The notes under the pieces: generated by a model
The model's database searches: none
Told to the model about the DNA's origin: nothing
Seen by the model: only the letters and a program-made list of their open reading frames with translations
Source: an uncultured delta proteobacterium
GTDB taxonomy: Bacteria > Desulfobacterota > Binatia > UBA9968
Direction of reading: 5' to 3'
Assembly (NCBI GenBank): GCA_963737905.1
Contig: CAVTUQ010000028.1
Location: forward strand, 160,001 to 224,000
DNA: 64,000 bases
Translations under genes and position numbers: made by a program
Shown here: piece by piece, positions 1 through 64,000 of the stretch
How the letters are laid out: the number at the start of each line of letters is the position of its first letter
Position numbering within the stretch: position 1 is the first letter of the stretch

Positions 1-239
1 AAGACTCCTGATCCAGCCCGTACGATCGATACCTGAATGAAGGGGTAGTCCTTCTGAAAGACGTCGGCCATCGGCTTGGAATCTTGCAACCCCGCACTCG
101 TGTACCAAACCACCTCGCCTTCTTTTTTGGCTCTCTCGATAAGAGCCGGCCGATCGGTTTCCTGACCGACCGCGGGAGCACCCGCTCCCACCGCGATGAA
201 AAGACAAATCAAGATCCGACGAAACAACCTTGGAAACAT
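1..239 (-). CDS. ABC transporter extracellular solute-binding protein, N-terminal part (runs off window)
   Basis: Manual translation MFPRLFRRILICLFIAVGAGAPAVGQETDRPALIERAKKEGEVVWYTSAG...; signal peptide, AKKEGEVVWYT motif typical of Fe3+/polyamine-type SBPs, GGAGGAGG RBS. Confidence 0.8.
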   Translation of the reverse strand, partial: MFPRLFRRILICLFIAVGAGAPAVGQETDRPALIERAKKEGEVVWYTSAGLQDSKPMADVFQKDYPFIQVSIVRAGSGV

Positions 240-412
240 ACCTCCTCCGTCATACCCGCGGACGCATCCATTGATTCATGCCCTGTTCTCGCGCTTGGGA
301 ATTTGCATTTCAATTTCTTTCTTCGTGCTCCCTTCGGCTTTGCTCAGGGCATGCTTCGCTCCTTCTTTGAAAAATACGAGCCCGGATGTGTTTCGGTCAG
401 TTCAAGGAAGGC

Positions 413-507
413 GTCATTCCAGCATGGAGTGCTGGAATCCAGGCCGACACGGATGTCTCCGGACGCATCCTGCGCACCTGGATGCCGGCCATCCATGCCG
501 GCATGAC
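413..507. repeat. REP/MITE-like double-palindrome element (GTCATTCC...GGAATCC / GGATGCCGG...CCGGCATGAC)
   Basis: Close reverse-complement copy at 52151..52246 and a related element at 46639..46715. Confidence 0.8.
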
Positions 508-667
508 GAACTCTTTATTTTCATGTTTTGTGGGCGAGCGTAAGATTATGAATCACTTCGTGGTCAAATCTCTGGCTCAGTTCCGAACCCTCCTCGACCC
601 GATTCACCATCCTCCATCCTCGATCCTCGGTCTCTGTTCCGGTTGCGGCCCCGCCGCGCTAGGTCCG

Positions 668-1756
668 CTACTTCTCCTCGTATTCTTTGAGCGCATCCAA
701 ACGCGGTTCGAGACCCAGGCCCGGCGTTTCCGCCAGCGTTACCCAGTCATCCTTCGGAGCCGGCGGGTTGTGGTAGATCGCGTCCCCGACTTTCCACATG
801 TCGACATGAAATTCCACCCGCCAGCCATTGGCCATCCCGGCATGCAAATGCATGTTGTGATGCGGCCAACCGCCACCGTTGGCAATCGGCAAATTGAATG
901 CCTGCGCCATGGCGGCTACTTTGACCGCTTCCGTATAGCCACCCACCGAGCAGACGTTGGGCTGAACGATATCCACCGCGCGGTTGACGATCAGCTCCCG
1001 GTGGCGGAAACGGTGGCCTTCGTTCTGTCCGGCGGCGATAGGTATGGAGGTATGCCGGCGGAGATCCGCCAATAAATGCGCATCGTTCTGATAGACCGGT
1101 TCCTCGAACCAGGTGATGCGATACGGCTCCACCAACTTGCAAAGCTCCAGGGCTCGATTGAACGAAAAAAGATAGTTGGCATCGATCATCAATTCCACTT
1201 TCTCCCCCACGGCCTCGCGCACCGCATGCACGCGCTCAGCGTCTACGTTGGGGTTTTCAGGATCGACGGCGACGACCATCTTCAGCCGGTGCGCTCCCTG
1301 AGCGACAAAAGTTTTGGCCGCCTCGACGAGCTGCTCCTTGGTGTATTGCTTGAGCCCGAACGTCACATAGGCGGGCACCGGGTTCTGCGCTCCACCGAGC
1401 AAACGCCAGACCGGTTCCTTGTAATATTTGCCCTTGATGTCCCAGAGAGCGATATCGATGGCGCTTACCGCGGAGCTCCACATTCCCGTTTGCGCCCGCG
1501 GGTTGAATGTCGTGTACAACTGGTGCCAGATACGCTCGGTCTCAACGGGGTTTTTGCCTCGCAGGAACGGCGCGGCCTCCCGGTTGATGAACTCCCTGGC
1601 GCCAAAACGCTGCGCCGCCCGGGTAAGTCCGTAACCCGTGATACCCTGGTCGGTTTCAACGGCGACAAATACAATTGCGGTCCAAACCTTCTCTTTCAGG
1701 AGCGGCATATCTACAGGAATCCGATGGAGAGTCGCCTTAACGTCAGTGATCTGCAT
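668..1756 (-). CDS. Mandelate racemase/muconate lactonizing enzyme family (enolase superfamily)
   Basis: SAIDIALWDIKGK, KMVV, MIDAN, WFEEP, AAGQN, DIVQPN motifs. Confidence 0.92.
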   Translation of the reverse strand: MQITDVKATLHRIPVDMPLLKEKVWTAIVFVAVETDQGITGYGLTRAAQRFGAREFINREAAPFLRGKNPVETERIWHQLYTTFNPRAQTGMWSSAVSAIDIALWDIKGKYYKEPVWRLLGGAQNPVPAYVTFGLKQYTKEQLVEAAKTFVAQGAHRLKMVVAVDPENPNVDAERVHAVREAVGEKVELMIDANYLFSFNRALELCKLVEPYRITWFEEPVYQNDAHLLADLRRHTSIPIAAGQNEGHRFRHRELIVNRAVDIVQPNVCSVGGYTEAVKVAAMAQAFNLPIANGGGWPHHNMHLHAGMANGWRVEFHVDMWKVGDAIYHNPPAPKDDWVTLAETPGLGLEPRLDALKEYEEK

Positions 1757-1931
1757 ATGTCACCTCGTGTACTGTTTTCGTGTGCCACAGTTACAACGGA
1801 TGAAATCAACAAGTCAAACTTACGACGACTCGGACGGTTCATGCTTCGACTGAGCTCCGCACGAACGGTCAATGATCTCTGCGAACTCGCCGCCTCTGTG
1901 GTGAATACTTCTTCACAGAAACCCGTATCTC

Positions 1932-1967
1932 AAAAAAAAGCCCGGTCTGGGTATTCCCCAGCCGGGC
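1932..1967 (-). terminator. Rho-independent terminator
   Basis: Minus strand GCCCGGCTGGGGAATACCCAGACCGGGC followed by T8, downstream of the FAD oxidoreductase gene. Confidence 0.65.
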
Positions 1968-2109
1968 GAAGAAGAAGACGACGGTTAAACTTTTGGTCTA
2001 CCGTCGCCTTGGAGCTGCCAAAAAATTATCCGCTAAGCGTAGTTTTGTTTTCGCCAAAGTCTCTACTTTAGGGACTTCAGGCATTCCTGTGAAGTCGGAC
2101 TCGGAGATT

Positions 2110-2206
2110 GCAGAGGACGCGGAGTAAAGAGCTCTTGATTAAAAAATTCTCCGAACTCTGTGAACTCGGCGCCTCTGCGGTGAATACTTCCTCACAGAAA
2201 ACCCGG
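2110..2206. repeat. Dispersed palindromic element of the GCAGAG..GCGGAG / CTCTGTG..CTCTGCGGTGAA family (~9-nt periodic arms)
   Basis: Related copies at ~1877-1925, 10900-11042, 46562-46812 and 49635-49765; most share the GGTGAAT..T..TCACAG.AAACCC tail. Confidence 0.75.
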
Positions 2207-2213
2207 AATAACC

Positions 2214-3404
2214 TTATATCCCGGGCTGAGTACCGACGCTCCGCTGTGCCCGTCTTTCCCAGATTCCTCGGGGTAAAACCATGCCGAAACCCAGCAAGCG
2301 AGGCTGAGCCCATAGAATTCGGCAAAGCATATGCGCCGCTTGGTCCCGATTGTAGCGACCCAATAGAAGAATCGTTTTTTCATTGAGCAGAGCAAGCAGC
2401 CGGTCATAATCTCTACTACGAAACCGGTTTAAGACACACCTGAGGATCAAGTGCAGGCCGAGTTCGCGCCGGAGCGGTTTTAATTCCGTCAAATAGTCCC
2501 TGCGTCGCAGAATCGCATCGGCCGCCGCTTTCGCGCCCCGAAGTCCGGTCACAAGCCCGCCCACCGTTGTCACCTTGACCTGGGCGGCAGCATCGCCCAC
2601 GAGATAGACATCGGCGCCGGAAACATTCTTCCATTGGCGCGTGAAATGACTGTACGCGGGTACGCGAGCGGCCTGAATGTCTAGAATCTCTAAGCCTTGT
2701 CGAGCCAGAAACTTTTCGAGTTTAGTTCTACCGTGCTTGCCTTCCTCGGCGATAAAGCCCACCGCCGCCTGTTTTTGCGACTCCGGAATCAACCAGTAAA
2801 AGTACGGCGTATCTTCGGGCTCGAACCAAACTTGAGTCGTGTTCACACTGGCTCCGTCCGGCAGCTTGACGATCGCCTGAAGGATCGGCGTCGTCCCATG
2901 ACCGTCGCCGGTGGCCATTTTTGCCACGCGACTGAAACTCCCGTCGGCGCCGACCAGCGTTTTGGTTTTGAATTTCTCGACGCGATTTCGATACGTATCG
3001 TTAATGGTAACCGTGACCCCTTGTTCCGCGGGCTCGAGACTGAGAAACTTGCAGCCGCCCCGGATTTCAACCCCTTCATCGAGAGCTCTTTGGGCAAGTA
3101 AGCGAACCACCGTAGAACGCTCGACAACGAGATCCGGCATTTGCATCGGGATCGTCACCGACCGCCCCGGAGAAAACAGATCGATTTGTGTGATCTTATT
3201 GCAAACCGCGTCGCGCGGGAAAAAACCCAGAACGTCCGTCAAATGAGAGGTCGTGATCAACGTGCGTGATTCTGTATGCAGCACGTCGTTCGCATCAAAG
3301 AGCCGTACTCTCTTACCTTCGCGCGCCAGCAAGTAAGCTGCGAACAGACCCGCTGCCGAACCACCGACGATATCGACTTCCGCCACGTCCCCGATTGCTT
3401 TCAT
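2214..3404 (-). CDS. NAD(P)/FAD-dependent oxidoreductase, geranylgeranyl reductase-like
   Basis: IVGGSAAGL Rossmann-like motif, VGADGSFS, YFYWLIP, LVGDAAAQVKVTTVGG. Confidence 0.85.
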   Translation of the reverse strand: MKAIGDVAEVDIVGGSAAGLFAAYLLAREGKRVRLFDANDVLHTESRTLITTSHLTDVLGFFPRDAVCNKITQIDLFSPGRSVTIPMQMPDLVVERSTVVRLLAQRALDEGVEIRGGCKFLSLEPAEQGVTVTINDTYRNRVEKFKTKTLVGADGSFSRVAKMATGDGHGTTPILQAIVKLPDGASVNTTQVWFEPEDTPYFYWLIPESQKQAAVGFIAEEGKHGRTKLEKFLARQGLEILDIQAARVPAYSHFTRQWKNVSGADVYLVGDAAAQVKVTTVGGLVTGLRGAKAAADAILRRRDYLTELKPLRRELGLHLILRCVLNRFRSRDYDRLLALLNEKTILLLGRYNRDQAAHMLCRILWAQPRLLGFGMVLPRGIWERRAQRSVGTQPGI

Positions 3405-3433
3405 CTATCGATTTATTCGCCCTACCTGTATGA

Positions 3434-4005
3434 AAGCACGGAGCATGGAGCGCGGAGCACGGAGCCGGACGGGGAAATTTCGGATTTCGAATTTCGGATT
3501 GTTTTCCGACTTCTGCTCTCGTGCTCCGTGCGCTCTGCTAGTTGCTCTTTGCTCCTGCGCTTACCGCTTAGCTCCTAGCGCTTTGCTCTTGGCTCCCCGC
3601 TCCAAGCTCCCTGCTCCCAGCTGTTTTTCAAATCCGCAATCCGCAATCCGAAATTGTTCTTTGCTCTTACCGCTTCCTCTTGCTCCCTGCTCTGAACCAG
3701 AGGTCAGAGATCGAGACATGTTCAGCCGCCGAATCAGTAAATTCGCAGATGCAGAAACCCGATCTAAATTCGCAATGCAGAAACCCGAAAGGCTCAAGTC
3801 AGAGGCCAGCAATTTCGCAATCTCCGCAATCTATCTTACTTAGCTCTTTGCGCTTAGCTCTTAGTCTTAGTAAATCCGCAATTCGCAATTCGAAATCCGC
3901 AATTGTCTTTGCTCTTCCCCCTTACCCCTTACCTATTTGCTCTTAGCTCCCTGCTCTCTTGCTCCCTGCCCCCTGCTCCCCGCTCCAAGCTCCCTGCTCC
4001 TTGCT
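3434..4005. repeat. Mosaic of degenerate heptamer tandem repeats (GAGCNNG/GCTCCNT, AATYCGM, TTWGCTC, TCAGAGG families)
   Basis: 7-nt periodicity readable directly, e.g. gagcacg gagcatg gagcgcg; aatccgc aatccgc aatccga; both orientations present. Confidence 0.85.
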
Positions 4006-4192
4006 GTTCACCAAGTTGCCGGCCAGTAGACAGCGTCTACAGCAAGCAAATACCAACGCTTTTCAGATAGTTAGATGTTTTTACCTCGCGAGCTGACACC
4101 TGCGGTGAAAGCACTCGGATCTTACCAGGGCACTTCATGGAAAAATATCTCTTGTATTCAACGGTTTAGAGTAAATCCAAAATAGGATCAAT

Positions 4193-4208
4193 TGGCATAA
4201 CGGTTGCT
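4193..4208 (+). promoter_or_regulatory. Sigma-54 (-24/-12) promoter
   Basis: TGGCATAACGGTTGCT: GG-N10-GC consensus ~40 nt upstream of the FecR gene. Confidence 0.65.
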
Positions 4209-4248
4209 CCTGTGATACTACAGATTAACCCAGGAAAGAAGAAAAAAA

Positions 4249-4791
4249 ATGGCAAAAGTGATTCAGATGTTTCTGCAGTTACACGGGTGGAAGGGAAGCG
4301 CAGGACCGCAGAGACTCACGCGGCTGGTTTTCGCGCTTTTGGCTGGAGCAATCTTCACGTTGCTAGCCACGATCCCTGCCCTGGCGCAGACCCGTCAGGA
4401 GCAGGCCGAGCTAAAAGTGGTGGTGGGCGAAGTAGAGGTGCTCAGAAGAGGTACGACGACCTGGCAGGCGGCAAGCGTCGGGATGTTCCTTTCGGCCGGC
4501 GATGAGATCCGCGCCGCGCAAGATTCCGGGGCGGAGCTCGCTATGACTGACGGGAGCGTGGTCATGGTGTTCGCCCGGAGCCGGTTGCAGATCAAACAGC
4601 TCACGACCGACGCCGCGACCCGCACGTCATTTTTCCATCTGGTTGTCGGGGTAGTTCGGTACATTGTCGCGAAACCTGCAGTAACCTTGATCGGAACGCG
4701 TCAGAACGTTTTCTCCATCTCGACTCCGACGGCAGTCATGGCCGCAAGAGGCACAGACGGAATTATTTCCTACTACCCATCGCAGAACTAG
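4249..4791 (+). CDS. FecR domain-containing secreted protein (short paralog of 48478..49479)
   Basis: Signal peptide, GEVEV...L.AGDEIRA..DS.AEL...DGS, ISTPTAVMAARGT FecR motifs. Confidence 0.85.
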   Translation: MAKVIQMFLQLHGWKGSAGPQRLTRLVFALLAGAIFTLLATIPALAQTRQEQAELKVVVGEVEVLRRGTTTWQAASVGMFLSAGDEIRAAQDSGAELAMTDGSVVMVFARSRLQIKQLTTDAATRTSFFHLVVGVVRYIVAKPAVTLIGTRQNVFSISTPTAVMAARGTDGIISYYPSQN

Positions 4792-4967
4792 CACTATAGC
4801 AGGGAGCTTGGAGCGCGGAGCATGGAGCCGCTCTTTGCTCCCAGAGCCGGACAGCAAAAAGCGAAGCGCAAAGCGCCAAGAGTGAAGAGAAATCCGAAAT
4901 TCGCAATCCGCAATTACTTAGCTTCGCGCTCCATGCTCCCTGCTCTTAGCTCTTACCTCTCTGCCCT

Positions 4968-5648
4968 TTAGCGTTCCTGAAATTCGAAATCCGCAATCCG
5001 AAATTCGCAATTGCTTAGCTCCTTAGCTCTCTTGCTCCGCTGCTCCCTGCTTAACTTGCTCCCTGCTCTCCTGTCCCCATACACCCCCCGTCGCTGGAAC
5101 AACAGAACGAAAGCTTTCGCGAGAATGTAGGCGTCCAATCGGAGTGACCAGTTGTCAACGTACCAGACGTCCATCCGAACCCGCTCATTCCAGGGAACCA
5201 GGTTTCTGCCATGGATCCACGCCCATCCGGCCATCCCTGGCCTGAAATCAAATCGCCTGCTTTCTGACGGTCCGCAGTACGCGGCTTCGCTCGGTACCCA
5301 GGGCCGCGGCCCGACGATGCTCATGTCACCCTTGAGGACATTGAGGAGCTGCGGCAGCTCGTCCAGAGTCCATTTGCGCAACCAGCGCCCGACTCGCGTG
5401 ATGCGATCATCGTTCTCGCTTACAATCAGCCCATTCCCGATGGACTCAGCTCCGATCACCATGGTGCGGAATTTGTAGCAGCGAAACCTTCGCCGGTTCC
5501 TCCCCACACGATCCTGCACGAACAGAACTGGCCCGCCGTCATCCAACTTGATCGCCAGCGAGATCAAAGCGATGAGCGGAGAGAGCAGCAGCAGCGCGCT
5601 TGCTGCGACAACGATATCGAAGAGACGCTTCACGGCGAGGCTGACCAT
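4968..5648 (-). CDS. Bacterial sugar transferase (priming phosphoglycosyltransferase, PglC/WcaJ C-terminal type)
   Basis: KRLFDIVVA, F.Q.RVG, YKFRTM, DELPQLLNVLKGDMSIVGPRP; last ~35 aa are read through heptamer repeats. Confidence 0.93.
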   Translation of the reverse strand: MVSLAVKRLFDIVVAASALLLLSPLIALISLAIKLDDGGPVLFVQDRVGRNRRRFRCYKFRTMVIGAESIGNGLIVSENDDRITRVGRWLRKWTLDELPQLLNVLKGDMSIVGPRPWVPSEAAYCGPSESRRFDFRPGMAGWAWIHGRNLVPWNERVRMDVWYVDNWSLRLDAYILAKAFVLLFQRRGVYGDRRAGSKLSREQRSKRAKELSNCEFRIADFEFQER

Positions 5649-5651
5649 TGG

Positions 5652-6374
5652 AATTTCGGATTTCGGATTTCGGATTGCGGATTTATAACAGCAAACATAG
5701 CCTATGAAGAATTTTGGATTGCGGAGGAGGTATTATCTCGATGACAGAAAGATAAGTTTGTGAACTTGCAATTCAAAAATTTAAAATACTGACGAGCTGT
5801 TGCGGTCGAATCAGAAATTCGACATACGAAATCCGAAATTCGAAATTTCCTCAGACCGGCTTTGGCTTGTTCGCTCGCGTCGATCTTCCTATAGCGATGA
5901 AGATTGACAGGAGTTCACCAGCTTCCTTCAGTAAAGTCGTCCGGGCTTCAGTAATACCAAGGGAGACCTCCTCCATTACTTCTAGCCAGTACTGGGTTTC
6001 TGCAATTTCTTTTTCGACGATCCCGATCTTGTGGACAAAATCTGCGCGAGATTGCGCGCGATTAGCTTCGCGATAGTTCGCCCCGACTGATGTTCCTGAT
6101 TTCAGTAATTGATAGCCCAAAACGTCCGAAGTTTTCTTCTTCGGTAGCTCTTCCACGAAAAGGATAACGCTGACGGCGAACTTTTTCGTCCGTCGCTCTA
6201 GCTCATGCTTGTCCATGAAAGTACATTTCGGATTTCGGAATTGTTCTGAGTCGGGGTTAGGAAATCAAGAAGCGACCAGACAATCGAAAACATTTAGGAG
6301 CGTCTCAACACTTTGGTACCGGGCGAGTCCGGACAAATTCGAAATCCGCAATCCGAAATTCGAAATCCGCAATC
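5652..6374. mobile_element. Four-helix-bundle cassette copy 1 bounded by AATYCGM heptamer inverted arms
   Basis: Whole ~720-bp unit, including non-coding flanks, recurs at 12910..13607; mobility is inferred from the duplication. Confidence 0.6.
5851..6216 (-). CDS. Four helix bundle protein (23S rRNA IVP / TIGR02436-type)
   Basis: RTKKFA...QLLKSGTSVGANYREANRAQSRADFVHK...KE..ET.YWLE. Confidence 0.92.
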   Translation of the reverse strand: MDKHELERRTKKFAVSVILFVEELPKKKTSDVLGYQLLKSGTSVGANYREANRAQSRADFVHKIGIVEKEIAETQYWLEVMEEVSLGITEARTTLLKEAGELLSIFIAIGRSTRANKPKPV

Positions 6375-6454
6375 GCCTTTGCTCTTAGCTTTCTTGCTCC
6401 CTGCTCCCAGCTCATCCTTTACACAAATCCTACCGCTTGTTATAAATACTCGGA

Positions 6455-6757
6455 GTGGCTAAAAACCCAAAAAAAGCGGCATCTTACTCCGCGGTTTACA
6501 CGGTGGAGGAGTTCGCCAAAATTTTTAAGCTTTCACCGCAATCGGTACGAACCCTCATCCGAACGGGCGAGATTCCAGCCATTCGTATTGGGAAACAGCA
6601 CCGTATCCCTCAGGCGGTTGTCGACCACTATTTCGCTCAAGCGACCTCACCTCGGGAACGTGGGTTCGGCATGTGGAAAAAGAACCGCGTCCCAAGTCTT
6701 ACCTACGTCAACAAGCTGCGAGATCAAGAACAAAAAAAGCACAGAGCATGGAGCTAG
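6455..6757 (+). CDS. Excisionase-type helix-turn-helix protein, antitoxin-like, C-terminus runs into repeats
   Basis: YTVEEFA...V...IRTGEIPAIRIGKQHRIP (HTH_17-like) plus GFGMWK; opposite strand to the cluster. Confidence 0.7.
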   Translation: MAKNPKKAASYSAVYTVEEFAKIFKLSPQSVRTLIRTGEIPAIRIGKQHRIPQAVVDHYFAQATSPRERGFGMWKKNRVPSLTYVNKLRDQEQKKHRAWS

Positions 6758-7112
6758 GAGCGTGGAGCCGCCCTTAGCTCTTCATCCTTCGCACGTACCG
6801 CTTCGCGCTTATCTCTTAGTCCACAGTAAATCCGCAATTCGCAATTCGAAATCCGCAATTGGCTTCGCTCCCTGCTGTCGCTACCAGAGATCAGAGGTCG
6901 GAAGTCAGAGGTCAGAAAATTCGCAATCCGCAATCCGAAATTCGCAATTCCCTTTGCTCTTCCCCCTCACCCCTTTGCTCTTAGCAGTCTTTTAAATTCG
7001 CAATCCGCAATTCGAAATTCGAAATCGCCTTTGCCCTTAGCTCTCTTGCTCCGCGCTCCAAGCTCCCCGCTCCATGCTCTTACCCCTTACCCCTTTGCTC
7101 TTTGCCCCTTTC
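6738..7112. repeat. Heptamer repeat mosaic (four families)
   Basis: gagcatg; aatccgc aattcgc aattcga; tcagagg tcggaag tcagagg; ttacccc ttacccc tttgctc. Confidence 0.8.
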
Positions 7113-7114
7113 CC

Positions 7115-8344
7115 TCACCCCCCTGCCACCCTCCTCAACAGTTCGTCATACTGCGCAACCGCAACGTGCTTGGAGTGGTGCGCTTCCGCGTATCGGCGGC
7201 CTTGCTGCCCCATCTGCTCGCGCAGCGCGGCATCTTCATACAGCGTCACAATGGATTCGGCCAGGCGCTCAGCATCGCCGGGGCTAATGCAAAGACCACA
7301 GCCCGCGCTCGCCACAGCGCGCGCGACTTCGCTGTCGTGTTCCGCCGCTGCCAGGAGCGGCCGGCCGCTTGCCATGATTTCGTAGATCTTGGATGAAAAC
7401 GAATCGTTGGCCGCACCGTTTCGATATAAAGAGACTTGCACGTCCGAGGAGGCCCTCATCCACGGCAGGTTTTCGCGCGGCTGAAACGGCAGGAAGCGCA
7501 CATTGGTCAGCCTCAGCTTCGCAGCCTTTTCTTCCAGCTCGGCTTTCGCCACCCCATTGCCGACTATTAGAAAAAATATATCGCGCTGCTCCCTGAGGAG
7601 CAGGGCCGCATCCAGCAGGGTGTCGAGATCGTACACGTAGCCGAGGCTCCCCGCATAGCTGACGACAAATTTGTCAGACAAACCCTGTTCGCGGCTGAAA
7701 TCGTTTTCCCTCGGCAGCGGGCGAATAAATTCCGTATCGACGAAATTCGGGATCACCGAAACTTTTTGCTTCGGCACCTTCTTGGCCAACAAGCTCTCCC
7801 GCATGGCTGAAGTGATGACCGTCACATGCGCCGCTTTGCGGTACATGAAATTTTCCATCGACCTCAGGGCGGCGATGGCGTAAGGATTGTGAAGTTGGCC
7901 GGCACGAATCGGCACATCAGGGTAGAGGTCCTGAACGTTGTAGATGAACGGGGCTGATTTCAAATTTTCGAGCACCCACGCCGACAAGCCGCTGAAAAAA
8001 GAGCCGTTGGGACAGAGCACGACATCCCAGGCCCGCCGCGACAGCGCTCCGGTCACAGTTGCCAATGCGTTGTAGGAGACATAACTCATGAGCCGGTTAG
8101 CCATAGTTTTTTTTCCGGGAGCGTAGACATAAAGCCGAGTAACATCCATCTCCCCGTAACGCTCGTGCTCGACCAGCTTGCCGCGGTACTCATCCCACAC
8201 GCGAAAATTTTCATAATGCGGAAACGCCGTGATCACCGAGACCTCGTGGCCTCGTGCCGCCAACCCCTCGCAAAGCTGCGCCATCAGCAATCCGGTCGGA
8301 TTCACATCGGGCGGAAATTGGATGATAGGGAGGAGAATGCGCAT
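7115..8344 (-). CDS. Glycosyltransferase family 4 (WcaI/WbuB-like)
   Basis: FPPD...GHEVSVITAFPHY, QDLYPD, VIPNFVD, SKIYEIMASGRP. Confidence 0.9.
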   Translation of the reverse strand: MRILLPIIQFPPDVNPTGLLMAQLCEGLAARGHEVSVITAFPHYENFRVWDEYRGKLVEHERYGEMDVTRLYVYAPGKKTMANRLMSYVSYNALATVTGALSRRAWDVVLCPNGSFFSGLSAWVLENLKSAPFIYNVQDLYPDVPIRAGQLHNPYAIAALRSMENFMYRKAAHVTVITSAMRESLLAKKVPKQKVSVIPNFVDTEFIRPLPRENDFSREQGLSDKFVVSYAGSLGYVYDLDTLLDAALLLREQRDIFFLIVGNGVAKAELEEKAAKLRLTNVRFLPFQPRENLPWMRASSDVQVSLYRNGAANDSFSSKIYEIMASGRPLLAAAEHDSEVARAVASAGCGLCISPGDAERLAESIVTLYEDAALREQMGQQGRRYAEAHHSKHVAVAQYDELLRRVAGG

Positions 8345-8349
8345 GGCTG

Positions 8350-9670
<1,321 letters not shown>

Positions 9671-9673
9671 TAA

Positions 9674-10681
9674 TTATCGATAGTTAGTCATATGCGCTTC
9701 GCGCCGAGCTAGCTCCAGGTCGGCTTCGACCATGATCCGGACTAACTCTTCGAATTGCACTCTTGGTTCCCATTTTAATTTCCGTTTCGCCTTGGAGAAA
9801 TCGCCGACCAAGGTATCGACCTCGGCGGGACGTAGGTAGCGGCGGTCGATTTCGACATGATCGTGCCAATTCAGATCGAGCAAGCCGAACGCCTTATCAA
9901 CAAATTCCTTCACACTGTGACTCTCGCCGGTAGCGATAACGTAGTCGTCGGGCTTTTGCTGCCGCAGCATGAGCCACATAGCTTGAATGTAGTCGGGCGC
10001 ATAACCCCAGTCTCGTTTGGCCTCGAGATTACCCAGATAGAGTTTCTCTTGTAAACCGAGCTTGATTCGCGTCGCCGCCCGCGTGATCTTGCGACTAACG
10101 AAGGTCTCGCCTCGCCTCGGACTTTCATGATTAAACAGAATGCCGTTGCAAGCAAAAAGACCGTAGGCTTCGCGGTAATTGCGCACGATATAAAATCCGT
10201 AGGCCTTGGCGCAGCCGTAAGGACTGCGCGGATAAAAGGGCGTGGTTTCCTTTTGCGGAACTTCTTGAGCTAAGCCGAACAGTTCGCTCGACGACGCCTG
10301 ATAAAATTTCGGTTTGATCCCGGTTTCGCGTATCGCCTCCAACAGCCTCACCGTGCCGAGGCCGGTGATTTCGCCGGTATATTCCGGCACGTCAAAACTC
10401 ACCATGACATGGCTCTGCGCGCCCAGGTTATAGATCTCATCGGGTCGGATGTCGCGCAGTATGCGATTTAGAGAGCTCGCATCGTTCAGGTCGCCATACA
10501 CCAGCTTGAGACGCGGATTAGGCTCATGAGGATCCTGGTAAATATGATCGATGCGGCCGGTGTTGAATGAGCTGGATCGCCGTATGATGCCGTAAACGTC
10601 ATACCCTTTCTTCAGCAGGAACTCGGCCAAATACGAGCCGTCCTGCCCAGTGATACCGGTTATGAGAGCGGTGTTGGACAT
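9674..10681 (-). CDS. gmd: GDP-mannose 4,6-dehydratase
   Basis: [44 protein letters not shown]. Confidence 0.97.
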
Positions 10682-10689
10682 TTTAACTA

Positions 10690-10840
10690 ATGGCGGATGG
10701 CATATGGCTTATAGCGGATAGTTTATAGCAAATGGCTTATAGCGTATGGCGGATAGCTTATGGCGGCTGGTGACGTATAGATTATAGCAAATAGCAAATG
10801 GCTGATGGCGTATGGAATATAGCTTATAGGATGGCTGGCT
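10690..10840. repeat. ATRGCNN heptamer tandem array directly upstream of gmd
   Basis: atggcgg atggcat atggctt atagcgg atagttt atagcaa atggctt atagcgt atggcgg atagctt... Confidence 0.85.
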
Positions 10841-11082
10841 TAACGCGGGCTGAGGGTATTTCTGAATGCATTTATGTTGTACCCATTGGTACATGGACTA
10901 CTCTGTGGTGAAGAACGATTCGGATATATCACCGCGGAGGCGCGGAGGGCACAGAGTAAAATTTCTCAATAAAAAATACTCCCAACTCTGTGTGCTCTGC
11001 GTCTGTGGTGAATCTTCTTTCACAGTAAACCCAGAAGAGCCTTCTTTTCCGGGTACCTGTTACTATTTGCGATCGGCATGTG

Positions 11083-12905
11083 CTATACGCTAGTTTTCTC
11101 TACAAGAAAACTCCCGATGGCCAGCACATCCATCTTCGTTCGTTTGAAACAGTCAATCGCCTCTTCCGGCGTGCAAACGACCGGCTCGTTCTCATTGAAA
11201 GAGGTGTTAAGCAGGACCGGAACGCCGGTAAGATTTTCGAATTCTTTGATCAGTTTCCAGTAGCGCGGATTCCCATCACGGTCGACGGTTTGAAGCCTGC
11301 CCGTGCCGTCGACGTGAGTCGGTGCCGGAATCACGGAACGCTTCTCTTGCTTAACCTTATAGGCCATGAGCATGAACGGCGACGGATGGGTCTCTTCGAA
11401 ATAATCTCCGACGCGCTCAAGCAAGATCGACGGTGCGAAAGGACGAAACGGTTCGCGGTGTTTTATTCGGCTATTTAGCATGTCTTTCATCTCGGCCCGG
11501 CGCGGATCGACCACAATGCTCCGATTTCCCAAAGCACGAGGGCCAAATTCCATTCGTCCCTGAAACCACCCACGACTTTCCCCGTCGGCGATCTTCCGCG
11601 CCGTGGCCTTGACCAACTCTTCTTCACTCAATTCCGCTATCCGAAATCCGAAATCCGAAATGGTACGGATGACCGGTGACCAATGACCGACGACTTCTGG
11701 CTCCCTGCTTCCGGCTCCCTGCTCCGTGCTCCCCGCTCCCATCCCCTCACGCCTCACCCCTAACGCCTCACGAATTTGGCTATCGCCAAATTCCGGCCCC
11801 CAATACGTATGCTTCATCTCGAACGAGCGCGGTTGTCCCAGAATTTGATTCCACACATAAAAAGCTCCGCCGATAGCGAGCCCTGCGTCGCCGGCCGCGG
11901 ACTGGATATAGACTTTCTCAAACGGTGTCTTGGCAAGAATTTTCCCGTTGGCGACGCAGTTGTAAGCCACACCGCCGGCGAGGCAGAGTTTTTTTATGCC
12001 GTAGAGTTTGTAAAGTCTGTCGAGCATGGCGAGCATGGCATCTTCGAGCCGGACCTGCAGCGACGCGGCGATATTCTGATGCCGCTTTTCGACAGGCGCT
12101 CCTGCCGCCCTTTCGGGTCCTAGTTGTCTCGTGAGGAAATCTCCATAGAGCTTGCCGATCTTCGGCTCACCGTCCCGCCAGGTCATTTCCGGAGCCGATT
12201 TGTGATGGATGAAGTGATCCAACCCGAGTGAAAATCCGACATTGCCATTGATTTTAACGATCTCGTCGAAGCGGTCGCGATATTCCGGCTGCCCATAGGA
12301 GGCCAGACCCATGACCTTGTACTCATCGCCGTAGTTCCAAAAACCTAAATATTGAGTCAGCGCTGTGTAGTAGATGCCGAGTGAATGCGGGAATGCAATC
12401 GACCCTCGATCCTCTGATTTCCCTGCCCCAAACCCCACATCGTGCTGGCAAAGTCGCCCAATCCGTCGATCGACAACAAAGCCGCTTCCTCGAAAGGCGA
12501 AACAAAAAACGAACTCGCCAGATGGGCTTTGTGATGCTCCACCCGATGGATTTGCGCCTTGATCTCCTCACGCCTCACTCCTAACGCCTCACCCAATTCT
12601 TCCTGAATGCCAAAAAACTTCGCCTGCGCGCCAAGACGATTGAGCCCCAAGCGCGGTATTTTTACCGCATAAAGCGCCTTCCTCCAAATTCGCGCTCGCG
12701 GATCGCGCGCCACCGCCACGTGTTCAATGTCCTTAGCTTCCAAACCCGCTATCTTCAGGCAGGCTCGAATAGCGTTGGCCGGGAAACCCGCCGCGTGCTT
12801 TATGCGGATAAAGCGCTCCTCTTCCGCCGCCGCGACGAGCTGCCCGTCTATGATCAGTGCTGCGCTGGCGTCACCGTGGTAAGCGTTGATGCCGAGAATA
12901 ACCAT
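11083..12905 (-). CDS. Carbamoyltransferase (NodU/CmcH family), one frameshift near 12400-12440
   Basis: N-part ILGINAYHGDASAAL...AAAEEERF, EHHKAH, DGLGD; C-part DEYKVMGLASYG, AGGVAYNC, GDAG, EFGPRALGNRS, REPFRPFAP, LLNTSFN. Confidence 0.9.
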
Positions 12906-12909
12906 GAGT

Positions 12910-13607
12910 AATTTCGAAATGCGGATTTAGAATGCGGATTTATAAAGCAAACATACCTATGAATAATTTGGATGCGGAGGAGGTATCGGCTCTCGAGGAC
13001 AGATTGAAAAATCTAAAATACTACAAGCTGTTGCGGTCGAATCAGAAATTCGACATACGAAATCCGAAATTCGAAATTGCCCTCAGACGCCTTCGGCTTA
13101 TTCGCTCGCGTCGATCTTCCTATAGCGATGAAGATTGACAGGAGTTCACCAGCTTCCTTCAGTAAAGTCGTCCGGGCTTCAGTAATACCAAGGGAGACCT
13201 CCTCCATTACTTCTAGCGAGTACTGGGTTTCTGCAATTTCCTTTTCGACGATCCCGATCTTGTGAACAAAATCCGCGCGAAATTGCGCGCGATTAGCTTC
13301 GCGATAGTTCGCCCCGACTGATGTTCCTGATTTCAGTAATTGATAGCACAAAACGTACGAAGTTTTCTTCTTCGGTAGCTCTTCCACGAAAAGGATAACG
13401 CTGACGGCGAACTTTTTCGTCCGTCGCTCAAGCTCATGCTTGTCCATGAAAGTACATTTCGGATTTCGGAATTGTTCTGAGTCGGGGTTAGGAAATCGAG
13501 AAGCGACCAGAAAATCGAAAACATTTAGGAGCATCCTCAACACTTTGTAAACAAGTAACCGGGCGAGTCCGGACAAATTCGAAATCCGCAATCCGAAATC
13601 CGCAATT
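12910..13607. mobile_element. Four-helix-bundle cassette copy 2
   Basis: Highly similar to 5652..6374 including flanks and heptamer arms. Confidence 0.6.
13013..13447 (-). CDS. Four helix bundle protein copy 2 (1-nt indel at stop extends C-terminus into repeats)
   Basis: MDKHELERRTKKFA... differs from 5851..6216 at only a handful of residues before the tail. Confidence 0.88.
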   Translation of the reverse strand: MDKHELERRTKKFAVSVILFVEELPKKKTSYVLCYQLLKSGTSVGANYREANRAQFRADFVHKIGIVEKEIAETQYSLEVMEEVSLGITEARTTLLKEAGELLSIFIAIGRSTRANKPKASEGNFEFRISYVEFLIRPQQLVVF

Positions 13608-13683
13608 GAGTTTGCTCTTTGCTCTCTCTTGCTCCAAGCTCCCAGCTCCTTGCTCGTTGCTTTATTTCCCTTACCCCTAACGC

Positions 13684-16600
13684 CTAACCCTCCAAATACA
13701 GCGCTTTAAAATCGTGTCTGGGGATTGACATGCGTATTTTTCCGGCTGCAATACTGATATCTTGTTTCGACTCTGCATCCGTAATCGTGGTCTTTGCGGG
13801 ATTTAGACCCAACCCAGAAATATCTACTTTAACATCTCCCGTATAATCTTCGCCTATATTCGTAAGAAAAATCAGGGCTGAGTTTGTACGCGTATAATAG
13901 CTGACTTTAACACTCGAATTATCAGGTTGAACGGCGGTCTGTTCCCAAAACCCCCTAAAATTCACATCTGCGGCGGTAATGCCGAAATTTTTTTTTATCG
14001 TCGCAAACCATGGCGCAGGGTCAATAGGTAAAACGTCATGAATTGCCAATACGCCATACATTGCGCGAAGCGCTTTTGTATACTCGGCCCGCAGATTGTA
14101 GAATTTAATATAATTCAAAAAGACCGGGGTAAGCCCAAATTTTTGGCTTCGAGATAACCCCCGAAGCCACTCTGAACCAAGCTTCCCATTGCCCCAAAGA
14201 TCGATCCAGTCAGGATCGGTGGGTTTGTGAACATGAAAGCCTCACCGTCGCTTGCGACATCAGCAAAAGCAAAAGCATGGGGATACATCTTTGCAGTTGT
14301 ATGAAGCCAAATGACCGGCCGCTTGCCATTGTCCAACATCACCTGTCGGAGACGTTTCAATTTTTCCCTCATGCCAAGCAGCATGTACCCAGCTCCATGG
14401 GTTCCATCCTCTTTTATGTAACCGCCGCTCAACAGCGAGGCGCTCGTAAACGGTTCAGGCTCGTCAATGTACAGGCCGTCGTAGGTATTGGTCGAGAGCG
14501 CGTTGTTTATATGGTATAGCCAATAGTCGGCATCGCCTTTAGTGGGCGCAGAGATCCAGCCGTCACTAGCTGTTTCCGTTTTGATTGGATCCAGATCGAC
14601 CTAGGTATGACCGCCCGCCCCAATTGTCACATGGAAATTCGTAAAAGGCACAACCTTCCGCTTCTGATCTCTTAAACCCTGGATTGCCGTTTTGTACAGA
14701 TTATTATCACGAGGCACTAATGAAAAAATTGGAAAGTTTGCATTGGATCTTCCTCCAGATGAATGACCCCGCCAATCCCAATATACGTCGAAATCATTAT
14801 TCGGGAATACAGAAGTGCCGCCGGCTGCCCCGAACCGCCCGCCTCGCCAATCTGCCGGCAGTGGCTTTACAGGGGTCGCCTCATAACCCAAAACTTATTT
14901 CTATGGGTTCGTTCAATACAAAATCCTTGTTGACAAGAATATTTTGCAGCCGCACGTTCCCGTTGCCATCGCGAATCATCTCCTGCATGGGAAGCGATTC
15001 GTCCACACGCCAGCCGCTGGGATTTTCCGCAAACCATTCAAGCCCGCGATCGTCGTCAGAGAAAAGCACAACCGGCAAGAATTTGGACTTCTGTGGTCGT
15101 TGCTTAAGATTAGTATGAAACGTTCCAGGCGTGCTGGGCACGGCGGATTTATATGGATACCACCAATACGGTTGATCGGTTGTGGTGTGCATAAAAAGTG
15201 CCCGGCTTGAAGGCAGCACTGTCTGTAAACGCACGCTTTTAATAGTTACCGGACCAGCTGTGGAGAAAGTTTTAGCGCGATAAGCATCATGCCGTCATAC
15301 TCTAAGCTTCCGCTTACCCTGGCGGTTATTCCCTGACCCTCCGCAGTACCCTCCCAGTTGACTATATCTGGTTGGATCGACGTAATTGACAGTGATGATG
15401 GCTTCAGTTCGAACGTTCCGCTGCCTTTATCAATTTCCAACGCAACCGGGCTTGCCAAGAGGTGCTGACCCTGCGAGGTGATTTGGCTCGGCAAACCAAA
15501 ACCACCGGTAAGATCATACTCTCTTCCCCATACGCTGAGTTTTAAACCATTCGCCGCTATGGCGGTCCATGGGGGTTGTATCTTCGTGCTTACACCTAAC
15601 GAATTTCCAAGCCATGAGGTTTTTGGCAATACAAAGGATGAAGAATTCTTAAACGCAAGCACCGAGTTTCTACGATCAAGAAGTTTAACCGTGGCATAAT
15701 AAGAACCTGGAGTCATATTGCCAATGGAGATGAGCGACTCGCCAAATCCGCGACGAAGTTGCGTGATATCTCCGGACTTAATCAACTTACCATCACTATA
15801 AACATCCACTGTGTATTTGACTCCGGCCACTTCAAAATCATTTCCAGAATCTGCAGCGATACTTAACTTTCCTATCCCTGGGCCCCATTGGGCGGTAACA
15901 TCGATTCCGTGTGGATCAATGGGCGTGAGAGGGTTTGATGTCGTTGCCGTAAATGCTGCGGCAACTTCAGTCGGGGTGAATGCAAAATTGTAGCTGCCGA
16001 ATTCATCAATCGTAACGTCTTGAAAACCACCAAACGAAGGACCAATACTGAAAGTGGGCAAAGCCACAGAAGGCATCGGACTGACGAAAATTTTGTCTTG
16101 TTTCAGGGCTCCATCAAGGTAGACTTTGTGATTGATTCCCTGCCAGGTCCAGACCACGTGGTGCCACTCTCCTGGTTTAAACGAAAATCCGCCAGTGCCT
16201 ATCTTCTCTTCAATTGAAGGAACTAGTTTCATGTTGAAGATAATCTCGCCGGGAAGCGTAACCGTGGAGTTTTTTTGGTCGGGCCTATCCGGTAAAAAAT
16301 TGGCCTCTACGTGCGGTGGACCTGGATATATGTAGAAAAGCTGCGGCAGTCCAACGGTGCTCAGATTATTGAGTTTAATCCAGAATGCTATGCTCCCCCG
16401 GCGAGTATCGAGACGTTCTATATCGCTCCTAAGCTGGCTACCCGTTTTATCTTTTCGAATGAATATGCCCTCGCCAATTTTCCCGTTTGGGTCAAACGTA
16501 ACCCGTTGAACCTGTAGTTTGGAGTCACTTGACACCCGGCCATCGTTAAAACCCGCAAAAAGCAATGCACGTGGTGTCGGATGTGCAGCACAAGCTATAT

Positions 16601-16685
16601 TTCCATACACCGCAAATATCGAAGTTATCGAGATCAAGGCAAATAGTAATATTGTCGCACATGCTCTGAGTCTATTGCTCGCCAT
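13684..16685 (-). CDS. Large secreted LamG-like + putative glycoside-hydrolase-like (DUF6067-type) protein, split by several frameshifts
   Basis: Signal peptide; GSIAFWIK/GEWHHVVWTW/KVYLDG LamG motifs; PPWT...VWGREY...GLPSQI, EYDGM, DRGLEWFAE; consecutive fragments 15246-16739, 14881-15234, 14601-14891, 14115-14432, 13684-14118. Confidence 0.6.
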
Positions 16686-16759
16686 GATCGATACCGAGCT
16701 CTTTACGTCAGCGGCCAGAATCAGGCAGCATGGAGCCACGCTTTGCTCTTGGCACTTAG

Positions 16760-17620
16760 CTACCCCCGCTCCGTGCTATCCTTGTTCCCGACTTCGACTT
16801 CTGATGTTCGCCTTTCGCTCCTTGCTCCGTGCTCCATGCTCCTCGCTTCCTTGTCTGCAAAGTCTTCCTCAATCAGATAGAGCGCCAGCAGGATCTCCGC
16901 CAACATCCTTTGGAACGCGTAGTAAACACCAGCCCAGCCGTCGCGTATCGCGCCTTTGACGAATAGGCAGTAAAAGAAAATTACAAACGGAAAAAGAACT
17001 CGTGTTTTTCTCAGGCGATCGGGGAAACTCGGATCTACTTTTTTGGAACCACGTAGATGCACGATCTCCAGTCGCATGTAACGATCCTGCGATTTCAACC
17101 AGTGCGTCAATGGCTTTCGGTCATCATGCAGAATCGGCGAACGCAGTTCTCTCACTTCACCGTCAATCGCAACTCGTTGTGTGTGACCGTCCTGCTGGTA
17201 AATGGCATGCTCGCGGCGATAAAGCACGGTGACCGGTGGATATGCCGACCCACGCAGCGGCTTGCCGTGCACACAATACAAGAATCTAGCTTGATAGCCG
17301 TTAATTCCCGTTGGTGGTTTCAGGGCTTTCAACTCCTCGACCAAATCGGGGGTAAGGACATAGTCCGCGTCGATAGCGAGCACCCACTCGGAAGTAATGC
17401 CCGTTTCTTCAAAGCAAAATTCCATTGATTTTGATGGCGATCGAATCGCCGCTGAAACACGCGTACTTGCGGGATCTGCGAAGCAATCACTAATGTCGCA
17501 TCGTCGCTGAAGCTGTCGAGCAGCACGATATCACGGGCCCAACTCAGCGCGTGGAGACTGCGCCGGATGTTCGGCACTTCGTTGTAGGTCAGGACGATTG
17601 GAGTGATCTGATCGAGCAGC
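16760..17620 (-). CDS. Glycosyltransferase family 2 (LPS beta-glucosyltransferase-like), frameshifted near 17425
   Basis: ITPIVLTYNE.PNI...LDSFSDD; EWVLAIDADY; start approximate. Confidence 0.8.
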
Positions 17621-17669
17621 GTTTCACCAAGAATTTTTACTGTATGAGACGGCCGGCGTTATTTTTACT

Positions 17670-18842
17670 CTATTCCATTCGTCCGAGTCTCAAGCCGCCA
17701 TATAGCGCTTTAAGTTGCTTCGCGACCGCTGGCCACGTGTACCGAGAGCGCACGAGCCTTTCTCCCGCCGCGCCTCTGGCGCGGCGCTCACCTGTATCCC
17801 GCAGCGCTTCCGTCAATCCCCGTTGCAAAGAATCACCTTCCAAATTCACCACCCAACCAGCCCCTGCCGCCTGGATTTCGTCTGACAGATTGACCCGAGT
17901 ACTGACCAGTACCGGTACACCGCAGGCCAAAGCCTCTACGACCGACAAACCGAAGTTTTCTTGAAACGATGGCAACACAACCAGATCCGCTCCACGTAAC
18001 GCCGCCGCTTTTCGCGCTCCATCTAACCAACCGGCAAAGATGACATTGTCACCGCATTTTTCAAATGCTAACCGTTTCAGCTTTTCGATATAATCGCGCT
18101 CGCCGTTACCAGCAATGACCAGCTTCCACCCTTTTTGCTCCTCCTTGTTTTGTCACGGCCGAAAAGACTTCCAGTAAGGACTCGATGTTCTTTTTATGAT
18201 GGACGCGAGAGAGCAGTAAAACGTAAGGCGAATTTGCCAATTTCGGAAAAAGCTCTCGAAAATTCTCAGCTGACCCTCTGAGTAATTCCTGATTGACACC
18301 GAGCGGGATAACAACGCCGGAATTAATCCCTAGCCCGTCTTCAGCTAGCTGCTTCTCAGCCGCCGTCGTGTAATGGATGGCGCGCGCGCCATCGAGCATT
18401 TGATTCACGCCCATTCGGAACAAAATCTTCTTGGCGAAGCGTTTTTGGCTTAAGCTCCAAGGATCTAGAGAGCCCAAAGGCCGGACAATGTATGGAACGT
18501 TTTTGTTTTCGCATGCGCGTGCCGCCGCGAGACTAGAATGCGAGAAAACGGCGTGAATATGGACAACATCAAAGTCTTCCACGTTTTTGTCCAGCCAACG
18601 GGCTAGAAGATGCGAATATTTGAATGCCTCGCTCAATTGACGGGGAAAGAAGATGGTCGGAACACCTTCATAGACAACGGGCCTCCCACACTCCACTGCC
18701 AAGCGAGCCTCACCATCAGCATCGGTCGTGGCGATCAAAACTTCCACTTCTTCAGACCGAAGTGCCTGGCACATTTGGATGACGGCTTGGCTCGGCCCGC
18801 CGTATCGTGGCGCAACCGCGGGATAACGTGGAGAACCTTCAT
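17670..18842 (-). CDS. Glycosyltransferase family 4, several frameshifts
   Basis: MKVLHVIP..PRYGGPS, DVVHIHAVFS, SRVHHKKN, PSFQENFGLSVVEALACGVPV. Confidence 0.82.
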
Positions 18843-19002
18843 GACAATAACCAGAGGTCAGATGATCAGAGATCGAGCAGTCAGAGCCGGGAGCGTATGA
18901 GCAAAGAGCTAAGAGCAAAGCGCAAAGCGCTTTGCTCTTTTGCTCCAAGCTCCCTCCTCCTTGCCATTTACGCCTTACACTTCACTCCTTACGCGCTAAC
19001 CG

Positions 19003-21157
<2,155 letters not shown>

Positions 21158-21323
21158 GCTTTAGCCCTGTTCTGACAATAAAACATCCATAAAACTGGGA
21201 AAAAAACTTTCTTAAAAAATCCTTAATCGAAAAAAAACATCAAAACCAGGTAAAAATTGGACAGACCAAATTCAACCCTGGTTCCCCAGGAAAAAAATCT
21301 TAAAATGTCCCAAAAGGGTTAGC

Positions 21324-22407
21324 TCACGACTGCCAGTTTACGACAGCGTCATGCGCTGCGCGCGTGAAACGATCTGCACCATGTTTGAGAGTGTGTTTAC
21401 TTACGCTTTGTCGCGCGCGACCGGACATTTCTGCGAGTTTTGCAGACGGTAACAAGGCCGCTTCATGCAGTGCACTGAAAAGCATGTCTTCGTCGTTTGC
21501 CGGGATAAGCCAGCCATTACGACCGGTTTCGATGAACTCAATGGCCGATCCCATACGGTCGGTGCCGATAACCGGCAGCCCGGCAGCGAGCCCCTCGGGC
21601 ACAACCAATCCCCAGCCGTCGTAACGGGAGGGTACACTGAGTATGTCAGCTCCATCGTAGCAATTTGGGAGTTCTGCCCAGTCCTTGAAGCCGAGGAATT
21701 CCACTCGATCGCTAACGGGCTGAAGCGTCCGCATCAGCGCGCGGCACAATTCGCCGTCACCCAAGAGCTGGAGGCGCACATTAGAAATTTCGCGAGCGAG
21801 GCGGGCAAATACCCGCCCGAGCAAGTCCACCCCTTTGCGAGGAATTAGTGAACCGGAGAACAAAAACACCCTTTCAGAGATTTCACGTTTACGGAGTTCA
21901 CCAACCGATTGAAAGCGTTCCAGGTCGGAAAAATATGGCAGATTGCAGTAGGTACGGCTCGTACCGAACTCCTCTTGATAGCGGTCCACAGCAAATTTTC
22001 CGATGCCCCAGATCGGCGCCTGCGAAGCGTGAAGCCATGAAAGAGAACACCGCCGTCGCAGCCGGCCCATCCATTCCGGTTTACGGAATCCAGGGCGCTC
22101 TCCCCAGAAACACCAAGCTTTTCCGCTCATCGCCCGTGCATTGAGGAGCTCCTGTGGCAATCGTTCTGAGTAGTAGTTGAAAACCGCGAGGTCGGCGTCC
22201 AGGACGTTCGCCAGCGCCTCCTCGAATCGGCCAGGTTGCTCGTCGAGACACAGGGCCTGGTGGGAAAGCGACGGGGTCGTCCAACGACGGGCGGGCCATC
22301 TGGTGAAGATAAACGACCTCCAAATCAAGCCCGCCCAAAGCTGCGACAGCGTTGAAAAGCTCAGCTTGGTAGGGAGAAACGAAGTGAGTACCGACAACTA
22401 CCCGCAT
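21324..22407 (-). CDS. Glycosyltransferase family 4 (N-terminal frameshift)
   Basis: SPYQAELFN; FLFSGSLIPRKG; PSRYDGWGLVVPEGLAAGLPVI. Confidence 0.82.
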
Positions 22408-22433
22408 AGTTCTACAAAAGGATCTCTGTCTAC

Positions 22434-23366
22434 TCACGGCCGGGCTTCACAGTCGAGATCAGGAAGGAGCCTTGGCGCAGGTTGTTCAACACGAAACGGC
22501 AAATGGCGTTAGGCGTGGCGCCCATAAGGGCGTCTTTGAGGGACCCCGGGGGGAGCGGGAAAAGCTCAGACTTCTGTCCCCATTATGCGCAGGTCTTCGA
22601 GGACAAAATGTTTCTCAACGAGTGAGCGCCACTCGCGCGTAGTATAGATGCGCGCTATCGCGCCGTCGGTGTGGAATTGAACAGAGCTTGTGGAGCGAGC
22701 CAACTTTTAACAATCCGCCGCCAATCACCCCGCGGAAAAAACCATTAAAGATGTAGTAGTAGAAGAAGCTGCGATGATAGACCATGATTACGCTCCGGCC
22801 GCCCGGGCGTAACACGCGCCGCATTTCGCGGAGAATCTCGCTCTGTGTTCGACGAGTGATGGATGACGCCCCATGTCCAGATGAAGTCGAACGATGCGTC
22901 GGGAAAATCCAGTTTTTCAGCGTCCATTTGCTGAACGCTGCCCCTTGATACCGAACAGCTGAAACCTCCGCCGCGTGCTCTGCACCGAGTAGGAGGTGAG
23001 GTCGATCCCGGTATAGCTGCGGCAGTGCGGAGCAACGAGCTGCGCGTGGCTGCCATTTCCAACCCCAATCTCCAAAACATCCCATTCTGACAGTTGCTCA
23101 AAGGGAATTAGCTCGTCAAACGGACGGAGCCGGGGCGGCATATAGCGTGCTGCGTCGAAAAAGTGGCGTCGGTCAATCTCTGCGAAAAACTCAAACGAAA
23201 ACTCCGGTGGCGAAATACGATCACGCCAGGTAGAGTCATAACGCATAGGATTGGATTCCCACGAGCGGTTACGTTCTTGCCATTCGGACTGTTGTGTGAT
23301 CATCGGCTGAGCGATAGGGTAGTCAAATCCGTCTGGCAGTTTATTTTCCGTGTTCATGCTACCCAT
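22434..23366 (-). CDS. Class I SAM-dependent methyltransferase, frameshifted
   Basis: VLEIGVGNG, GIDL, MDAEKLDFPDASFDFIWTWGVIHH, EMRRVLRPGG across three frames. Confidence 0.8.
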
Positions 23367-23500
23367 GTCCCTCTGCTAAAGTTGAATAGGAGCCCAACCT
23401 ACTCATTTCGAAGCTCACACGTGCGCTTCATTTCAATTGGAAAAACGACGTTCTGTGCGTGAGTACGGTAATTAGAGGCGATCTCCAGGGAAGGCGCCAA

Positions 23501-24931
23501 TCAAGAAACACTCCGGCCCGCAAAGTGGATATATAACCGCGAAAGCCCAATCCAGGCTAGCAAGGCATAATTGACCAGCACCAGTTCCAGCATGGATCGC
23601 ACCCCGCCAAAAAGTGACATCGTCAGAGTGGCATATATGATGACGGCGCTAAAGGTCGCGCGCTGCGTCAGCAGTTGGCTCGCCACACCTGACAGTCTGC
23701 CGTAAAACCAGCCGCCCAATGCGATCCCAATGAAACCGGCTGCCATATACAGTTCGCCGATTACCGAGGTAGACAATGAAACTCCTCTCGCCCCTGTTGC
23801 CGATGGTAAGTCAAAACCGGGATCTACCGGCTTGTCTGGCCAGAACACCCGTGGGATCGGCCGAACCAGCACATAGACGAAGTACTTGTAATAGGTATGC
23901 GGATAGTAATCCGGGATCAATTCAATGATTTGGCACAACCGATAAAAATTGTCATCAACGCGAAGGTGAGCCTGTTCTAAAATCGGTTCGTTCTTCTCGC
24001 TTTCAAAGAGCGCCGCCAGACCGACCCGCCGGTACTCCAGCATTACTTGCAAAGAAAGCAGAAGCGCCGCGACTGCCGCAGCGCCGATGAGCAGGTGCTT
24101 GGTCCGAAGACGCTGCTCGGTCAGCGCCCAGGTAATAAAGGCTATACCGAAGACGACACCGATCACACGGCGGCTTCCGCTCTGTGATAGAAAGACCATC
24201 ATGATGATGGCCATCGCGCCGCACAACAGAGTCCGAGCATTGCCCCAGCCGGCCCGACGGCCGACGATGACCGCAAGGGCTGGCAAGATATACCCAAAGT
24301 ATTGCAACTGATCTAAAAACGCATCCCATCCTCCTAGTTGCCCGCGCCCCCACGGCGCCGCCCAACGACCTTGGCCTACGTAATACCACATTTCGGCCAC
24401 GTCAAAGTTCGTCGGAATAGCGAACTTCAACATTCCCAGGATAAACGCGGCAACTGCTAACGAAAAAAATGCCTGAGTCGAAAACTCTTCTGACACGGAT
24501 CTGACAAGGGCGGCCGGCGCTCTCCACGGACGATAGGCAACGGCTACCCATGATGCGACGACAAACAAACCGATGGCAATGAATGCGCTTTTAATCTGTT
24601 CCGGCGAGATCCCCCGCATCGGGTAAACTCCTTGCAACAGGTCCAAAAGCAGCCAATAGATCGGAGCCAACGCCAACAAATATTCGGCACGCAAGAGCGA
24701 CTTCGGAGAGCGAATAGCTGCAGCCAATGGTGCCGCCGCCAGGCCAACGGCCATCAAGAGCGCCGAGAGGAACAAGGCTCCTTGTGGAGCTGGATCGTCC
24801 GGGATGAAACTGACCGCTAACAACGTACCCAAACCGGTCGCGACGATTCCCAGCTCCGCGTATTCTTGAGGTGCGGCGTGATCGGCAGCACTCTCAAGCG
24901 TGCCGGCGCCAGTGTAGACAGAGGACTGCAT
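23501..24931 (-). CDS. wzy: Putative polysaccharide polymerase (Wzy-like multi-TM protein)
   Basis: Roughly 10-12 hydrophobic segments, GSRR motif, IPRVFWPDKP, ST.IGELY...G; cluster context. Confidence 0.7.
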   Translation of the reverse strand: MQSSVYTGAGTLESAADHAAPQEYAELGIVATGLGTLLAVSFIPDDPAPQGALFLSALLMAVGLAAAPLAAAIRSPKSLLRAEYLLALAPIYWLLLDLLQGVYPMRGISPEQIKSAFIAIGLFVVASWVAVAYRPWRAPAALVRSVSEEFSTQAFFSLAVAAFILGMLKFAIPTNFDVAEMWYYVGQGRWAAPWGRGQLGGWDAFLDQLQYFGYILPALAVIVGRRAGWGNARTLLCGAMAIIMMVFLSQSGSRRVIGVVFGIAFITWALTEQRLRTKHLLIGAAAVAALLLSLQVMLEYRRVGLAALFESEKNEPILEQAHLRVDDNFYRLCQIIELIPDYYPHTYYKYFVYVLVRPIPRVFWPDKPVDPGFDLPSATGARGVSLSTSVIGELYMAAGFIGIALGGWFYGRLSGVASQLLTQRATFSAVIIYATLTMSLFGGVRSMLELVLVNYALLAWIGLSRLYIHFAGRSVS

Positions 24932-24958
24932 TGATCTACAAATTCAAAAGGGCGGAAG

Positions 24959-25177
24959 CTAAGGAGTCCACGCTAAATATCGTCGTTGAGGCCCGACCTT
25001 GCGGACATTTCGCGGAGGATACCAGGGTTTCGCAAAAACTTTCGTAACACAGTTGTGATCCCGTTGCCGGAGAGCTCGTCGCAGGATTACACCGTTCACG
25101 TTGTCACGCACTACATTGCCGCAAAACCTCGATGAAATAACTGGAAGTTTCCACGCCTGAGCCTCCAACTGCGTCAA
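24959..25177 (-). pseudogene. GT4 C-terminal fragment
   Basis: TQLEAQAWKLPVISS...VVRDNVNG with no N-terminal domain upstream. Confidence 0.6.
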
Positions 25178-25323
25178 TTAGCCAACTTCCCTTAACGGCT
25201 CGAGGAAGACGTCTCTACGCCAACGGTCAACTACGGTTCTGTCATCATAATAAGCGAATGAATAGGCTCGTATTCATTTTGGACGAAGCAAGCGACGATG
25301 AGTTGTAATCGCTTACACGCGGG

Positions 25324-26349
25324 TCAAGACGAAGCTACTTGAGAGGATCGGAATCCATGGGAGGTCTTCACGGGCGGCAAAGAAACAGCGATATTCGACA
25401 CCAATTGCGGTCCATGCTTTTTGAGCGAGCGGTGTAGTCGGTATATTCCCCGCGGCACGGGGCGCCGCTCTTTCCACCACACAAAGCAATCTACATACCC
25501 GCGCCCAATACCCTGGAACATGTTATTGTATCGCCGCACCTGGTACGCCGAAGCGAAGCCATTTAGCGTTGTGCCCAGAAGATGGATGGGGAAATAGGGC
25601 ATCGGTACGTTATGCCAGGCAAACAAGATATCGTTACGGCGACTGTAATAATCTATCCGCCGCAGATCACGTCGTGGCGACTCCATGTGGTGAATGGGAT
25701 CAGCGTTGCCCAGCCGTGTCACGTAGCCGGCACTCATCATACGTAGGCAAAGATCTCCTTCCTCGCCCATTATGAACAAGTGCTCGCGGAAACCTCCAAC
25801 CTTTAGGAAAATGTCCCGACGGACAGCGTGAGCCGCGCCAACAAATGCAAAAGTTACATAGATTCCCTTACTGTCCGGCGCGCGTTGTTGGATCTCGCGA
25901 TCCTGCCTCACGTTGATGTAGGGTATACCTACTGCCCCAATTCGATTATCAGAAAACTCACTTAGTGTTTGCTCAACAGTATTTTTCGAAACAAAAACTG
26001 TGTCATCGTCAATGGGAAAAACTACGTTGCACGATGCCAATTCAATACCGCGGTTGCGCTGGAACGCTGGCCCGCGACCTGTGCCAAGCCGATGATAGCA
26101 CACCTGCGGAAACTCTCGGTGAATCAATTCCGCAGTACCATCGTTGCTGCCATCATCCATGACGTGGACTTCCACAGAAACGGTCTGTATAAGCACGGAT
26201 TTTAACAAGTTGCGCAATTCATCCGCCCGATCTCGAGTCGGAATCACAATTGAGGCGAGCGGCTTGCTGTGCGGTGCCTTCGGCAATTCACCACAACCCC
26301 CTGTGAGCGCTTCAACTTCTACTGCCTGAAAGGAGTCGAACTCGTTCAC
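25324..26349 (-). CDS. Glycosyltransferase family 2
   Basis: SIVIPTRDR, MDDGSNDGT, RNRGI, PIDDD, VGGF...GEEGDL. Confidence 0.9.
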   Translation of the reverse strand: MNEFDSFQAVEVEALTGGCGELPKAPHSKPLASIVIPTRDRADELRNLLKSVLIQTVSVEVHVMDDGSNDGTAELIHREFPQVCYHRLGTGRGPAFQRNRGIELASCNVVFPIDDDTVFVSKNTVEQTLSEFSDNRIGAVGIPYINVRQDREIQQRAPDSKGIYVTFAFVGAAHAVRRDIFLKVGGFREHLFIMGEEGDLCLRMMSAGYVTRLGNADPIHHMESPRRDLRRIDYYSRRNDILFAWHNVPMPYFPIHLLGTTLNGFASAYQVRRYNNMFQGIGRGYVDCFVWWKERRPVPRGIYRLHRSLKKHGPQLVSNIAVSLPPVKTSHGFRSSQVASS

Positions 26350-26780
26350 ATCATCATCTCGCTATGAGCAATCGGCGCTCGCCCTTCAGTGATCAGTTTG
26401 GGCAACTCCAAAGACGATGGCCCAGCTCCGAAATCCAGATAACCGGAGAGACCGGCCCGTTCCGTTGCTACTAGCCCACAGTCGTCCCAAACTTGCCTTT
26501 CACAGGGATCAATTGCGGTGTGTTGACCTTTTGGCTCCCTCCCCAAATCTCTGTGGCTCGCGGTAAAAACAAGAGCGGATCCGCCGAAGCTGAGGCCAAC
26601 TTCCAGCGTTAACCGTGGTTTCAGCTCCATACTGAGGTTTCGCAAGGTGGCAAGATTGTTCTCACTCGAAAGCGCACCCAATTCTTTGAATGTTTTCTCA
26701 GTGCGTCCGACGGCTTAACGATTGCTCATCATAGCCTGTAGCTCCGGACAAAAACTGAATAATTACTTGGAAACCATATT
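26346..26780 (-). pseudogene. Truncated class I SAM methyltransferase (Methyltransf_24-like)
   Basis: LTLEVGLSFGGSA, HTAIDP; internal stop upstream and missing C-terminus. Confidence 0.6.
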
Positions 26781-26971
26781 CGAGCGCAAGCTTTTTAATG
26801 GTGTGACTTTATGAGCGCTATTCCGCTCACGACCACGATACAGCCTAATACATGTTGTTTCCTGATGAATACAACCGAGTCTCGTGTTAATCCTGTTATA
26901 ACAGTACGCGTTTCATCGCCACCGCGTCCGTGAAGGGCCTCCACTGAAAAATGTAAGGCAGATCGGGGTAA

Positions 26972-27679
26972 TCATTTGATTGCTTCGACATAAAGCGATT
27001 CTGGAGCTCGGTCCTCGGAATCCAATAGAAGTGAGGGATCGCCTCCGTTCATAAAACTACGATGTTCTACCGAGGAGAAGCCAGATTTGAGCAGGAAGTA
27101 CCGGAGGGTCTCGAAGTCGTAGGCATAGAGATGACCGAAGTCTCTGAAGCACCGGTTGACATGCATTATCGCAGATATTGACTTATCGTCAGGACCCGGA
27201 AAAGTGACTCCTTTACCGTTTCGGGACTCTGAATATAGTTTCAAAAACAGCTCGCCGTCCGGAACGATCAGCCTCAATCTCCCCCTCTGTGAAAGAACAC
27301 GTTGAAACTCGGGCAGGACGTGCTTCGTAACCAGGTCCAACGGCAAGTGTTCCAAGCAGTGTTCTGTGTAGATCCCTTTTAAAGAACTCTCGGAAAACGG
27401 CAACCGCCACGTGAGATCCCACACAAGATTCACTCCAGGCTGCCAAATAAAGTCCAAATTCACATAGCCTTGAACTGGTTTCCTTCCACAACCCGCGTTA
27501 AGATATTTTGCATTCCGGATCGCCGACGACCAAATTTGCAATGGATTTTGTCTCATACACCATGATAGACACTCAGACGCCATCCTCCCGAACGGCGCCA
27601 AAGTTTGCGAACGAGTGATCACAATTCGTTGATCCCAAATGCGCGATTTCCAATTCATGAAATATGGCACGTGATTCAA
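26972..27679 (-). CDS. Methyltransferase domain protein
   Basis: LNAGCG, NLD, EHCLEHL, RVL...G.LRLIVPD. Confidence 0.8.
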   Translation of the reverse strand: MNHVPYFMNWKSRIWDQRIVITRSQTLAPFGRMASECLSWCMRQNPLQIWSSAIRNAKYLNAGCGRKPVQGYVNLDFIWQPGVNLVWDLTWRLPFSESSLKGIYTEHCLEHLPLDLVTKHVLPEFQRVLSQRGRLRLIVPDGELFLKLYSESRNGKGVTFPGPDDKSISAIMHVNRCFRDFGHLYAYDFETLRYFLLKSGFSSVEHRSFMNGGDPSLLLDSEDRAPESLYVEAIK

Positions 27680-28693
27680 AGTTTGCCTTTTTGCACCACT
27701 TTATTTCGTAGAGGCCTTGAGTTCTTCAGGTGTTCCACACCCAAACAAATTGTTTCTTTGTGGCCTGCGACCATCGGCGATGGTCTTGCTTCGGACACGT
27801 GGAGAGTGGATAGACACGCCAGCAGCGGGAAGCCAACGAGATACCTGACGCGGCCCAACGCGGCGTTCCACGCGAACGTCGCTCGATACAATGCCCACGC
27901 TTCCCTATGGAGCCTCTGTTGCAAACAACCGAATGTCACCGGCCGGGTATGGCGGGTTAGAATCCGCCGCCGTTCCGTCGCCCGAGCCGACCCGCCTGGA
28001 TACGCACTAGATTGTTCCGCTCCAACGTTGACCCACGCGCCGGCAAGCGTGCGCTGCAGGTTCTTGACCTCGCTTACCTGGTGCTCCCGATAAGCAAAAG
28101 TCACGGGGTTAGTGATCTGAACGAAGCCCGGGGCTACGCCCAATCTCAACGCTAGGTCAGCATCCTCCCCGTTTACATGCTCATCGGTGAAGCCGCCGAC
28201 CGCCATAAACGTTTCTCGCCGTAGCACGAAGGAGGACACCCCAAACCAGCGCCACTCTTCCCCGGACGCAAGATAATCAGCGAATTGCTCGGCACGGACC
28301 GCTCCTTGACCTAGCTGTCTCCAGCTCGCTCTCATTCCAAAACCAATGAGGTTTACCTGCAATAAAGCTCGGGCAATTCTCATTTCTAGCAAATTCCGCA
28401 TAAACTTGCAGCGTCCACGGAAACCATAAATCATCGCTGTCAAGAAATGCGAGATACTCCCCTTTGGAGTGCCGCGCACCGAGATTGCGAGCGGCGCCTG
28501 GGCCACGATTGGGTTGCGTAAGAACAGTTATCTGGTTTTCCGACGATTTAAGATAATCTTGTGTTCCGTCCGTCGAACCATCGTCGACAACGATAACTTC
28601 ATAGTCCTTGAAATCTTGAGCAAATACGGACTTGAGGGTCGCCTGCACGAGATGCACCCGATTGTATGTTGGTATGATGACTGAAAAGAGCAC
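27676..28693 (-). CDS. Glycosyltransferase family 2, frameshifted near 28300
   Basis: FSVIIPTYNR, VVDDGSTD, AFLDSDD; VGGF...GEDADL. Confidence 0.82.
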
Positions 28694-28730
28694 GAATTGA
28701 GATTTCTCTTGGAACGTCTAAAACCTATGC

Positions 28731-29665
28731 TCAAGAGAGCATTCGCTTCCACTGTGCGAGTGTTTCCCGCAGCGGAGAATCCCAAAGTCCGATAGAGTAT
28801 GCGGTAGCGAAATCGTGCCGCGGCGCCACTAGGTACGAAGCCTGGCAGTGAGTGTTGGATTGTCGCCACGATGTCTGCTGCAAAATTTGGGTCATAAAGC
28901 CATGCGATACGAGCAATCTCAAACCGCGCTTGATTAATTGCCCGTAAGCGATTCTCTGTCATCTCGCTCTGCATACGCAGGAAATCTTCCGCGCGTTGCT
29001 CGATTTCCAAGCGCTGGCGATGCACCTCTGATATGTCACTCTTGCAGAGGGTGTGCTCGCTCCACTGCAGGTAAACTGCCCCGTTACTTGAATTGTAAGC
29101 AAACCGTTTCCCAGCCATGAGCAGGCGGAGATACAACTCATCTCTTGGCAGCAAGGCTGGTCAGGCTTCCAGCCACCTACGTCAAGAATTGCCTGCTTCC
29201 GCCAGAAGGTGCTGTCCGTTTGGGGTAGATACCATCGTGTGAGAAGAACCCAAGGATCGTGAGGTTCAGGGATCGGCAACAGCTCACGAAGCACCTTGCT
29301 CGCTGTCCAGTGTTCCAACGTTACAGGTCCAAAAACAACATCCATTTGGGGGTGCAGGGCAAGAAACTCCATCTGTTTTGTGACCTTGTTCGAAAGGAGG
29401 TAATCGTCTCATCCAGGTATTGCAGCCATTCACCCCTTGCAAGTTCGAGAAGGCGATTGCGCGCCGCGTTACCGCCGCGGTTAGGACCCGTTTCCCAGCG
29501 GATCCGGTCACCGAAACTTTTGATGACCTCCAGGCTTCCATCGGTCGAACCATCGTCAACAACGATGACTTCTTTTTCAGGCCAGGTTTGTGCTAGCGCA
29601 CTCTCGATTGCCTGAGCTATCCACCGTTCGGCTTTAAAGCAAGGAATAAGAATTGAAATGAGCAT
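28731..29665 (-). CDS. Glycosyltransferase family 2, several frameshifts
   Basis: ISILIPC...AIESALAQT, VVDDGSTDGS, ARNRLLE, QYLD; continues in other frames. Confidence 0.78.
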
Positions 29666-29800
29666 GTTTCCTATACTCTGCACATCTAGAAACAACTTGG
29701 ACGTTACTACAGACCCGTGGGCGCAATCGCTATCGATAGTTGATATGTGCTCTTCTTCGATTTAATTGTCTTGGTAGCGGCAAATTACCCTGATCGTACA

Positions 29801-30542
29801 TCAGAGATCAAAACCGAATTCGTGACGTTTGGCCTGTGTTAAGTACCGGCTGTTCATCAGCCGGCGCATCAACCATCGTTTGCTCCGCATGGTCGATGAC
29901 CAATGACCGGACCAATTTTCTCCTGAGTCCGTGGTATAAACCACCGCAGCAAACGGTAGTGGATTTATCGGAATAGATAACGTCTTCAAGTAATCCACAA
30001 CTAGATGATGCCCCTTGCTTAGTAGATAAAACTGACTCGAGTCTTCATGGAGCGATTTGGGAAGGTCCGCCCCAGTCACGTAGGAGACGCAGGAAGTGCC
30101 GCACACCGCATGAAAATCATGCAATTTCATAAGCCACTTTGATCCGTATCCATTGACCCATCCCGTTTCACAATACCATGCACCCCCTGACTTCGCCCCC
30201 CCCACAAACTCCGTGAGCCTTCTACTAACCAAGTCATCAGCGTCCGCTTTCATCAACCACATGGGGGCGAACTGCCGACGCAAATAAGGCCCGCTTTAAT
30301 TTTTACGTATTTGTCAAGCATCATTTCCTCTCGAGTCCCGGGCACTGGCGAATCAACACACTTAACAATTAAACGATGGTCCAATGGCAAATTCTCTGGC
30401 GGTTCGTGACAAGTAAGTAAGACTCTTACATCGGAATGCTCTTGGGCTAACATGGATTTTATTGAGCGCAGACAAAGATCCGAAGCTAACGCCAATCAGA
30501 GCATAGTTGTCGAGCTTTGAACGGAACTATGAAAACAAACAT
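29801..30542 (-). CDS. Putative glycosyltransferase (GT-A fold), frameshifted
   Basis: FIVPFK.., S.LAQ, KADADDLVS, CGTS, GENWS. Confidence 0.55.
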
Positions 30543-30619
30543 GGACTGAACTTAATCCTTAAGATTGTTTTTCATAAATCCCGAAGACAAGAAACATCTT
30601 TCGCCGAACTCCCTTGCTC

Positions 30620-31150
30620 GTGGCCAGTCAAGCACGCCCTCGTATGCTAAGTCTCGACTCGCCACCTTTTCCGTCCGATTCGCTTCCGCCACAGGGAGTT
30701 GCCCGTCGCGGTAGATACCACCGCGCCAAGAGAATCCATTGGATCCTGTGACTCAGGTATGGGCAGAGCATTTGCAACGCGCATTCCTCTCGCTCCAATG
30801 CTCTACGGTCACAGGTCGTAAACGATATCCGCATTAGGGTTCATTGCCAAAAAGTCCATCTGGTATGAAATTTTCTGCGGCATCAATAGTCATCGGCGTC
30901 AAGATATTGGATCCACTCGCCGCACGCGAGTTCCAACAGCCGATTACGTGCAGCGCTGCCCCCGCGGGTTGGACCCGTCTCCAGGGGATTTGAAGCTCAA
31001 ACCTTTGATAACCTTCAAACTGCCATCGGTCGACCCGTCATCACCACAATGACTTCCTTTTACACTGTCTTTGCAATAGTGCGCTTTCAATCGCCTGCGT
31101 CATCCACCGATCCGCGTTGTAGCAAGGGATGAGGACCAATACGACGGGCA
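30620..31150 (-). pseudogene. Heavily degraded paralog of the GT2 at 28731..29665
   Basis: Manual reading: VLIPCYNADRWMTQAIESAL, DDGSTDGSL, AARNRLLELACGEWIQYLDADDY, LARWYLP across many indels. Confidence 0.7.
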
Positions 31151-31186
31151 AAGCTATCGCCTTAGCGGCAAAACTGGCGACTCACT

Positions 31187-31870
31187 TCATCGCTTCCACA
31201 CATAGCGAAAGTTACTCCAGTGGGGCTTGTCGTGGCCTGAGAGCATCGAATCCCGCGATACGTTGACGCTGGACCTATGAACTTCTGAGAACCCTGCTTC
31301 TATCAATCGTGTTTCCGCCGTCTCCCAGTCCCACGCGCTACGATGACGGTTAAATTTGTTGTCACGGAAACCGTAATCGATCATCTCAAGAGGCGTTCTT
31401 ACTGAAAGCGTCTGCATAGCATGATCAGGATATAGTTTGAAGATTTGCTGGCGCCTACTCTCATCCGGATCAAGAAAAATACGGAGAAAAACCTGAAGGT
31501 CCGGGACGACCATGCGAAAAACGCCCGCTGGCTTCAGGATGCGGTGACACTCACGAGCTAGTTTAAACACGTCTTCGTAGGAGAGGTGCTCTACCACGTG
31601 ATGTGCATAGATACCGGACCAAGTCTTGTCAGGGAATGGGAGAGGAAAACGCAGGTCAAGCCGTGCCTCAGCTTCTTCATTGAAAAAGAAGTCAGAATTA
31701 AGAAATCCTCCAATCTGCTCTGGCCGCTGCCCAATTGCAGATATCTCTTGCCGCCGGTGTCAAGCCAATTGGAGCTCAGAATCCTACCCTTGAAGGCGGT
31801 AAGCTCAAAACGCAAGGCATCCAATGAATCCAAAAGGTGAGGCTCAATCCAGTTTCGGGGGTGGAATCAT
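31187..31870 (-). CDS. Methyltransferase domain protein, frameshifted
   Basis: YLQLGSG; VEHL...ECHRILKPAGVFRMVVPD. Confidence 0.72.
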
Positions 31871-32506
31871 CGTGACTATGGGTACAGATTTAGTCGACCG
31901 CGCCTATTTCGCCCATCAAAAACGCATCCTCAGTGTTACTTGGAACATGTAGCGTGCGCGTCAATCCATTCAACCAACCTAGTTGCGGAGGCATCGAATC
32001 TACGTCATTGACGTTTACGACCATGATGTGACTTGCGGCAGGCATATAGTCCGATGGACACCTTTTTCCATGTATCATCCATCCGTTTCCCCAGATGGAT
32101 CTCGGAATCGGCGAAATTTCGTCTTAGAGCGCGCAGGGCAGGATGTTTCGGCACACCCTTTCGACATTCATTGCATCCAGGAAAACCTGAAAGTCTGACT
32201 TGGCCTGGCAAACGATCGACTGAAAGCAGAGAACTGCCAATGCTGGGACGCGATCCAGTTCTTGACAATGCTGGACTTTGAAGGCAACAATGTAAGTCAG
32301 CATGGACTCACGGAACGAACAGACTATATTGCAACCATTCTATTGATTTGGAAGTTTCTCATGTACGGCACCGACAAATCCAGTAAACAAAATCTTGACA
32401 CATTAGATGTTTTTCGGAGTCGAGAAACCATGCACGTTCTACAGCGGATGAGCAATCGCGGGTTACGCATCGGAGCGCAGGTCCGGCTCCAAAGCCTCTT
32501 GAAAAC

Positions 32507-33256
32507 TTAGCCGCAGTTGGTGGTCTTTTGCCAGCAGCCAGTCGGCCGGAATTCCCAAATGAACGGTCCAGGCCCGGTCAAATTGAGCGACTTCCACTTC
32601 AGGCGCTTCGTCTCTCGCAAGACCCACTGGTATCTCTCACGGTCGAAATCGTCAACAATCAGGTAACCGCCTGGTTTGATCTTCGGTATGGCATGCATAG
32701 CACATGATGACCGGCAGCGGCCGTCGACCTGAACCACATCAAAGTAATCGTCTGGGAAACGGTCGATGATGGCTGCATAATCCTTGAACGAAAGCCCTGC
32801 ATAGGCTTCTGCCGCCGAGGCATAGGTCGTCGGATCGCTAGGGCGCGGAACGCTCCCGTCGCGTCTTTCGGACGGTAAAACTATAAAAAGCTGCCATGAT
32901 GGATGCTGGAGGCTGCCCATAGAAACCTGAATATCTCGCGCCCAGTTGGGGTCGTGCTCGACCGAGACCAGGTTACGCACTCGACGGGCGAAAAAAAGCG
33001 TAGAGCCACCGACACCCCATTCAAAGACGCGCATGTCAGGAGCTAGAACACGGTTCAAAAAATCAATTCCTGCATACGTTATCCATGGCAACTCCTGCTC
33101 GGCGGGCGTGGTATACAAGCTGCGGTACCATTTCGGAAACGATCCGATCATCCTCGGCAACGACTGCCCCGCTCGCCCCTGGCAAGAAAGTTTAATGGCT
33201 TCCCTAAAATAATAATCAAGCCGAATGGCGAATTGCTTCATTGAAGCTAGACCCAT
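32507..33256 (-). CDS. SAM-methyltransferase-like protein
   Basis: PWITY..IDFL, VFEWGVGGSTLFF, SVEHD, FDVVQVDGRCR, KPGG; start uncertain. Confidence 0.72.
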   Translation of the reverse strand: MGLASMKQFAIRLDYYFREAIKLSCQGRAGQSLPRMIGSFPKWYRSLYTTPAEQELPWITYAGIDFLNRVLAPDMRVFEWGVGGSTLFFARRVRNLVSVEHDPNWARDIQVSMGSLQHPSWQLFIVLPSERRDGSVPRPSDPTTYASAAEAYAGLSFKDYAAIIDRFPDDYFDVVQVDGRCRSSCAMHAIPKIKPGGYLIVDDFDRERYQWVLRETKRLKWKSLNLTGPGPFIWEFRPTGCWQKTTNCG

Positions 33257-33281
33257 AAAACCAACCATTGCCTCCAAATGC

Positions 33282-34637
33282 TTAGAGGCGAAAACTGTGT
33301 TTTGTGACAAAGACGCCCTGTCCCAACGGCGGCAATCGGCCGGTCCCAAAGAAATCTCCACTTTCAACTTCGAATGTTCCCGCATTCCGAATCCAATCGG
33401 CGATCGCTCCATTCACGGTAGCGTACAATGTAAGATGATAGCGGCCGGGTAAGAGTGGAAAGGCAGGGATTTTCACCGAGATCTCGCGTACCTCAGCTGA
33501 AACAAGTAGAAAGTCCCCTTGCGCGATGGCCGTATCTAATAACAACACCCGCTGGCCGATGTTATTGTCCACTCCGATGCTAACGTGGAAATTACGGAGA
33601 TCGCGAGCGTGCGGGTTGCTAAACTTTATCACTAAAGTGCCCGGTGCACCGCATACAAAGGCACCTAGCGGTTTGGCATCTTTGTTACGCAACTCAATAC
33701 CTATAAACCGAATTGCACCAGATCCCTGCCGATCCAATCGTTCCTCGATCTTCATGTCAACTAGGCTGGTGGATTTGTATTGATAATGATGAATCACTTC
33801 CGCAATGTCTCCCTGCGAAGCGACTCGACCGCTGGAAAGATGCAGCCCCGTGTGACATAGATTCTGCGCTGCTGCCATCTGGTGACTGACAAACAACACT
33901 GTGCGACCCCCTCGAGCGACCTCCGACATCTTGCCCAGGCATTTCTTTTGAAACTCAGCATCGCCCACAGCCAGGACTTCATCGACGATTAGAATTTCCG
34001 GCTCCAGGTGGGCGGCCACTGCAAACGCCAGCCGGACGTACATGCCGCTGGAATATCGCTTGACGGGCGTGTCAATGAATTTCTCCACTCCGGAAAAGTC
34101 CACGATCTCGTCGAATTTCTTCTGAACTTCGGCCCTCGTCATGCCGAGAATCGCGCCGTTCACGAAAATATTTTCGCGCCCGGTTAATTCCGGATGAAAG
34201 CCCGTTCCTACTTCCAGCAAGCTCGCCACCCGGCCACGGATACGCACGCGGCCTTCGGTCGGCTCCGTGATCCGGCTGAGAATCTTGAGCAGAGTGGTTT
34301 TGCCGGCGCCGTTGCGCCCGATGATGCCGAGTACCTCGCCCTGTTTCACCTCAAAATTCACCCCCCGGAGAGCCCAGAACTCCTCGCTAGCCAGAGGTCG
34401 GAGGTCAGAGGTCAGAGGTCGCAAACCAGAGGTCGGAGGCCGGAGGTCAGAGGTCGGAGCACCATTATCTGATCTCTGATGTCTGATCGCTGACGTCTGG
34501 CCAGAGAGCCAGCGTAGCGGTGCCGCCGCTTTTTCAGCGATGACATCGCGGAGCGCGACATACCGCTGATGATCCTGCTGGTGGCGGATCTTGTATTTCT
34601 TGCCGAGGTTTTCGACGCGTATGATGAAGTCAGACAT
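33282..34637 (-). CDS. wzt: Polysaccharide ABC transporter ATP-binding protein with C-terminal Wzt_C domain
   Basis: [29 protein letters not shown]; ~38-aa repeat-derived insert before EEFWAL. Confidence 0.93.
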
Positions 34638-34667
34638 GGCCAGAGGTCAGAAGTCAGACGTCGGAGG

Positions 34668-35090
34668 TCAGATGTCAGAGATCAGAAAAGGGCCGGGGTT
34701 CTTGATCATACTACCAAGCATTTTCCCAACCTCTTGAGACATCAACGCTAACTCACGATGTTGTTCCAGCGTGAGAAAGCCGCACTCGCGAGCAAAATCC
34801 AATGAAGAATCAGTTTCGCTGTTTTCACCGTCGCAGTCGGTTAACTTGCTAATGAAATGCGCTTCGTATCTTCTCTTTGCCCAGGCCTCTCTTAAATTCA
34901 AGCAGACCGACCGCGATGACCGCCGTATTTGACTGGTCAGCGCAAAACGCTCTTCATCTGGGAATTTCTTGCTAAGTGTGAATATTTTCATCGCCAGATC
35001 ATAGGCCTTTTTGTAAACTTCCAAGTCTTTGGCTGAATTAAGTCTCACACCTTCCCCGCTGATCTCGGACTTCTGACTGCTGGTCTTCAA
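34668..35090 (-). CDS. Four helix bundle protein (third, divergent subtype)
   Basis: KDLEVYKKA...FPDEERFALTSQIRRSSRSVCLNLREAWAKRRY; start uncertain. Confidence 0.92.
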   Translation of the reverse strand: MKTSSQKSEISGEGVRLNSAKDLEVYKKAYDLAMKIFTLSKKFPDEERFALTSQIRRSSRSVCLNLREAWAKRRYEAHFISKLTDCDGENSETDSSLDFARECGFLTLEQHRELALMSQEVGKMLGSMIKNPGPFLISDI

Positions 35091-35127
35091 ATAGCTGACT
35101 TCTGACCTCTGATCGCTGACCTCTGGT

Positions 35128-35958
35128 TCAAATGACGTCCGCGAAACTTCGTTCGACGCGGCGGAAATACCAGATCCCGAAAATACAGAGGCCAGATGTC
35201 AGAGCCACAGAGGTCAGAACACTCGGCCACCATAACGGGACTTCGCCGCGGAGGAGCGCCCAGCGGAAGCCGTCGATGACACCGACCATTGGGTTGAGGG
35301 AATAGAGCAGGCGCCAGTTAGCCGGGATGTTTTCGCTGGTGAAGCCAACAGGCGAAACATACAAGCCGAATTGAACGATGAATGGAATGACATAGCGGAA
35401 ATCGCGGTATGTCACGTTGAGCGCGCAGAGCCATAGGCCGGCGCCAAAGGCGGAACCGAATGCCAGAGCCACAAACAGCGGCAAGGTCACGATCCGCCAG
35501 TCGGGCAGAAAGCCGTACCAAACCATCATCGCCGCCATCAGCCCGAAGGTGATGAGAAAATCCACGAAGCTCGTGATGACGGACCCCGCCGGAACGATCA
35601 TGCGCGGAAAGTAAACTTTGGAAATCAAGTTCGCATTGCTGACGAGACTATTGCTCGACTCGCTCAGCGCGGTCGAGAAAAACTGCCACGGCAGCATCGC
35701 GGCAAATACCAGCAGCGGATACGGCACGGAACCGGGCGCTTCGAGCTTGGCGACTTTGTTAAAAACAATCGTGAAGACAATCATCGTGACGAACGGCCGG
35801 ATCAGCGCCCAGGCGATGCCGATCACAGTCTGTTTGTAACGCACGGTCACATCGCGCCAGGCGAGAATGTAGAACAGCTCGCGGTAGCGCCAGAGGTCGC
35901 GCCAGTAGTTCCGGAACGAGCGGCCGGGTTCGATTACGAGTTCGTCGGGCATTGGCAT
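35128..35958 (-). CDS. wzm: Polysaccharide ABC transporter permease
   Basis: RDVTVRYKQT.IG.AW, LISKVYFPR, YRDFRY, LNPMVGVIDGFR. Confidence 0.93.
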   Translation of the reverse strand: MPMPDELVIEPGRSFRNYWRDLWRYRELFYILAWRDVTVRYKQTVIGIAWALIRPFVTMIVFTIVFNKVAKLEAPGSVPYPLLVFAAMLPWQFFSTALSESSNSLVSNANLISKVYFPRMIVPAGSVITSFVDFLITFGLMAAMMVWYGFLPDWRIVTLPLFVALAFGSAFGAGLWLCALNVTYRDFRYVIPFIVQFGLYVSPVGFTSENIPANWRLLYSLNPMVGVIDGFRWALLRGEVPLWWPSVLTSVALTSGLCIFGIWYFRRVERSFADVI

Positions 35959-36228
35959 GCTAGCAAAGAGCAAAGGGGTAAGCGGTAAGAGCTAGGACAA
36001 TTTCGGATTGCGGATTGCGGATTTACCAAACGCTAAGTGCTAAGGGCGAAGCGGTAAGGGCAAAGAGCTAAGAGCATTTCGGATTTCGAATTGCGAATTT
36101 GAAGACTGCAAAGTGCTAAGCGGTAAGGGCTAAGTGTCAAGAAAACCGGCAAAGAGGTCTAGAATTTCGGAATTCGAATTGCGAATTTGCTGACTTCTGA
36201 TCTCTGACCTCTGGGATATTAGACACCC

Positions 36229-36447
36229 CTACTTAACTGCCTCAACCGGTAGGTTCTCAATACTTACATTAACAATGTCTGCCAAACTGAATCGCTGGCT
36301 CACATCCAGAACTTCTATGCCAATTACTTGACCGTTCGCACCGAAATCTACCACGACACCGTCTTCAATTTCTTTGGACTTCGCCACATGCGTCTCCGTG
36401 AAGTAAACGTAGATGGCGTCGGCCTCTTTGCTATATTCAATTTTCAT
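36229..36447 (-). CDS. DUF2283 family antitoxin-like protein
   Basis: MKIEYSKEADAIYV...VVDF...GQVIGIEVL. Confidence 0.85.
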   Translation of the reverse strand: MKIEYSKEADAIYVYFTETHVAKSKEIEDGVVVDFGANGQVIGIEVLDVSQRFSLADIVNVSIENLPVEAVK

Positions 36448-36614
36448 TGCCCCTCCAATCTACGGCTTATTGACGACACTGATAATGAGAACTTCCTCAC
36501 GGATAGCATGGAGCGTGGAGCTCGGAGCTAACTCAACCAGAGATCAGAAGTCGGCGGTCAGATGTCAGTAACTGCAAAGAGAAGAGAAAACTCCATTGCG
36601 GATTTGCTCGCTCT

Positions 36615-36804
36615 TTATAAATCGCGCCAAGCTTCATCCTCTTCCGGTCTAAGCCAGTCTCTGTTCAGTACTCCTTCACTCAAAATGGCCGTCTCCAATC
36701 TCTCTTTGGCATCCTGAGTTTTTAAGAAACGAACGAAGTCCTACCGGAAGATCCTCTATTTCCTGGATGAATAATTTTTTCGGTTGCATCTTCTTTGCGT
36801 CCAT
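36615..36804 (-). pseudogene. DUF2281-type antitoxin with internal deletion/frameshift
   Basis: IQEIEDLP / DFVRFLK...ETAILSE..L.RDWLRPEEDEAWRDL* in two frames. Confidence 0.65.
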
Positions 36805-36839
36805 TTTTAAACGCTGCGGGCAAAAAGTGGGCGCTGTCC

Positions 36840-37199
36840 CTAAATCCACGGGCCAAGAAATTCCAGCTGGTTTTGCATTTCCTCCATTGATTTCGCACCG
36901 ATTAATTTTAGAAGACCGCGCATCTGGTCTCCTACAGAATAACGTTGCTGCGGTGCGAGAATAATGCCCGCGTGTGATTTGCCCTCAGATAGATACTGCG
37001 TATGGAGCCGGCAGAAGTCGCCAACGTTAAAACTGTACAAGACGCGGCTGTACGTGGTCGCATACTCTAGATGCTCCTCATCTTTACGCTCGATCATGCG
37101 TGCTTCTAAAGACGAAACTACATCCACATTGCGAGCCCGCAAAGCTGTAATCAAGACATGGCGCATGGAATCCTCATCAAAGTACAAACGAATCGTCAT
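36840..37199 (-). CDS. DUF5615 PIN-like toxin
   Basis: IRLYFDED, DEEHL.YA, SFNVGDF, HAGII. Confidence 0.85.
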   Translation of the reverse strand: MTIRLYFDEDSMRHVLITALRARNVDVVSSLEARMIERKDEEHLEYATTYSRVLYSFNVGDFCRLHTQYLSEGKSHAGIILAPQQRYSVGDQMRGLLKLIGAKSMEEMQNQLEFLGPWI

Positions 37200-37492
37200 G
37201 AAGCCCTGCGGCTCAGGAAATGCTCCCGCTCCAGTCTTTCAACCTCCGCCTCTTCTGAAGCGATATCGGTTTCGATTTCTGCCCGGTTCGCATGATAGTA
37301 AGCCAACGCCGCATAGACTTGCGCTAATGATAAGTGAGGAATCTCCAGCGTAATCTCCTCTGGACTTAACCCCAGCTTGTACCACCCTACAATCCGACGC
37401 ACAGTCACACCTGTACCTGCAATACGTGGGCGTCCCCCACGAATCTCCGGCGTCCGAACAATCAACGTTCCAATGTCATTTGGTGTTGGCAT
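37196..37492 (-). CDS. DUF433 antitoxin
   Basis: GGRPRIAGTGVTV...G.SPEEI...PHLSLAQVYAALAYY; overlaps the toxin start. Confidence 0.88.
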   Translation of the reverse strand: MPTPNDIGTLIVRTPEIRGGRPRIAGTGVTVRRIVGWYKLGLSPEEITLEIPHLSLAQVYAALAYYHANRAEIETDIASEEAEVERLEREHFLSRRAS

Positions 37493-37865
37493 AGCTTTTA
37501 CTCCCATAACTTTACTCTCCGACGTACTAGGAATTTTAACACGTGTGGCGATCCCAATGCCAAAGGGGAAAGAGCGAAGCCAATTGCGGATTTCGGATTG
37601 CGAATTTCGAATTTGAAGACTGCTAAGGGCCAAGCGGTAAGCGCAAAGAGCATGAAAGCATGGAGCAGGGAGCCTGGAGCTAAGAGCAAAATATAACGCT
37701 AAGGGCGAAGGGCGAAGAGCATTTCCTATTGCGAATTTCGGATTGCGAATTTACCGAACGCAAAGAGCTAAGCGGTAAGCGCAAAGAGCTAAGGGGCAAG
37801 AGCAAGACATTTCGAATTGCGAAATGTTTTTCTGACTTCTGACGTCTGACCGCCGATCTCTGAAC

Positions 37866-38120
37866 TTACTCACCACGGGCATATTTTAGATCGTCCTCAA
37901 GCTCCTCCGGACCATAGTGGCGCGGGATGCCACGCTCTCCTAATACCTGACCAAATTCGTATTTCCCTATGCCGGCCAGCTCCCTAGCTTTACCAAACGA
38001 CAAAAGCCCACGGGCATATAACGAGATTGCCAACTCTTTTAACAGTTCCTGTGCCATGCGCTCTTCCGGCAACCGGATAGACTGGAGTACTGAATCCGGG
38101 ACGTGCAATTGCAAGCCCAT
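37866..38120 (-). CDS. UPF0175 family antitoxin
   Basis: LAISLY..GLLSFGKARELAG...F...L.ERGI...EELEDD. Confidence 0.85.
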   Translation of the reverse strand: MGLQLHVPDSVLQSIRLPEERMAQELLKELAISLYARGLLSFGKARELAGIGKYEFGQVLGERGIPRHYGPEELEDDLKYARGE

Positions 38121-38169
38121 CTTTTCTCCCTTTCTTTCTGTCTTTTTGCCACGGACTGCAAAAGGTTAA

Positions 38170-38373
38170 TTAACCGCCGCTTTCCTTCGGCGAGATTTCC
38201 GGGCCGGGTTCGTTTTCTAATCCCCGCACCGCCGCCCGGAATGATAATTCTGACCAGTCGATATCTTCCGCTCGAAGCTTCAGTGCCAGATGCTTCACAA
38301 ATTCTAGCACCTCTCGTCGCAACGGTTCCGGTAACGCCTTGACCTCCTTATAGATACGATCGGCCGTTTCCAT
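38170..38373 (-). CDS. DUF2281-type antitoxin
   Basis: LPEPLRREVLEFV..L. Confidence 0.7.
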   Translation of the reverse strand: METADRIYKEVKALPEPLRREVLEFVKHLALKLRAEDIDWSELSFRAAVRGLENEPGPEISPKESGG

Positions 38374-38375
38374 TC

Positions 38376-38630
38376 CTAGCCTCCGCGTCGCTGCTCCCGT
38401 ACGACGTCAGACATCTGGCCTCGAATCGTGGCTGGGCGCATGCGCAACTCTTCAAGTCGAAGCCCAGGTCCCGTGGTTTCATTTAAGAATTTCGCAAGCG
38501 GAGTTTCTCGCCGCTTCTTTTCAGTCAGAAATTCGATGAAATCCATCACTTCAGCGATCTGCTGTGGCTCGAGGGCGTTAATTCTTCCCAGGATGCTTTT
38601 TTCTGTTAAGTCTTTCGATTCGTGTTTCAT
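38376..38630 (-). CDS. DUF2281-type antitoxin
   Basis: L.PQQIAEVMDFIEFL. Confidence 0.7.
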   Translation of the reverse strand: MKHESKDLTEKSILGRINALEPQQIAEVMDFIEFLTEKKRRETPLAKFLNETTGPGLRLEELRMRPATIRGQMSDVVREQRRGG

Positions 38631-38794
38631 ATTATTGCCTGAACTCTGAAAATGGAAAGCTGAAAGCAGAAAGTTGAAATCTGATTTCTGTTTTCTACTT
38701 TTTGTTTTCCCAATTTTCCTGAATGTATGATTGGCAGGTTTGACGTAAAGCGAATTCTGCTGGGGACGTTTTCATCCAAGAGAAATGCTTTCAA
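38627..38794 (-). pseudogene. DUF5615 PIN-like toxin truncated after ~30 codons
   Basis: TTG start overlapping the DUF433 stop: MKAFLLDENVP..., then runs into a GAAAGNN heptamer hairpin. Confidence 0.65.
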
Positions 38795-39012
38795 ACCAAA
38801 TCCTGAAGCCTGAAATGATTTTTCATCAATTCAGCAGAGAACCGCAAGCACTCTAGGACATCTTCCTTTGAAAGCGATGGATACTCCTCCAGCACATCCT
38901 CTACGGTATCCCCTGCCGCCAAAAACTCCAGAACCGTGCGCGCCGTTATTCGCGTACCTTCAATCACGGGCTGTCCGTTGCAGATGTCTGGATCGATAAC
39001 GATTCGTTTCAT
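38791..39012 (-). CDS. DUF433 antitoxin
   Basis: RIVIDPDICNGQPVIEGTRI...G.T.EDVLEEYPSL. Confidence 0.88.
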   Translation of the reverse strand: MKRIVIDPDICNGQPVIEGTRITARTVLEFLAAGDTVEDVLEEYPSLSKEDVLECLRFSAELMKNHFRLQDLV

Positions 39013-39340
39013 AGCGCTATGATAACCGCCGACGCTGCAAAAACAAGAGCCACCAAGAGCCGTCAGCCAGAGATCAGAAGTCAGAAGTCGGAGATCAGAA
39101 TCTCGCTAAGCGGCAAGCGCTAAGGGCGAAGCGCAGAGATCGGAATTCAGAAATCAGAGGGTCAGCCAGCTATAAACCAGAGATCAGCGATCAGAGATCA
39201 GAAGTCGGCAAATTCGAAATTCGCAATTCGAAATTCGCAATCCGCATTTTCTTAGCTCGATGCTCCTCGCTCCCTGCTCCCTGCTCCATGCTCTTACCCC
39301 TTACCCCTTACCGCATTGCCCTTTGCTTCGCGCTTCGCGC

Positions 39341-42300
39341 TCAGCTCCCCACCAGGCGGCTGCGGAGAGCGGCTAGGGCTTCGCGCGCTTCGCGGTGGGA
39401 CGGATAGAGCTGGAGAACACGCTCGTATTCCCGGGTCGCATCGCGGAGCTCTCCCACGCGAACGTAGGCATTGGCCAGGCGGAGGCGGGTTGTCAGATCG
39501 GCGGGCTCCTGCGACAGGATGGCCTGCCACAGCTCGATGGCGTGGAAAAACTTTTCGTTTTCAAACAGACGCTGGGCGAACCGCGCTTTGTACTCGCCAT
39601 TGCGCCGGTCAAGCTCGATCGCCTGCTTGTAGGCGTTGAAGGCGGCTTGCCAGGCGCCGGCGCCGTCCAGGGCTACCGCGAGTTGGAAATACGCTCCTGC
39701 GTCTGCTGAGTTCTCTTTCACCAATGCCTCCCATATGGGAATGGCCAGGGCAAATTGACCGCGCTTGGTGTAATAGCGGGCCAAAGCGAAGTTGATGCGG
39801 TAGGCTCGTGACACGGGCGTCGAGGAGTCAGCTTGGCCAAGTTCTTTTTGGACGAGCTTGACGAAAAGACGGCGGTGAGGCGGAAGCCCGTCGGAGTCCG
39901 GAGCCGGTGCTTTGGCAACGGCAGCCGCTCCATCGCCCGATTGTTTGGCCAGCAGGAGCGCGGTCTGAAAATTCACGAGGGCGCCGCTGTTCTCTCCCAT
40001 CGAGGAAAGTACTTCGGCGATGGCCAGACGAATCTCCGGATTCTCCGGGTCTAATCCGATCGTACTCTCCAGCTCCGAGAGCGCCTCGGGGAGTTTTCTA
40101 GCCCGGATCAGGGCGTTGGCATAGAGGCGACGGTAAATCGGTTTTTCCCCGGGTGAGGCGAGTGCGAGCGCCTTCTGATAGCTTTCGTCCGCCTGCAGCC
40201 GGAGTCCTTTCTTATCCAGGAGAGTCGCGAGGTAAAGACGATCAACCGAAGTGTTGGGGACCAGCGCCTGGAGATCTTCACGTTCGCTAGTCACGGCCAG
40301 GGCCCGGTCGAGAAGCTCAGGGAGCAGTTCCGGATTGAGAGCGACGGCGTTACGCACCGCGGCGAGAGCGGTTGCGCGCAGTGGCGTGGCGGGCGGAGGA
40401 AGACGCGCCTGAGAAAAGGCAAACAGCGCAAGCACCCGGTGGCGGGCCGGATTGGCGGGATCGAGGCTCACGGCGCGGTTGAAGTGAGTCAGGGCAAGGC
40501 GGCGCGTTTCGACGGCGGCTTCTGCCTGACCTGCCGACTGGGCTTGAATGAGGGCGCGGGTTCCGAGCAGCCAGGCCAAGCGCTCGTGCAGCGCGGCCTC
40601 ATAGGGCGCATCGTTCAGAGCACGCCGATAGTCATGCTCGGCTTGATCGAGCAGCGCCATAGCCACTTTGGTTCTTACCTCTTGAGTCCTAAGTATCGTA
40701 GCGTCGGGGCCGACCGCCCGGTTCCATGCCCGGCTCGCTTGCTCCTCGAGCTTGCTGGCGCGGAGGCGCAACGCTGCCGGATGTCCCGGAGAAATTGAAA
40801 TGACCCGTCCAAGCAGCTCCAAAGCTCGGCGTTCGTTCTCGAGGCGCTGAACTAATGAAGTTGTCATTGTGGGAGCGCTGGCTTGGGATTCCATGAAGGC
40901 GACCGCCGACTGAAACCTGTTCTCCGCCAACGGCGGACTCACGATAGAAAATACCGCGACGAGAGCCAGCCCGGCAACGATAACGCCGGCCGACACCTGA
41001 CGAAAACGTCCCGCAATCGGGTAGTGACGTACGGTGACGAGAGGTTGTGTTATGTTGCGGAAAAAACGGTTGTGGAGAGCGACTGTGGCAATGGCCAAAA
41101 GCGTAGCGAGGAGAATTCCATTGGCGGGAATGCGTAAGGAGAAATCGAGAAAGCTATGGAAGAAAACGGCAACCACTCCGCCTAATGCCCCGATGGCGAT
41201 GCCAACGTTGTACGGGTCCCGGCGATAAATATCCTCAATGTCGGCTTGACGATAAAAACAATGACCTCGACCCAAGAGGTGAGCGCCAATGAGATCTCGT
41301 CCAACACGCCACAAGGCAACTAAAAGGATCAGGCCTCCGACGAGACCGGTTTCAATCCAAAACTGGAGATGGTCGTTATGGGCATGAGTGAAGTGAACGG
41401 ATCCCGGCGTAAGCTCGATGGGCTGAAAACGAGGGAAGAGATCGCCATAACTCCCAAGGCCCGTTCCAAACAGGGGAGCAATGCGTAACATCGGGAGGCT
41501 CGCCCAGTACTGGGTGATTCTAGACTGGAGGCCCGTGAAGGCCAGGCCGAATCGCTCGAGGATAGGGTCGAGACCGATCCAGGCCGCATAGGTCAAGGTC
41601 AAGAGGACCAAGGCGGCGAGTAAAAGATGACTGGGACGAGCCGCCTGGCGGACCAAAAGAATTCCGACCAGCACAACTAAGGATAGAATGAGACTCACCA
41701 CCCCGGCTCTGGAGAGCGTGAAAACCAGCGCCACGGCCATGATGGTGATAGCGAATAACAGAAGCAGCTCTTGCCAGACCCTGTGGGGAAAGCGATGCGG
41801 CGTGAATTTTTTAACGGCGACTGCTGACTCCTCATCCGTTATCCAGTAGTCGCGCAGGGAGAGAGTCGTCGTCGAAGCCGAATGGCGCCTTCTCTGCCGG
41901 CGGAGAAGCTTGGTGGAAAGCAAGAAGCCGAGAGCGAGAGGAATCAGCATTGCGAGCCAGGCGGCAAAGTGGTCCGGGTTTACAAAGGTCCCGGTCACTC
42001 TTCCTGCATAACTGAGCTTTTTCGAGCCGAAAACCCCATAACCCCCGCCCAGGTAGTCCAGGAGACCGTAAAAAGCTAAAAGGCTTCCCATGACAAGCAG
42101 AAACCGAACGAGGCGATCGATTTGCAACCGCTCGCGAAACTGATTGACGACCAGGAAGTAAACCGCGGCGTAGGTAAGGAAAAGTCCCACGGCATGGCGA
42201 GTGGAGGCGGGCGCCAGGCTACCGGAGAAAAATATCGATGGTAATTGCGCTTCGGCGGAAGGCGACAGGGCCCAGTTCCGCAATGCGTTGTTTCCAAGAG

Positions 42301-42535
42301 CGAGCTGGAGAAACAGGACACCGACAAATAGGAGGAAAGGAACGTTCAGTGGGGTGCGAACGATTACCAGCTCTCCTTCAGCGATCATTTTGACAACCCA
42401 GGTCAAAACCGCGAAGAGAGCCAGCAGCTCGACAATCGCCAGCGGCCAGCCCTCCACCGAGCCATAGGGGAGGGGAGCGAACAGCAACAGAGCGTATAGC
42501 ACGCCGGTGACGGTCAGGTCAGCGATCCGACTCAT
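39341..42535 (-). CDS. O-antigen ligase family (Wzy_C) membrane protein fused to a long TPR region
   Basis: RVTGTFVNPDH, TLSRAG, PLFGTGLGSY, HAHND; C-terminal TPR-like repeats. Confidence 0.85.
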   Translation of the reverse strand: MSRIADLTVTGVLYALLLFAPLPYGSVEGWPLAIVELLALFAVLTWVVKMIAEGELVIVRTPLNVPFLLFVGVLFLQLALGNNALRNWALSPSAEAQLPSIFFSGSLAPASTRHAVGLFLTYAAVYFLVVNQFRERLQIDRLVRFLLVMGSLLAFYGLLDYLGGGYGVFGSKKLSYAGRVTGTFVNPDHFAAWLAMLIPLALGFLLSTKLLRRQRRRHSASTTTLSLRDYWITDEESAVAVKKFTPHRFPHRVWQELLLLFAITIMAVALVFTLSRAGVVSLILSLVVLVGILLVRQAARPSHLLLAALVLLTLTYAAWIGLDPILERFGLAFTGLQSRITQYWASLPMLRIAPLFGTGLGSYGDLFPRFQPIELTPGSVHFTHAHNDHLQFWIETGLVGGLILLVALWRVGRDLIGAHLLGRGHCFYRQADIEDIYRRDPYNVGIAIGALGGVVAVFFHSFLDFSLRIPANGILLATLLAIATVALHNRFFRNITQPLVTVRHYPIAGRFRQVSAGVIVAGLALVAVFSIVSPPLAENRFQSAVAFMESQASAPTMTTSLVQRLENERRALELLGRVISISPGHPAALRLRASKLEEQASRAWNRAVGPDATILRTQEVRTKVAMALLDQAEHDYRRALNDAPYEAALHERLAWLLGTRALIQAQSAGQAEAAVETRRLALTHFNRAVSLDPANPARHRVLALFAFSQARLPPPATPLRATALAAVRNAVALNPELLPELLDRALAVTSEREDLQALVPNTSVDRLYLATLLDKKGLRLQADESYQKALALASPGEKPIYRRLYANALIRARKLPEALSELESTIGLDPENPEIRLAIAEVLSSMGENSGALVNFQTALLLAKQSGDGAAAVAKAPAPDSDGLPPHRRLFVKLVQKELGQADSSTPVSRAYRINFALARYYTKRGQFALAIPIWEALVKENSADAGAYFQLAVALDGAGAWQAAFNAYKQAIELDRRNGEYKARFAQRLFENEKFFHAIELWQAILSQEPADLTTRLRLANAYVRVGELRDATREYERVLQLYPSHREAREALAALRSRLVGS

Positions 42536-42708
42536 AAAACTTTAAGCAGGGAAGCTTGGAGCATGGAGCCACAGATAGCATGGAGCTTGGAGCAGGGAGC
42601 ATGGAGCTAAGACACTCAAAGAGCATGGAGCATGGAGCTAAGACATAACGCCAAAGAAGCAGGGAGCTTAGAGCCACAGATAGCCGGGCTAGCGCTGTAG
42701 CAGCGGAG

Positions 42709-43074
42709 CTAGGATTTTAGAGTACGGCGAAAGGCTAAAAGCATTCTGCTTTCCTCTTCCAGTTCCGATAGTAACTTCCGGACCGTTTCAGACGGTAAAT
42801 AATTGTCTTTAGACAAAATCATCAGGATATTCGCTACCTCGAAAACTGACCGCCGGGACATATTCAGGAAGTTTGCGAAATCTGTATCAGATGCACTTCC
42901 CGATCCCTCAGCTATATTATTCGTAATACTTAGGGTTGCGCCACGTAATTGTTCAGCAAATCGGAATAATCTCCTCTCTTCGAGATTTTCCGCCAATCTG
43001 AATAGCTCAGCACTAATAGCAGCGCCTCGTTTCCAAATCTCTAACTCCTGAAATCGAAATTGTGTTTCACTCAT
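42709..43074 (-). CDS. Four helix bundle protein (fourth gene, third subtype)
   Basis: FRFQELEIWK...QLRGATLSITNNIAEGSG...F..FL..SRRS..E. Confidence 0.92.
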   Translation of the reverse strand: MSETQFRFQELEIWKRGAAISAELFRLAENLEERRLFRFAEQLRGATLSITNNIAEGSGSASDTDFANFLNMSRRSVFEVANILMILSKDNYLPSETVRKLLSELEEESRMLLAFRRTLKS

Positions 43075-43166
43075 CTCGTGCGTTCGCTTCCGCTCCCTCC
43101 GGCTCTCGCTCCTTAGCTCCATGCTCCATGCTTCTTGCTCCCACGCTCCCTGCTCGCTTAGCGGCA

Positions 43167-43895
43167 TTATCCCCCGCCATTTCCCCGGCCGTAGTGATAT
43201 CCGCCGTAGTACTGGTAAAAGTATCGATAGTAGTAGCCGTCACGGCGGGGGTCTACCTGGCTCAGAAGAACTCCGATCATCTTGCCCTGGACAGCTTCAA
43301 TTTGCTCGACCGCCCGCCGCAATAGCTCGCGCGGCGCGCCCCCGGATTTGAGCACCAGGATGACGCCATCGCTCAATGCCGCCAGCGCTGCAGTGTCAGC
43401 CACGGACATAATCGGCGCCGAATCGAAGAGCAAGGTGTCGAACTTGCCGGCGAGAGTATCGACAAACTCGCGCATCCGATTGGAGCCGAGAAGCTCCCAG
43501 GGATTGGGCGGGAGCGGACCACTTGGCACCAGGTAAAGATTCGGGGTCGATGTTGCTACCACTACTTGATCGACACTTTTCGCTTCGGCGAGCGCGACAG
43601 TCAGACCGATGCCATTGGATACACCGAAAAGGTCGTGCAGGCTCGGCTGGCGAAGATCGGAGTCGATCAGGCAGACCCTTCCTCCCGCCTGGGCCATGGC
43701 CAACCCCAGGTTGGCAACCGTGGTGGTCTTCCCCTCGCCCGGAGTGGCAGAGGTGATGAGAAGCTTGCGGTAACCATCGTCGAGGTTGGAAAACTGGAGG
43801 TTTGTCCGCAGGGTACGGTAGGCCTCGGCGGCGACCGATTTGGGATCCGTTTCGAGAATGAGACTAAGCGGAGGGGGCGGGGGTTTCTTCAGCAT
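43167..43895 (-). CDS. CpsD/CapB family bacterial tyrosine kinase
   Basis: AEAYRTLRTNL, GEGKTT, DSDLR.P, DSAP, C-terminal Tyr cluster YYYRYFYQYY. Confidence 0.93.
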   Translation of the reverse strand: MLKKPPPPPLSLILETDPKSVAAEAYRTLRTNLQFSNLDDGYRKLLITSATPGEGKTTTVANLGLAMAQAGGRVCLIDSDLRQPSLHDLFGVSNGIGLTVALAEAKSVDQVVVATSTPNLYLVPSGPLPPNPWELLGSNRMREFVDTLAGKFDTLLFDSAPIMSVADTAALAALSDGVILVLKSGGAPRELLRRAVEQIEAVQGKMIGVLLSQVDPRRDGYYYRYFYQYYGGYHYGRGNGGG

Positions 43896-44081
43896 AAATC
43901 ACATCCAATCAATGATTTGGGACGAATTATGCAGGGAGCTTGAACGGATCAGGATTTCGAATTTTTACTCTGCGGACTCGGGAGTCTCTGATCGGTAAAA
44001 CCTGCTCCGAGACTTGTTTCGCAACCGCGAGCGTCTGGTCCGATCAAATCCGAACTTCGCAATTCGAAATCCGAAATTTTC

Positions 44082-45458
44082 CTATCGTTTTGCTTCGAAA
44101 ATTGGCACCACGCCAATCACCGGGAACCCCAAGTAGCTCTGCACTTCTTGAGGTGTTCGAATGGTATTGTCCAGACGCTCCAGAAACAATGCCACACCGA
44201 TCCCCGCCAGCAGGCCCAGGATAATGGCGATGCCTATCTCGCGGGATTTTTGCGGTTTGATCGGGAACGCCGGCACCTGGGCCTCTTCCACGACCCGGAG
44301 ATTGTTGGTTTCCAGCGCCCCCGAGACGCCCATCTCCTTCAAACGGTTCAGCACCGTCTCTTGCATTTGCTGGTTGGAATTGACCTCGCGCTCGAGCCCC
44401 TGATAATCGATCTCTTTTTCATAGATCTTTTGCGCCTCTTGCCTGAGCTGATCGACGTTTTGCAAAAGGGCGTTTTCGCGCGCCCTGGCCACACGCAGTT
44501 CGGTATTAACGGCCTGGAGCATGGTCTGGATCTCGGCTTCGAGCTTTTTCTGGACCTCCTGCATCTGCGCCCGCAATTCAATAATCCTTGGGTGCTTGGG
44601 TCCGAGGCTCTCGAGGGCCCTGGACACCTCGATCCTCAAGTCGGCGGCCTGGGCTTTGAGCTTCTGGATCATGGGATTATCGGCGACGATGAAAATGGTC
44701 TGGGCGCCGACCGGGTCCTTGGCGATGGCCTGAAGCTCTTTGAGCTTGGCTTCCACGGCCAAGCGTTGGGCCTGAGCATCCAGGTAGGCGGTGTTGACAC
44801 TCATGATCTTGCCGGTCGTGATCTCCCGTTGCTCCTTGAGCCCGACGATTCCCGCCTTGACCCGATAGTTTTGCAGGGCCATGGAGGAATCGCGTACTTT
44901 GGTACTCAGCCCGGTCATCTGCTCGGAAAGCCACGCCAAAGCCTCGCGGGCGTTCTTCATTTTCATATCCAGGTTGTTTCGCGTATAGGCGCGCGCGATG
45001 CCAGTGGCCACGTCGGCCGCCACAGCCGGATCACGGTGCTCGAATTTGATATCCACGAGGCTGGTTTCCTTTACGGGCAACACCATGACCGACCTTAAAA
45101 GATCTGCGACGGGATCCTTGGCCTCGGCAAGCTCAGGGAGTCGCTTTGTCAGATTGAGATTCTCGATCGCCTTTTCGATGACCGGCCGGCTCTTGATCAG
45201 CTCATACTGGGTCAAATAGTACTGGCTGTATTGGCTGCCAGTGGGATTGACTTCCTGAATATTGATGACCTTGGGGGCTTCGGGTGAGATCAAGACCCGG
45301 GCACTGGCGCGGTAAATTGGCGTCTGGAGAAAGGCTCGGATGATCCCGGTCGCGGCGACGATGAGGAACAGGCTGATAATCGTCCAGCGGCGCTTATGGA
45401 AAAGCTGCAGATAGGTGCGGAGAAAATTCTGATCTTCGACAGGCGGCGGTAAAGGCAT
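44082..45458 (-). CDS. Polysaccharide co-polymerase / chain-length determinant (GumC, Wzc transmembrane part)
   Basis: Two TM segments, PIYRASA, coiled-coil periplasmic region, GPKHP, P.KP, DNTIRTP. Confidence 0.9.
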   Translation of the reverse strand: MPLPPPVEDQNFLRTYLQLFHKRRWTIISLFLIVAATGIIRAFLQTPIYRASARVLISPEAPKVINIQEVNPTGSQYSQYYLTQYELIKSRPVIEKAIENLNLTKRLPELAEAKDPVADLLRSVMVLPVKETSLVDIKFEHRDPAVAADVATGIARAYTRNNLDMKMKNAREALAWLSEQMTGLSTKVRDSSMALQNYRVKAGIVGLKEQREITTGKIMSVNTAYLDAQAQRLAVEAKLKELQAIAKDPVGAQTIFIVADNPMIQKLKAQAADLRIEVSRALESLGPKHPRIIELRAQMQEVQKKLEAEIQTMLQAVNTELRVARARENALLQNVDQLRQEAQKIYEKEIDYQGLEREVNSNQQMQETVLNRLKEMGVSGALETNNLRVVEEAQVPAFPIKPQKSREIGIAIILGLLAGIGVALFLERLDNTIRTPQEVQSYLGFPVIGVVPIFEAKR

Positions 45459-45643
45459 AATAACTCCCGTTTCGAATTGCGGATTTCGGATTGCGAATTG
45501 CGGATTTAAAAACAGCTAAGGGCAAAGAGCATGGAGCATGGAGCAAGGAAGCAAGAGAGCTAAGGGGTAAGCCAAAGACCTGATCCCTGAGCCCTCTGGC
45601 TCCTTGCTCGCTGCTCCGTGCTCCCTGCTCTTCGCTGACACGG

Positions 45644-46489
45644 TCAAAAGAAGCTCTCGGGGACAACGATGACGTCGTTCTCCCTGAGACGGATCGCCTT
45701 GTCCCGGCGACCCTGTTTGATGATCTCCGTCATATCGACCTGGATGACTTCTTCCCCCTTGGGCGTGGTCCGAATAATCCTCGTCCGGCCCGGCGCTGCG
45801 ATATTGGTAAACCCGCCTGCCAACGTGATGCCCTCGAGGATCGTGGTCTCCTGGTCGAGCTTATAGGCTCCCGGGCTCTTCACCTCGCCCAGGACAAAAA
45901 AGCCCTGGGCCTTGGGAATGAGAATGGTATCGCCGCTCTGCAGGGGTATATTTTCCTCCGCCCCTGCCTGGATCTTGGCGATGTCGTAGTGCTGGATATT
46001 GTTTTCGCGGGTAGCCTGCTGCTGCCCGGGCGCGGTTTTGTTTTGCGGGCGCACAAGAATGACCTGGCTACCGGCCAACTTGGACGGGCCACCGGCCTGA
46101 GACAGGACCTCCCAAAGTGTCAAGGGTCCCGTGAGAGCGTAGGTGCCCGGCTTCTCCGCCTCACCCAAAACGAAGACTTTCTTTGCCAGATACTCGGCCA
46201 CAGTGACGCGTACCTGGGGATTGACCAGGTAGTCCTTGTCTAAACGCTCGCGCAGGCGCTGGGCGATTTCTGTGGTCGTGAGATCTTCCACCTTGACTCT
46301 TCCGATTAGCGGAAAGTCGATGAAGCCATCACCGGATACTGAATACCGCTGAGAGAGATCCGCCTGCCCCCAAATGGCGACATCAAGCACATCGCGGGGG
46401 CCGACCCGATACTCCTGAGCCAGGGCCGGACATGAAAAGGCGAGGCACAGGAGCAAAAAAACAATTATTGATTTCCGACTCACCGGCAT
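45644..46489 (-). CDS. wza: Polysaccharide export protein with SLBB domains
   Basis: YRVGPRDVL, GFIDFPLIG, VLGE..KPG.Y twice, AGGF, DVIVVPESFF. Confidence 0.9.
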   Translation of the reverse strand: MPVSRKSIIVFLLLCLAFSCPALAQEYRVGPRDVLDVAIWGQADLSQRYSVSGDGFIDFPLIGRVKVEDLTTTEIAQRLRERLDKDYLVNPQVRVTVAEYLAKKVFVLGEAEKPGTYALTGPLTLWEVLSQAGGPSKLAGSQVILVRPQNKTAPGQQQATRENNIQHYDIAKIQAGAEENIPLQSGDTILIPKAQGFFVLGEVKSPGAYKLDQETTILEGITLAGGFTNIAAPGRTRIIRTTPKGEEVIQVDMTEIIKQGRRDKAIRLRENDVIVVPESFF

Positions 46490-46638
46490 CACTGTCTGTT
46501 CCTTTCCTGGGTCATGTTGATGCAAATCGAAACTCGAAAGTGGTGAAGACAACTCGGAGAACTCACCGCTGAGGCGCGGAGGGCGCGGAGAAAATAAACT
46601 AGCAGACCTAGTATCAGACTAGTCAAGATCACTCAGGC

Positions 46639-46715
46639 GTCACCCCCGGCTGTCTCTAGCTGGGGGGCCAGTGCGAAACTCCCCTGGATTCCCGCTAAAA
46701 GCATGCGGGAATGAC
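46639..46715. repeat. REP-like palindrome pair related to 413..507
   Basis: GTCACCCCCGGC..GCTGGGGGGCC and GGATTCCCGC..GCGGGAATGAC. Confidence 0.55.
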
Positions 46716-46826
46716 GGACTTCGGAAAAGGGAGCTTTCCGAAATTTTACTCTGTGAACTCGGCGTCTTTGCGGTGAATCCTCTTTCACAGTAAACCCGGA
46801 AGAACCGAAACATAGGCGGTCCATCG

Positions 46827-48161
46827 TTACAAAGCAAGGTCGAGGCTGATCCTTGCTCGATTGTCGTTGAAATCAAAGGTATTGAAGTTGGAATTACGAC
46901 GGTCAAAGTGATAGTTGGCGCGCACCGAGAGCCAGCGCGTAAAGGTGTAGGTGAGACCGGCGCCCGCGCCAAACAGAGTATCGGTGCGCTTGGCGGTCTG
47001 GGTGCCGACAGTGGCTGTGACAGGGTATTTGTTAAGCGCGCCGCCCAGGTTGGCCTGGAAGGACAAGTTGGGACTAAAGATATAGTTCATCGTCAGAATG
47101 CTGAAGATCGATATAAAGAAATCGTTATTGGCCTGTGAGGATTCAAAGGGGCGGCGCTCTAAGGTCAGGGTGAAACTGGTCTTGTCCGTCATCTGATAAC
47201 CCCATTGGTTGGTCGTCACCACACCACTAAATGATTTTCCACCTACCTGCTGAGGGTCGCGATACAGATACCCGACCTTGGTGAGCCCTCGGATCCTGGC
47301 CGTGGGTTCGCTGCGCACGCCCACCAGAAAGTCGTAATTGTTGGCGTCGCGATTTGTGCTCGAGCTTTGCAGGTACTGAATCCTCCCATAACCGGGTTCG
47401 AGAAGGACATCAGTCTTCGGAAAGATACGGTAGTAGCCGGTCAGCCCGACGCGATTTTCAACCCGGTCGAGAAACTCGTTCTGTTGCTGCAGGTAATTGA
47501 TATAGTACAGGTTGTGGCTTAGCGCGATCGAATAGCGTTCAGCGAGCCGGTACTCTACGCTGCTTCGCAGGACGTCCTGAAGATTCTTAACCGGTCCGGT
47601 AGTGTCTGTAAGAGGCGCCTCGGTGCTCTTCGAGAATACATTATTCATATTGACCAGCAGCCCGCCGGGAAAGTCGAGGTTCATGCCAAGGGTGGCGAAG
47701 TGATTAATGGTGTCCTGTTTCTTGAGCGTGGCATACTGTACGAATTCAGCCCGGTAGCCACCAAAAAAATCGTGACGGCCCGTAGGGAGGTGCAAAGCAA
47801 ACCCCGGGCTAATTCTGGTCGAGAAATCACCTTGCTCGTTCGACGGTGTCTGGAAAACGTTACTCTCGTACTGTTCTGTGAGGCTGAAGGCGGGATGGAT
47901 CCTCAGCTCTCCCCAACGAATACCGAGGGCGGCCGAACTAATGGCAGGATGGACCTTGCTCAGCTGGCTGTAGGCAACTCCGGAGAAGCAGAGAAAAATC
48001 GACCCGGCCAGTAAGAGAATTGCGGATTGCGAATTGCGAATTGCGAATTTAAAAGATAGCAGGGAGCTATGGAGCTCGGAGCATGGAGCTGGGAGCAACA
48101 CCCATTGCGGATTTGAAAGACAGCAAAGCGCTAAGCGGTAAGCGCAAAGCGTTAAGAGCAA
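46827..48161 (-). CDS. EPS-associated outer-membrane beta-barrel protein (BBP2-type)
   Basis: Alternating amphipathic strands, YESNVF, D....ISPG, terminal strand; located next to wza; start lies within repeats. Confidence 0.78.
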   Translation of the reverse strand: MLLTLCAYRLALCCLSNPQWVLLPAPCSELHSSLLSFKFAIRNSQSAILLLAGSIFLCFSGVAYSQLSKVHPAISSAALGIRWGELRIHPAFSLTEQYESNVFQTPSNEQGDFSTRISPGFALHLPTGRHDFFGGYRAEFVQYATLKKQDTINHFATLGMNLDFPGGLLVNMNNVFSKSTEAPLTDTTGPVKNLQDVLRSSVEYRLAERYSIALSHNLYYINYLQQQNEFLDRVENRVGLTGYYRIFPKTDVLLEPGYGRIQYLQSSSTNRDANNYDFLVGVRSEPTARIRGLTKVGYLYRDPQQVGGKSFSGVVTTNQWGYQMTDKTSFTLTLERRPFESSQANNDFFISIFSILTMNYIFSPNLSFQANLGGALNKYPVTATVGTQTAKRTDTLFGAGAGLTYTFTRWLSVRANYHFDRRNSNFNTFDFNDNRARISLDLAL

Positions 48162-48477
48162 GAGAGGTGAGGGCTGAGAGCAAGGCCATTGCGGATTTGA
48201 ATTGCGGATTTCGAGCTTAGCGGAGCTGCGAACTTGTGCAGCAGGGAGTCAACGACAATGCGCTCAGGGGAGCTAAGAGCTGAGCGCAAAGTTCGGATTT
48301 CGGATTGCGGATTTCGAATTGTGCTTCGGCTCTGCGCTCCATGCTCCTTGCTCCCTGCTGTTCCCGAATCAATTCGAAATCCGCAATTCCTCTGACCCCT
48401 TCGCTCTTAGCAGCCTTTAAATTCGCAATCCGCAATTCGAAATCCGCAATTAGCTTTGCTCCTTGCTCCCTGCTCCA
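48020..48477. repeat. Heptamer repeat mosaic with nested inverted arms
   Basis: attgcgg attgcga attgcga ... aattcgc aatccgc aattcga aatccgc; gagcatg/gctccat. Confidence 0.82.
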
Positions 48478-49520
48478 TCACTTGCTCGGCGGTGGCATAA
48501 ATGCGCTTGCTTCTACTGCGGCTGCTTGCTGTTTCTGGACGTCTGAGGCGTTTGTTGTGGTTCCGGCAACAAACTGCTCGAAATTCTGCGTCTGAACAGT
48601 AGGCGTGACCTGCGCCGCCGTTGCGATTGTGGTGGCAGGAAGGTTGGTGCTAAGAGCCGCCGTCGCTAGTTGCGTCACTTCGGCCTGGGTTGGACCTAGT
48701 AGATCAAAAGGCGAAGCATCATAAATCGCTTGCTCCACGGGTGTCCAAATCACCTGCAAAGGCGTCATGCTTTCAACAATTTGCTGAATGGCTTGTGGTG
48801 ACGCTCCAGCCTCCAGGGCAGCCCTGACAGAGTTTGGCAACACTATGAGTAGATTCAGTCTGCCAGCTTCTACCTGCCAGATCTGGCCATTTTCACAGAA
48901 GATCTGTTCCCCGGTGCCAACAGTACCGGGCACTGTTGGCAGAACAACAAGGGCAGAGACACCACCAAGACATAACAAAGTTGTCTGACCCCCACTTCCG
49001 CCAGCCGCGGTTGGGGCGACACCGGGCTTGGGAGCAGCGGTTCCCGCGACAGCCGCTGCCGCGGAATAGCCGAGAATGCCGTCGGTACCTCTTGCGGCCA
49101 TGACCGCGGTTGGCGTCGAGATCATGAACTGGTTCTGGCGCGTCCCTACCAGGGTCACCCCCGCCTGCGACACGACATAGCGAACCAGCCCGACGACCAG
49201 ATGGAACATGGATGTGCGTGTCTGGGCCTCGCTGGTGAGCTGGCGGACCTGCAACCGGCTCTGCGCAAAGACCATGAGGATGCTGCCGTCAACCATCGCA
49301 ATTTCGGCCCCGGAATTCTGCGCCGCCCGGACCTCATCACCCGTCGACAGAGGCATCCCAGCTTTTGCCGGCTGCCAGGTCGTCGTGCCTCTGCTGAGCA
49401 CCTCCACCTGGCCCACGACATTGGCAAGCTTGGCCTGATCCTGACGCACCTGCGCCGGCAATGGCGCCGTGGAAAACAACGTCAGTATTGCCCCGACAAA
49501 AAGAAAGAAAATCTTCGGGA
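48478..49520 (-). CDS. FecR domain-containing secreted protein with Ala/Thr/Pro-rich tail
   Basis: GQVEV...GDEVRA..NS.AEI...DGS, ISTPTAVMAARGT; hydrophobic signal upstream but no in-frame ATG before it. Confidence 0.82.
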
Positions 49521-49790
49521 TTCCGTGTGGCCCACCGCTGAGAGTGAGGGGTTAGAAAATTGCGAATTTCGGATTTCGAATTTCGAATTTTTACTCCGCA
49601 TGCTTTATGTGGTGAAAGAGAATCTTGGATATCTCACCACGGAGGCGTCAGTATGTGCCGCGGAGGAAAGAAAATAGCTGTTGACGCAGTCGCCGAGCGC
49701 GGAGAAAAAATTTTTCATAAAAATACTCCGAACTCTGCGGACTCGGTGTCTCTGCGGTGAATACTCTTGATGAAGTGAGTTTCAGGGGAT

Positions 49791-51968
49791 TCATGCGCGC
49801 ACCTCCACTGCGGGGGCTTGTTCCAAGCTCGCGTACCTGATGTTTACCAACTCATACATCGGCACGGCGTCCCGCTTCCCCTTGACGACTACTTCGCCCA
49901 GAGGATTGACTTCGAGAATCTCTTTGGCTTCCTGGTAGGTAGAATTGCTGATGATGATGTTGTTTTGGGTCGGAAGATCCTTGTTCGCTGCTTCCAATCG
50001 CGCTCCGAGGTTGACCGCATCGCCGATGACCGTGTAATCGAAGCGCTGCTCTGAGCCGAGATTGCCAACCACGACCTCACCGGTGCTGACTCCGATTCCC
50101 ATTCTGAGCGGAGTCTTTCCCTCGGCCTGCCAACGCTCCTGCAAGACCCTGAGTTGGCCGGCCATCTCGAAGGCGGCTTGGCAAGCGCGCGCTGCATGAT
50201 CCGTGTAATGGATGGGGGCGCCGAAAATCCCCAGGATAGAGTCACCGATAAACTTGTCGACGGTCCCTCCGTGCTTGAAGATGATGTCAACCATCGCGGT
50301 CAAATACTCGCGGAGAATCTCGACGACCTCTTCAGGCTCGTGCTCTTCCGAGTAGGCAGTGAAGTCCCGGAGGTCCGTGAACAAAATCGTCAGGTGTCGC
50401 CGTTCCCCCCCGAACACGAGGGCGTTTGGGTCGTCAGCAATCTGCTGGACGACATCATGGGGGACGTATTGTTGAAAAGCCCGTTTGAGCCAGGCCCGTT
50501 CTCGTTGCTCGGTCAGGACTCTGTGAAGCGTGCAGCCGGTGTAGGTAAACGCGAGACTCGCCATAGGATACACGATGGGTAACCAGTAGCCCGGGTATCT
50601 GAATAAGACGTGAGCCACGCCAAAAACCCCACCAGCCGTGACCAATGTCGCCACCGTGCTGCCCATGGGGCGAAACCGCCGGGTGATAACGACCACGACC
50701 AAAGGCAGAAGAATTATTCCCGCGATGGTGACAAAAATCTCCCAGACCGGGCGGCGCAGATAGTGCCCACCTAGAATGTTGTCCGCGACAGTGGCATGGA
50801 TCTCTACCCCGGGAAAAACAGGGTCGACCGGCGCAACCCGAACGTCATAGATTCCCGAGGAAGTCGCCCCGACGAAGACCAGATGATCCTTGAGCGAACC
50901 TTCAGGGATATTTCCGGACATGACATCGATCGCAGAGACATGGCGGAAGCTTTTCGCCGGTCCCGCGTAGTTCAGTAACATGCGCAGGTGATGGTCGGTC
51001 GGAATCTCCATGGCACCCAACCGGATTCCGCCTTCGAAGTCAATCTGCAGATCGGTGGCGGCCAACCCCAACGCCTGGCGCACTACCTCGAGCGGCAAAG
51101 ACGGGTAATAGGCTCGGTGATACTCGATGACCAAAGGAGCCCACCGCACTACGCCATCAGAGTCCGGGATGACGTTTACATGTCCAAGCCCTTGGGCAGC
51201 CCGGACCAATGAGGCGATCGGTGGCATCATGCCCAATCCGGACACGGGGGAAACAATACCGGCATCTTTTGGCCCTCTGAAGGCGATGATACGGGACTTC
51301 AAAGGAGGTTGGATTTGCGCCGTCACACCTTCCTCTGGGCGCGTCAAGAAGAAGGCCGCGATCACACTGCGCGGGACGCGCTGGAGCGCCTCGGCAAGAA
51401 GCGCATCCGCTTCACCTTCGTTCCCTCGGAGGCGCTGTAGCTCCTCATGAAACTCGCTGCTCTTGGGACCGCCCTTCAAGAGTCCCAATTGTTCGTAGCG
51501 CGACAACAGCCGATCAGTCAGTCGCGCCGAAAGATCCTTTTCCTCCTCGCTCAGAATAATATCCATCCCCACCGCCTTGGCCCCTGCTTTCCCGATCGCC
51601 TCGAGCAGCTGAGCCTGTACCCGCCGGGACCATGGCCAGCGTCCCACCGCGGCCAGGCTTTTTTCATCAATGGCGACAATCGTGATAGCGTTATTGGTTG
51701 GGCGCGGACCGCGAAGATGAAAATGAGCGTCAAAGATTTTCGCCTCGATGCTTTCGAGAAAGTCGATGCGCAGAAAGAAAAGTATCAACACGACGATCGA
51801 GACCCCAATTGCTATCATGAGATCTCGCCGAGGCCTTTTACGCGAGATCGCGGCCCCGTTTGTCTTCGACGGTCCCGCGTTTGCTCGCGCCAAAGAGTTG
51901 CCGCGATTTTTCTCCGTCAAGTCGTTGTCACGGCGCGGTTGTTTGCCGTTCGAGTCAGAGTCAGTCAT
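49791..51968 (-). CDS. CHASE2-domain adenylate/guanylate cyclase
   Basis: IDEKSL...GRWPWSR, D.DGVVR, GVEIHA (CHASE2); FTDLRDFT, DKFIGD, DYTVIGDAVNLGARLE. Confidence 0.95.
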   Translation of the reverse strand: MTDSDSNGKQPRRDNDLTEKNRGNSLARANAGPSKTNGAAISRKRPRRDLMIAIGVSIVVLILFFLRIDFLESIEAKIFDAHFHLRGPRPTNNAITIVAIDEKSLAAVGRWPWSRRVQAQLLEAIGKAGAKAVGMDIILSEEEKDLSARLTDRLLSRYEQLGLLKGGPKSSEFHEELQRLRGNEGEADALLAEALQRVPRSVIAAFFLTRPEEGVTAQIQPPLKSRIIAFRGPKDAGIVSPVSGLGMMPPIASLVRAAQGLGHVNVIPDSDGVVRWAPLVIEYHRAYYPSLPLEVVRQALGLAATDLQIDFEGGIRLGAMEIPTDHHLRMLLNYAGPAKSFRHVSAIDVMSGNIPEGSLKDHLVFVGATSSGIYDVRVAPVDPVFPGVEIHATVADNILGGHYLRRPVWEIFVTIAGIILLPLVVVVITRRFRPMGSTVATLVTAGGVFGVAHVLFRYPGYWLPIVYPMASLAFTYTGCTLHRVLTEQRERAWLKRAFQQYVPHDVVQQIADDPNALVFGGERRHLTILFTDLRDFTAYSEEHEPEEVVEILREYLTAMVDIIFKHGGTVDKFIGDSILGIFGAPIHYTDHAARACQAAFEMAGQLRVLQERWQAEGKTPLRMGIGVSTGEVVVGNLGSEQRFDYTVIGDAVNLGARLEAANKDLPTQNNIIISNSTYQEAKEILEVNPLGEVVVKGKRDAVPMYELVNIRYASLEQAPAVEVRA

Positions 51969-52150
51969 TGGCCTTTCGACTGAAAATTTTCGCAGCGCGC
52001 GAAAATTTCCCAGTGGCTATTCAAGAATGGAGATTTGCGTGCACCACGAGCCAAGCACGCCAGGTCCGGAAGTTAAATGTCTTTGCGGCCTTTGCGCGAG
52101 ATATTCCGAGTTTTGATTTGCGGCTACAAAACATGAAAATACAGATCTTC

Positions 52151-52246
52151 GTCATGCCGGCATGGATAGCCGGCATCCAGGTTTGTAAGGACGCGTCCGG
52201 AAACATCCATGTCAACCTGGATTCCAGCACTCCATGCTGGAATGAC
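52151..52246. repeat. REP/MITE-like element, inverted copy of 413..507
   Basis: GTCATGCCGGCATGGATAGCCGGCATCCAGG...CCTGGATTCCAGCACTCCATGCTGGAATGAC. Confidence 0.8.
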
Positions 52247-52917
52247 CGCAATCGAGGGGTGCTGTTTTAAACTGATAGAAGCCCCTCCGCCCCGTATTTT
52301 CAAAGGAGATCCTAGCGTGGCAGAGACGAGCCTAAGCTCATGAATCACTTCGTGGTCGTTATACACCGGGTAAAGTACCAACAGCGTGAGATAGCTAGAT
52401 GGATAACGGGTGCGATGCCGGAGTAGGAGTGCTCCAACGAAGTATAGTGCTATTTCATCCGATTTTGGCGCAAGGCTTCCGCTCGGCCTACGCGCCTCGC
52501 TTCAAGAGACAACAGGCATTTCTGTTGATCATCCGTGTTCAAAAGATACGACGCTTAGCACTCTCGAGTGAGCGGAAGTATTTTTGTAATTTGCCACGTC
52601 GCAAAATAAAGCCCCTTTCCGCCAATGCGTGGAATTCATCAGATGATCAGTGATGAACTCCTCGGAAGCTTTGTGTAGTACAAACCCCAACTAGCTGTCA
52701 AGACACTGACAGGAATAGGCATACGTCACTCCGTACGCTGTGGCAGCAGCAATTTTTATCAATGAATTAAAGTAATTATGTTATTGAGGCGTTTATAACT
52801 CGTGTCTAGTAACCAATGAAGTAAGCCGCTCGCCTCATTTCCACGTTTTTGTAAATTCTTTACGAGTTTTCATTCCAGCCACTGCGTAATTTGCCTTTTA
52901 AGTTAGCAAGTTAGACC

Positions 52918-52932
52918 TGGCATGGGACTTGC
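52918..52932 (+). promoter_or_regulatory. Candidate sigma-54 promoter
   Basis: TGGCATGGGACTTGC, GG-N10-GC; ~275 nt upstream of the lipoprotein gene. Confidence 0.5.
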
Positions 52933-53207
52933 CGTCTTTTAATGGTGTTCGGCTCAATGCTTGGAGGCACAGTTTCCCCCTGCCAAAGGGCTATAGAGCT
53001 AAATATTTGTTTTACTGTTCAGCAAGAAATTTGCCTTCTAACCGTTGCCGATCCGCACCGATGAAGCTGCGCTCACGACTGATGATATTTCGCGGCTTGC
53101 CGATATCATTATCGGTGCAGTTGAGTAGTCGATTTTTAGCGATTAGTTTCAGAAGCTGCTCACGCCTTCAACTCGGTTCGCGCCGAATTACGAGGTGGCG
53201 GCAGGAA

Positions 53208-53570
53208 ATGGTTAGACTTTTCGCTGGCCTCGCTGTGGTTTCTATGCTGTGGGGTTGTGGGCTATCGTATTCCGAGCGCGTTTGGGATCGGGGCCTGAGA
53301 CCCGTCATCCAGGTGATTCCTGAGAGGGATTGGGCAGCGGAAGTTCCGATGTGTCCATCCTGTCTCGCTACGACAACTAAGTTGCCCCTGCGAAACTATC
53401 TCATCAAGGTTAGGTGGGGACAATGGGAAACTTTGGAGCATGAATTTCGGCATATATGGGAGTGGGAAACGAACGGCACAACAGACCACATTATTTTATC
53501 AAGGGGTGAGAGTTCCGTGCACGCTGCAAATTCCGAGGAAAAAAGGCAACTCGATGGCGACGAAAACTAA
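53208..53570 (+). CDS. Small putative lipoprotein with HExxH motif
   Basis: MVRLFAGLAVVSMLWG-C lipobox-like site, CPSC, LEHEFRH. Confidence 0.6.
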   Translation: MVRLFAGLAVVSMLWGCGLSYSERVWDRGLRPVIQVIPERDWAAEVPMCPSCLATTTKLPLRNYLIKVRWGQWETLEHEFRHIWEWETNGTTDHIILSRGESSVHAANSEEKRQLDGDEN

Positions 53571-53649
53571 CAAGATAACGGAACGTTCCTCTCTCCGCGC
53601 CGGCCTCTCGAAAATAAATTGAATCGGTCAGTTTACTGCCCGGGCGCGA

Positions 53650-53706
53650 AGAGTCGCCCGCTTCTTGTCGGGAGAACTGATACCATCTGACCTCACCTCT
53701 CTTCAT
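53650..53706 (-). pseudogene. PemK/MazF toxin N-terminal remnant
   Basis: MKRGEVRWYQFS followed by PDKKR in a shifted frame; remainder missing. Confidence 0.55.
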
Positions 53707-53709
53707 CAA

Positions 53710-54042
53710 TCACCCCAGACCTTGTTTCAAGCTCGCGGGCCGATTGTCGCCACGATTGTAAAGATCCTCGCGCGTCCACCCCCGGCCAGACTTAGCGGTT
53801 CCTAGTAAATCGGGAGTGATCATGCTTTCGCGCTTTTGCTGTCGGCGCGTCGCTTGATCAAACAACCGAAGTCGGGCCCGAACATCAACATCACTTTTCT
53901 GCCGCCTTCGCTTGCCGGCAGGAATTACCCGTAGCGCCTCACCCGCGAGTTCCCAATCGATCTGATCCCCCGGATTGATGCCAAGTTGTTTAGCGACGGC
54001 CTTGGGAAGCGTTACTTGCAGCTTGCTAGTTACCTTACTCAT
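53710..54042 (-). CDS. AbrB/MazE/SpoVT family antitoxin
   Basis: MSKVTSKLQVTLPK...LGINPGD; GRGWTREDLY. Confidence 0.85.
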   Translation of the reverse strand: MSKVTSKLQVTLPKAVAKQLGINPGDQIDWELAGEALRVIPAGKRRRQKSDVDVRARLRLFDQATRRQQKRESMITPDLLGTAKSGRGWTREDLYNRGDNRPASLKQGLG

Positions 54043-54131
54043 GTCCTTACTTTGCCAAGGACTCAATCCTTGTCAATAGTGAGATGTTTTGTCGGCGTTC
54101 GTCAATCGCCGATGTATGCTCGCGCAAGAAC

Positions 54132-55568
54132 TTATTGCAATACATCATTGACGATCCGCATGAGTTTGCCGGCATCTGGTAATTCCGCAACCGACCAAGA
54201 AGTCTCAATCAAAGTCGCGGCGCTCTTTTCATCTAATACACCTTCGCAACAGGAGCGCACCTTGGCTTCCACGTCGGCATCGCTGAGCGGGTTTTCCGGT
54301 CCACCGCGATAGCGCTCATCGGCCCAGCCTTCGACCGCGCGGCCGTTTTTTAGTCGAATCGTGATTCGTGAGCGCATCTTATCGAAACCCATTTTCTCGA
54401 TCGCGGGATCGAGCTCTGTCGATATGCGCCGTTGCATCGCTTGCATCGGTTCATTGCCGACGAACTCGTCGGAGAATTCACGTTTGCCGGCCTTGCGCAC
54501 AAGCGCAATCATGGCAAGGGCCGCGGGTAGCGAAAATTTGGCTTGGAGATGGTTTGCAGCAATGGGATAGCGAATAGGCTTTAGAATATTTGTGCCTGCG
54601 TAGACCTTGACCGCCTCAATTTCTTCCGACTTCACGTCATGCTCGGTGACGAGTTTCAACATCAAGTCGATGGTCGGATGGGTGAGCACGCCGCAGGGAT
54701 AGGGTTTGATCGACACTCCCGGGTCGACGATGCTCCATGTCTTGCCGAAGCCCTGTGAAACTTTCTCGGCATCGACGCCTCCTCCCTGGACGGCATAGAA
54801 ACCCCAGGGACCGTCCAAAGCATCCGGATCCGCTGTGAACCCCCGCTCCGCAAGCAGCGCTGCGGTAACCCCATTCTCCGCAGCCCGGCCGACGTGTAGG
54901 GGCTTGGTCATCGTGCCAAAGTTGCAGCGAATGCCGGCAGCAAAACTTGCAGCGATGCCCAACCCACTGCGCAGCTTGTCCCCCGTTAAGCCTAGAAGTT
55001 TTGCCGCTGTCGCATAGGCTCCGAAGGTTCCCACCGTGCCGCTGGAGTGCATGCCCCTCACGTAATGCTGCGGCAGCATCCACTCGGAGATTTTACATTC
55101 CACTTCAAAGCCCGTCAGAAAAGCGAGCATGAAAGTCTTACCGTCGACGCCGCCGAGTTTCTGCGCCATCACCAACGCACCCGTCAACGGCGGAATCGTT
55201 GGATGAGTCAGCAGTCCATAGATATGCGTTGGGTCGAGACTCACCTGGCTGTCATCCCAGTCATGGGCATGGCCAGACGTGCCGAGCACGCGGGCCGCCA
55301 TGGCAGCCGGAACTTTTTTATTGCCGCGGCCCAACAAAAGCGCGTCCGGCCGGCCGGCCGTCTGCTCGGCTTCGTCGATGAGCAGTCTCACGGAATGTTC
55401 CTCCGACCCCGCAACGAAGAGACCGAGGCCGTCGAGCAAACAGCGCGTGCCGATCCGCACCGCTTCAGCTGGAATCCCAGCAAAAGTCACGTTCTCGACG
55501 AAAGCGGCAGCAGCGGCTGTGGTTTTCAGCCCATCAGGAATGGTCGCAAACGCGTTTTGTTCGGCCAT
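54132..55568 (-). CDS. MmgE/PrpD family protein
   Basis: HAHDWDD, THP, KPLHVG, KPYPCG...HP, KFS, GGPENPL. Confidence 0.92.
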   Translation of the reverse strand: MAEQNAFATIPDGLKTTAAAAAFVENVTFAGIPAEAVRIGTRCLLDGLGLFVAGSEEHSVRLLIDEAEQTAGRPDALLLGRGNKKVPAAMAARVLGTSGHAHDWDDSQVSLDPTHIYGLLTHPTIPPLTGALVMAQKLGGVDGKTFMLAFLTGFEVECKISEWMLPQHYVRGMHSSGTVGTFGAYATAAKLLGLTGDKLRSGLGIAASFAAGIRCNFGTMTKPLHVGRAAENGVTAALLAERGFTADPDALDGPWGFYAVQGGGVDAEKVSQGFGKTWSIVDPGVSIKPYPCGVLTHPTIDLMLKLVTEHDVKSEEIEAVKVYAGTNILKPIRYPIAANHLQAKFSLPAALAMIALVRKAGKREFSDEFVGNEPMQAMQRRISTELDPAIEKMGFDKMRSRITIRLKNGRAVEGWADERYRGGPENPLSDADVEAKVRSCCEGVLDEKSAATLIETSWSVAELPDAGKLMRIVNDVLQ

Positions 55569-55588
55569 TATGATCTGACCAATACAGT

Positions 55589-56428
55589 TTAAGCCGCAGC
55601 CCGCTTCATAAAATCGCTGAAGAGCGAGGCCATCTCGCCGGCCTTCTCATCCCATTCTTCTCGTGGACCGAGGGGCTCGTCGTGGTGCTTGGGAAAGAGG
55701 ATATGCACGTTGCTTTTTGGCAGCAGGCGACCGAGATTCTCGCCGGTTTGACGCCCATGGGTATTGTCGTTTCCAGGGATGATGCATGCCGGAACTTTAA
55801 TCGACTTGAGCTCCGCCTCGCTCGCCCCAATGACCGGGAGATCGGCGCCTTTGAGAAAATACTCGCGCCAGTGCGACATGACGGCAATGAAACGTTCGGG
55901 GCTCATTTTCATCAAGGCGTCGCGATTCTCCGGTCGCGCTTCGATCCGCTCCTTCCAGTGTTCCATCTCGCAGACCTTGGCCATGCCTCCTTGTTTGGCG
56001 GCTTCAATAAACTGGCCGTAATATTCTTGCGCCAGCCGCTCGCACGCAAAGCGTCCGCCGGTGACGCGCCAAAGCAGTAAACCCTTCACCGCTTCCGGAT
56101 GTCGCAAAGCAAATAATAGGGAAGTCCGGCAGCCGGAGGAACTCCCGCCGATAAAAGCGGGTAACGCGCCGAGTTGCCGGAGCAACTCGTGAATATCATC
56201 GGCCCAAATCTCATACTCTGAATCCTCGCCATCGATGACGACGGCGGAAGCGCCGCAGTTGCGCCGATCGAAGACGACGACGCGGTGGCCGGTCTCCGCC
56301 ACTTTGCCGGCGAGCAGCTCGATGCCGCTGATATCGCGCCGGCCGCCGGGCGAGAGCGCCACCCAAGGGCCGTGGTTGCCGAGCACTTTATAGTTCATGT
56401 TGACACCGCGTACGTTTGCTAAAGGCAT
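55589..56428 (-). CDS. Alpha/beta fold hydrolase
   Basis: FDRRNCGAS, GGSSSG nucleophile elbow, IIPGND..H. Confidence 0.88.
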   Translation of the reverse strand: MPLANVRGVNMNYKVLGNHGPWVALSPGGRRDISGIELLAGKVAETGHRVVVFDRRNCGASAVVIDGEDSEYEIWADDIHELLRQLGALPAFIGGSSSGCRTSLLFALRHPEAVKGLLLWRVTGGRFACERLAQEYYGQFIEAAKQGGMAKVCEMEHWKERIEARPENRDALMKMSPERFIAVMSHWREYFLKGADLPVIGASEAELKSIKVPACIIPGNDNTHGRQTGENLGRLLPKSNVHILFPKHHDEPLGPREEWDEKAGEMASLFSDFMKRAAA

Positions 56429-56620
56429 CGTTTCTCCCTCCTATTTCTGACTGATAGCCGGGTTTCTATGCGTGAGGTTTCACTACCACAACCGCAACCC
56501 GTAGCACAATCGAGTTTGTCCGATCGTTGCTCTCAAAGCTTTGGAAGGAAATCTTGCAGCTCCGGTGAAATGGGTTCGTCGATCGACTAGCCATTCATCG
56601 TGGCGCGCTGCGAATTAGCA

Positions 56621-56696
56621 GAGTTCAATTCGTTCAAGTGGTTCAAATCGTTCAAAACGTTTTGAACGGCTTAAACGGCTTGAGCGTTTTGAACTC
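56621..56696. repeat. 9-nt periodic palindrome (GTTCAANNN x4 / TTGAACNNN x4)
   Basis: Terminal inverted repeat GAGTTCAA...TTGAACTC. Confidence 0.75.
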
Positions 56697-56722
56697 GGTT
56701 TCGCCATCCGGCTCAACCCAGC

Positions 56723-57478
56723 TCAAGACGAGAGCCGGCTAATGGATTGCCGCACTGTTGGCCGCTGGCCTGATTCGACATCTTCTCGTCGGCGCGCATG
56801 AAACGTCGTGAGCGTTTTGTTGGCGCGCGCGAGGACGGCGATCTGCTCGCAATATTGGTCAAGTTTGCCGCCGGGGAACGCCCACATCGCCATGCTGTCT
56901 GACAACGAATCGAGATAGGCGCGCGCGCCGCAACAACCCAAACTCATCGCCGCGTATCCTTGATTGAGTACCTGAGGGACCACCGCGCAGGCGGGCCGGC
57001 CCATCGCCGGCGGTAGGCCCTTATCGACTCGCCCAGCCGCTTCGCTGAGGATAAGCCCTTGCTGGGCGTGGGCGAACACGAGGACCACTTCAGGGTCAAG
57101 TGGAAAGTCAGCGAGGGGACCGTAGATCACATGCTTTACCTCGCGCTGCACCATCGGGATCGCGGCGACTTCCTCTTCGCGCACGTAGTCGAGCCCGCTC
57201 ATGGCCTCGAGCGTATGCTTGAGCTCAGCATGATGGGCCGGCGAGGGCTGCGCCATATGGTGCGTGTGCACCCCGATTGAACAGAGCTCGTGATCTTTCG
57301 TCGACGTGGCAAATGTGCGGGTCGCCGCTAGCTGCCAAAAGACGCATCCCGCTGGCACGACACCGTTAAACGGAGTGACCCCGGTCGGGATGAATTCACT
57401 AAACGATATGGCTATCGGCGGGAGAGGCAAATCCAAAAAGTGCATCAAGTCATCGGCCAGTTTTCTATAGTTGCTCAT
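56723..57478 (-). CDS. DUF169 family protein
   Basis: PIAI.F, C..W, C.IG, GPL..FP.DPEVV, PACA, SLGC.GAR. Confidence 0.8.
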   Translation of the reverse strand: MSNYRKLADDLMHFLDLPLPPIAISFSEFIPTGVTPFNGVVPAGCVFWQLAATRTFATSTKDHELCSIGVHTHHMAQPSPAHHAELKHTLEAMSGLDYVREEEVAAIPMVQREVKHVIYGPLADFPLDPEVVLVFAHAQQGLILSEAAGRVDKGLPPAMGRPACAVVPQVLNQGYAAMSLGCCGARAYLDSLSDSMAMWAFPGGKLDQYCEQIAVLARANKTLTTFHARRREDVESGQRPTVRQSISRLSS

Positions 57479-57805
57479 TCAGACTTCCTTCCTTGGCAAC
57501 ACGGCCCAACGTCGCAAATCAGCGGTCCCGAGCTTCGGCGGAATTCCAGAAGATTTCAGCATGCAGATCATTTGTTCAGCGCGCCGGCAACGATCCCCAT
57601 GAGTATGAGAGCGGAATCCTATAAGCGGTTGCAGAGTTAAGCAAGTTGCTTTTTACCGACCGGAGGTGCCAACACCGGTGATCGTTACGCTACTGAAGGT
57701 TGACTTTTAGAGTCCATCGTTGTATTCACCAACTCTTAGCGTTGAAGCGAGGCAATGTAATGACGCGTCGAAATAAGACATCTTTATCAAGGAACGGAGG
57801 CACGT

Positions 57806-58870
57806 ATGGATTGCTGCCAAAACTTGACGTCCGATTTTAGTGACGAACCCAAAGCAATCGACCTGGGCAAAGTAATTGGCAGGCGAACGGCGCTAAAGCG
57901 GCTGGCAGGTTTGGCCGGCGGTATCATGTTCGTTTCCGAAAGGCATGCCTATGGCCAAGGCCGCCAGGTGCTCCTCGCCTTCTGCGGACAACTGCTCTGC
58001 GTCGTGCCCTACGAGGTCACCAGAGCGCGCGGGCATTTTGCGGAAGAAGGACTTGATGTCAGGCTGGTCTATACCCGGGGCGGCAACGTCGCCATGCAAG
58101 CACTGGTGGGAAACGCGGTGGATTACGCAGGCACTTCCTTCGACGTAGCGCTTCAGGCTTATGCTCGCGGCGCCAAGATCGCCCGCTTCGCTTCCACCGG
58201 GAGATTACCGCTTTTTGCCCTCGCCGCCGCACCGAAAGCCGCAAAAGAGATACGCAGCCTTAAAGATTTAGAGAACCGCACGGTCGGCATCTCGGCTCTG
58301 GGCAACGCAGAGCACATCTTGCTCATCTATCTTATGAAAAAGGCCGGAGCCGATCCCGACCGCGTGCGCTTCGCGACTCTCGGCACCAACCTTTACGAGC
58401 CGTTGCGGCTTGGACAGATTGATGCGGGTATGGTGCAAGAGCCGGCGTTGACTCTAATCACCGGCGCCGGCGGCAAGGTGATCGCCAATATAATGGATAT
58501 CGAGGAAGCGAACCGCTATCTCGGCGGAGCGTACGAATTTATGGGTGTATCCGTGCGCGCCGAGGAACGTGAGCGGCGCCGCGATGAGATGGGCCGGCTC
58601 GCTCGCGCGCTCGCAAAGGGATTGCGGGACACTCGCACCATACCGACGAGTGATGCTGTTGCTGCGTTGCCTAAAGAACTCATCACGGGAGCTAACCGGG
58701 ACCGGCTAGCTGGGATTCTGGAACGGTACCGGCGATCTCTCTACCCGGACAACGTGAAAATCGATCCCGCTGCCGCCAATCGTGTCGCTGACGCGCATCG
58801 GACCGCGGGCCTGCTGGCTTCGTCTGTCGACTACAAAAATTTACTGGATCTATCTGTCGTCGAGAAATAA
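57806..58870 (+). CDS. NitT/TauT family ABC transporter substrate-binding protein (Tat signal)
   Basis: RRTALK, GHFAEEGLDV, SLKDLE.RTVGI, G.IDAG...EP. Confidence 0.88.
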   Translation: MDCCQNLTSDFSDEPKAIDLGKVIGRRTALKRLAGLAGGIMFVSERHAYGQGRQVLLAFCGQLLCVVPYEVTRARGHFAEEGLDVRLVYTRGGNVAMQALVGNAVDYAGTSFDVALQAYARGAKIARFASTGRLPLFALAAAPKAAKEIRSLKDLENRTVGISALGNAEHILLIYLMKKAGADPDRVRFATLGTNLYEPLRLGQIDAGMVQEPALTLITGAGGKVIANIMDIEEANRYLGGAYEFMGVSVRAEERERRRDEMGRLARALAKGLRDTRTIPTSDAVAALPKELITGANRDRLAGILERYRRSLYPDNVKIDPAAANRVADAHRTAGLLASSVDYKNLLDLSVVEK

Positions 58871-59629
58871 GTGCTCCGCGTCTCAGATCTCGCCTTGGGT
58901 TATGGTGAAGAGCCCATCGTCGAAGGAGTCAGCCTAGAAGTTCCCGGAGGCAAATTCGTGAGTCTGGTTGGACCGTCAGGGTCCGGCAAGACGAGCATCC
59001 TGCGCGCGATCACGGGGCTGCTCACCCCTCGCTCCGGCCATGTGGAATTAAACGGAAGTCAGGAGTCTCTCGGGTTTCTGTTTCAGGACGATGCGCTTTT
59101 GCCGTGGCGGAGCGCACGCGAAAACGTCGCCCTTGGGCTTCGCATCCGGAAGGCTTCGAAAGACATGGCGCTCACCGAGGCCGACGCTTGGCTGGGTCGA
59201 CTCGGGCTTGGGGATTTCGGCGGGCGTTTCCCCCACGAGTTATCGGGCGGTCAAAGAAAGCGCGTCGCCATTGCCCAGGTTCTGGTCTTAAAACCAAAAT
59301 TGCTGCTCATGGATGAGCCCTTCGCCTCGCTGGACGCGATTGTGCGGACCCGACTTACGCAGGAACTGCTGAGCTGGGTTGAGGAGGAGCATTTGAGCGT
59401 GCTCTTGGTGACCCACGACCTCGAAGAGGCGTTAACTGTCTCTGACACCGTCTATCTGCTTTCGCAGGGGCCACGGGCGCGGATTCGAAAATCTTATGCG
59501 GTATCGATTCCGCGGCCTCGAGATCTTCTTGCCACTCGTCAACACCCAAGCTTTGCCCCTCTTCTGGCGGAGCTTTGGAAAGATATGTTCGACGAGGTCG
59601 CACCGCGTCAACACGAGTCAGTGACATGA
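58871..59629 (+). CDS. NitT/TauT family ABC transporter ATP-binding protein
   Basis: GPSGSGKT, LSGGQ, LLMDEPF, VTHD. Confidence 0.93.
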   Translation: MLRVSDLALGYGEEPIVEGVSLEVPGGKFVSLVGPSGSGKTSILRAITGLLTPRSGHVELNGSQESLGFLFQDDALLPWRSARENVALGLRIRKASKDMALTEADAWLGRLGLGDFGGRFPHELSGGQRKRVAIAQVLVLKPKLLLMDEPFASLDAIVRTRLTQELLSWVEEEHLSVLLVTHDLEEALTVSDTVYLLSQGPRARIRKSYAVSIPRPRDLLATRQHPSFAPLLAELWKDMFDEVAPRQHESVT

Positions 59630-60408
59630 CGCGTTATTTAAAAAAACTATGGGTGCGGCGGTGTTTGTCTCTATTTCTTCTCGCTCTTGTCTGGGAAGTG
59701 CTGGCTCGCCGTGGAATCATTGATCCGTTTTACGCTCCACCTCCCAGCGAAATTTTGCGAGTTGTCTACTCATTGTTCGCCGAAGGACGCATTCTCAGCC
59801 ATTTGGAAGCAACCTTCACCGCTGCCCTCGCGGGACTCGTGATCGGTGTCGCGCTTGGGATCATCTGTGGTTTTGCTGCGGCATTAATCCCGTTGGTTGC
59901 TGAGCTCCTTGAGCCTGTCATGATGCTTCTGAACGCCATTCCTCGGGTTATCCTCGCGCCGCTATTTGTGATCTGGCTCGGCATCGAGCTACCGTCGAAG
60001 ATTGCTCTCTCCGTAGTCCTCGTTGCGGTGCTCATATTCTTCGCGGTCTACAGCGGCATCAAGGATGTCAATCAGCTCCTGGTCGACCGGGTGCGGACGC
60101 TTGGCGGCGGGCGAATGATCCTGTTGCGTGAAGTCTACATTCCGTCGGTTACGGCATGGGTGCTCGGCAGCCTCAAGGTGGCGGTCGGCTTCGCGTTTAC
60201 GGGTGCCGTCGTCGGGGAATTTGTTGCGGCCACTCGAGGTCTTGGCTACCTGCTCCAGTTTGCCCAGAGCACCTATAATGCGGCGCTGACCCTGGGGCTC
60301 ATATTTCTCATCATGGCGTTTGTCCTGCTTCTATTCGTATGCGCGGAAGCTTTGGAGCATCGGCTCCTTCGCTGGCGCTACCAGGGCTACAATCAGCAAA
60401 CTTCCTAG
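59626..60408 (+). CDS. NitT/TauT family ABC transporter permease
   Basis: PPPS, NAIPR..LAP, GAVVGEF...GLG. Confidence 0.9.
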   Translation: MTRYLKKLWVRRCLSLFLLALVWEVLARRGIIDPFYAPPPSEILRVVYSLFAEGRILSHLEATFTAALAGLVIGVALGIICGFAAALIPLVAELLEPVMMLLNAIPRVILAPLFVIWLGIELPSKIALSVVLVAVLIFFAVYSGIKDVNQLLVDRVRTLGGGRMILLREVYIPSVTAWVLGSLKVAVGFAFTGAVVGEFVAATRGLGYLLQFAQSTYNAALTLGLIFLIMAFVLLLFVCAEALEHRLLRWRYQGYNQQTS

Positions 60409-60611
60409 CTCTGATCATTCACTCGTGACAACGACGTGACGATTTCGCCTGCTCCGTCAGCGGGGACAGCAACGGAATCCAACTACCGACACGAAGTTTC
60501 CTCGACTATCAGAAACTAATGCATTCATCGGCCGCAGGCTCAGTGAATTACCGTGAGCAACTAATCCCGGCTTTTCGATCGGGGAGCCGGAGCCGGTCAG
60601 GGTCTGGAGGA

Positions 60612-61043
60612 TTATTCTCTCTTCCCTGCGCGGGCCATCAGTAATTGCTCCCGGCATTCTCGCGGCGTTACGATTGGCAACGATGATTGATCGGCAATGT
60701 CGAGAAGGTCTTTATCACCTATGGCCAACAGATCCGCCTGACCGGCGACCGCGGAAGCCAACACCCAACGGTCAGCAGGATCCCGGATCGGAAGATCGGC
60801 GGGGTGAAGAGGCTTGGGAACGATGGTTTGATCTCTGAGCTCGCGTTCGATCTCTTCGATCAGAGCAGGCCGTACTCTAAACGGGCGCCGGCGCAGAACA
60901 GACCGAAGTTCGGCAAGATTGACTTCTCCCGTCAGAAGCGAACATTGCGGATCAGTTAGGATTAGTTCGAGCAGCTCCGCGCAAAATTCTTGACGGGCGG
61001 TATATGCGCTGACAAGCACGTTCGTATCGAGAAATATCCTCAC
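60612..61043 (-). CDS. PIN-domain toxin
   Basis: MRIFLDTNVLVSA, RDP.D...L..A..G.AD....GDKDLL. Confidence 0.9.
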   Translation of the reverse strand: MRIFLDTNVLVSAYTARQEFCAELLELILTDPQCSLLTGEVNLAELRSVLRRRPFRVRPALIEEIERELRDQTIVPKPLHPADLPIRDPADRWVLASAVAGQADLLAIGDKDLLDIADQSSLPIVTPRECREQLLMARAGKRE

Positions 61044-61264
61044 GATACGGCGTTGAAGATGTCCTCATCGGTGAGAATACCGGCCTTAGCTTCAATCTCG
61101 GAGAGAACCGCTTGGCGGGTTTTTCGAAAACGCAGGAGGGCCACCTGGCGCTTGAGAGCATCGCGCGCGATTTCGCTTTTGCTCTGCCTAAGGGATCGTG
61201 ACAGACGCTTCAGTTCACGATCAAGCTTGGCATCGACGCGGATAGTTACCGTGGATGATTTCAT
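61040..61264 (-). CDS. CopG/ribbon-helix-helix antitoxin
   Basis: VTIRVD...L..L.....SKSEIARDAL; overlaps the toxin start. Confidence 0.85.
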   Translation of the reverse strand: MKSSTVTIRVDAKLDRELKRLSRSLRQSKSEIARDALKRQVALLRFRKTRQAVLSEIEAKAGILTDEDIFNAVS

Positions 61265-61407
61265 AGCGGTAATGTAATACGTCTGGCGCGCAGTGGCAAC
61301 TTGTTAGGACCTCTACATGGGGCACCAAAGGTTATCGAAGTATCACGTCGACCTGCTCCTGCACGTTGGAGAGTTGTTTTGATGAGCGCAGAGCTTATAA
61401 CCGTAAT

Positions 61408-61457
61408 GTGGCCAGGGATAGAATCGAACCGCCGATCCGAGAATTTTCAGTCCTCTG
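61408..61457 (-). pseudogene. 3' half of a tRNA-Phe(GAA), degenerate
   Basis: Minus strand CAGAGGA-CTGAAAA-TTCTC-GGATC-GGCGG-TTCGATT-CTATC-CCTGGCCAC; no D-arm or 5' acceptor strand upstream. Confidence 0.75.
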
Positions 61458-61762
61458 ACCGTAGCGAGACTATGTGACACCATTGGTCGCTATTTGTATC
61501 TATTCAAGCGTTTAACGGCGCTTCCAGTCGGTCGATTTTACCGATTCGAACACATAGTAACATATAGTTCTGGCAAAGTTGTGTCGAACACAGCGCCCAG
61601 AACCGAAGTATCGACGTAAAGTTTCACAGTTGATATCATCCTATGCAAGATCGGTAGTGGTGGCAAATCGCGATCGAATGAGCCATCCAAAATCAGAAAT
61701 TAAAGAACCAAAATCGAAGTCGTAAGATGTGGCCGAACAAGGTGCTAGAATAGGATGGTTAG

Positions 61763-62404
<642 letters not shown>

Positions 62405-62406
<2 letters not shown>

Positions 62407-62501
62407 ATTCATGCTCATTATCAACCTGAAGGTTGGCCAAGCAGATCGGCCTGACGATTCCGCCCAACGTGCTGGCGCGGGCGGACAAAGTGATCAGATG
62501 A
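62405..62501 (+). pseudogene. C-terminal remnant of an ABC_sub_bind substrate-binding protein
   Basis: KFMLIINLK / AKQIGLTIPPNVLARADKVIR*. Confidence 0.7.
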
Positions 62502-62660
62502 GCAAGAGGCATGTGGGCGACGGAGGCTGGCTCACTTAGGGCGAGCGGACATCGAATTGAGAATGCACCGGTGACTGAATATGAGATGTTCCAATCTAAC
62601 GTGGCGAATACTCGAACCTTCCGAGCTGACGGCTTATATTGTTATCCTCCACGATTAAAA

Positions 62661-64000
<1,340 letters not shown>

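What the first reader, a model, noticed from the sequence alone, without database searches (positions are those of the whole stretch)
3434..49590. Candidate new system: multi-family 7-nt repeat 'brackets' plus Avd/IVP-like four-helix-bundle genes woven through a polysaccharide operon
Seen: at least eight sequence-unrelated repeat families share one period of 7 nt: AATYCGM, GCTCCNT, TCRGARG, TTWSCNC, CCTYACG, ATRGCNN, TGACCRR and GAAAGNN (plus ATCCTCS near 610). They occur mostly as runs of ~4-6 degenerate units, often as inverted arm pairs starting a few bases after a stop codon and ending a few bases before the next ATG. They are dense at 3.4-21 and 34-49.6 kb and essentially absent from 21-34 and 50-64 kb. 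Four four-helix-bundle genes sit inside such arms, and no transposase or recombinase is present. Established: this family (PF05635/TIGR02436) was first found in stem-bounded 23S rRNA intervening sequences and is structurally related to the pentameric nucleic-acid-binding Avd of diversity-generating retroelements. Inference: these are mRNA intervening elements whose arms fold out cargo without breaking the operon, and the ring-shaped proteins bind ~5 heptamers (TRAP-like) to mobilise the elements or regulate the operon.
Basis: partly seen in the sequence, partly recalled or inferred. Interest (0 to 1): 0.92.

Follow-up and report, generated by a model that had tools for sequence, protein, structure and literature searches.

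The report
Heptamer-array brackets around four-helix-bundle genes
A sugar-coat gene cluster is riddled with short runs of about five 7-base repeats, four pairs of which enclose a small ring-protein gene, and this bracket turns out to be a hallmark of that protein family across many bacterial phyla.

Summary
A lag-7 detector finds 577 arrays in the 6.7-Mb genome, and 117 lie in this window, which is 0.95% of the genome. All four PF05635/TIGR02436 genes sit between inverted arrays.

The pattern is general:
- 11 of 11 PF05635 genes in this genome, 18 of 27 in relatives and 59 of 73 across phyla have inverted flanks scoring at least 13. Only 3 of 132 control positions do.
- Arms peak at 30-32 nt, which is five cores at 7-nt spacing. 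The solved homologues have five chains per entry.
- In 151 genomes of the phylum, five-core period-7 arrays occur in 70 of 86 PF05635-positive genomes and 12 of 65 negative ones.

Sites that are filled here are empty in an orthologous locus, and a 780-nt cassette is duplicated. Both show insertion.

Selection on an RNA stem is not supported. I found no G:U bias and no covariation between arms.

Best reading: these are cassettes of the 23S rRNA intervening-sequence (IVS) type, plus derivatives without an ORF. They form a repeat system tied to the pentameric protein. Protein binding to the arrays is inferred, not shown. I found no paper making this link.

The parts
5649..6413 (-). Cassette A. 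It fills the gap between the GT4 gene (7115-8344) and the Bac_transf gene (4968-5648). Parts: outer array 6335-6374, inner array 6225-6239, PF05635 gene 5851-6216, 3' arm 5809-5847, outer array 5653-5684 that abuts the ATG of Bac_transf.
   Evidence: Pfam and NCBIfam above cut-off. Arrays. The orthologous genes in G016 overlap with no gap. About 780 nt are homologous to cassette B.
12906..13690 (-). Cassette B, a roughly 95% identical copy of cassette A in a different intergenic site, upstream of the carbamoyltransferase gene. PF05635 match 13136-13426. The listed ORF 13013-13591 is extended at both ends. Arrays at 13576-13606, 13456-13470, 13040-13078 and 12918-12942.
   Evidence: (repeat family D4).
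34641..35125 (-). Cassette C, between the Wzm gene (35128-35973) and the Wzt gene (33282-34637). 5' arm 35095-35125 (AGGTCAG type on the minus strand), PF05635 gene 34668-35090, 3' arm 34641-34686.
   Evidence: Fold dG -187 kcal/mol, z -5.3, with the stem running from just after the Wzm stop codon to just before the Wzt ATG.
42553..43167 (-). Cassette D, between the tyrosine-kinase-like ATPase gene (43167-43895) and the Wzy_C-TPR gene (39341-42535). 5' arm 43116-43155 (GGAGCAT type on the minus strand), PF05635 gene 42709-43167, 3' arm 42553-42638.
   Evidence: Fold z -5.9.
9474..9673 (-). Array block without an ORF between the GDP-mannose dehydratase and epimerase genes. GGAGCAN and GCTCCNN arrays form a stem that encloses two other arrays.
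   Evidence: Sequence. In G016 the stop codon and the next ATG are about 6 nt apart. Fold z -4.0.
34384..34499 (-). In-frame hairpin without cargo (CAGAGNT arrays followed by ACCTCYG arrays) inside the N-terminal linker of Wzt.
   Evidence: The Pfam ABC_tran domain starts only at residue 90.
11639..11772 (-). In-frame block of four arrays, all in the same sense, in the interdomain linker of the carbamoyltransferase.
   Evidence: The G016 orthologue carries a four-array block at the same site, with two families shared and two different.
19484..20949 (-). Arrays inside an asnB-like gene (19484-19580, 20216-20248, 20657-20785, 20862-20949). In this assembly the gene reads in several frames.
35966..37850 (-). 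Composite array blocks (35966-36213 and 37556-37850) that flank, as direct repeats, a DUF433/DUF5615 pair of toxin-antitoxin type (36840-37633).
   Evidence: (repeat families D3, D6).
3435..5077 (.). Dense multi-family arrays around the FecR-domain gene 4249-4791, at the left edge of the array-rich region.
38655..39341 (.). Array block between the small DUF2281 gene and the Wzy_C-TPR gene.
45476..49590 (.). Arrays in the gaps Wza/Wzz (45476-45630), porin/FecR (48017-48476) and upstream of FecR (49558-49590).
   Evidence: Independent metagenome contigs cover 45200-45549 and 45577-45999.
56623..56694 (.). Tight hairpin of 9-mer GTTCAA arrays, outside the finding's range. It belongs to the same family as the arms of the PF05635 genes on contig C7.

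Best explanation
The window holds a polysaccharide gene cluster colonised by one kind of small repeat element. The building block is an array of about five degenerate heptamers, roughly 31 nt long.

Two arrays of the same family in inverted orientation form a bracket that could fold as a hairpin. Four brackets enclose a PF05635/TIGR02436 four-helix-bundle gene. That is the architecture of the S23p-bearing intervening sequence of 23S rRNA, placed here between protein-coding genes of an operon. The other roughly 110 arrays carry no ORF. They occur as tight hairpins, single arrays or composite blocks, inserted between stop and start codons and in three cases inside coding sequence.

Shown: the bracket is a family-wide hallmark of PF05635 genes; arrays have a preferred size of five cores; the array core tracks the protein subfamily; genomes with the gene have such arrays; sites can be empty or filled.

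Inferred: the homopentameric ring protein reads the five-unit array of its own family, one heptamer per subunit, probably on single-stranded nucleic acid. Gene plus arrays then behave as a selfish or domesticated repeat system in which ORF-less arrays far outnumber the gene-bearing copies, as REP sequences outnumber their RAYT genes. The brackets can also fold as long RNA stems that RNase III could cut, by analogy with the rRNA element.
For: Flank association in this genome:
- 9 of 11 PF05635 genes have a lag-7 array within 300 nt, against 7.5% of 5979 crude genes. The other two have 9-mer arms.
- The inverted-flank score is at least 13 for 11 of 11 genes. The null of 396 small genes has a 95th percentile of 10 and a 99th of 13.6.

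Flank association elsewhere:
- Relatives: 18 of 27 score at least 13.
- Across phyla: 59 of 73, against 3 of 132 positions shifted by 900 nt.
- A tandem repeat lies in 91 of 109 upstream and 95 of 109 downstream flanks, against 10 of 89 and 18 of 92 control windows.

Array size:
- Genome-wide period-7 lengths peak at 31-33 nt (166 of 661 rows) and period-9 lengths at 38-39 nt. Periods 6 and 8 show no such peak.
- Arms across phyla peak at 30-32 nt.
- PDB relatives 2RLD and 2GSC hold five chains each. S23p is reported as a homopentameric toroid (PMC4990558).

Specificity:
- Protein pairs at least 60% identical share the arm unit in 38-71% of cases, against 3.5% for pairs below 50%.
- GTTCAA arms with spacings of 7, 8, 9 and 10 nt always go with one protein subfamily.
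- 616 of 1026 arrays in the genome match, at 6 of 7 bases or better, the arm unit of one of the 11 genes.

Genome level:
- Five-core period-7 arrays occur in 70 of 86 PF05635-positive and 12 of 65 negative genomes. Spearman correlation with gene count is 0.71.
- The period-6 control pattern occurs in 6 of 151 genomes.

Insertion:
- Gaps are empty in G016 and filled here.
- A 780-nt cassette is duplicated between two different intergenic sites.
- Inverted array pairs have two gap modes, a median of 25 nt and a second mode at 350-550 nt that holds cargo.

Orientation: between co-directional neighbours the gene is in sense orientation 70 times and antisense 4 times.
Against: - Binding was not tested by any search.
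- Arrays outnumber the genes about 50-100 to 1.
- One 96%-complete genome (G163) has 77 pattern matches and no PF05635 match even at E 0.01.
- G025 has 2 PF05635 genes but no lag-7 array in the 200 kb sampled.
- One bracket in this genome encloses a cupin gene, not a PF05635 gene.
- The genome-level test is not corrected for relatedness. The 6-of-7 unit match has a chance level that I estimate roughly at 20%; I did not compute it.
- For the RNA part of the model, stem mismatches show no wobble bias (182 G:U against 191 A:C). Variant positions in the two arms do not covary (identity 0.847 against 0.843 after shuffling unit order; 1 of 45 elements at p<=0.05).
- No transposase or reverse transcriptase is linked to the arrays, so the means of spread is unknown.
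Confidence: 0.6

Rival explanations
1. The arrays are ordinary simple-sequence repeats made by replication slippage. Heptamers are known to be over-represented in bacteria. PF05635 genes merely tend to land in, or survive in, repeat-rich hairpin spacers, and the protein does not read the arrays.
For: - Mrazek 2007, as cited in PMC4679880 and PMC4692102 (passages read), reports heptanucleotide repeats as the most abundant class and proposes polymerase slippage.
- ORF-less arrays vastly outnumber the genes.
- G163 has arrays but no PF05635 match.
- A cupin gene also sits in a bracket.
Against: - Array lengths are not geometric. They peak at five cores for both period 7 and period 9.
- Arrays pair in inverted orientation five times more often than in direct orientation (210 against 43), with a fixed polarity (78 against 24, and 63 against 11).
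- The core tracks the protein subfamily while the spacing varies.
- Gene and arrays co-occur at genome level.
Confidence: 0.15
2. The brackets are selected RNA structures. They would be intervening elements in the mRNA whose stems are cut by RNase III, or stabiliser hairpins of the REP kind, tuning the expression of neighbouring cistrons. The protein would be incidental or autoregulatory.
For: - The stems fold far better than shuffled sequence (z -5.3, -5.9, -4.0).
- The rRNA relatives are cut by RNase III within the stem (PMC4990558).
- Sense orientation within operons is 70 against 4.
- Arrays run from stop codon to next start codon.
- Polarity with the G-rich arm first would avoid exposing a C-rich stretch of RNA (my inference).
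Against: - No excess of G:U over A:C among 373 transition-type mismatches.
- No covariation between arms.
- Many arrays stand alone or as same-sense blocks inside genes, with no partner.
- No RNA run was available.
Confidence: 0.25
3. The elements are DNA-level mobile units of the foldback or MITE kind, or cassettes shuffled by homologous recombination between dispersed arrays. An enzyme encoded elsewhere would move them.
For: - Sites are filled here and empty in the orthologous locus.
- A recent duplication of the whole 780-nt cassette ends at array borders.
- Insertions lie inside genes.
- Mismatch pattern is symmetric between strands.
- Arrays pile up in accessory gene clusters.
Against: - No transposase lies in the window.
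- The genome's five Y1 transposase genes and one reverse transcriptase gene are not flanked by arrays.
- I saw no target-site duplication at the junctions I read.
- Arms are not exact inverted copies.
Confidence: 0.3
4. The arrays are artefacts of this metagenome assembly.
For: The genome is a metagenome-assembled one (87.5% complete, 6.7% contamination). Several genes are frameshifted.
Against: - The same architecture occurs in 100 or more independent genomes, including isolates.
- Contigs from four runs of one soil study cover several arrays.
Confidence: 0.01

Closest known systems
Intervening sequence (IVS) of 23S rRNA carrying an S23p ORF (Coxiella, Leptospira, Xanthomonas, Brucella)
   Same: A PF05635-family ORF sits in the loop of a stem made by terminal inverted repeats. 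In Coxiella there are tandem heptamers upstream of the ORF, their copy number varies among strains, and the stem is 28 bp (PMC4990558).
   Different: The elements here lie between or inside protein-coding genes, not in rRNA helix 25 or 45. Rfam finds no rRNA in the window. There are four copies plus about 110 ORF-less arrays of several families. RNase III cutting is untested.
REP/REPIN sequences and their RAYT genes
   Same: A few gene-bearing copies are flanked in inverted orientation by the same short repeats that are dispersed in many ORF-less copies, mostly as hairpins in intergenic spacers of operons. Each gene subfamily has its own repeat family. The REP/RAYT properties are recalled, not checked in a paper here.
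   Different: The protein is a small four-helix bundle with no known catalytic fold, not a Y1 transposase. The genome's Y1 genes are not flanked by arrays. The repeat is an array of five heptamers, not a single palindrome.
TRAP and similar ring proteins that bind evenly spaced RNA triplets
   Same: A ring of identical subunits, and as many evenly spaced short cores as there are subunits: five cores and five chains. TRAP properties are recalled.
   Different: Different fold. Binding is not shown here. Spacing is 7-10 nt. Arrays occur on both strands as inverted pairs.
Avd of diversity-generating retroelements
   Same: Homologous four-helix bundle. PF22296 matches at E 1.4e-12 and NF033474 at 41.8 bits for the gene at 34668-35090. 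PMC10053308 (passages read) makes the link between PF05635 and Avd.
   Different: The score is below the Avd equivalog cut-off of 80 bits. No reverse transcriptase lies in the window, and the only one in the genome is on another contig.
Unexplained heptamer repeat families: Geobacter metallireducens 'global regulator sites', Xanthomonas GGGAATC and Nostoc repeats, Beggiatoaceae TAACTGA, cyanobacterial STRR
   Same: Four or five tandem heptamers, often as pairs on opposite strands, intergenic and sometimes intragenic, in tens of copies, with an unidentified binding protein postulated (PMC2700814; PMC4692102; PMC4679880). STRR is recalled only.
   Different: In the passages I read, none of these papers mentions PF05635 or four-helix-bundle genes. 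The sequences differ. I did not test whether those repeats flank PF05635 genes in those organisms.

Membership tests
PF05635 / TIGR02436 (23S rRNA IVS protein, four helix bundle protein) | Profile score above the curated cut-off | tested here: met
   Four of four genes pass. PF05635 scores are 61.7, 56.4, 105.1 and 92.2 bits against a cut-off of 33.8. TIGR02436 scores are 81.3, 74.1, 97.3 and 89.5 bits against a cut-off of 24.
PF05635 / TIGR02436 | Four-helix-bundle fold that assembles as a pentameric ring | not tested
   Sequence relatives only: 2RLD (E 6.6e-10) and 2GSC (E 3.4e-9), five chains per entry. No structure was predicted here.
23S rRNA intervening sequence | Inserted in helix 25 or 45 of a 23S rRNA gene | tested here: not met
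   The elements lie between protein-coding genes. No Rfam family matches in the window.
23S rRNA intervening sequence | Terminal inverted repeats form a stem that encloses the ORF | tested here: met
   Fold z-scores -5.3 and -5.9.
23S rRNA intervening sequence | Excised from the transcript by RNase III | not testable with these tools
   No RNA holder is listed.
DGR accessory protein Avd | Equivalog score above cut-off, and a neighbouring reverse transcriptase with template and variable repeats | tested here: not met
   NF033474 scores 41.8 bits against a cut-off of 80. No RVT_1 domain in the window. The only one in the genome is at C25:346127.
REP/RAYT (REPIN) system | A Y1 (IS200/IS605-like) transposase gene flanked by the dispersed repeats | tested here: not met
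   Five Y1_Tnp genes are present, and none has 7- to 10-mer arrays of these families in its flanks.
MITE / foldback element | Terminal inverted repeats, target-site duplication and a cognate transposase | tested here: inconclusive
   Inverted arms are present. No target-site duplication was seen at the two junction sets I read. No transposase is linked.
Ring protein reading evenly spaced repeats (TRAP-like mode) | Number of repeats equals number of subunits, and direct binding | tested here: inconclusive
   Five cores against five chains is consistent. Binding cannot be tested with these tools.

The most novel reading that the evidence does not exclude
PF05635/TIGR02436 proteins are sequence-specific readers of five-unit heptamer arrays, with one subunit of the pentameric ring per heptamer. 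Each paralogue, together with its own array family, forms a genome-wide selfish or regulatory network. On this reading the rRNA intervening sequence is only its best-known landing site. The system would also underlie much of the long-noted excess of heptanucleotide repeats in bacteria, including the Geobacter, Xanthomonas, Nostoc and Beggiatoaceae repeats and the cyanobacterial STRR.
Probability: 0.4. Interest if true: 0.9.

Novelty: new variant of a known kind. Interest (0 to 1): 0.8.

Why it matters
PF05635/TIGR02436 is a large, widespread protein family with solved structures and no known function. Tandem heptamers are the most over-represented class of longer simple repeats in bacteria, and they have no accepted explanation. 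Several genome papers have described 'four or five tandem heptamers in pairs' and postulated an unknown binding protein.

This work links the two. It offers a concrete numerical match between five cores and a pentamer, evidence that the repeat core tracks the protein subfamily, and co-occurrence at genome level.

That turns both open questions into one simple bench test: does the ring bind its own five-unit array? It also reframes the rRNA intervening sequence as one site of a broader element. Finally, it warns annotators that array-derived ORFs, in-frame array linkers and extended PF05635 ORFs are artefacts or insertions.

Tried and rejected
- RNA evidence: the look-up of sequencing runs listed no RNA holder, so nothing can be said about expression or processing.
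- Metagenome contigs: three runs of one study show a joint from 34672 to 35095 that skips the PF05635 ORF, with 23 other letters between. The shorter side is only 20 letters, and the arms are repeated elsewhere, so I do not count it as an empty site.
- 200-kb samples of four related genomes were too small and too mixed to settle co-occurrence. G027 had 13 lag-7 arrays and G025 had 0. The two PF05635-negative genomes have 65-68% GC and a high background at every lag.
- A first alignment was too diverse for the search for related loci. A closer four-sequence alignment was used instead, so the 80 loci are biased toward one subfamily.
- Taxonomy was not established. The atlas call gave only 'Bacteria, commonest Pseudomonadota' for a CHASE2 cyclase. 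The closest named PF05635 loci are Nitrospirales, Chitinophagaceae and Methylomirabilis metagenome-assembled genomes, which does not name this organism.
- Rfam found no family in the window.
- PADLOC gave no defence-system match for the PF05635 proteins.
- AGT as a universal core is rejected for this genome, where the leading cores are AAC/GTT, AAT/ATT, AGC/GCT and CTC/GAG.
- The idea that arrays mark polysaccharide loci specifically is rejected.
- Supplementary files of the Geobacter, Xanthomonas and Beggiatoa papers were not seen. They may list the genes next to those repeats.

Full report
WHAT IS IN THE WINDOW

The window is G000:C28:160001-224000, from a 6.7-Mb, 46-contig metagenome-assembled genome (87.5% complete, 6.7% contamination).

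Pfam scans of 70 ORFs show a polysaccharide cluster on the minus strand from about 4.9 to 49.5 kb. It holds:
- a Bac_transf gene, GT4, an epimerase and GDP-mannose dehydratase;
- a carbamoyltransferase, a GH123-like gene and an asnB-like gene;
- GT1 and GT2 genes, and the Wzm/Wzt ABC transporter;
- Wzy_C-TPR, Wzz/kinase parts, Wza and a beta-barrel porin;
- two FecR-domain genes, which bound the cluster.

Four genes are PF05635/TIGR02436 members above the curated cut-offs: 5851-6216, 13013-13591, 34668-35090 and 42709-43167. No transposase or recombinase domain was found. One HTH_17 ORF (6455-6757, plus strand) and small genes of toxin-antitoxin type (36840-38630) are present.

TRF lists about 150 rows in the window, nearly all of period 7, 14 or 21. 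They lie at 3435-21134 and 34384-49590. None of period 7 lies at 21.2-34.3 kb or beyond 49.6 kb.

A lag-7 self-match detector finds 577 arrays in the genome. Lags 4, 5, 6, 8 and 10-13 give 10-116, and lag 9 gives 325. Of the 577 arrays, 117 lie in the window, which is 0.95% of the genome. The four richest 10-kb bins of the genome are all in the window. About two thirds of array bases lie outside crude ORFs, which cover 84% of the genome.

THE PF05635 GENES ARE BRACKETED, HERE AND EVERYWHERE I LOOKED

The genome has 11 PF05635 matches.
- Nine have a lag-7 array within 300 nt, against 7.5% of 5979 crude genes.
- The other two have arms of 9-mer GTTCAA repeats.
- An ungapped inverted-repeat score between the two 230-nt flanks is at least 13 for 11 of 11. 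For 396 small control genes the 95th percentile is 10 and the 99th is 13.6.

Relatives gave 30 loci. I left out the one from G000 itself and two at contig ends. Of the remaining 27, 22 score above 10 and 18 score at least 13. Two of the 27 (L002, L027) come from genomes flagged unpublished; without them the counts are 20 and 16 of 25.

A scan of one genome per species returned 590 confirmed relatives, and the best 80 were kept. They come from Nitrospirota, Bacteroidota, several Proteobacteria classes, Acidobacteriota, Clostridia, Planctomycetota, Verrucomicrobiota, Chlorobi, Gemmatimonadota and others, and include isolates. I dropped seven loci cut by contig ends.
- 59 of 73 score at least 13, against 3 of 132 control positions shifted by 900 nt in the same loci.
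- TRF finds a tandem repeat in 91 of 109 upstream and 95 of 109 downstream flanks. Control windows 700 nt further out give 10 of 89 and 18 of 92. Most repeats are of period 7 or a multiple of it.

The 80 loci were found with an alignment of one subfamily, so they are not an unbiased sample of the family.

A PREFERRED SIZE OF FIVE CORES

Genome-wide, period-7 array lengths do not decay smoothly.
- 166 of 661 rows are 31-33 nt long, with a sharp drop after 34.
- Period-9 arrays peak at 38-39 nt.
- Both values equal four periods plus three bases, which is five short cores.
- Periods 6 and 8 show no such peak.

The arms of PF05635 genes across phyla peak at 30-32 nt. The solved relatives 2RLD and 2GSC have five chains per entry. 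The Coxiella paper cites the Xanthomonas protein as a homopentameric toroid (PMC4990558, passages read). The same paper describes a 28-bp terminal stem, RNase III cuts within it, and three tandem heptamers upstream of the ORF whose number varies among strains. So one rRNA case of this architecture is already in print.

POLARITY AND SPECIFICITY

The upstream arm is G-rich and the downstream arm C-rich. Base counts are G 178 and C 60 upstream, against C 213 and G 65 downstream. By element, the G-rich arm comes first in 63 and the C-rich arm in 11.

The same topology holds for 78 of 103 inverted array pairs in this genome, with the C-rich arm first in 24 and one tie. Most of the exceptions are GTTCAA pairs, which have a constant polarity of their own. 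This topology reads the same on both strands, so it is a property of the element, not of the gene's orientation.

AG and GT dinucleotides occur in 50 of 66 upstream units. AGT occurs in 27 of 66. Positions AG+1 are slightly better conserved within arrays, at 0.93-0.96 against 0.85-0.87.

Protein similarity predicts arm similarity. Pairs at least 60% identical share the unit in 38-71% of cases, against 3.5% below 50% identity. Eight genes from seven genomes with one protein motif all have GTTCAA cores, at spacings of 7, 8, 9 or 10 nt. A conserved core with free spacers and a variable period is what a protein-binding repeat looks like. It is also what co-inheritance of whole elements would give.

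TESTS OF AN RNA STEM

The brackets would fold strongly as RNA (z -5.3, -5.9 and -4.0). I found no sign that pairing itself is selected.
- In 101 stems, transition-type mismatches are 182 G:U and 191 A:C.
- Variant positions of the two arms match no better in register than after shuffling unit order (0.847 against 0.843; 1 of 45 elements at p<=0.05).

What is conserved is 'about five copies of the family core on each side, inverted', not a precise helix.

Between co-directional neighbours the gene is in sense orientation 70 times and antisense 4 times. This fits expression by read-through of the host operon.

ORF-LESS ARRAYS AND INSERTION

The genome has 1026 non-overlapping arrays of period 7-10 and at least 21 nt.
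- 210 have an inverted partner of the same family within 600 nt, and 43 have a direct one.
- The gap between inverted partners has a median of 25 nt and a second mode at 350-550 nt.
- The large gaps hold PF05635 genes and, once, a cupin gene with GTTCAA arms.
- 616 of the 1026 arrays (64 of 76 in the window) match, at 6 of 7 bases or better, the arm unit of one of the 11 genes. I estimate chance for this at roughly 20% but did not compute it.

An orthologous locus in another genus of the same family (G016) shows empty sites.
- Bac_transf and GT4 overlap there, while the window has 1466 nt holding cassette A, the HTH ORF and arrays.
- GDP-mannose dehydratase and the epimerase are about 6 nt apart there, against about 195 nt of arrays here.

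Cassette A and cassette B are homologous over about 780 nt. The homology runs from just after the upstream stop codon to the ATG of two different downstream genes.

Arrays also lie inside genes.
- An in-frame hairpin sits in the Wzt linker.
- An in-frame block of four arrays sits in the carbamoyltransferase linker. The G016 orthologue has a block at the same site, with two families shared and two different.
- Four arrays lie in an asnB-like gene that reads in several frames.

Several frameshifts lie at homopolymer runs and also occur in the array-free part of the cluster. They may therefore be assembly errors, and I do not call these genes pseudogenes with confidence.

NOT SPECIFIC TO POLYSACCHARIDE LOCI

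The next richest regions of the genome are long tandem clusters of ABC substrate-binding paralogues (PF04392, NMT1) and a second polysaccharide locus.

GENOME-LEVEL CO-OCCURRENCE

I searched 151 genomes drawn evenly from the phylum.
- 86 have PF05635 at E<=1e-8.
- Five AGT cores at 7-nt spacing occur in 66 genomes. The tool's reversed pattern, which is five TGA cores, gave similar counts.
- Either pattern occurs in 70 of 86 positive and 12 of 65 negative genomes. The odds ratio is 19, and the Spearman correlation with gene count is 0.71.
- The same cores at 6-nt spacing occur in 6 of 151 genomes.

These genomes are related to each other, so the p-values overstate the case. There are exceptions. 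G163 (96% complete) has 77 matches and no PF05635 match even at E 0.01. G073 has only a weak full-length match.

HOW THE ARRAYS SPREAD IS UNKNOWN

The genome's one reverse transcriptase gene and five Y1 transposase genes are not flanked by arrays.

LITERATURE

Four searches and passages of five papers were read.
- The terms PF05635, TIGR02436, 'intervening sequence protein' and 'S23 ribosomal protein' occur in 8 papers of the library. Among the passages I read, only the Coxiella paper (PMC4990558) mentions heptamers.
- The Geobacter metallireducens genome paper (PMC2700814) describes 49 elements of four GGGACCG repeats. It also describes sites of five tandem heptamers in pairs on opposite strands, assigned to an unidentified global regulator.
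- The Xanthomonas/Nostoc paper (PMC4692102) reports 70-75 convergent pairs of GGGAATC arrays.
- The Beggiatoaceae paper (PMC4679880) reports TAACTGA repeats shared with Cyanobacteria and Bacteroidetes.
- None of these papers contains 'four-helix' in its text (term counts).

Subscription journals and supplements were not searched, so I cannot state that the link is unpublished.

VERDICT

The finding is real, and it is larger than the window. The elements are cassettes of the rRNA intervening-sequence type together with their ORF-less arrays, in an operon context.

The idea of a selected mRNA stem is not supported by the two tests I could run. Binding, processing and the means of spread remain to be shown.

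Noticed in passing
window 10895-11055: A dispersed element of about 130-160 nt with an internal inverted repeat. It has 48 copies of at least 50 nt on 26 contigs of this genome, and many more in five relatives. It is unrelated to the heptamer arrays.
   Followed up: partly
window 46620-46740: A dispersed element of about 90 nt. It has 11 copies in this genome and dozens in relatives. Many metagenome contigs break at 46683 and 46721.
   Followed up: partly
window 4420-4764 and 49075-49419: A 345-nt inverted repeat (75% complementary) within the two FecR-domain genes that bound the cluster. The array-rich region lies between them.
   Followed up: no
window 21200-34300: The central part of the cluster (GT1, GT2, methyltransferase-like genes and genes of unknown function) has no period-7 array. 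It may be a more recently exchanged serotype-specific segment; this is my guess only.
   Followed up: no
window 12357-12905 / 11083-12438, 13684-16739, 28528-29695: The carbamoyltransferase, the GH123-like gene and a GT2 gene are split into pieces. The G016 carbamoyltransferase is intact at 611 aa. Some breaks lie at homopolymer runs, so they may be assembly errors.
   Followed up: partly
window 6455-6757 (+): An HTH_17 ORF on the opposite strand, between array blocks. It gives a weak PADLOC match to mads_1 (E 2.4e-6).
   Followed up: partly
G000:C35:17178-17635: A 111-aa cupin-like ORF bracketed by inverted 9-mer GTTCAA arrays. It is the only cargo other than PF05635 that I found in a bracket in this genome.
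   Followed up: partly
G000:C27:1-20000, C7:398000-412000, C29:80001-100000, C31:58000-72000, C21:48000-62000: Long tandem clusters of ABC substrate-binding paralogues (PF04392, NMT1) with arrays in their spacers. Two of these clusters hold a PF05635 gene between paralogues.
   Followed up: partly
G000:C3:88000-102484: A second Wzm-PF05635-Wzt arrangement and a second PF05635 gene next to a carbamoyltransferase. The arm families differ from those in the window.
   Followed up: partly
window 3430-3843, 6588-6995 and similar: Open frames of 100-140 aa made only of arrays, with no Pfam match. They would be false gene calls.
   Followed up: yes

Follow-up and report, generated by a model that had tools for sequence, protein, structure and literature searches.

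Introduction

The PF05635/TIGR02436 proteins form a very large family that, to our knowledge, has gone 30 years without an assigned function, and we likewise know of no explanation for the heptamer repeats of bacteria. ORF-bearing intervening sequences (IVSs) in the 23S rRNA of Leptospira were reportedly described by Ralph and McClelland in 1993. The closest described counterpart of the locus treated here is the IVS in helix 45 of the Coxiella burnetii 23S rRNA, which, in the relevant parts of PMC4990558, carries the PF05635 protein S23p in the loop of a stem of about 28 bp formed by terminal inverted repeats. Tandem GACAGAT heptamers of variable number lie at its 5′ end, the RNase III site is at the first repeat, and RNase III excises the heptamer-bearing stem. 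The same parts of that source report ORF decay in some copies, a sporadic distribution, apparent horizontal transfer and a pentameric structure for the PF05635-family protein Xcc0516, and a passage of a recent preprint terms the family functionally uncharacterised (bioRxiv 10.1101/2024.02.27.582315). Heptamer repeats dispersed as intergenic arrays are described for Xanthomonas (GGGAATC) and Nostoc (GGGGAYT), with 70-75 Xanthomonas arrays in convergent inverted pairs retained between species (PMC4692102); the paper treats G-quadruplexes, and in the passages found the term "S23" has 0 occurrences and no link to PF05635 is drawn. In REP/REPIN systems with their RAYT (Y1) genes, a single-copy gene lies between inverted short repeats, each gene clade has its own repeat, and the same repeat is dispersed intergenically as solo units and hairpin doublets. 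A literature search found no description of an array-flanked PF05635 cassette outside rRNA.

The 64,000-nucleotide stretch of DNA analysed here (the window) holds two paralogous copies, A and B, of such a cassette, and thereby links the PF05635/TIGR02436 family to heptamer repeats. The cassettes resemble the Coxiella IVS in the protein family encoded, in their tandem heptamers and terminal inverted repeats, with predicted stems of 33 and 23 bp, in the decay of one ORF and in their sporadic occurrence and apparent horizontal transfer. They differ in lying between protein-coding genes of a polysaccharide operon instead of an rRNA helix, in having four arms rather than two, one of which lies right against the start codon of the following gene, and in being present as two copies from which a direction of copying can be deduced; excision, established for the IVS, is here predicted by analogy. 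The REP/RAYT features listed above recur at this locus, but the flanked gene encodes a small four-helix bundle lacking known catalytic motifs, and the repeats are tandem heptamers rather than palindromic REPs. The units also differ from those of Xanthomonas and Nostoc in not being G-tracts. What is new here is the direction of copying, the decay of copy B, the state of both sites in a syntenic genome (G016) and the nature of the block ends.

Two copies of one cassette

Alignment with MAFFT and blastn searches show window positions 5652-6413 (copy A) and 12910-13648 (copy B) to be one block in duplicate, 89.0% identical over 776 alignment columns with indels counted, and blastn places the cassette core at only 2 positions in the whole 6.7-Mb assembly. 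The duplicated cassette proposed in the first-pass annotation thus consists of two real copies, whose parts are given below (motifs in mRNA sense; identities are A against B).

6375-6413, minus strand: copy A tail module, GAGCWRG-type heptamers adjoining the 5′ outer arm; 39 nt, 85% with gaps excluded
6335-6374, minus strand: copy A 5′ (right) outer arm a1, (CGRATTK)n; forms 33 bp with a4 in the MFE fold; 78%
6254-6334, minus strand: copy A 5′ (right) spacer, loop of an a1/a2 hairpin; 94%, with no copy elsewhere in the genome
6225-6243, minus strand: copy A inner (right) arm a2, (AAATCCG)n, 8 nt from the gene's ATG; 100% with the leader
5851-6216, minus strand: copy A intact PF05635/TIGR02436 four-helix-bundle gene, 121 aa, by profile matches and PDB 2RLD
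5809-5847, minus strand: copy A inner (left) arm a3, (CGRATTT)n, beginning 4 nt past the stop codon; 98%
5685-5808, minus strand: copy A 3′ (left) spacer, loop of an a3/a4 hairpin; 91% without gaps, plus 30 gap columns
5651-5684, minus strand: copy A 3′ (left) outer arm a4, (AAATCCG)n, 3 nt before the sugar transferase ATG (5648); 61%
5631-5650, minus strand: copy A junction, TCCA, ATG and the first 5 sugar transferase codons, possibly carried over from a carbamoyltransferase start
13608-13648, minus strand: copy B tail module, by alignment with the A tail
13575-13607, minus strand: copy B 5′ outer arm a1; forms 23 bp with a4 in the MFE fold
13456-13474, minus strand: copy B inner arm a2, by arm search
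13013-13447, minus strand: copy B decaying PF05635 gene, with D31Y, G34C, S56F, W77S and a 1-nt indel
13040-13078, minus strand: copy B inner arm a3, by arm search and segment alignment
12910-12941, minus strand: copy B 3′ outer arm a4, degenerate, 4 nt before the carbamoyltransferase ATG (12905)

Both copies have the four arms, outer and inner on each side, that had been noted earlier, and an arm does stand within the claimed 3-5 nt of a start codon, at 3 nt in A and 4 nt in B. The genes so preceded are a Bac_transf sugar transferase gene and a carbamoyltransferase gene, whose Pfam domains begin at residues 7 and 3, respectively. Both cassettes lie inside a long minus-strand polysaccharide operon with a span of 46 kb; the genes flanking A and B are unrelated and the insertion sites non-homologous. 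The earlier description of the copies as near-identical including their flanks fits the core, with 10 differences in ORF codons 1-118 (97.2% identity), but the outer segments are far less alike, so that it holds for the core only. Similarity was also said to stop at the outer arms, and on the right it instead continues beyond the arm for about 40 nt, reaching a second array type; beyond the block, identity falls to the noise level of 46-53%. The duplication can be called recent in a relative sense only, synonymous divergence amounting to about 6 of roughly 85 sites.

Direction of copying and decay of copy B

The products of both copies match the PF05635 profile (61.7 bits for A and 57.9 for B against the Pfam cut-off of 33.8), and that of copy A scores 81.3 bits with the TIGR02436 profile of NCBIfam (cut-off 24) and matches the sequence of PDB 2RLD over residues 7-116 with an E value of 1.2e-18. 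Copy A has the family consensus at all 4 residues changed in B, and two of the B replacements strike alignment columns of which one has S in 69 of 73 sequences and the other W in 66 of 72. The 1-nt indel in B, possibly an error of the assembly, shifts the stop from about 13082 to 13013. A search of metagenomes, proposed earlier, yielded an independent contig (L130) with the site-B arrangement, in which a gene with 80% protein identity to A lies 4 nt upstream of a carbamoyltransferase gene 73% identical to that at site B. When this relative is used to root the comparison, 7 of the 10 ORF differences, among them all four amino-acid changes, prove to have arisen in B, and two synonymous changes in A.

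The position of the L130 cassette upstream of a carbamoyltransferase gene marks B as the old site and A as the derived copy. Sequence comparison thus strongly indicates that copy A was derived from copy B and that, since copying, A has been under purifying selection while B decays. The search for empty alleles was also successful: in the syntenic G016, site A is an array-free gap of about 50-75 nt, and a different PF05635 gene with GCAGGGA arms occupies site B. The two insertions that the present genome has relative to G016 are both bounded by arrays. The locus offers a dated and polarised copying event in which old and new site are told apart and, of the two orthologous sites, one is empty and the other is taken up by another cassette, which narrows the candidate mechanisms.

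A cassette design shared across phyla

The heptamer greatly exceeds chance expectation, a two-unit probe giving 77 matches against 2.83 expected (the highest of 100 shuffles gave 9), and 29 of the 112 period-7 arrays of the genome fall within the window, itself 0.95% of the genome. All 11 PF05635 genes of the genome are flanked by inverted arrays, with a separate unit for each locus or pair. By flank score, 7 of the 11 outrank every one of the 593 control ORFs taken from this genome, and the scores of 2 more are reached by 1 of the 593; the score of copy A, 26, is reached by none. Among the array-flanked PF05635 loci, the pair C27:7786 / C7:408121 has paralogous ABC_sub_bind genes around it and may stem from a segmental duplication.

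The same arrangement recurs in other genomes, with flank scores of at least 14 at 46 of 66 scorable PF05635 loci against 6 of 205 neighbouring ORFs and an arm period of 7 at 39 of 52 loci, and metagenome contigs, serving as a replicate, have inverted arrays at 45 of 58 PF05635 loci. Mapped on the protein tree (50 rows), the arm-unit class requires 5 changes, which is the minimum (shuffles: mean 23.8, minimum 20), as against 20 changes for host phylum on the same rows, so that the arm unit tracks the protein clade and not the phylum. These comparisons support gene and arms forming one heritable unit across phyla. Where CGRATTK-class genes occur in other phyla, the same arrays are dispersed in all five genomes (5/5).

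Transcription from the operon is suggested by the orientation of neighbours, the upstream one being co-directional at 60 of 61 external loci (baseline, 93 of 138 adjacent pairs), and no sigma-70-like site was found on the minus strand of 5500-7200. Operon read-through is least certain for copy A, the only one of the 11 genes with an antisense immediate upstream neighbour, an HTH_17 ORF at 6455-6757.

Ends of the block and the route of copying

On balance, we favour reading A and B as promoterless IVS-like cassettes outside rRNA that were copied by host recombination at the arrays and are released by RNase III. A block of about 0.65-0.78 kb was very probably copied from its place ahead of the carbamoyltransferase gene into another array-bearing gap, the one before the sugar transferase gene, and the dispersed CGRATTK arrays would have given the host recombination or replication machinery portable homology. 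The route would be gene conversion or template switching between array-bounded slots, with no arm-recognising transposase involved. By analogy with the rRNA IVS, the cassette would be co-transcribed with the operon, the outer arms would form an RNA stem of 23-33 bp and RNase III would cleave this stem, freeing the mRNA of the small gene, so that the leader of the downstream gene would become very short. Should the arms prove to be RNase III sites, cassettes of this kind would act as intervening sequences at the mRNA level, splitting long operons into separately controlled pieces, and in the present operon the genes of a surface polysaccharide would be affected.

The main competing account, which we regard as unlikely although deserving of attention, is a non-autonomous transposable element with the heptamer arms as its terminal inverted repeats. 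An enzyme made from another locus, or the four-helix-bundle protein acting together with a host nuclease, would recognise the arms, and the unit bounded by them would be excised or copied precisely. Two copies at unrelated sites with ends in or near the arms, the empty site A in G016, the co-inheritance of arm class and protein clade across phyla and the dispersed arrays in the five genomes of other phyla are all in keeping with such an element. Its ends, however, do not behave accordingly: no target-site duplication was found at the block ends under three end definitions (longest shared direct word ≤4 nt), and the outer arms are the least conserved segments. The outer-right arm and tail form a generic module of the locus, present at least 11 times in the window, and those of copy A are closer to cassette-less modules (93% and 92%, the former a copy at 4980) than to those of B (86%). 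The divergence of the outer arms could nevertheless result from rapid array slippage following a precise transposition from arm to arm, and need not mean that the arms are older and specific to their sites. Similarity may also extend past the arm into the downstream gene, where from the ATG 11 of 16 nt match the carbamoyltransferase starts of B and L130 and the copy A junction (TCCAATGGT) is identical to that of L130. This is suggestive only of a carry-over from a carbamoyltransferase start, and the 11/16-nt resemblance is weak and may be due to chance or native sequence.

As first claimed, no transposase is present among the 53 window ORFs scanned, nor were integrase or reverse transcriptase families found among them; none of the 5 Y1 transposase genes of the genome has a period-7 array within 1.5 kb; and we know of no catalytic activity in PF05635. 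An intact duplicate at a second site with no transposase found indicates that this kind of cassette can be copied without one. Taken together, the missing target duplication, the divergent outer arms, the generic modules and the array-free Y1 genes favour array recombination over arm-specific transposition. The idea that the repeat-bounded unit moves as a block therefore survives in part, as the block was copied between non-homologous sites and gene and arms are inherited together; the arms are not supported as its exact transposition ends.

RNA folding and the downstream start codon

In the MFE folds of both copies the outer arms are joined (a1:a4), with mean pairing probabilities of 0.68 in A and 0.56 in B. 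The computed duplex energies for A and B are -47.2 and -30.3 kcal/mol for a1:a4, -27.7 in both for a2:a3, -19.9 and -21.3 for a1:a2, and -32.3 and -22.4 for a3:a4. The comparison of alternative folds that had been called for favours the stem enclosing the gene in both copies, by 14.5 (A) and 21.7 (B) kcal/mol over the best fold with local hairpins only. The genome has an RNase III gene, and we infer, on the Coxiella model, an RNase III-type excision of the cassette from the operon transcript. A wobble test over 54 loci gave 23 G-U-type and 24 A-C-type mismatches, and the absence of a strand signal means that RNA-level pairing is not favoured over DNA-level pairing. The one metatranscriptome match is a 162-nt contig inside the ORF, and RNA libraries can contain DNA. 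Both cassettes lie between protein-coding genes and no Rfam family matches positions 3000-14500 at E up to 0.1, which sets them apart by location from rRNA IVSs.

A cis-regulatory RNA switch, in which local hairpins (a1:a2, a3:a4) and nested stems (a1:a4, a2:a3) alternate to control downstream translation with a4 as the ribosome-binding region, seems somewhat less probable still than transposition, although it is compatible with the recombination and release reading favoured above. The energies of all four pairings make switching possible in the folding model, in A, B and L130 alike 3-4 nt separate the end of a4 from the start codon, and the inner arms keep 98-100% identity where neutral divergence is about 7%. 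The lead of the enclosing fold, however, leaves no near-degeneracy between states. The four-arm order (F, R, gene, F, R) is found at none of the 24 CGRATTK-class genome loci read, and of the 11 metagenome loci read L143 comes near it; L130, the closest relative, has outer arms only, the 3′ arm in G016 lies about 30 nt from the ATG, and no ligand or signal is apparent.

Arrays as possible parts of a slot system, and minor alternatives

A more far-reaching proposal, which we put forward as speculation of low probability, is that the arrays, instead of being passive packaging, operate a cassette system that needs no recombinase. Each PF05635 clade would recognise its own array, as RNA or as a DNA hairpin, and promote the copying of any sequence situated between two cognate arrays; the operon would be a set of exchangeable slots and the rRNA IVS the special case of a slot within rRNA. 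The match of arm class and clade, the array enrichment in the window, the array-bounded insertions and a sample of Verrucomicrobia in which a PF05635 relative is present in 16 of 16 genomes with arrays and 13 of 25 without would fit such a system. Against it, 8 of 14 array-bearing relatives of the present genome had no A-like gene (E up to 1e-10). Arrays are abundant even in G012, G016 and G011, relatives in which searches detected no close cognate gene, a further difference from REP/RAYT systems.

No public read set spans either copy, as an assembly artefact or a piece of a larger segmental duplication would allow, but both are very improbable given the 10 ORF substitutions and several spacer indels between the copies, the unrelated flanks on both sides, the drop in identity outside the block and the site-B arrangement of the independent contig L130. 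An integron-type cassette, with the hairpins as attC-like sites for an integrase encoded elsewhere, would account for promoterless ORFs that share one strand and each have an imperfect hairpin behind them, yet it is scarcely credible where the gene lies between tandem heptamer arrays instead of carrying a single 3′ attC, with arm sequence varying by protein clade, no Phage_integrase match among the window ORFs scanned, and ordinary operon genes syntenic with G016 as neighbours.

The four-helix-bundle fold of PF05635 belongs to a homologous fold family with Avd, the accessory protein of DGRs (PF22296, NF033474), according to parts of PMC10053308. The proteins of A and B match neither the bAvd nor the NF033474 model, and the scan of 53 window ORFs found no reverse transcriptase family. 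An unrelated cassette at 34668-35090 fails NF033474 (41.8 bits against 80) and passes PF22296 (48.5 bits against 40).

The two copies of the cassette

Copy A of the cassette is a derived duplicate of copy B, within an IVS-like type of cassette (after the intervening sequences, IVSs, of rRNA) that carries a gene of the four-helix-bundle family PF05635. The copies lie upstream of the sugar transferase gene (A, 5652-6413) and the carbamoyltransferase gene (B, 12910-13648) and align at 89.0% identity over 776 columns (MAFFT, blastn), and a blastn search of the whole 6.7-Mb assembly places the cassette core at these two sites only, the remaining matches to copy A being short array matches; the duplication proposed in the first-pass annotation is thus real. 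Both ORFs are on the minus strand and score above the PF05635 cut-off in a profile search, and the copy A ORF also matches TIGR02436 ('four helix bundle protein') and PDB 2RLD (E 1.2e-18). The best relatives of the gene come from Binatia MAGs, and its host is probably a soil bacterium of Binatia-like affiliation. Over codons 1-118 the two ORFs differ at 10 positions, comprising six synonymous third-position changes and four replacements.

In mRNA sense, both copies consist of a tail (a second heptamer array), the outer 5' arm a1 (CGRATTK), a spacer of 80-90 nt, the inner 5' arm a2 (AAATCCG), the gene, the inner 3' arm a3 (CGRATTT), a spacer of 100-125 nt, the outer 3' arm a4 (AAATCCG) and the downstream ATG. 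Arm orientation was read with strand-specific 6-mers, as the palindromic core of the arm unit leaves a loose regular expression unable to separate the strands. The four arms noted earlier in each copy are confirmed, ending 3 nt before the start codon of the Bac_transf sugar transferase in A and 4 nt before that of the carbamoyltransferase in B. Similarity had been described as ending at the outer arms; it continues through the tail and drops to noise farther out.

Identity between copies A and B by segment
Outer-left arm: 61%
Left spacer: 91% gap-free, with 30 gap columns
Inner-left arm: 98%
Inner-right arm and leader: 100%
Right spacer: 94%
Outer-right arm: 78%
39-nt tail past the outer-right arm: 85%
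Sequence beyond the tail: 46-53%, noise

Among the four public read runs examined (X1, X2, X7 and X12), the ORF is found at ~99% identity in short Logan contigs of X1 and X2, and the sole RNA match to the ORF is one 162-nt contig from X12; none of these contigs extends across a whole copy or a junction. The best public run contained at most 0.19 of the sampled words, and an exact 30-mer from the core had no match in metagenome contigs. Array-to-array 'joints' in Logan contigs have sides of 21-51 nt and are most likely hairpins of other organisms.

PF05635 genes between inverted arrays

Inverted short-unit arrays lie on both sides of all 11 PF05635 genes of the genome. Most loci have a unit of their own, with one unit common to the members of each of two sister pairs, and the units include GTTGAGR, AGCAGKA, GGCNNAT, CAGAGGT, AGCATGG, ATTTTCG and a GTTCAA type. 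A score for inverted arrays flanking an ORF (flank score) was calibrated on 593 ORFs of 100-200 aa picked at random from this genome (99th percentile 11, maximum 15). Seven of the 11 genes score at least 17, two score 14 (reached by 1/593 controls), one 12 (6/593) and one 10 (57/593). The top control ORF, at G000:C2:112785-113162 (G000 being the window's own genome), scores 15, is flanked on either side by GCGCAAAG-type arrays and could be a further cassette of this type missed by PF05635.

The design extends to other genomes. From 80 loci of named genomes, with relatives 48-67% identical, 66 had scorable 300-nt flanks, and 46 of these score at least 14 versus 6/205 neighbouring ORFs; the same score is reached by 45 of the 58 scorable metagenome loci (80 sampled). 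Among 52 external arms scoring at least 12, the period is 7 in 39, 8 in six and 9 in five. In all cases it is the C-poor arm version that lies upstream (A 500, T 423, G 374, C 167). A 76-row protein tree was built by a quick search from few columns and has many unresolved forks; arm classes were counted on it for 50 rows, after 11 weak-armed rows and 15 whose unit occurred once had been excluded. The six shared arm-unit classes need five changes, the minimum possible (shuffles: mean 23.8, minimum 20), and host phylum on the same rows needs 20; the CGRATTK class alone occurs in Binatota, Chloroflexota, Acidobacteriota, Methylomirabilota and Verrucomicrobiota. In the literature covered by our search, which lay outside subscription journals, heptamer-array arms around PF05635 genes are described for rRNA IVSs only. 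The consulted portion of PMC4990558 gives the Coxiella IVS three tandem GACAGAT heptamers at its 5' end, with an RNase III site at the first, and that of PMC4692102 describes inverted pairs of Xanthomonas and Nostoc heptamers with no link to the PF05635 family.

Polysaccharide loci house six of the genome's 11 PF05635 genes. In two of them the gene lies between Wzm (ABC2_membrane) and Wzt (ABC_tran), at window 34668-35090 and G000:C3:96151-96555, with different arm units (CAGAGGT and GTTGAGR), and the window copy has an additional 3' hairpin at 34391-34503. A fourth PF05635 gene of the window (42709-43167), between the BY-kinase-like ATPase and Wzy-TPR genes, has AGCATGG/CCATGCT arms at 42582-42642 and 43112-43141. 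At G000:C7:222320-226367 the order is lexA, a PF05635 gene with GTTCAA-type arms, two ORFs without a Pfam family, a second PF05635 gene with an internal TGA, and an integrase. The second sister pair, with ATTTTCG arms (G000:C27:7735-8163 and G000:C7:408058-408474), lies among tandem paralogous ABC_sub_bind genes in both places and, unlike A and B, might have arisen by duplication of a larger segment.

Direction of copying and decay of copy B

The closest relative found is on the metagenome contig L130, with 80% protein identity to copy A and ~76% nucleotide identity. It sits directly upstream of a carbamoyltransferase gene 73% identical to that of the window, its 3' arm ending 4 nt before the ATG, and the genes farther upstream differ. 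Hence the older of the two sites is that of copy B. With L130 as outgroup, seven of the 10 differences between A and B are derived in B, including all four replacements (D31Y, G34C, S56F, W77S); A carries two derived changes, both synonymous, and one difference is ambiguous. At each of the four replacement sites copy A matches the family consensus, with S in 69/73 and W in 66/72 aligned relatives. A 1-nt indel abolishes the stop codon of copy B; as such frame breaks may be assembly errors, the decay of B was judged on the substitutions.

A syntenic locus (~70% nucleotide identity) on contig C90 of genome G016, which belongs to a different genus within the family, runs through FAD oxidoreductase, sugar transferase, GT1, epimerase, GDP-mannose dehydratase and carbamoyltransferase. 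Its gap from the GT1 stop to the sugar transferase start is ~50-75 nt and free of arrays, versus 1467 nt in the window, and a different PF05635 gene with GCAGGGA/TCCCTGC arms lies directly upstream of its carbamoyltransferase gene, so that site A is empty in G016 and site B holds another cassette. The syntenic locus was not recovered from the same-genus genomes G001 and G002.

Origin of copy A

The earlier view that the repeat-bounded unit moves as a block is right as to outcome, one copy being derived from the other; the mechanism was more likely recombination at generic arrays than transposition defined by the arms. Whichever of three definitions of the block ends is used, the copies show no target duplication, and the reported lack of a transposase holds, as a scan of 53 window ORFs found no transposase or integrase family. 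Between the copies, conservation is lowest in the outer arms. The outer arm and tail of A match those of B at 86% and those of gene-less modules at 93% (4980), 92% (3630 and 48419) and 87.5% (6994); as these modules match as well or better, outer arm and tail are generic and probably pre-existed, which confines the A/B-specific block to ~5685-6334. The downstream junction of A, TCCAATGGT, is identical to that of L130, and from the ATG the sugar transferase matches the carbamoyltransferase starts of B and L130 at 11/16 nt; the N-terminus of the G016 sugar transferase differs. These similarities hint weakly that the copied block may have taken the ATG and the first few codons along. Given this junction hint, the divergent generic outer arms and the lack of both target duplication and transposase, copying between array-bearing gaps, by recombination (homologous or microhomology-driven) or by template switching, appears likelier than arm-specific transposition. 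A RAYT-like origin of the arrays was rejected, as no arrays lie near the genome's five Y1_Tnp genes.

Other G000-specific sequence surrounds copy A. A second insertion relative to G016 (3476-5012, ~1.5 kb), between the FAD oxidoreductase and sugar transferase genes, has CGRATTK arrays at its bounds, an opposite-strand FecR-domain ORF (4249-4791) and an ORF-less CGRATTK hairpin (3476-3501/3630-3655). A plus-strand ORF of the HTH_17/excisionase family of DNA-binding proteins (6455-6757), within a 1.4-kb stretch absent from G016, is followed by three arm-plus-tail modules (6828, 6917 and 6994). Contigs from two soil runs cover 6417-6585 and 6417-6668 with no differences, halting at the tail-module edge.

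RNA folding and transcription

In mRNA-sense folds, a1 and a4 pair over 33 bp in copy A (-47.2 kcal/mol) and 23 bp in copy B (-30.3 kcal/mol), with mean pairing probabilities of 0.68 and 0.56, respectively. The a2:a3 duplex (-27.7 kcal/mol in both copies) is compatible with a1:a4 pairing as a nested stem, and folds restricted to local pairs are worse by 14.5 (A) and 21.7 (B) kcal/mol. Rfam yielded no family match. By analogy with rRNA IVSs, RNase III, for which the genome has one gene, would cut the cassette from the operon transcript. A cassette living on operon transcripts fits the co-directional upstream neighbours at 60/61 loci (downstream 47/59; other adjacent pairs 93/138) and the lack of minus-strand promoter-like sites in 5500-7200, where the promoter scan gave two on the plus strand versus 1.1 expected. 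Against this view counts the immediate upstream neighbour of copy A, the HTH_17/excisionase-domain ORF, which is antisense. A wobble test of RNA versus DNA pairing gave no signal (23 G-U-type versus 24 A-C-type mismatches at 54 loci).

Dispersed arrays and the polysaccharide locus

Positions 3.4-50 kb of the window form a single long minus-strand polysaccharide locus encoding Wza, Wzz, a BY-kinase-like ATPase, a Wzy-TPR protein, Wzm/Wzt, glycosyltransferases, GDP-mannose dehydratase, epimerase, carbamoyltransferase and the priming sugar transferase. The CGRATTK heptamer is not peculiar to the cassette: a two-unit probe gives 77 matches versus 2.83 expected, and of 62 strict arrays genome-wide, 29 are on the window's contig, all within window 3481-49590. 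A unit-free scan counts 112 period-7 arrays in the genome, 29 of them in the window, which makes up 0.95% of genome length.

It is possible, though unlikely, that the PF05635 gene itself spreads arrays of its own unit. In most large array families of the genome, namely GTTCAAN (35 arrays), the CGGATTT type, GGAGCAW (13), ATTTTAG, GCCATAHG, GTTGAGR and CAGAGGT, the unit also flanks a PF05635 gene; GTTCAAN, the largest, is spread over many contigs, with some close inverted doublets. Dispersed CGRATTK arrays also occur in all five other-phylum genomes with a CGRATTK-class gene (45, 6, 49, 45 and 7 hits; G042 is unpublished), where a reversed-unit control gives 0 hits. Across 41 Verrucomicrobia genomes, a PF05635 relative (E <=1e-10) is present in 16/16 with arrays versus 13/25 without, the latter including the unpublished G056 and G063, a comparison confounded by kinship and genome size. 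Among the 40 relatives of G000, however, an A-like gene (E <=1e-10) is present in only six of the 14 with arrays; G012 (50 hits; unpublished), G016 (19) and G011 (8) have arrays without a gene at least 60% identical to A, and G020, at 71% completeness, has a gene 67% identical and no array hits. A requirement of arrays for their cognate gene is thus not supported among these relatives.

Several arrays of the window lie in or around other genes. A forward array (39210-39246) and seven reverse arrays (35999-37823) enclose 1.4-3.2 kb that contains a DUF433/DUF5615 pair (36840-37633) and several small ORFs. The asparagine synthase gene (19003-21157) is read as three ORFs, and a CGRATTK array (19483-19515) lies in a gap where ~90 profile positions are missing. 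The carbamoyltransferase gene (11083-12905) is read as two overlapping ORFs; frame breaks in either gene may be assembly errors. Within the carbamoyltransferase reading frame, arrays of the AAATCCG, TGACCNN, GCTCCCT and CCTCACG types (11630-11760) occupy the linker that joins its Pfam N and C domains, as they also do at 25670-25800 of L118 (G016:C90).

Follow-up and report, generated by a model that had tools for sequence, protein, structure and literature searches.

The window analysed here, a 64,000-nucleotide stretch of DNA from an uncultured delta proteobacterium, carries a locus for glycan synthesis and export, among whose products are a Wzy_C/TPR protein and a Wzc-like P-loop protein. 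The exporter genes wzm and wzt, on the minus strand, are separated by a unit of 487 nt (34640-35126) in which a four-helix-bundle gene lies between two heptamer arrays (Table 1). The gene order, wzm-TGA-A-(487 nt)-CC-ATG-wzt, bears out the arrangement that an earlier note had read from the sequence as wzm-UGA-A-unit-CC-AUG-wzt. The Wzm C-terminus, ...FADVI before the stop, matches ...FADVV before the stop of orthologs in alignment, and the alignment of Wzt to its orthologs begins at residue 1. No GGAG, GAGG or AGGA motif is present in the 18 nt upstream of the wzt ATG. A promoter scan of 33200-36300 returns no promoter-like site, and terminator-like matches (6, against 3.8 expected) include none at the cassette ends; the unit would thus lack its own promoter-like site or strong terminator and probably be transcribed on the operon message. 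The whole window has no Rfam 15 match at the gathering threshold, and the cassette protein has no match in the phage collection at E 1e-5. Upstream, between wzm and the Wzy_C gene, the minus strand of 36229-38120 holds small toxin-antitoxin-type genes (DUF2283, DUF5615, DUF433, UPF0175) and is crowded with heptamer arrays of several units.

Table 1. Features of the wzm-wzt junction and related elements elsewhere in the window
Feature	Position	Strand	Evidence and remarks
wzm (ABC-2 permease of glycan exporter)	35128..35973	-	PF01061, E 4.1e-19; stop TGA 35130-35128
Single A between wzm stop and 5' arm	35127..35127	-	sequence
5' arm, G-rich on sense strand (CCAGAGG TCAGCGA TCAGAGG TCAGAAG TCAGC)	35092..35126	-	TRF 35095-35125, period 7
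Four-helix-bundle gene (23S_rRNA_IVP / TIGR02436)	34668..35048	-	PF05635, TIGR02436 profiles
3' arm, C-rich on sense strand (...CTGACAT CTGACCT CCGACGT CTGACTT CTGACCT CTGG)	34640..34686	-	TRF 34641-34686, period 7
CC linking 3' arm to wzt start	34638..34639	-	sequence
wzt (ABC ATPase + Wzt_C domain)	33282..34637	-	PF00005 + PF14524; ATG 34637-34635
Gene-less hairpin of the CAGAGGT heptamer family inside the wzt reading frame	34384..34499	-	TRF arrays 34384-34459, 34468-34499; translated in frame
Short C-rich run of CAGAGGT-family heptamer inside the wzm 3' end	35192..35217	-	pattern matches at 35192, 35207
PF05635 gene	5905-6195	-	AATCCGA/ATTTCGG arms; near-duplicate of 13136-13426
PF05635 gene	13136-13426	-	AATCCGA/ATTTCGG arms; near-duplicate of 5905-6195
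PF05635 gene	42739-43050	-	AGCATGG/GCTCCAT arms; between Wzc-like P-loop gene and Wzy_C/TPR gene

The enclosed gene belongs to the PF05635 family (105.1 bits against a cut-off of 33.8, E 2.9e-30, profile positions 1-105 of 106), with TIGR02436 at 97.3 bits against a cut-off of 24, and its product belongs to the S23p/Avd-like family, whose members of known structure form five-fold rings. The longest open reading frame begins with TTG at 35090 and stops with TGA 34670-34668 within the 3' arm; the start is likely GTG 35048, giving 126 aa, because this GTG aligns with the ATG of relatives 68-78% identical. Sequence matches in the PDB include 2RLD (6.2e-10) and 2GSC (3.1e-9). Compared with 10 relatives of 68-78% identity from other phyla, including Acidobacteriota, Verrucomicrobiota and Planctomycetota, dN is 0.18-0.34 and dS is saturated. 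Purifying selection on the protein is strong; the protein is functional and its lineages are old. Proteins 61-75% identical to it occur at the loci L042-L067, in MAGs labelled Acidobacteriota, Verrucomicrobiota, Chloroflexota, Planctomycetota, Ignavibacteriales, Kiritimatiellia and Lentisphaeria, and are thus closer to it than this genome's family-level Wzm ortholog is to its own counterpart (61%).

The unit starts with the 11-mer CCAGAGGTCAG (35126-35116), whose exact complement closes the other end (34650-34640). Both this perfect inverted repeat and its continuation in 7-nt register, as the earlier note had described them, are confirmed by the exact complementarity and by period-7 TRF arrays, with 6.6 copies of CAGAGGT at 34641-34686 and 4.4 copies of CTGACCT at 35095-35125; within the arms lies a 17-nt perfect inverted repeat (34641-34657 and 35095-35111). 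Codons 2-4 of wzt, TCTGACTTC, prolong the 3' heptamer array into the coding sequence. The terminal repeat is not a private signal. Allowing at most one mismatch, CCAGAGGTCAG is present 21 times in the window, compared with 1.0 expected, a count reached by none of 100 shuffles, so that the repeat consists of two arrays of a dispersed heptamer family.

Members of this family recur without a gene at about 10 other sites in the window, and the cassette-arm heptamer forms five arrays within 900 nt. The hairpin insertion inside wzt is shared with the ortholog from the genome G015, where it is similar and longer, and is absent from 12 other Wzt N-termini. Genome-wide there are 649 period-7 arrays, densest on this contig; counted as TRF rows by period, 661 have period 7, 290 period 8 and 606 period 9. 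Two arrays of 9-nt units, GTTCAAATC and TTGAACGGC, adjoin at 56623-56694 with no gene between them, and a cassette with GTTCAAAAC arms, likewise of 9-nt units, lies near 223004 on contig C7, following a gene judged LexA-like by eye.

Recurrence of the gene-plus-arms unit

All 11 PF05635 genes of this genome, four of them within the window, lie between inverted repeat arrays whose units differ from copy to copy (e.g. GGTTGAG, GTTCAAAAC, AGCATGG and AATCCGA). The class extends well beyond this genome. A pattern scan collected 80 relatives from many phyla, which together with the 11 own copies gave 89 cassettes with usable flanks; the pattern was built on four sequences, an eight-sequence alignment having given no conserved stretch. 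Carriers that can be cultured include Nostoc or Mesorhizobium strains and Akkermansia muciniphila (loci L078, L113, L122). The arm alignment score has a median of 42, against 18 and 20 for reversed-only and complemented-only controls (n=89), which keep composition and still have heavy tails. Forty-five of the 89 cassettes exceed the controls' 95th percentile, with an arm period of 7 in 37, 8 in 6, 9 in 1 and 12 in 1. A flank-swap control was dropped, many cassettes sharing heptamers (95th percentile 46), as was RNAduplex on 200-nt flanks, which inflated pairings into coding sequence; local alignment with equal wobble scoring was used instead.

The arms have a fixed polarity relative to the gene: among 75 scored loci, the 5' arm has more G than C on the coding strand in 65 and fewer in 5. 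By crude longest-ORF calls, the neighbours on either side run in the cassette's direction in 49 of the 71 loci, of the 75 scored, where both could be called, and equally crude calls place the arms within a few nucleotides of the flanking genes in most cassettes. The arm unit goes with the protein lineage. In the close subfamily (27 loci) the CAGRGR core averages 1.96 and 1.63 occurrences per flank, compared with 0.39 and 0.25 in the 64 other loci, so that a unit of the form NCAGRGR would characterise the protein subfamily to which the window copy belongs. Because this core is kept while neutral sites have been randomised, the arm sequence itself is probably under selection, although common descent of gene and arms, or homogenisation of the arrays, could account for part of its conservation. 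Close-subfamily copies with CAGAGGT-like arms also sit at unrelated junctions in other phyla, with nuoC-nuoD-like and ilvC-like neighbours by eye. Farther afield, relatives of the gene occur on Nostocales plasmids (37 plasmid records), and a Nostoc plasmid copy, 57% identical, has inverted AGCAGGG arms.

The mismatches between arms were compared by aligning the 5' arm with the reverse complement of the 3' arm and scoring both kinds of transition mismatch alike. Over 88 loci, mismatches that would be G·U pairs in sense RNA number 155, against 161 that would be so only in antisense RNA; by locus, 30 lean to sense and 35 to antisense, with 23 ties. One locus, L045, was left out of this count; its 1 sense and 37 antisense mismatches come from a single A/G difference that recurs consistently in each unit, and its inclusion gives totals of 156 and 198. 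Since there is no sense-strand excess, these alignments give no sign of pairing selected in the sense transcript, and RNA-level selection on arm complementarity is not shown by them; DNA-level correction between the arms would explain the symmetry equally well.

In five of the 89 cassettes (L080, L098, L099, L113 and L121), a long host ORF stays open through the whole cassette, invariably in frame +2 with respect to the four-helix-bundle gene, so that the cassette would be translated as an extra peptide within the host protein. Inspected by eye, the translated host resembles an N6-adenine DNA methyltransferase of the type IIG/BREX kind.

At the wzm-wzt junction itself, occupancy is variable. 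A Wzm search of 41 genomes (40 relatives and this one) returned 30 loci, and in 8 of them a profile search found a family gene no farther than 1.5 kb from wzm. Sixteen loci have both genes from residue 1; eight were dropped for a wzt match falling short of residue 1 within the stretch retrieved (L015, L016, L018, L019, L022, L023, L037, L038) and six more as distant paralogs (L029-L033) or a fragment (L034), and the dropped L023, L034 and L037 nonetheless carry family genes beside wzm. Cassette-free junctions of the kind that the earlier note foresaw do exist, and five of the 16 are tight (L014, L017, L024, L040, L041), three with a 3-nt spacer (e.g. TGA-GCC-ATG) and two with a 2-nt spacer or overlap. 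Tight spacing is one state among several, since five junctions have spacers of 44-190 nt without repeats (L020, L025, L026, L027, L035), five have a cassette with arms of different units (432-518 nt: L012, which is that of the window, L036 on this genome's contig C3, L021, L028 and L039) and one has arms only. The last, L013 of G015, is that of the closest ortholog (61% and 68% identity) and retains CAGAGGT arms at the matching site without such an ORF; its gap of 457 nt contains nested heptamers and a GCAGCAAGCTGCGGGG palindrome in two copies.

The present genome has a cassette in two of its five intact wzm-wzt junctions, and the unpublished genome G006 has one tight junction (L017) and one with a cassette (L039). 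In other phyla, two of the 80 cross-phylum loci (L042, L045) place a cassette with CAGAGGT-type arms between wzm and wzt, and the Wzm and Wzt of L045 are 66.5% and 70% identical to those of the window. Variable occupancy, the arms-only junction of G015 and the similar block at L045 indicate that the cassette comes and goes at wzm-wzt, decays to arms only and sometimes travels with the block.

The unit gives no visible sign of how it moves. It has no transposase domain of an insertion sequence, its arms are tandem arrays rather than the unique terminal repeats of a MITE, and at this one filled site the sequence TGA-A|...|CC-ATG shows no visible target-site duplication. Four soil-metagenome contig sets searched with 33282-35973 gave only short, low-depth matches, none spanning the unit, and thus no empty-site or excised form among these contigs. 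Of the listed sequencing runs that contain the stretch, none is recorded as RNA. One contig (run X5, at a weak depth of 2.1) lacks 14 nt, i.e. two heptamers, at 35066-35079, after the 5' arm and before the gene begins, a difference that hints at copy-number variation as in the Coxiella intervening sequence (IVS).

RNA folding at the junction and its interpretation

The earlier note had proposed that the folded unit leaves the wzm stop and the wzt start 3 nt apart. For the unit folded alone (34638-35127) the pairing behind this claim holds, with the 11 terminal base pairs predicted at a probability of 0.89-0.98; with flanks it fails. In both flanked folds (34620-35145 and 34560-35200) the minimum-energy helix moves by two heptamers (14 nt), pairing 35112-35095 with 34640-34657, including the 17-nt perfect inverted repeat, 35123-35116 with wzt codons 2-4 (34626-34633), and 35114-35115 with the U and G of the wzt AUG. 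Forcing the 3-nt-apart register raises the energy by 4.1 and 6.7 kcal/mol in these two folds, where its base pairs reach a probability of at most 0.002. The predicted minimum-energy helix has approximately 29 bp (z -4.9), and in it the partner of the wzt start region is the segment of nucleotides 5-16 downstream of the wzm stop. In four of the seven wzm-wzt cassettes with a valid start (L045 left out), the wzt start region likewise finds its partner no more than 22 nt from the wzm stop, an uncontrolled count.

Longer contexts predict other partners. At 911 nt (34350-35260), the 5' arm pairs with the wzt-internal array 34384-34459 and the 3' arm with its partner array 34468-34499, giving 27.6 and 25.4 expected pairs and 0.0 from arm to arm, at -346.1 kcal/mol against -332.1 for a piecewise fold. 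A proxy for the growing transcript has the 5' arm pair first with the C-rich 3' end of wzm (at 35170-35202, while the nascent transcripts are short), next with the 3' arm and last with the wzt-internal array. The thermodynamic picture thus appears unstable, each arm's predicted partner varying with the length folded; ribosomes on wzm and wzt in cells should disfavour pairings that use coding sequence.

That the unit is an inserted cassette is well supported, and the mechanism that brings stop and start 3 nt apart is not. The reading that we favour, by a modest degree, takes the locus as one copy of a widespread insertable cassette that rides on an operon, with arms linked to its protein or to its propagation as DNA and a helix that probably masks the wzt start. 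The cassette would occupy what was formerly a wzm-wzt spacer of 0-3 nt. Its arms would be kept mainly by a sequence-specific constraint, tied to the protein or to propagation at the DNA level, and not by selection for an RNA helix. The helix would arise as a consequence, and its favoured register would bury the wzt start, devoid of a Shine-Dalgarno motif, against the first 13 nt downstream of the wzm stop. A terminating ribosome has a footprint of approximately 12-15 nt downstream; this would cover the masking nucleotides, so that termination at wzm may melt the masking pairs and free the wzt start. Coupling would in that case survive through unmasking rather than juxtaposition, which the folding models support better as an RNA-level idea. 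The helix would also be a plausible RNase III substrate by analogy with rRNA IVSs, and an RNase III gene is present in the genome; cleavage would separate three messages, not join them.

A purely DNA-level element, its arrays serving as substrates or by-products of propagation (hairpin or cruciform, template switching, slippage) and its RNA structure incidental and neutral, is a less probable reading. It would account for the symmetry of wobble-type mismatches between strands, for family arrays that lack a gene, both in coding sequence (34384-34499) and at the other window sites, for arms that outlast the gene in G015, for the abundance of period-7 arrays in the genome and, weakly, for the two-heptamer difference in the metagenome contig. 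However, the fixed arm polarity (65 vs 5 loci) and the prevailing co-orientation with neighbours argue for a strand-specific, probably transcript-related, constraint, and a helix of approximately 29 bp at a start codon would probably affect translation.

The proposal of the earlier note, an insertion neutralised in RNA by a stem that closes or is excised, leaving stop and start 3 nt apart for termination-reinitiation coupling, is unlikely. The exact 11-bp terminal repeat and the fold of the isolated unit speak for it, as do the 2-3 nt spacers and overlaps at five related junctions, the tight (if crudely called) abutment of arms and genes in most cassettes, and the lack of a Shine-Dalgarno-like motif at wzt, from which some form of coupling appears to be needed. 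Yet the required register is the disfavoured one once flanks are included, and a ribosome at the wzm stop must unwind the stem base, given its downstream footprint. Excision fares no better: we know of no ligation after RNase III excision in bacteria, so it would sever wzm from wzt rather than join them. Nor do the comparative data point to RNA structure as what renders the insertion harmless, for the arm mismatches have no sense-strand G·U bias, the exact 1 + 2 nt geometry was not seen in the other wzm-wzt cassettes among the 16 junctions compared, and the closest ortholog retains arms without the gene. Where cassettes lie within long open ORFs, tolerance would be at the level of the protein and not of RNA excision.

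It is improbable that the cassette is a domesticated regulatory module of the glycan-export locus, in which heptamer copy number tunes or switches wzt by phase variation and the protein is the regulator. In its favour, there is a strong enrichment of cassettes near wzm (8 of 30 loci), the wzt start has an array, as does the wzt reading frame, which a slip of 7 nt would shift, and one contig differs by two units; against this, the same subfamily with the same arms also occurs in other phyla at junctions that appear unrelated when their flanks are read by eye, slippage would be poor because the repeat units match imperfectly, and most orthologous junctions lack the cassette. That the gene is the Avd accessory of a diversity-generating retroelement (DGR) is scarcely credible and was rejected: Pfam bAvd scores 48.5 bits (cut-off 40), weaker than PF05635 on the same stretch, and S23p-type and Avd families are described as homologous in PMC10053308, but NF033474 (NCBIfam) reaches only 41.8 bits against a cut-off of 80, and the sole RVT_1 reverse transcriptase found in the genome is on contig C25, which holds none of the 11 family genes.

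The cassette reading with a masked wzt start can be extended, as a tentative suggestion. The pentameric protein might recognise heptamer arrays around its own gene, as DNA or RNA, making the unit a self-recognising insertable cassette; 23S IVSs and many heptamer repeats would then be special cases or footprints of it, and the arms would double as a long-range coupling mask. If true, gene-less hairpins in coding regions are cassette footprints.

Comparison with known systems

Knowledge of rRNA intervening sequences and their S23p genes goes back to the early 1990s. To our knowledge, S23p genes and the non-DGR members of the four-helix-bundle family have no known function, and we are aware of no explanation for bacterial heptamer arrays. 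The present study places a gene-plus-arms unit of the IVS kind in ordinary operons, recurring at wzm-wzt, and the purpose of the IVS protein can now be framed in terms of binding to its own repeats, RNase III cutting in mRNA, and gating or coupling of downstream translation. For annotation, these cassettes split operons, add repeat-encoded peptides (e.g. in this Wzt) and occur inside long ORFs. A literature search that reached few subscription journals found no description of such cassettes outside rRNA genes and no paper tying STRR heptamers to a gene cassette.

The cyanobacterial STRR are short tandemly repeated heptamers. The cassette arms resemble them as intergenic tandem 7-nt repeats, and the Nostoc plasmid relative with its inverted arrays adds to the likeness; we know of no link to a gene cassette in the STRR literature. 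By sequence matches, the protein resembles 2RLD and 2GSC, and with them the DGR Avd family of 4DWL; unlike DGR Avd, it has no reverse transcriptase near it. PMC4990558 and PMC10053308 describe the PF05635-type family as forming homopentameric rings and as homologous to Avd, and the mentions found, including that in PMC10053308, treat it only as uncharacterised or Avd-like.

The putative mask on wzt has counterparts in translational coupling. Unmasking of a sequestered start site couples rpmI-rplT in E. coli and coat-replicase in RNA phages, and here too the downstream start is predicted to pair with sequence that ribosomes on the upstream gene open. Unlike in those systems, mask and start are separated by approximately 480 nt with a whole inserted gene between them, and both strands of the predicted helix lie in repeat arrays that allow several pairing registers.

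The closest likeness of architecture is to the 23S rRNA IVSs of Coxiella burnetii and Leptospira. As described in PMC4990558, the Coxiella IVS has 428 nt, a 28-bp terminal stem that RNase III cleaves, a loop with an S23p ORF and, ahead of this ORF, tandem GACAGAT heptamers whose copy number varies between strains, and its ORF is decaying and probably untranslated. The present unit is of the same size class (487 nt) and shares the long stem from terminal inverted repeats, the PF05635 ORF in the loop and the tandem heptamers; in these features the description of the earlier note, an rRNA IVS placed in an mRNA, stands. Unlike a 23S rRNA IVS, it lies between protein-coding genes of an operon and not in a 23S helix, and for want of this defining location it was not filed as an rRNA IVS. 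The genome's own 23S gene (contig C5) spans 3005 nt for 2925 model positions with no large insert, and all 11 family genes lie on contigs other than C5. RNase III excision, demonstrated for the IVS, would apply to the cassette by analogy. In contrast to the decaying Coxiella ORF, that of the cassette is intact and subject to purifying selection, and by analogy the cassette appears to work like an IVS placed in an operon.

Follow-up and report, generated by a model that had tools for sequence, protein, structure and literature searches.

The window analysed here, a 64-kb stretch of DNA taken at its full length, contains four genes of the four-helix-bundle family PF05635, all of them ORFs that score above the Pfam cut-off of 33.8 bits. 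They fall into three types, designated MDKHELERR, KDLEVYKKA and FRFQELEIWK:

5851-6216, minus strand: MDKHELERR gene, copy 1; 121 aa; PF05635, 61.7 bits
13013-13591 as the called ORF, minus strand: MDKHELERR gene, copy 2; PF05635, 56.4 bits, domain at residues 56-152
34668-35048 (called ORF 34668-35090), minus strand: KDLEVYKKA gene; 126 aa, GTG start; PF05635, 105.1 bits
42709-43074 (called ORF 42709-43167), minus strand: FRFQELEIWK gene; 121 aa; PF05635, 92.2 bits

Against TIGR02436, for which the cut-off is 24 bits, the three types score 97.7, 90.3 and 81.3 bits, and sequence matches were obtained to PDB entries 2rld (E = 6e-10) and 2gsc (E = 3e-9). Pairwise identity among the types is 18-25%, in agreement with an earlier note on this DNA that described them as mutually divergent. 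The KDLEVYKKA protein also matches the Pfam bAvd family PF22296 (48.5 bits). Because the two MDKHELERR genes lie in copies of one duplicated cassette of ~700 bp (5675-6375 and 12906-13606), the window offers three independent cases, not four. Profile scans detected no nuclease, transposase or recombinase domain in the four-helix-bundle proteins or in the window. PF05635 and bAvd were the only domains found in the flanked genes, which carry no Y1 (RAYT) transposase.

Each gene is flanked by inverted arrays of a single heptamer family: AATYCGM (family A) at the MDKHELERR genes, CAGAGGT (C) at KDLEVYKKA and GGAGCNN (B) at FRFQELEIWK. The proposal of the earlier note, that each subtype is wrapped in its own heptamer family, thus holds within the window, and the arms lie where it had placed them. 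The inverted relation between the two arms of a gene was absent from that description. The features are as follows:

5647..6375, minus strand: A cassette, copy 1, all arrays of the AATYCGM family; in plus-strand order, outer array 5647-5685, arm 5809-5849 (AATYCGM), ORF 5851-6216, arm 6224-6239 (KCGRATT), outer array 6334-6375
12906..13607, minus strand: A cassette, copy 2, nearly identical to copy 1; ORF 13013-13447, arms 13040-13080 and 13455-13470, outer array 13574-13607
34384..34499, minus strand: empty hairpin of C type (C array, then its complement), in frame within the wzt ATPase gene
34637..34687, minus strand: C cassette 3′ arm, CTGACCT-type on the gene strand, reaching the ATG of wzt (34637)
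35064..35125, minus strand: C cassette 5′ arm, tandem CAGAGGT-type heptamers on the gene strand, adjoining the wzm stop codon (35128)
42545..42643 (GGAGCAT-type 42551-42640), minus strand: B cassette 3′ arm, complement of the 5′ arm on the gene strand
43090..43160 (GCTCCNT at 43114-43155), minus strand: B cassette 5′ arm, GGAGCAT-type on the gene strand

The arms impinge on the reading frames that they enclose. The last 20 nt of the 34668 ORF lie within the C cassette's 3′ arm, whose first three heptamers code for the conserved C-terminus of the KDLEVYKKA type, FLISD[LRIV]-stop. At the B cassette, a mechanical ORF call runs through the 5′ arm and gives the 42709 gene a false N-terminal extension, and in A copy 2 the ORF continues 23 codons further, into the arm, because the stop at the homologous position has been lost. 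The inverted match between the arms of the B cassette has z = 12.1. In the predicted fold of minus-strand RNA from 34600-35160, arm pairs with arm around the ORF (z = -4.9). The cassettes are situated between protein-coding genes, wzm/wzt in one case and wzc-kinase/wzy in another, and no rRNA or other Rfam match was found in the window at gathering thresholds. At the duplicated A cassette the borders are themselves arrays, and no target-site duplication was readable there.

Heptamer arrays are not confined to the genes. The window contains 81 period-7 arrays between 600 and 49595. At distances above 200 nt from the nearest PF05635 gene there are 64 arrays in the window and 287 in the loci surveyed below, and no heptamer family of the window is restricted to the surroundings of such a gene. 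In the window and the loci alike, arrays often form inverted pairs with a short loop. Empty hairpins, in which an array is followed by its complement, crowd the window in families A, B and C, each of which has a resident gene, while families D, E and F occur there with no PF05635 gene of their own. The empty C hairpin inside wzt encodes, in frame, the TSDLRPL-type repeats of the N-terminal linker. As a control, we counted genes wrapped by an array and the complement of the same family: all 4 PF05635 genes are so wrapped, versus 4 of 30 other genes in the window, and these 4 all involve the commonest family, A.

We then examined relatives of the KDLEVYKKA gene. One genome scan yielded 78 loci with 82 genes of the main clade, 81 of which have at least 100 nt on both flanks. 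These 81 close relatives are 69-87% identical to the 34668 gene and come from 14 named phyla. C arrays are present at either flank in 79 of them and at both in 62, compared with a background of 109 in 5531 windows of 160 nt (2%). CAGAGGT arrays lie upstream of 71/81 genes and the complement downstream of 70/81, so that arm polarity is fixed, with CAGAGGT on the 5′ side in 71. Arrays of families A, B, E, H, F, K, J or I were found at none of the 81. The arms belong to the cassette, as is evident at the many loci where no further array lies within as much as 20 kb (among them L006, L009, L010, L011, L019, L020, L037, L044, L048, L073 and L077). Mean amino-acid identity within the clade is 0.72, and identity at four-fold sites is 0.32, which is saturated. 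Since the CAGAGGT motif has been kept in spite of this saturation, something beyond pairing seems to hold it.

Genes next to a cassette tend to share its strand (143 of 162 neighbours, versus 523 of 693 adjacent ORF pairs in general). We compared 146 neighbours with the window proteins, matching 38, and scanned 77 of the 108 unmatched ones against Pfam, with minus-strand rows and some syntenic Pyrinomonadaceae rows set aside. No single host context emerged among the annotated neighbours. Polysaccharide genes are common, and other host operons include those of IF-2, ClpB, hydrogenase, LigB/SDR and AHAS. Within families such as Pyrinomonadaceae, many of the 78 loci share synteny and therefore do not count as independent insertions. 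PF05635 as a whole is a very large family, with at least 8000 matches: the top 8000 candidates by words shared with the 34668 subtype all score E <= 1e-3.

The association between protein clade and arm family extends past this one clade, the other clades having arms of their own. MDK-clade proteins have A arms in both window copies and at L006, L066 and L072, with a fragment in L002, and FRFQ-clade proteins have B arms in the window and at L042. On a tree of 101 proteins the arm family changes 8 times (minimum 7), and 300 shuffles give at least 13 changes. Together with the 79 of 81 C relatives, this supports the expectation that the flanking family is strongly non-random with respect to clade. 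The earlier note had also predicted cognate genes elsewhere for families that lack one in the window, and for one of these, family E, such a gene was found in another genome: a sister of the FRFQ clade in L028 has E arms. Inverted similarity of the flanks (z >= 4) is seen at 17/19 genes of other clades and 17/20 plasmid loci; culturable carriers include Nostoc punctiforme PCC 73102 and Anabaena sp. 90 (plasmid loci L081, L083 and L096). Related proteins also tend to carry related motifs, as in L084/L086, L085/L088 and L092/L093/L097.

A strict one-to-one match, as first suggested, does not survive. The proteins of L094 and L096 are 76% identical, yet one has GTAATTC arms and the other GTCGGAG arms. 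H-type (GTTTCAG) arms accompany two unrelated clades, at L014 and L068; C-like arms are present in the MDK superclade (L096) and beside a 29%-identical protein in a 23S intervening sequence of Azospirillum; and within the C superclade a Nostoc subclade carries B-like arms. Arrays are direct rather than inverted at L061_9179, L080, L086 and L098, and L089 has none. The cassette being inherited as a unit, shared descent alone accounts for most of the clade-arm association.

The two arms of a cassette are largely complementary. In 79 loci, 2720 of 3412 aligned arm positions are complementary, and the arm duplex has a predicted energy of -88.5 kcal/mol versus -59.3 for shuffled arms. Upstream and downstream unit spectra resemble each other more closely within than between loci, to a degree reached in 0 of 2000 shuffles. 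Sense and antisense duplexes show no difference in energy (sense favoured in 42/79 loci, p = 0.19), and G.U-type mismatches (195) are in no excess over A.C-type (208; p = 0.55). Neither energies nor mismatches carry a signal of the RNA strand or point to one nucleic acid as the active form, and action at the DNA level is therefore conceivable.

The closest counterparts of these cassettes are intervening sequences (IVSs) of 23S rRNA. In Azospirillum lipoferum 4B, on AZO_p2, a PF05635 ORF lies inside the LSU rRNA (RF02541, 2692.8 bits), and the stem of this IVS consists of CAGAGGA, CGGATGA and CGGAGGA units. The Coxiella 23S IVS, according to excerpts of PMC4990558, has a 28-bp stem of terminal inverted repeats that is cut by RNase III, tandem GACAGAT heptamers upstream of the S23p ORF, and an ORF that is seemingly unexpressed and decaying although the IVS persists. 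S23p-type IVSs and the window cassettes have in common the ORF family, paired terminal inverted repeats that enclose the ORF as a loop and, in Coxiella and Azospirillum, tandem heptamers in the arm. The window cassettes would likewise be transcribed within a host RNA. They differ in having an mRNA operon as host in place of rRNA helix 45, in the greater length of the arrays that make up the arms, in the many lineages that each possess a heptamer of their own, and in the empty hairpins scattered through the same genome. Cutting by RNase III is established for the rRNA IVSs; for the window cassettes it is a putative step.

A second point of comparison is Avd, the related four-helix bundle of diversity-generating retroelements (DGRs). 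Excerpts of a preprint (10.1101/2023.10.23.563531) describe an Avd pentamer whose five protomers all take part in binding an 11-bp RNA stem-loop, the same residues being reused on the RNA stem. The cassettes, unlike a DGR, come with no reverse transcriptase or template repeat, and their putative ligand is a repetitive duplex in place of a short stem-loop.

With these parallels in mind, we suggest that IVS-type stem-loop cassettes carry the four-helix-bundle genes as cargo. Tandem heptamers form the 5′ arm; a short spacer with a ribosome-binding site, the ORF and a complementary 3′ arm follow, the whole lying between co-oriented genes of a host operon or, in other bacteria, within 23S rRNA. The cassette would be transcribed by read-through, and its arms would pair over ~40 nt at ~80% complementarity to close an ORF-bearing loop of ~450 nt. 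By analogy with rRNA IVSs, RNase III would then cut the arm duplex and remove the cassette from the transcript. Arm and ORF would be inherited, and moved between phyla, as a single unit, with occasional exchange of arms; travelling together, each protein lineage would acquire "its own" heptamer. Finally, the motif appears to be held more tightly than pairing needs, the most likely reason being that the encoded protein, a putative homopentamer, binds the repetitive arm duplex much as Avd binds its stem. Of this scheme, the cassette's anatomy and conservation, the association of clade with arm along with its exceptions, and the counterpart in rRNA are observed; action on RNA, cleavage by RNase III and binding of the arms by the protein are inferred. 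We regard the existence of an IVS-like cassette unit as highly probable. Processing by RNase III could as easily prove right as wrong, and recognition by the protein of its own arms is a tentative proposal that we rate slightly below that. The explanation taken whole we consider about evenly balanced.

The strongest competitor dispenses with recognition. Here the cassette is a selfish IVS-like unit for which the arms serve as stem and nothing more; shared ancestry, slippage and correction between arms maintain the heptamer of a lineage, and there is no code. The swap of arms between the L094 and L096 proteins is readily accommodated, as are motif families shared by unrelated clades and the tendency of related proteins to have related motifs, which gradual co-divergence predicts. 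The 287 locus arrays and 64 window arrays far from any PF05635 gene, and a Coxiella IVS that outlasts its decaying ORF (PMC4990558, in excerpt), are further points in its favour. Pairing alone, however, permits compensatory drift, and CAGAGGT is found at 79/81 genes across 14 phyla with saturated four-fold sites. The strong constraint on the protein (0.72 identity across phyla) argues for a conserved partner, and its relative Avd, in the excerpted preprint (10.1101/2023.10.23.563531), binds an RNA stem-loop. Descent and structure without recognition retain a sizeable minority share of our confidence.

REP/REPIN elements and their RAYT genes provide a different precedent. A RAYT gene has on its two sides a short repeat in inverted copies, hairpins of which are also scattered between genes. 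Each RAYT lineage has its own repeat family, and the protein belongs to the Y1 transposases, whose catalytic motif is known. The cassettes resemble this arrangement in that the gene is flanked by inverted copies of a repeat dispersed elsewhere in the window and the loci. They depart from it in encoding PF05635, which lacks the Y1 catalytic motif, and in having tandem heptamer arrays where REPs are single palindromes. In a DNA system of this kind the arrays would be terminal repeats, and the protein would assist in the spread or upkeep of empty hairpins belonging to its family; this would be the reason why the three commonest families of the window have resident genes. The abundance of empty A, B and C hairpins, the hairpin in frame inside wzt, the fixed arm polarity and the mismatches free of RNA-strand bias are all in keeping with it, and in loci that carry a C gene, empty hairpins of family C are the most frequent far arrays (82/287). 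Against it stand the missing nuclease, transposase and recombinase domains, the many genomes that have a cassette and no other array in up to 20 kb, the geneless families D, E and F, and the duplicated A cassette, at which no target-site duplication is readable. We consider such a system improbable.

Coincidence in a repeat-rich genome, where arrays fill nearly every intergenic gap and any small gene becomes flanked, might seem natural given 81 arrays and same-family wraps at 4/30 ordinary genes, but it is refuted by the same arms at 79/81 relatives versus 109/5531 background windows, often as the sole arrays of a locus, and by inverted flanks at 17/20 plasmid loci, and we give it very little weight. 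Least credible of all, and rejected, is a role as Avd subunit of a DGR: the bAvd match of the 34668 protein points that way, but its score against the equivalog NF033474 is 42.3 bits (cut-off 80), the other two types do not match, and the 63 window ORFs scanned include no reverse transcriptase (RVT domain).

A bolder reading can also be formulated. PF05635 pentamers might be sequence-specific readers of tandem-heptamer duplexes, each lineage matched to its own repeat, so that the cassette would be self-addressed to any transcribed spacer (operons, cas/defence loci, rRNA helices) and would seed empty hairpins of its own family. This is speculative and, in our estimate, unlikely. Were it true, three orphans of long standing would be united: rRNA IVSs, "S23p" proteins and the tandem heptamer repeats that occur patchily in several phyla, cyanobacteria among them. 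We know of no function for PF05635 outside DGRs, and to our knowledge the origin and spread of rRNA intervening sequences have lacked an explanation for decades; we are likewise aware of none for the tandem heptamer repeats of several phyla. The same cassette build, lineage-specific heptamer arms around a four-helix-bundle ORF in at least 14 phyla, in operons as well as 23S rRNA, now links all three and makes the question testable.

Intergenic heptamers in tandem are known from cyanobacteria as STRRs. PMC4679880 describes TAACTGA repeats in Beggiatoaceae, cyanobacteria and Bacteroidetes. Both, like the arrays studied here, consist of intergenic tandem 7-nt units with a patchy distribution over phyla and, in the excerpts of that report, no known mechanism of spread. 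The TAACTGA repeats, as far as those excerpts go, are mostly direct repeats upstream of genes, whereas ours form inverted pairs, some of which enclose a PF05635 gene. The searched text of PMC4679880 does not connect them with four-helix-bundle genes (0 occurrences of "four helix"), and in the literature searched, subscription journals excepted, we found no paper connecting non-rRNA four-helix-bundle or S23p genes with flanking heptamer arrays.

The arms also have consequences for annotation. They cause false N- and C-terminal ORF extensions, give rise to in-frame repeat peptides in host genes and are probably responsible for assembly breaks. Among homologues of the FRFQ type, 16 proteins have N-terminal extensions, of which 7 are coded by B+ arrays and 2 by E+ arrays; of the rest, 5 fit no family, 1 is B- and 1 is L-, and none is C- or A-coded. 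Read on such small numbers (sets of 7, 16 and 3 N-terminal extensions, and 20 C-terminal ones in the MDK set), the array-coded extensions appear to agree, if weakly, with the arm assignments.

The polysaccharide synthesis and export locus occupies approximately 3.4-49.6 kb of the window, lies almost throughout on the minus strand and carries, along with many glycosyltransferases and sugar-nucleotide enzymes, the following genes:

33282-34637, minus strand, wzt ABC ATPase
35128-35973, wzm permease
39341-42535, wzy-like/TPR gene
43167-43895, wzc-like kinase
44082-45458, wzz
45644-46552, wza

Four ORFs in the window encode PF05635/TIGR02436 four-helix-bundle proteins. The 63 window ORFs scanned included no reverse transcriptase, transposase or integrase, and Rfam at gathering thresholds gave no match in the window. 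Period-7 tandem arrays occur throughout the locus (151 TRF rows), and our own window scan placed 81 arrays at 600-49595 and 0 further on. They group into a few families, every one of which occurs in both orientations: AATYCGM (A), GGAGCNN (B), CAGAGGT (C), CTTACCC (D), AAGAGCA (E) and CGTGAGG (F). In the window, 64 arrays lie more than 200 nt from any PF05635 gene. Arrays are nearly absent from a lower-GC glycosyltransferase block (21000-33000) and wholly absent from 50000-64000; the array-rich zone therefore matches only part of the polysaccharide locus.

The earlier note had assigned each PF05635 subtype its own flanking family: A arms for the MDKHELERR type (5851 and 13013), C arms for the KDLEVYKKA type (34668) and B arms for the FRFQELEIWK (FRFQ) type (42709). 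The arm positions given there were borne out; only its own family adjoins each gene, and the two arms of each are mutual reverse complements. In minus-strand RNA of 34600-35160, the arms are predicted to pair with each other around the ORF (MFE -199.8 kcal/mol, z = -4.9). The MDKHELERR pair is a single cassette of about 700 bp, duplicated along with its arrays, which leaves three independent cases in the window. Its two copies (5675-6375 and 12906-13606), 7.2 kb apart, are near identical in ORF, inner arms, spacers and outer arrays, and each lies directly upstream, in gene orientation, of the following gene's start codon; in copy 2 the stop codon is gone and the ORF runs 23 codons further into the arm. 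Arms also reach into the other ORF calls: the N-terminal residues of the 42709 gene in its listed 152-aa form are array-coded, and the conserved C-terminal FLISD-stop of the 34668 protein consists of three heptamers.

An array on one side and its same-family reverse complement on the other (X+..X-) enclose 4/4 PF05635 genes, versus 4/30 other window genes, the latter all with family A. Ordinary window genes tend instead to lie between an X- and an X+ array, a pattern that fits intergenic gaps holding X+..X- hairpins, either empty or filled by a PF05635 gene. Between wzm and the wzy-like gene (35973-39341) lies a series of small minus-strand genes of toxin-antitoxin-like families (DUF2283, DUF5615 with DUF433, UPF0175, two DUF2281 and another DUF433); these are separated by composite heptamer arrays and, unlike the PF05635 genes, have no same-family wrap. 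Two genes at 19003-21157 and 11083-12905 are split: an asparagine-synthase-like gene spans several ORFs that have heptamer arrays within or between them, and a carbamoyltransferase falls into two overlapping ORFs; array insertions or frameshifts could be the cause.

Relatives of the 34668 protein number at least 8000 at E <= 1e-3, this being the set of candidates sharing most words with it, every one of which scored at that level; the best 120 are 77-94% identical. A genome scan with the same protein matched at least 605 stretches, of which 519 were confirmed, and the best 80 of these matches (69-87% identity) gave the 78 loci examined here, the window's own genome not being among them. A profile search covering every stop-to-stop ORF in 1.10 Mb (loci plus window) yielded 101 PF05635 ORFs, 82 in the main clade of close relatives of the 34668 protein and 19 in other clades.

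Arms of main-clade genes (81 genes with at least 100 nt of flank on both sides, from the loci of the best 80 matches and the window)
CAGAGGT-type array upstream: 71/81
Complement downstream: 70/81
Both arms: 62/81
At least one arm: 79/81
A, B, E, H, F, K, J or I array of at least 21 nt: 0/81

The two exceptions are a CAGGGGA variant (L060) and a gene with weak arms (L074), and the background for C arrays in the same loci was 109/5531 windows of 160 nt. C arms occurred in every one of the 14 named phyla sampled, and in many loci they are the sole arrays within up to 20 kb; the arms therefore travel with the gene. Phylum changed 32 times on the main-clade tree (minimum possible 13, shuffled mean 46), a number that fits repeated transfer on a tree that so short a protein resolves poorly.

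Main-clade pairs have a mean amino-acid identity of 0.72, but only 0.40 of third positions agree and, where the residue is the same, only 0.32 of four-fold sites, so these lineages are old at the DNA level. The C unit nonetheless remains C-A/G-G-A-G/A-G/A-T; its logo was drawn from units within two mismatches of the consensus, and the unbiased figure is the 79/81 genes with an arm. The two arms of a cassette align along 43 nt on average, 2720/3412 positions being complementary, and the unit spectra of upstream and downstream arms resemble each other more when taken from one locus than from different loci (0.759 versus 0.741; 0/2000 shuffles reached the observed value). Pairing alone would leave the motif free to drift through compensatory changes; that it is kept points to a partner that recognises the sequence.

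Across clades, arm family is distributed non-randomly on the protein tree (101 proteins, 90 genes labelled by a template rule), with 8 changes where at least 7 are required and shuffled labels gave no fewer than 13 (mean 14.8); as kin share labels, this count measures non-randomness, not co-evolution. A arms accompany the MDKHELERR-type relatives in L006, L066 and L072, a fragment in L002 and also the distant gene in L037. An FRFQ-type relative (L042) has B arms and its sister (L028) E arms, the MTFEDLEGWQ clade has GGAGAGC-type arms, and single other-clade genes have ACACCGA, AACGCNN, GAGGATT or GTTTCAG arms. Flanks are inverted in 17/19 other-clade genes. We also examined 20 plasmid loci, mostly cyanobacterial, picked from the matches of two tblastn searches; a third search, with the FRFQ protein, gave 8 records only and contributed none of the 20. 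Inverted similar flanks (z >= 4) were found in 17/20 and tandem 7-8-mers in both flanks in 13/20, with units varying by locus.

The one-to-one protein-repeat code suggested in the earlier note is not supported in a strict form: close proteins can have unlike arms and one arm family can span unrelated clades. The L094 protein (Dolichospermum) is 76% identical (89/117 residues) to that of L096 (Nostoc punctiforme), yet the former gene has GTAATTC/GGAATTT arms and the latter GTCGGAG arms. GTTTCAG arms occur in two unrelated clades (L014, L068), C-like arms in the main clade, the Azospirillum intervening-sequence protein described below (29% identical) and L096, and B-like arms in a subclade from Nostoc, where the protein shares 57% identity with the C type. 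A few PF05635 genes have direct, not inverted, arrays or none, and the loci contain 287 arrays more than 200 nt from any PF05635 gene, often as empty X+..X- hairpins. Given these exceptions, inheritance of the whole cassette, its arms being exchanged now and then, explains most of the association; a binding specificity may be superimposed on it. The flanks of an Ignavibacteriales gene (L061, 4126-5000) are direct copies of a repeat of about 130 nt, not heptamer arrays (direct-match z = 72.7).

A counterpart in rRNA was found on Azospirillum lipoferum 4B plasmid AZO_p2 (L091), a replicon bearing a full rRNA operon. Its PF05635 ORF (2893-3240) lies inside the LSU rRNA gene (1684-4882; RF02541, 2692.8 bits), between arms that read CAGAGGA CGGATGA CAGAGGA CGGAGGA and pair with a complementary downstream run (fold z = -9.1). 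This insert is a classical 23S intervening sequence (IVS), and its build is that of the window cassettes. The Coxiella IVS, in the account drawn on here (PMC4990558), has terminal inverted repeats forming a 28-bp stem, the site of RNase III cuts, and tandem GACAGAT heptamers, variable in number among strains, 5' of the S23p ORF. With this shared build, the window PF05635 genes are very probably IVS-type cassettes that differ from 23S IVSs in being hosted by mRNA operons rather than rRNA. Cassette neighbours are co-oriented in 143/162 cases, versus 523/693 adjacent ORF pairs in general, and both neighbours are on the same strand in 56/69.

Hosts are diverse, with many polysaccharide genes as well as IF-2, ClpB, hydrogenase and AHAS operons. 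Cyanobacterial plasmids have the order cas6-[gene]-cas4, and cassettes in CRISPR-cas operons also lie 3' of cas2 or 5' of cas1; others, in defence-like operons, lie between DUF1156 and Swt1-HEPN genes or 3' of helicase genes (L083, on Anabaena sp. 90 pANA02, and L086, L089 and L099, on Pseudanabaena galeata plasmids). A figure legend on CRISPR-associated genes in PMC10910872 includes '23S rRNA IVP' among its domain-label abbreviations.

Beyond the cassette anatomy, conservation, rRNA IVS link and operon setting observed here, we propose that the cassette would be transcribed by read-through, that its arms would pair in RNA and that RNase III cleavage would take it out of the transcript. The protein, presumably a pentamer, may bind the repetitive arm duplex, with a precedent in Avd, the accessory protein of diversity-generating retroelements (DGRs): in the DGR RNP structure, as outlined in a preprint (10.1101/2023.10.23.563531), the five Avd protomers all make contact with an 11-bp RNA stem-loop, each using the same residues to read flipped-out bases. 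Two tests for RNA-level action gave no signal, and the arrays may act at the DNA level, as terminal inverted repeats. IVSs with S23p ORFs, inverted termini, heptamers in one IVS (Coxiella) and binding of an RNA stem by Avd were already known; among the papers searched we found no account of non-rRNA PF05635 genes as IVS-type cassettes with tandem-heptamer arms, of arm families tracking protein lineages across phyla, or of same-family empty hairpins scattered in some genomes.

Empty inverted hairpins of a further family, AAAGTCC/GGACTTT, occur in Pyrinomonadaceae loci (L041 7423-9027, L043 528-709, L030 3728-3772), and the data examined include no PF05635 gene so flanked. Both in the window and at four loci from other genomes (L026 11279-11815, L042 18235-18684, L054 1206-1580, L058 7451-7822), the wzm-wzt junction holds a PF05635 cassette; protein clade and arms differ among these cassettes, a sign that the junction may be a landing site used repeatedly. 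In the window, an empty C-type hairpin (34384-34499) forms part of the wzt reading frame, where it encodes N-terminal linker sequence of the ATPase and adds about 35 residues of TSDLRP-type repeats relative to homologues. At this linker position the L054 homologue carries a short C-coded stretch, and the L026 linker, also longer than that of L054, is encoded by GGAGAGC-type arrays, the family of the adjoining cassette.

Follow-up and report, generated by a model that had tools for sequence, protein, structure and literature searches.

A decaying toxin-antitoxin island and heptamer repeat blocks that probably mimic an enclosed cassette array at a ligase-wzm junction

In a sugar-coat (polysaccharide) gene cluster of an uncultured soil bacterium, the 3.4-kb gap between the ligase and wzm genes is occupied by a toxin-antitoxin island in decay. 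Its resemblance to an enclosed cassette array is probably the joint product of this decayed island and of heptamer repeat blocks that are abundant locally. The blocks at the two ends of the interval are not a dedicated pair and their match is not unique, several antitoxin genes have no partner, and one toxin gene breaks off past codon 5, where it meets a repeat array. All positions refer to the window, by which we mean the whole stretch of 64,000 nucleotides that was analysed. It is part of contig C28 (247 kb) of a 6.7-Mb genome (G000), a bin of 46 contigs that is 87% complete with 6.7% contamination; G015, G016, G070, G095 and G119 are genomes of relatives.

Genes and repeats of the junction

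The junction belongs to a large, one-strand cluster of 46 kb, of the EPS/O-antigen type, in which nearly all gaps carry heptamer blocks in both orientations. The heptamers fall into four families: A (GSNAAGN), B (ATTKCGR), C (CTGAYNT) and D (AGCNKGG). Three composite blocks lie in the interval, of which the left (L) and middle (M) are direct repeats while the right (R) is inverted. The features of the interval, its flanking genes and two neighbouring PF05635 (IVS-protein) cassettes are listed here, with repeats given without strand.

34630..35130, minus strand: PF05635 cassette in the wzm-wzt gap (34671-35090 in the PF05635 scan; E 2.9e-30), closed by C-/C+ heptamer arms
35128..35958, minus strand: wzm, ABC-2 membrane component of a polysaccharide exporter (PF01061, E 3.9e-19); left flank
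35962..36217: left composite block L, module order A-B-A-B-A-B-C
36229..36447, minus strand: DUF2283 gene (PF10049, E 1.6e-17), no partner in view
36505..36600: short internal arrays, D+ then C-, plus a B remnant
36606..36789, minus strand: DUF2281-like gene broken by a frameshift; frames read MQPKKLFIQEIEDLP... and ...DFVRFLKTQDAKERLE...DEAWRDL-stop
36840..37199, minus strand: intact toxin-type DUF5615 gene (PF18480, E 7.7e-11), the usual downstream partner of DUF433
37196..37495, minus strand: DUF433 gene 1 (PF04255, E 8.2e-21), overlapping the DUF5615 start by 4 nt
37553..37866: middle composite block M, module order B-A-D-A-B-A-B-C
37866..38120, minus strand: orphan UPF0175 antitoxin gene (PF03683, E 8.9e-26)
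37868..37882, minus strand: five-codon remnant (MPVVS) of a DUF3368-type toxin, its frame then entering the C array of block M
38170..38373, minus strand: orphan DUF2281/VapB-like antitoxin gene 1 (PF10047, 21.6 bits, below the 26.5 cut-off)
38376..38630, minus strand: orphan DUF2281/VapB-like antitoxin gene 2 (PF10047, 23.7 bits, below 26.5), 2 nt from gene 1
38627..38794, minus strand: 55-aa ORF, overlapping the stop of DUF433 gene 2 by 4 nt
38791..39012, minus strand: DUF433 gene 2 (PF04255, E 2.4e-25)
39060..39345: right composite block R (C-, A+, C-, C-, B-, D-, A-), inverse of L and M
39341..42535, minus strand: Wzy_C (O-antigen ligase/polymerase-like; PF04932, E 9e-18) protein with TPR families; right flank
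42545..43165, minus strand: PF05635 cassette upstream of the ligase (42712-43167 in the PF05635 scan; E 3e-26), closed by D+/D- arms

The first-pass annotation had described seven co-oriented antitoxin-type genes. Their number and orientation stand and DUF2283, both DUF433 and UPF0175 pass the Pfam cut-offs, but two DUF2281-type genes score below threshold and the third is frameshifted. For this third gene the DUF2281 label is a reading of the motif by eye, and its 37-aa piece has no Pfam match. The other two keep the label despite their scores because their homologues in relatives adjoin toxins. What does not hold is that the array consists of antitoxins only, since the intact DUF5615 gene, the 55-aa ORF and the five-codon toxin remnant had been missed. 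The cargo comprises one intact DUF433-DUF5615 pair, five antitoxin-type genes without partners, one frameshifted gene and one 55-aa ORF. Adjacent and overlapping antitoxin and toxin genes, the layout of a type II module, are found at DUF433-DUF5615 alone, and not at UPF0175, the two DUF2281-type genes, DUF2283 or DUF433 gene 2. The DUF5615 protein is 63% identical over 118 aa to a homologue in G070 that likewise follows a DUF433 gene; the two DUF433 genes of the interval are 35% identical to each other. The 55-aa ORF has no Pfam or NCBIfam match, and a PF18480 search with E values up to 10 did not retrieve it. An 85-nt heptamer hairpin (38643-38727; fold -24.4 kcal/mol, z -3.1) codes for its 3' half. 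No ORF in 35961-39345 matches PF05635.

Lost toxins

The relatives indicate which toxins are missing. The UPF0175 gene shares 83% nucleotide identity with G015, where a DUF3368 gene comes next, and a toxin lies downstream at 40 of 46 related UPF0175 loci (45 with room downstream), 35 of these with at least 129 aa aligned. While the toxin of G015 starts MPVVSNTSPVLN, the frame from the same ATG in the present genome reads MPVVSKFRDRRSDVRSQ. DUF2281-type gene 1 is 76-80% identical at the nucleotide level to G095 and G119, both with a PemK/MazF-like toxin next, and this homology stops where the antitoxin gene ends. DUF2281-type gene 2 is 70% identical to its counterpart in G016, there followed by a PIN gene, directly after wzm. 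With the exception of MPVVS, tblastn of the interval found no toxin remnants. None of the genome's eight DUF2283 genes adjoins a DUF4258 gene.

Chromosomal type II toxin-antitoxin islands with orphan antitoxins are known. Like these, the interval brings together several unrelated antitoxin families at low GC (39-56%, compared with about 55-58% for wzm and, over the neighbouring 1.7 kb of the ligase gene, mostly 59-67%), and its antitoxins have outlasted lost toxins. The nearest relatives of its genes are spread over genomes and phyla, the closest nucleotide relative being in a different genome for each small gene. Unlike the usual islands, it sits in a polysaccharide operon junction, and one of its toxins gives way to a heptamer array after codon 5. 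The notion that toxin-antitoxin genes are the usual cargo of such arrays found no support: of the genome's 13 DUF433 genes, nine lack a heptamer array within 600 nt, and complementary arrays bracket homologous toxin-antitoxin pairs at none of five relatives' loci. A period-7 array lies within 450 nt at all five of these loci, a raw count, uncorrected for background density, that speaks against our preferred explanation.

Pairing of the heptamer blocks

The window holds 85 of the 717 merged period-7/14/21 arrays of the genome (TRF) and 2,924 of its 20,587 array nucleotides, and heptamer arrays are concentrated about 15-fold in this one gene cluster. The 15 merged arrays inside the interval consist of tandem 7-nt units and are mainly intergenic, as are heptamer simple-sequence repeats (STRR-like); some heptamer arrays run in frame within genes. 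The blocks are mutual copies (73-86% by self-BLAST), nearly all confined to the window. Block L has a 76-nt higher-order period at 35966-36120 (TRF) and aligns to block M as a direct repeat with a score of 106. The left array begins at 35962, with 3 nt between it and the wzm ATG (35956-35958, minus strand). The right array stops at about 39327, leaving a spacer of 13-14 nt to the ligase stop (39341-39343) that itself consists of 2.4 copies of GCTTCGC. That arrays reach to within 0-14 nt of gene ends counts against our explanation. In blocks M and R the four module families stand in mirrored order, which is more orderly than passive filler and argues against reading the blocks as such.

The interval had been described as enclosed by one pair of inverted arms. 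The quoted end sequences (AGCAAAG AGCAAAG GGGTAAG and onwards, with an inverted counterpart at the right) are present as written, and they do match in register as inverted repeats (pair I6, 35 nt at 80%; 26/33), but they are not specific to each other. In the 6.7-Mb genome the reverse complement of the left arm reaches at least 26/33 at four sites (3910, 6955, 7075 and 39296). As there are only four, the match is above random expectation. Since all four lie in the window and the best is at 7075, 29 kb off (29/33, against 26/33 at the right end), the proposed right partner is neither unique nor best. Within the genome the A-type arm sequence is confined to this polysaccharide locus, and for the right arm all three A-type arrays in the left block (I4, I6 and I7) are equally good matches. 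The top inverted pair, I1, joins 36162-36213 with 39185-39236 (52 nt at 87%).

Next to sequence identity, complementarity was ranked for all 78 pairings of the window's 13 composite blocks that reach 100 nt or more. The left-right pair came 14th (ddG -59.7 kcal/mol) and the middle-right pair 10th (-72.5 kcal/mol). The strongest partners of the left block are 29-32 kb distant, and both L and M pair better with such remote blocks, which makes complementarity a property of the repeat family. Copies in opposite orientation are always complementary, which is why the left and right blocks resemble arms. The idea of a single enclosing pair finds no support: the ends are two of many blocks, and R prefers M. 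When the whole interval is folded, the minimum-energy structure joins R to M and not to L, through helices of 10+57+9+18+29+9 bp, and M is the best local partner of R (cofold ddG -79.4 kcal/mol, 135 intermolecular pairs). This pairing splits the interval in two, and the predicted interrupted stem of about 132 bp surrounds exactly the five-gene block, which again counts against our explanation. Inverted array pairs are not enriched, with 36 inverted versus 57 direct among the 598 pairs in the window (at least 19/21). Inverted bracketing is common elsewhere in the genome and encloses ordinary genes (UbiD, SelB, substrate-binding proteins). In array-rich regions, inverted arms around a set of genes arise by default, and they should not be taken for mobile-element boundaries without comparative evidence.

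Intergenic heptamer repeats are familiar as the STRR of heterocystous cyanobacteria and, to our knowledge, bacterial heptamer repeats have been on record for decades with no agreed role. Intergenic heptamer SSRs include GGGAATC in Xanthomonas and GGGGA(C/T)T in Nostoc (Rehm et al. 2015, PMC4692102, in excerpt), the heptanucleotides of Calothrix PCC 7601 (as cited in the same excerpt) and the TAACTGA repeats of Beggiatoaceae (PMC4679880, in excerpt). The present repeats share with the Xanthomonas and Nostoc SSRs, as presented in the excerpted text of PMC4692102, tandem 7-nt units, mostly 3-6 copies, an intergenic position on both strands and frequent inverted pairs, of which 70 convergent cases are given there for Xcc and 75 for Xac. 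They differ from them in that several unrelated unit families are joined into higher-order blocks, in their concentration in one gene cluster and in also occurring in frame inside genes.

Origin of the junction and alternative explanations

In the explanation that we prefer, two kinds of selfish or near-neutral DNA would have accumulated at the ligase-wzm junction. One would be a toxin-antitoxin island in three blocks, with most toxins lost and eroded, antitoxins retained and one DUF433-DUF5615 pair intact; the other would be the heptamer blocks, which are built from four families and are diverged copies of one another. The arrays may have spread locally through duplication and slippage, replacing or deleting adjoining DNA including toxin genes. 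The cluster's own transcription presumably reads through the small genes, and retained antitoxins may persist by neutralising related incoming toxins or by regulating transcription. The locus offers concrete, testable cases of heptamer behaviour: a toxin cut at codon 5, arrays that persist while the gene changes, and a predicted stem of about 130 bp round five genes.

An RNA cassette of the IVS type is an unlikely alternative. Here the R-M (or R-L) stem would form in a long transcript, in the manner of the PF05635 cassette arms, and cutting by RNase III would free or silence the small genes and separate the ligase and wzm messages. Such a cut is known from Coxiella, where RNase III excises the 23S IVS stem (PMC4990558, in excerpt), and the GACAGAT repeats of the Coxiella burnetii 23S IVS vary in copy number between strains (same excerpt). 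In the window both PF05635 cassettes fold with closing heptamer stems (z -4.9 for 34630..35130 and -7.0 for 42545..43165). An inverted flank match of at least 18/21 is found at nine of the 11 PF05635 genes of the genome versus one of 300 random sites. The R-M stem lies in the minimum-energy fold (ddG about -79 kcal/mol), and G016 has a PF05635 cassette at the equivalent junction. Against this, the stem would have to close over 1.2-3 kb of translated RNA, a range at which minimum-energy folding is no reliable guide, L and M find better partners 29-32 kb off, and none of the five relatives' toxin-antitoxin loci has complementary flanking arrays. As far as the excerpt of PMC4990558 describes it, the Coxiella IVS resembles the interval in its complementary termini, its heptamers at the stem/ORF border and its long stem around a small gene, a stem that in the interval is a prediction, and both PF05635 cassettes beside the interval share this build. 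The interval differs in lying in a protein-coding operon instead of 23S rRNA, in carrying toxin-antitoxin cargo instead of PF05635, and in having arms of 250-310 nt, composites of four heptamer families with a predicted stem, instead of a 28-bp stem.

A further reading we regard as quite improbable. Composite blocks would be fixed docking junctions (ligase|wzm and wzm|wzt) in the polysaccharide operons of this bacterial family, at which small selfish genes are exchanged without an integrase while the arms persist and captured toxins are overwritten. Over evolutionary time, certain genomes would take up PF05635 genes and other genomes toxin-antitoxin genes, via array-to-array DNA recombination or RNase III-processed RNA stems. 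G016 is the one relative in which the order Wzz/kinase - ligase - wzm is preserved; its ligase|wzm junction measures 0.44 kb and holds a PF05635 gene between inverted GGAGCAG/GCTCCCT arrays, so junction content varies at the level of genera, the searches having turned up no strain-level relatives. At wzt|wzm the present genome has an IVS gene, versus an unrelated 270 nt in G015. The arm families are conserved across genera at both junctions while the content differs, an observation that counts against our preferred explanation.

It is very unlikely that the interval represents a selected anti-addiction array, in which orphan antitoxins would be retained and expressed alongside the surface-polysaccharide genes to counter toxins of incoming plasmids or phages, the heptamers being incidental. 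Five antitoxin-type ORFs are still open though their partners are gone, two of them only 2 nt apart, and the UPF0175 protein shares 92% identity with its closest counterpart from another genome, compared to 61% for wzm (best relative G015). However, one antitoxin-type gene is already frameshifted, and orphan antitoxins are common genome-wide, with 13 DUF433 versus 7 DUF5615 genes over the cut-off.

The heptamer blocks might also be DNA recombination sites for the capture and loss of small genes, a non-integron analogue of an integron array, to which we attach very little probability. Integron attC sites are imperfect palindromes of the form R''/L''...L'/R' with cores RYYYAAC and GTTRRRY. Since cassette arrays without an integrase (CALIN) exist, the lack of one is by itself not decisive. 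The integrase and attC sites reported missing by the first-pass annotation were indeed not found: the 12 genome matches to tyrosine recombinases (PF00589) include none on the contig, no recombinase was found among the ORFs of the window, and a crude script search for core pairs 45-150 nt apart on both strands of 35900-39400 gave no R''/R' pairs versus 1.1 expected from 20 shuffles. In favour of such recombination sites, the small genes are co-oriented, tightly packed and of differing origins, junction content changes between genera while array families stay, and the direct repeats L and M could delete the block between them. A single short Logan contig (run X3) links 36577 with 37580; having only 29 nt on one side, this joint is under the reliability guide of the tool. 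Also against this reading, the blocks are degenerate (68-88% alike) without a fixed core, and the absence of toxins resembles erosion, not modular exchange. Sedentary chromosomal integron arrays with toxin-antitoxin cassettes, as described in the excerpt of PMC13108822, likewise consist of small genes in one orientation that stand close together and show no evident promoters. They differ in having IntI and attC sites, whereas here most toxins are gone and tandem heptamers take the place of single imperfect palindromes.

Finally, an assembly artefact that joined foreign low-GC fragments via shared heptamer repeats in a metagenome bin would fit the fall in GC, the 46 contigs and the frequent ending of relatives' contigs beside wzm or ligase, yet it deserves very little credence: at 20-60 nt the arrays are short, and they are imperfect; in relatives a UPF0175 pair and a DUF2281-type pair occur independently in a like cluster, on one contig with wzm or the ligase; and every block is flanked by the same array families.

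Setting and gene content of the interval

The interval between the wzm gene and the gene for a Wzy_C+TPR "ligase" lies inside a single polysaccharide cluster spanning positions ~3400-49600 of the window. The source bin comprises 6.7 Mb in 46 contigs (54.5% GC, 87% complete, 6.7% contaminated), and the window's contig measures 247 kb. Within the interval the GC content is 39-56%, below that of the flanks. The features are given below, where letters stand for heptamer array families, defined as A (GSNAAGN), B (ATTKCGR), C (CTGAYNT) and D (AGCNKGG).

Features of the interval and its surroundings
~3400-49600, minus: polysaccharide cluster (glycosyltransferases, GDP-mannose dehydratase, Wzz/GNVR, kinase, Poly_export)
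33282-34637, minus: wzt
35128-35958, minus: wzm
35962-36217: block L (left composite block), A-B-A-B-A-B-C
36229-36447, minus: DUF2283
36606-36789, minus: DUF2281-like, frameshifted
36840-37199, minus: DUF5615
37196-37495, minus: DUF433, overlapping DUF5615
37553-37866: block M (middle), B-A-D-A-B-A-B-C, a direct repeat of L
37866-38120, minus: UPF0175
38170-38373, minus: DUF2281/VapB-like, sub-threshold
38376-38630, minus: DUF2281/VapB-like, sub-threshold
38627-38794, minus: 55-aa ORF
38791-39012, minus: second DUF433
39060-39345: block R (right), inverted
39341-42535, minus: Wzy_C+TPR "ligase"

The first-pass annotation described the interval as an antitoxin array. Antitoxin-type genes are indeed present, all on the minus strand, but so is a complete DUF433-DUF5615 pair. 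For the 55-aa ORF, the 3' half of which is encoded by an 85-nt heptamer hairpin, identity as a truncated DUF5615 gene obtained no support from Pfam, NCBIfam, BLASTP, tblastn or a PF18480 search of the genome (E up to 10). DUF2283 proteins are usually labelled antitoxins of DUF4258. This label may not hold in the present genome, where none of the eight DUF2283 genes adjoins any of the four DUF4258 genes; three of the eight copies are found within ~1 kb of a DUF433 gene (contig C7:470589-471903, contig C25:87949-88834 and window 36229-37495).

Promoter-like sites (3 versus 3.4 in shuffles) and terminator-like sites (9 versus 6.8) were at shuffle level, and the three matches to Rfam families, each with E >0.5, fell far under the gathering scores. 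Inspection of the 30 nt upstream of the wzm start (window 35959-35990, minus) revealed no purine-rich Shine-Dalgarno-like stretch. Judged from the sequence, the wzm start codon would be buried if block L paired with another block.

Elsewhere in the window, the wzt frame stays open across a hairpin of C arrays on opposite strands (34384-34499), which encodes 23 residues near the N-terminus, and wzt of the relative G015 carries arrays at the equivalent place (locus L024, 3399-3560). A carbamoyltransferase gene (11086-12905) is apparently split into two ORFs and an asparagine synthase gene (19006-21157) into three, with heptamer arrays at the breaks or close to them (19484-19580, 20216-20248 and 20657-20697). 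A second toxin-antitoxin (TA) cluster, outside the polysaccharide locus at 60460-62700, holds PIN, DUF433 and a DUF5615 gene with an internal TAA, and contains no family A-D array.

Heptamer arrays and the pairing of their arms

TA cassettes have been described in chromosomal integrons (PMC13108822), and the absence of an integrase and of attC sites remarked on in the first-pass annotation was borne out, since the contig encodes no tyrosine recombinase and attC-like core pairs numbered 0 versus 1.1 in shuffles by a crude test.

The central proposal was that one pair of arms encloses the interval as a cassette array. The arm sequences quoted for it are present in the DNA as given. The left array starts 3 nt from the wzm start codon, on its upstream side, while between the end of the right array and the ligase stop there is a spacer of 13-14 nt made up of a GCTTCGC repeat, and the interval ends form inverted repeats (35 nt at 80%; 26/33). 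This pair is nevertheless not special. Matches of at least 26/33 to the reverse complement of the left arm occur at four genome sites only, all inside the window, and the one at 7075 is a better partner (29/33). The right arm, in turn, fits each of the three A arrays of block L equally well (alignments I4, I6 and I7). When all 13 composite blocks were cofolded against each other (78 pairs), M-R ranked 10th and L-R 14th, the best partners of L and M being blocks at 6745-7112, 3838-4005 and 3559-3678. Among array pairs within 5 kb of each other in the window (n=598), matches of at least 19/21 were inverted in 36 cases versus direct in 57; outside the window (n=425) the corresponding numbers were 13 and 33, and there the genes bracketed by inverted pairs are ordinary ones (UbiD+NMT1, a BNR protein, SelB and substrate-binding proteins). 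We therefore conclude that inverted bracketing is the default in array-rich DNA.

When all 3,406 nt of the minus-strand RNA were folded to minimum energy, R and M formed helices of 10, 57, 9, 18, 29 and 9 bp, and L was unpaired with R. Cofolding likewise gave a ddG of -79.4 kcal/mol for R+M versus -59.1 for R+L. This predicted R-M stem around a five-gene block is still of interest.

The arrays themselves are abundant and locus-wide. TRF returned 904 rows of period 7, 14 or 21 for the whole genome, of which 120 lie in the three 20-kb bins covering the window; merging left 717 arrays (20,587 nt), of which 85 (2,924 nt) fall in the window, a stretch that makes up 0.95% of the genome. A scan for families A-D found 103 arrays in the window, on both strands, which join up into 13 composite blocks, each 100 nt or longer. 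The A-type arm sequence is confined to this locus in the genome. Sequences resembling block M and the internal C/D arrays were found in 22 other genomes of the order (123 searched, the present one included), a count that leaves out the unpublished genomes G006, G012, G065 and G085, which support none of the claims made here. Heptamer repeats are reported to be over-represented in bacteria, with convergent pairs frequent in Xanthomonas (70 and 75 cases; PMC4692102).

The genome's remaining heptamer hot spots (C27:1-20000, L049; C29:80001-100000, L055; C7:404400-409000, L053) consist of paralogous genes for ABC substrate-binding proteins (PF04392, NMT1) arranged in long tandem series with array-filled gaps, and in both L049 and L053 a PF05635 gene sits amid the paralogues. 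Ligase-like genes of the relatives G015 (L044, 3636-7142) and G016 (L040, 3323-6919) contain 0.7-1 kb of same-family arrays, including 24 copies of TGACCAC, and their frames stay open (1168 and 1198 aa). Contigs of the relatives G008, G006, G033 and G012 stop no more than a few hundred bases from wzm, and that of the relative G031 stops at the ligase end, a pattern to be expected if assemblies broke at repeat blocks.

Cargo of the arms and probable loss of toxins

TA genes are not regular cargo of heptamer arms. The genome has 13 DUF433 genes; for nine of them the nearest array is more than 600 nt away, and the other four include both copies in the interval. At five relatives' loci with homologues of the TA pairs a period-7 array lay within 450 nt in every case, a raw count not scaled to the array density of those genomes, and complementary arrays bracketed the homologues at none of the five. 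PF05635 (IVS-protein) genes present another picture: nine of 11 have an inverted match of at least 18/21 between their 260-nt flanks, versus 1 of 300 random sites, and the two PF05635 cassettes adjoining the interval have closing stems in the fold (z -4.9 and -7.0). In the Coxiella 23S IVS, heptamer repeats of variable number are described as preceding the S23p ORF, and a 28-bp stem as being cut by RNase III (PMC4990558). A limited literature search found no link between heptamer arrays and TA islands or PF05635 genes in polysaccharide loci.

For the interval, a decaying TA island set in a heptamer satellite that spans the locus is a better explanation than an arm-enclosed cassette array. Its UPF0175 and two DUF2281/VapB-like antitoxin genes are orphans. 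The UPF0175 gene has 83% DNA identity to a gene of G015 that shares its contig and strand with the nearest orthologue of wzm (protein identity, 61%) and is followed by an overlapping DUF3368 gene. The genome collection has 46 related UPF0175 loci (45 with room downstream); a match to this DUF3368 toxin stands directly downstream in 40, with at least 129 aa aligned in 35 of these 40. The nearest locus in the public collection (L056) belongs to a Candidatus Binatia bacterium MAG. In the present genome the start and first five codons (MPVVS) of the DUF3368-type toxin remain, after which the frame enters the C array of block M. In sequencing run X3, the loose end of a Logan contig before 37866 resembles the G015 toxin start at 25 of 30 positions by manual count. 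This toxin, overwritten by a heptamer array, likewise remains of interest.

The first DUF2281-type gene shares 76-80% DNA identity with genes of G095 and G119 that precede PemK/MazF-like toxins, and the homology ceases where the antitoxin gene ends. For the second, identity is 70% to a G016 gene followed by a PIN gene. A tblastn search of the interval with four toxin-type proteins of relatives gave nothing better than E 0.4, and the nearest relative of each small gene was in a different genome each time. The simplest reading of these sequences is that a TA island would have been put together piecemeal and later stripped of toxins.

The junction in related genera

No close ligase orthologue was found among 40 relatives (best, 36% identity in a partial alignment), and a metagenome scan returned a single 2.8-kb contig, wholly within the ligase gene at 83% identity. 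None of the matching sequencing runs is on record as RNA, and the best DNA run shares 0.24 of words. Logan contigs from four of 14 matching runs (X1, X3, X5 and X6) were short and none bridged the interval; at every joint the shorter side measured 20-35 nt, for the most part in a range for which the tool gives a warning.

G016 keeps the order Wzz/kinase - ligase - wzm, with wzm orthology uncertain because identity is only 47%. In the 0.44-kb gap between its ligase and wzm, arrays of the GGAGCAG type and the GCTCCCT type flank a frameshifted PF05635 gene, and a DUF2281-like+PIN pair comes just after wzm. In G015 a GHMP-kinase gene precedes wzm by 15 nt; the ligase-like gene sits on a different contig, with arrays after it and PqqD and radical-SAM genes beyond them. 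G007 has arrays and a PIN gene after the ligase. These differences indicate that junction content varies between genera while array families persist, which is what survives of the variable content that the first-pass annotation had envisaged, and such persistence remains of interest.

At the wzt-wzm junction, collinear C-type arms are common to the present genome (window 34630-35130) and G015 (L024, 3690-4150). Between them lies a PF05635 gene in the former and an unrelated 270 nt in the latter, in which no IVS remnant was found. This 270-nt loop contains two copies of a REP-like palindrome (CCCCGCAGCTTGCTGCG).
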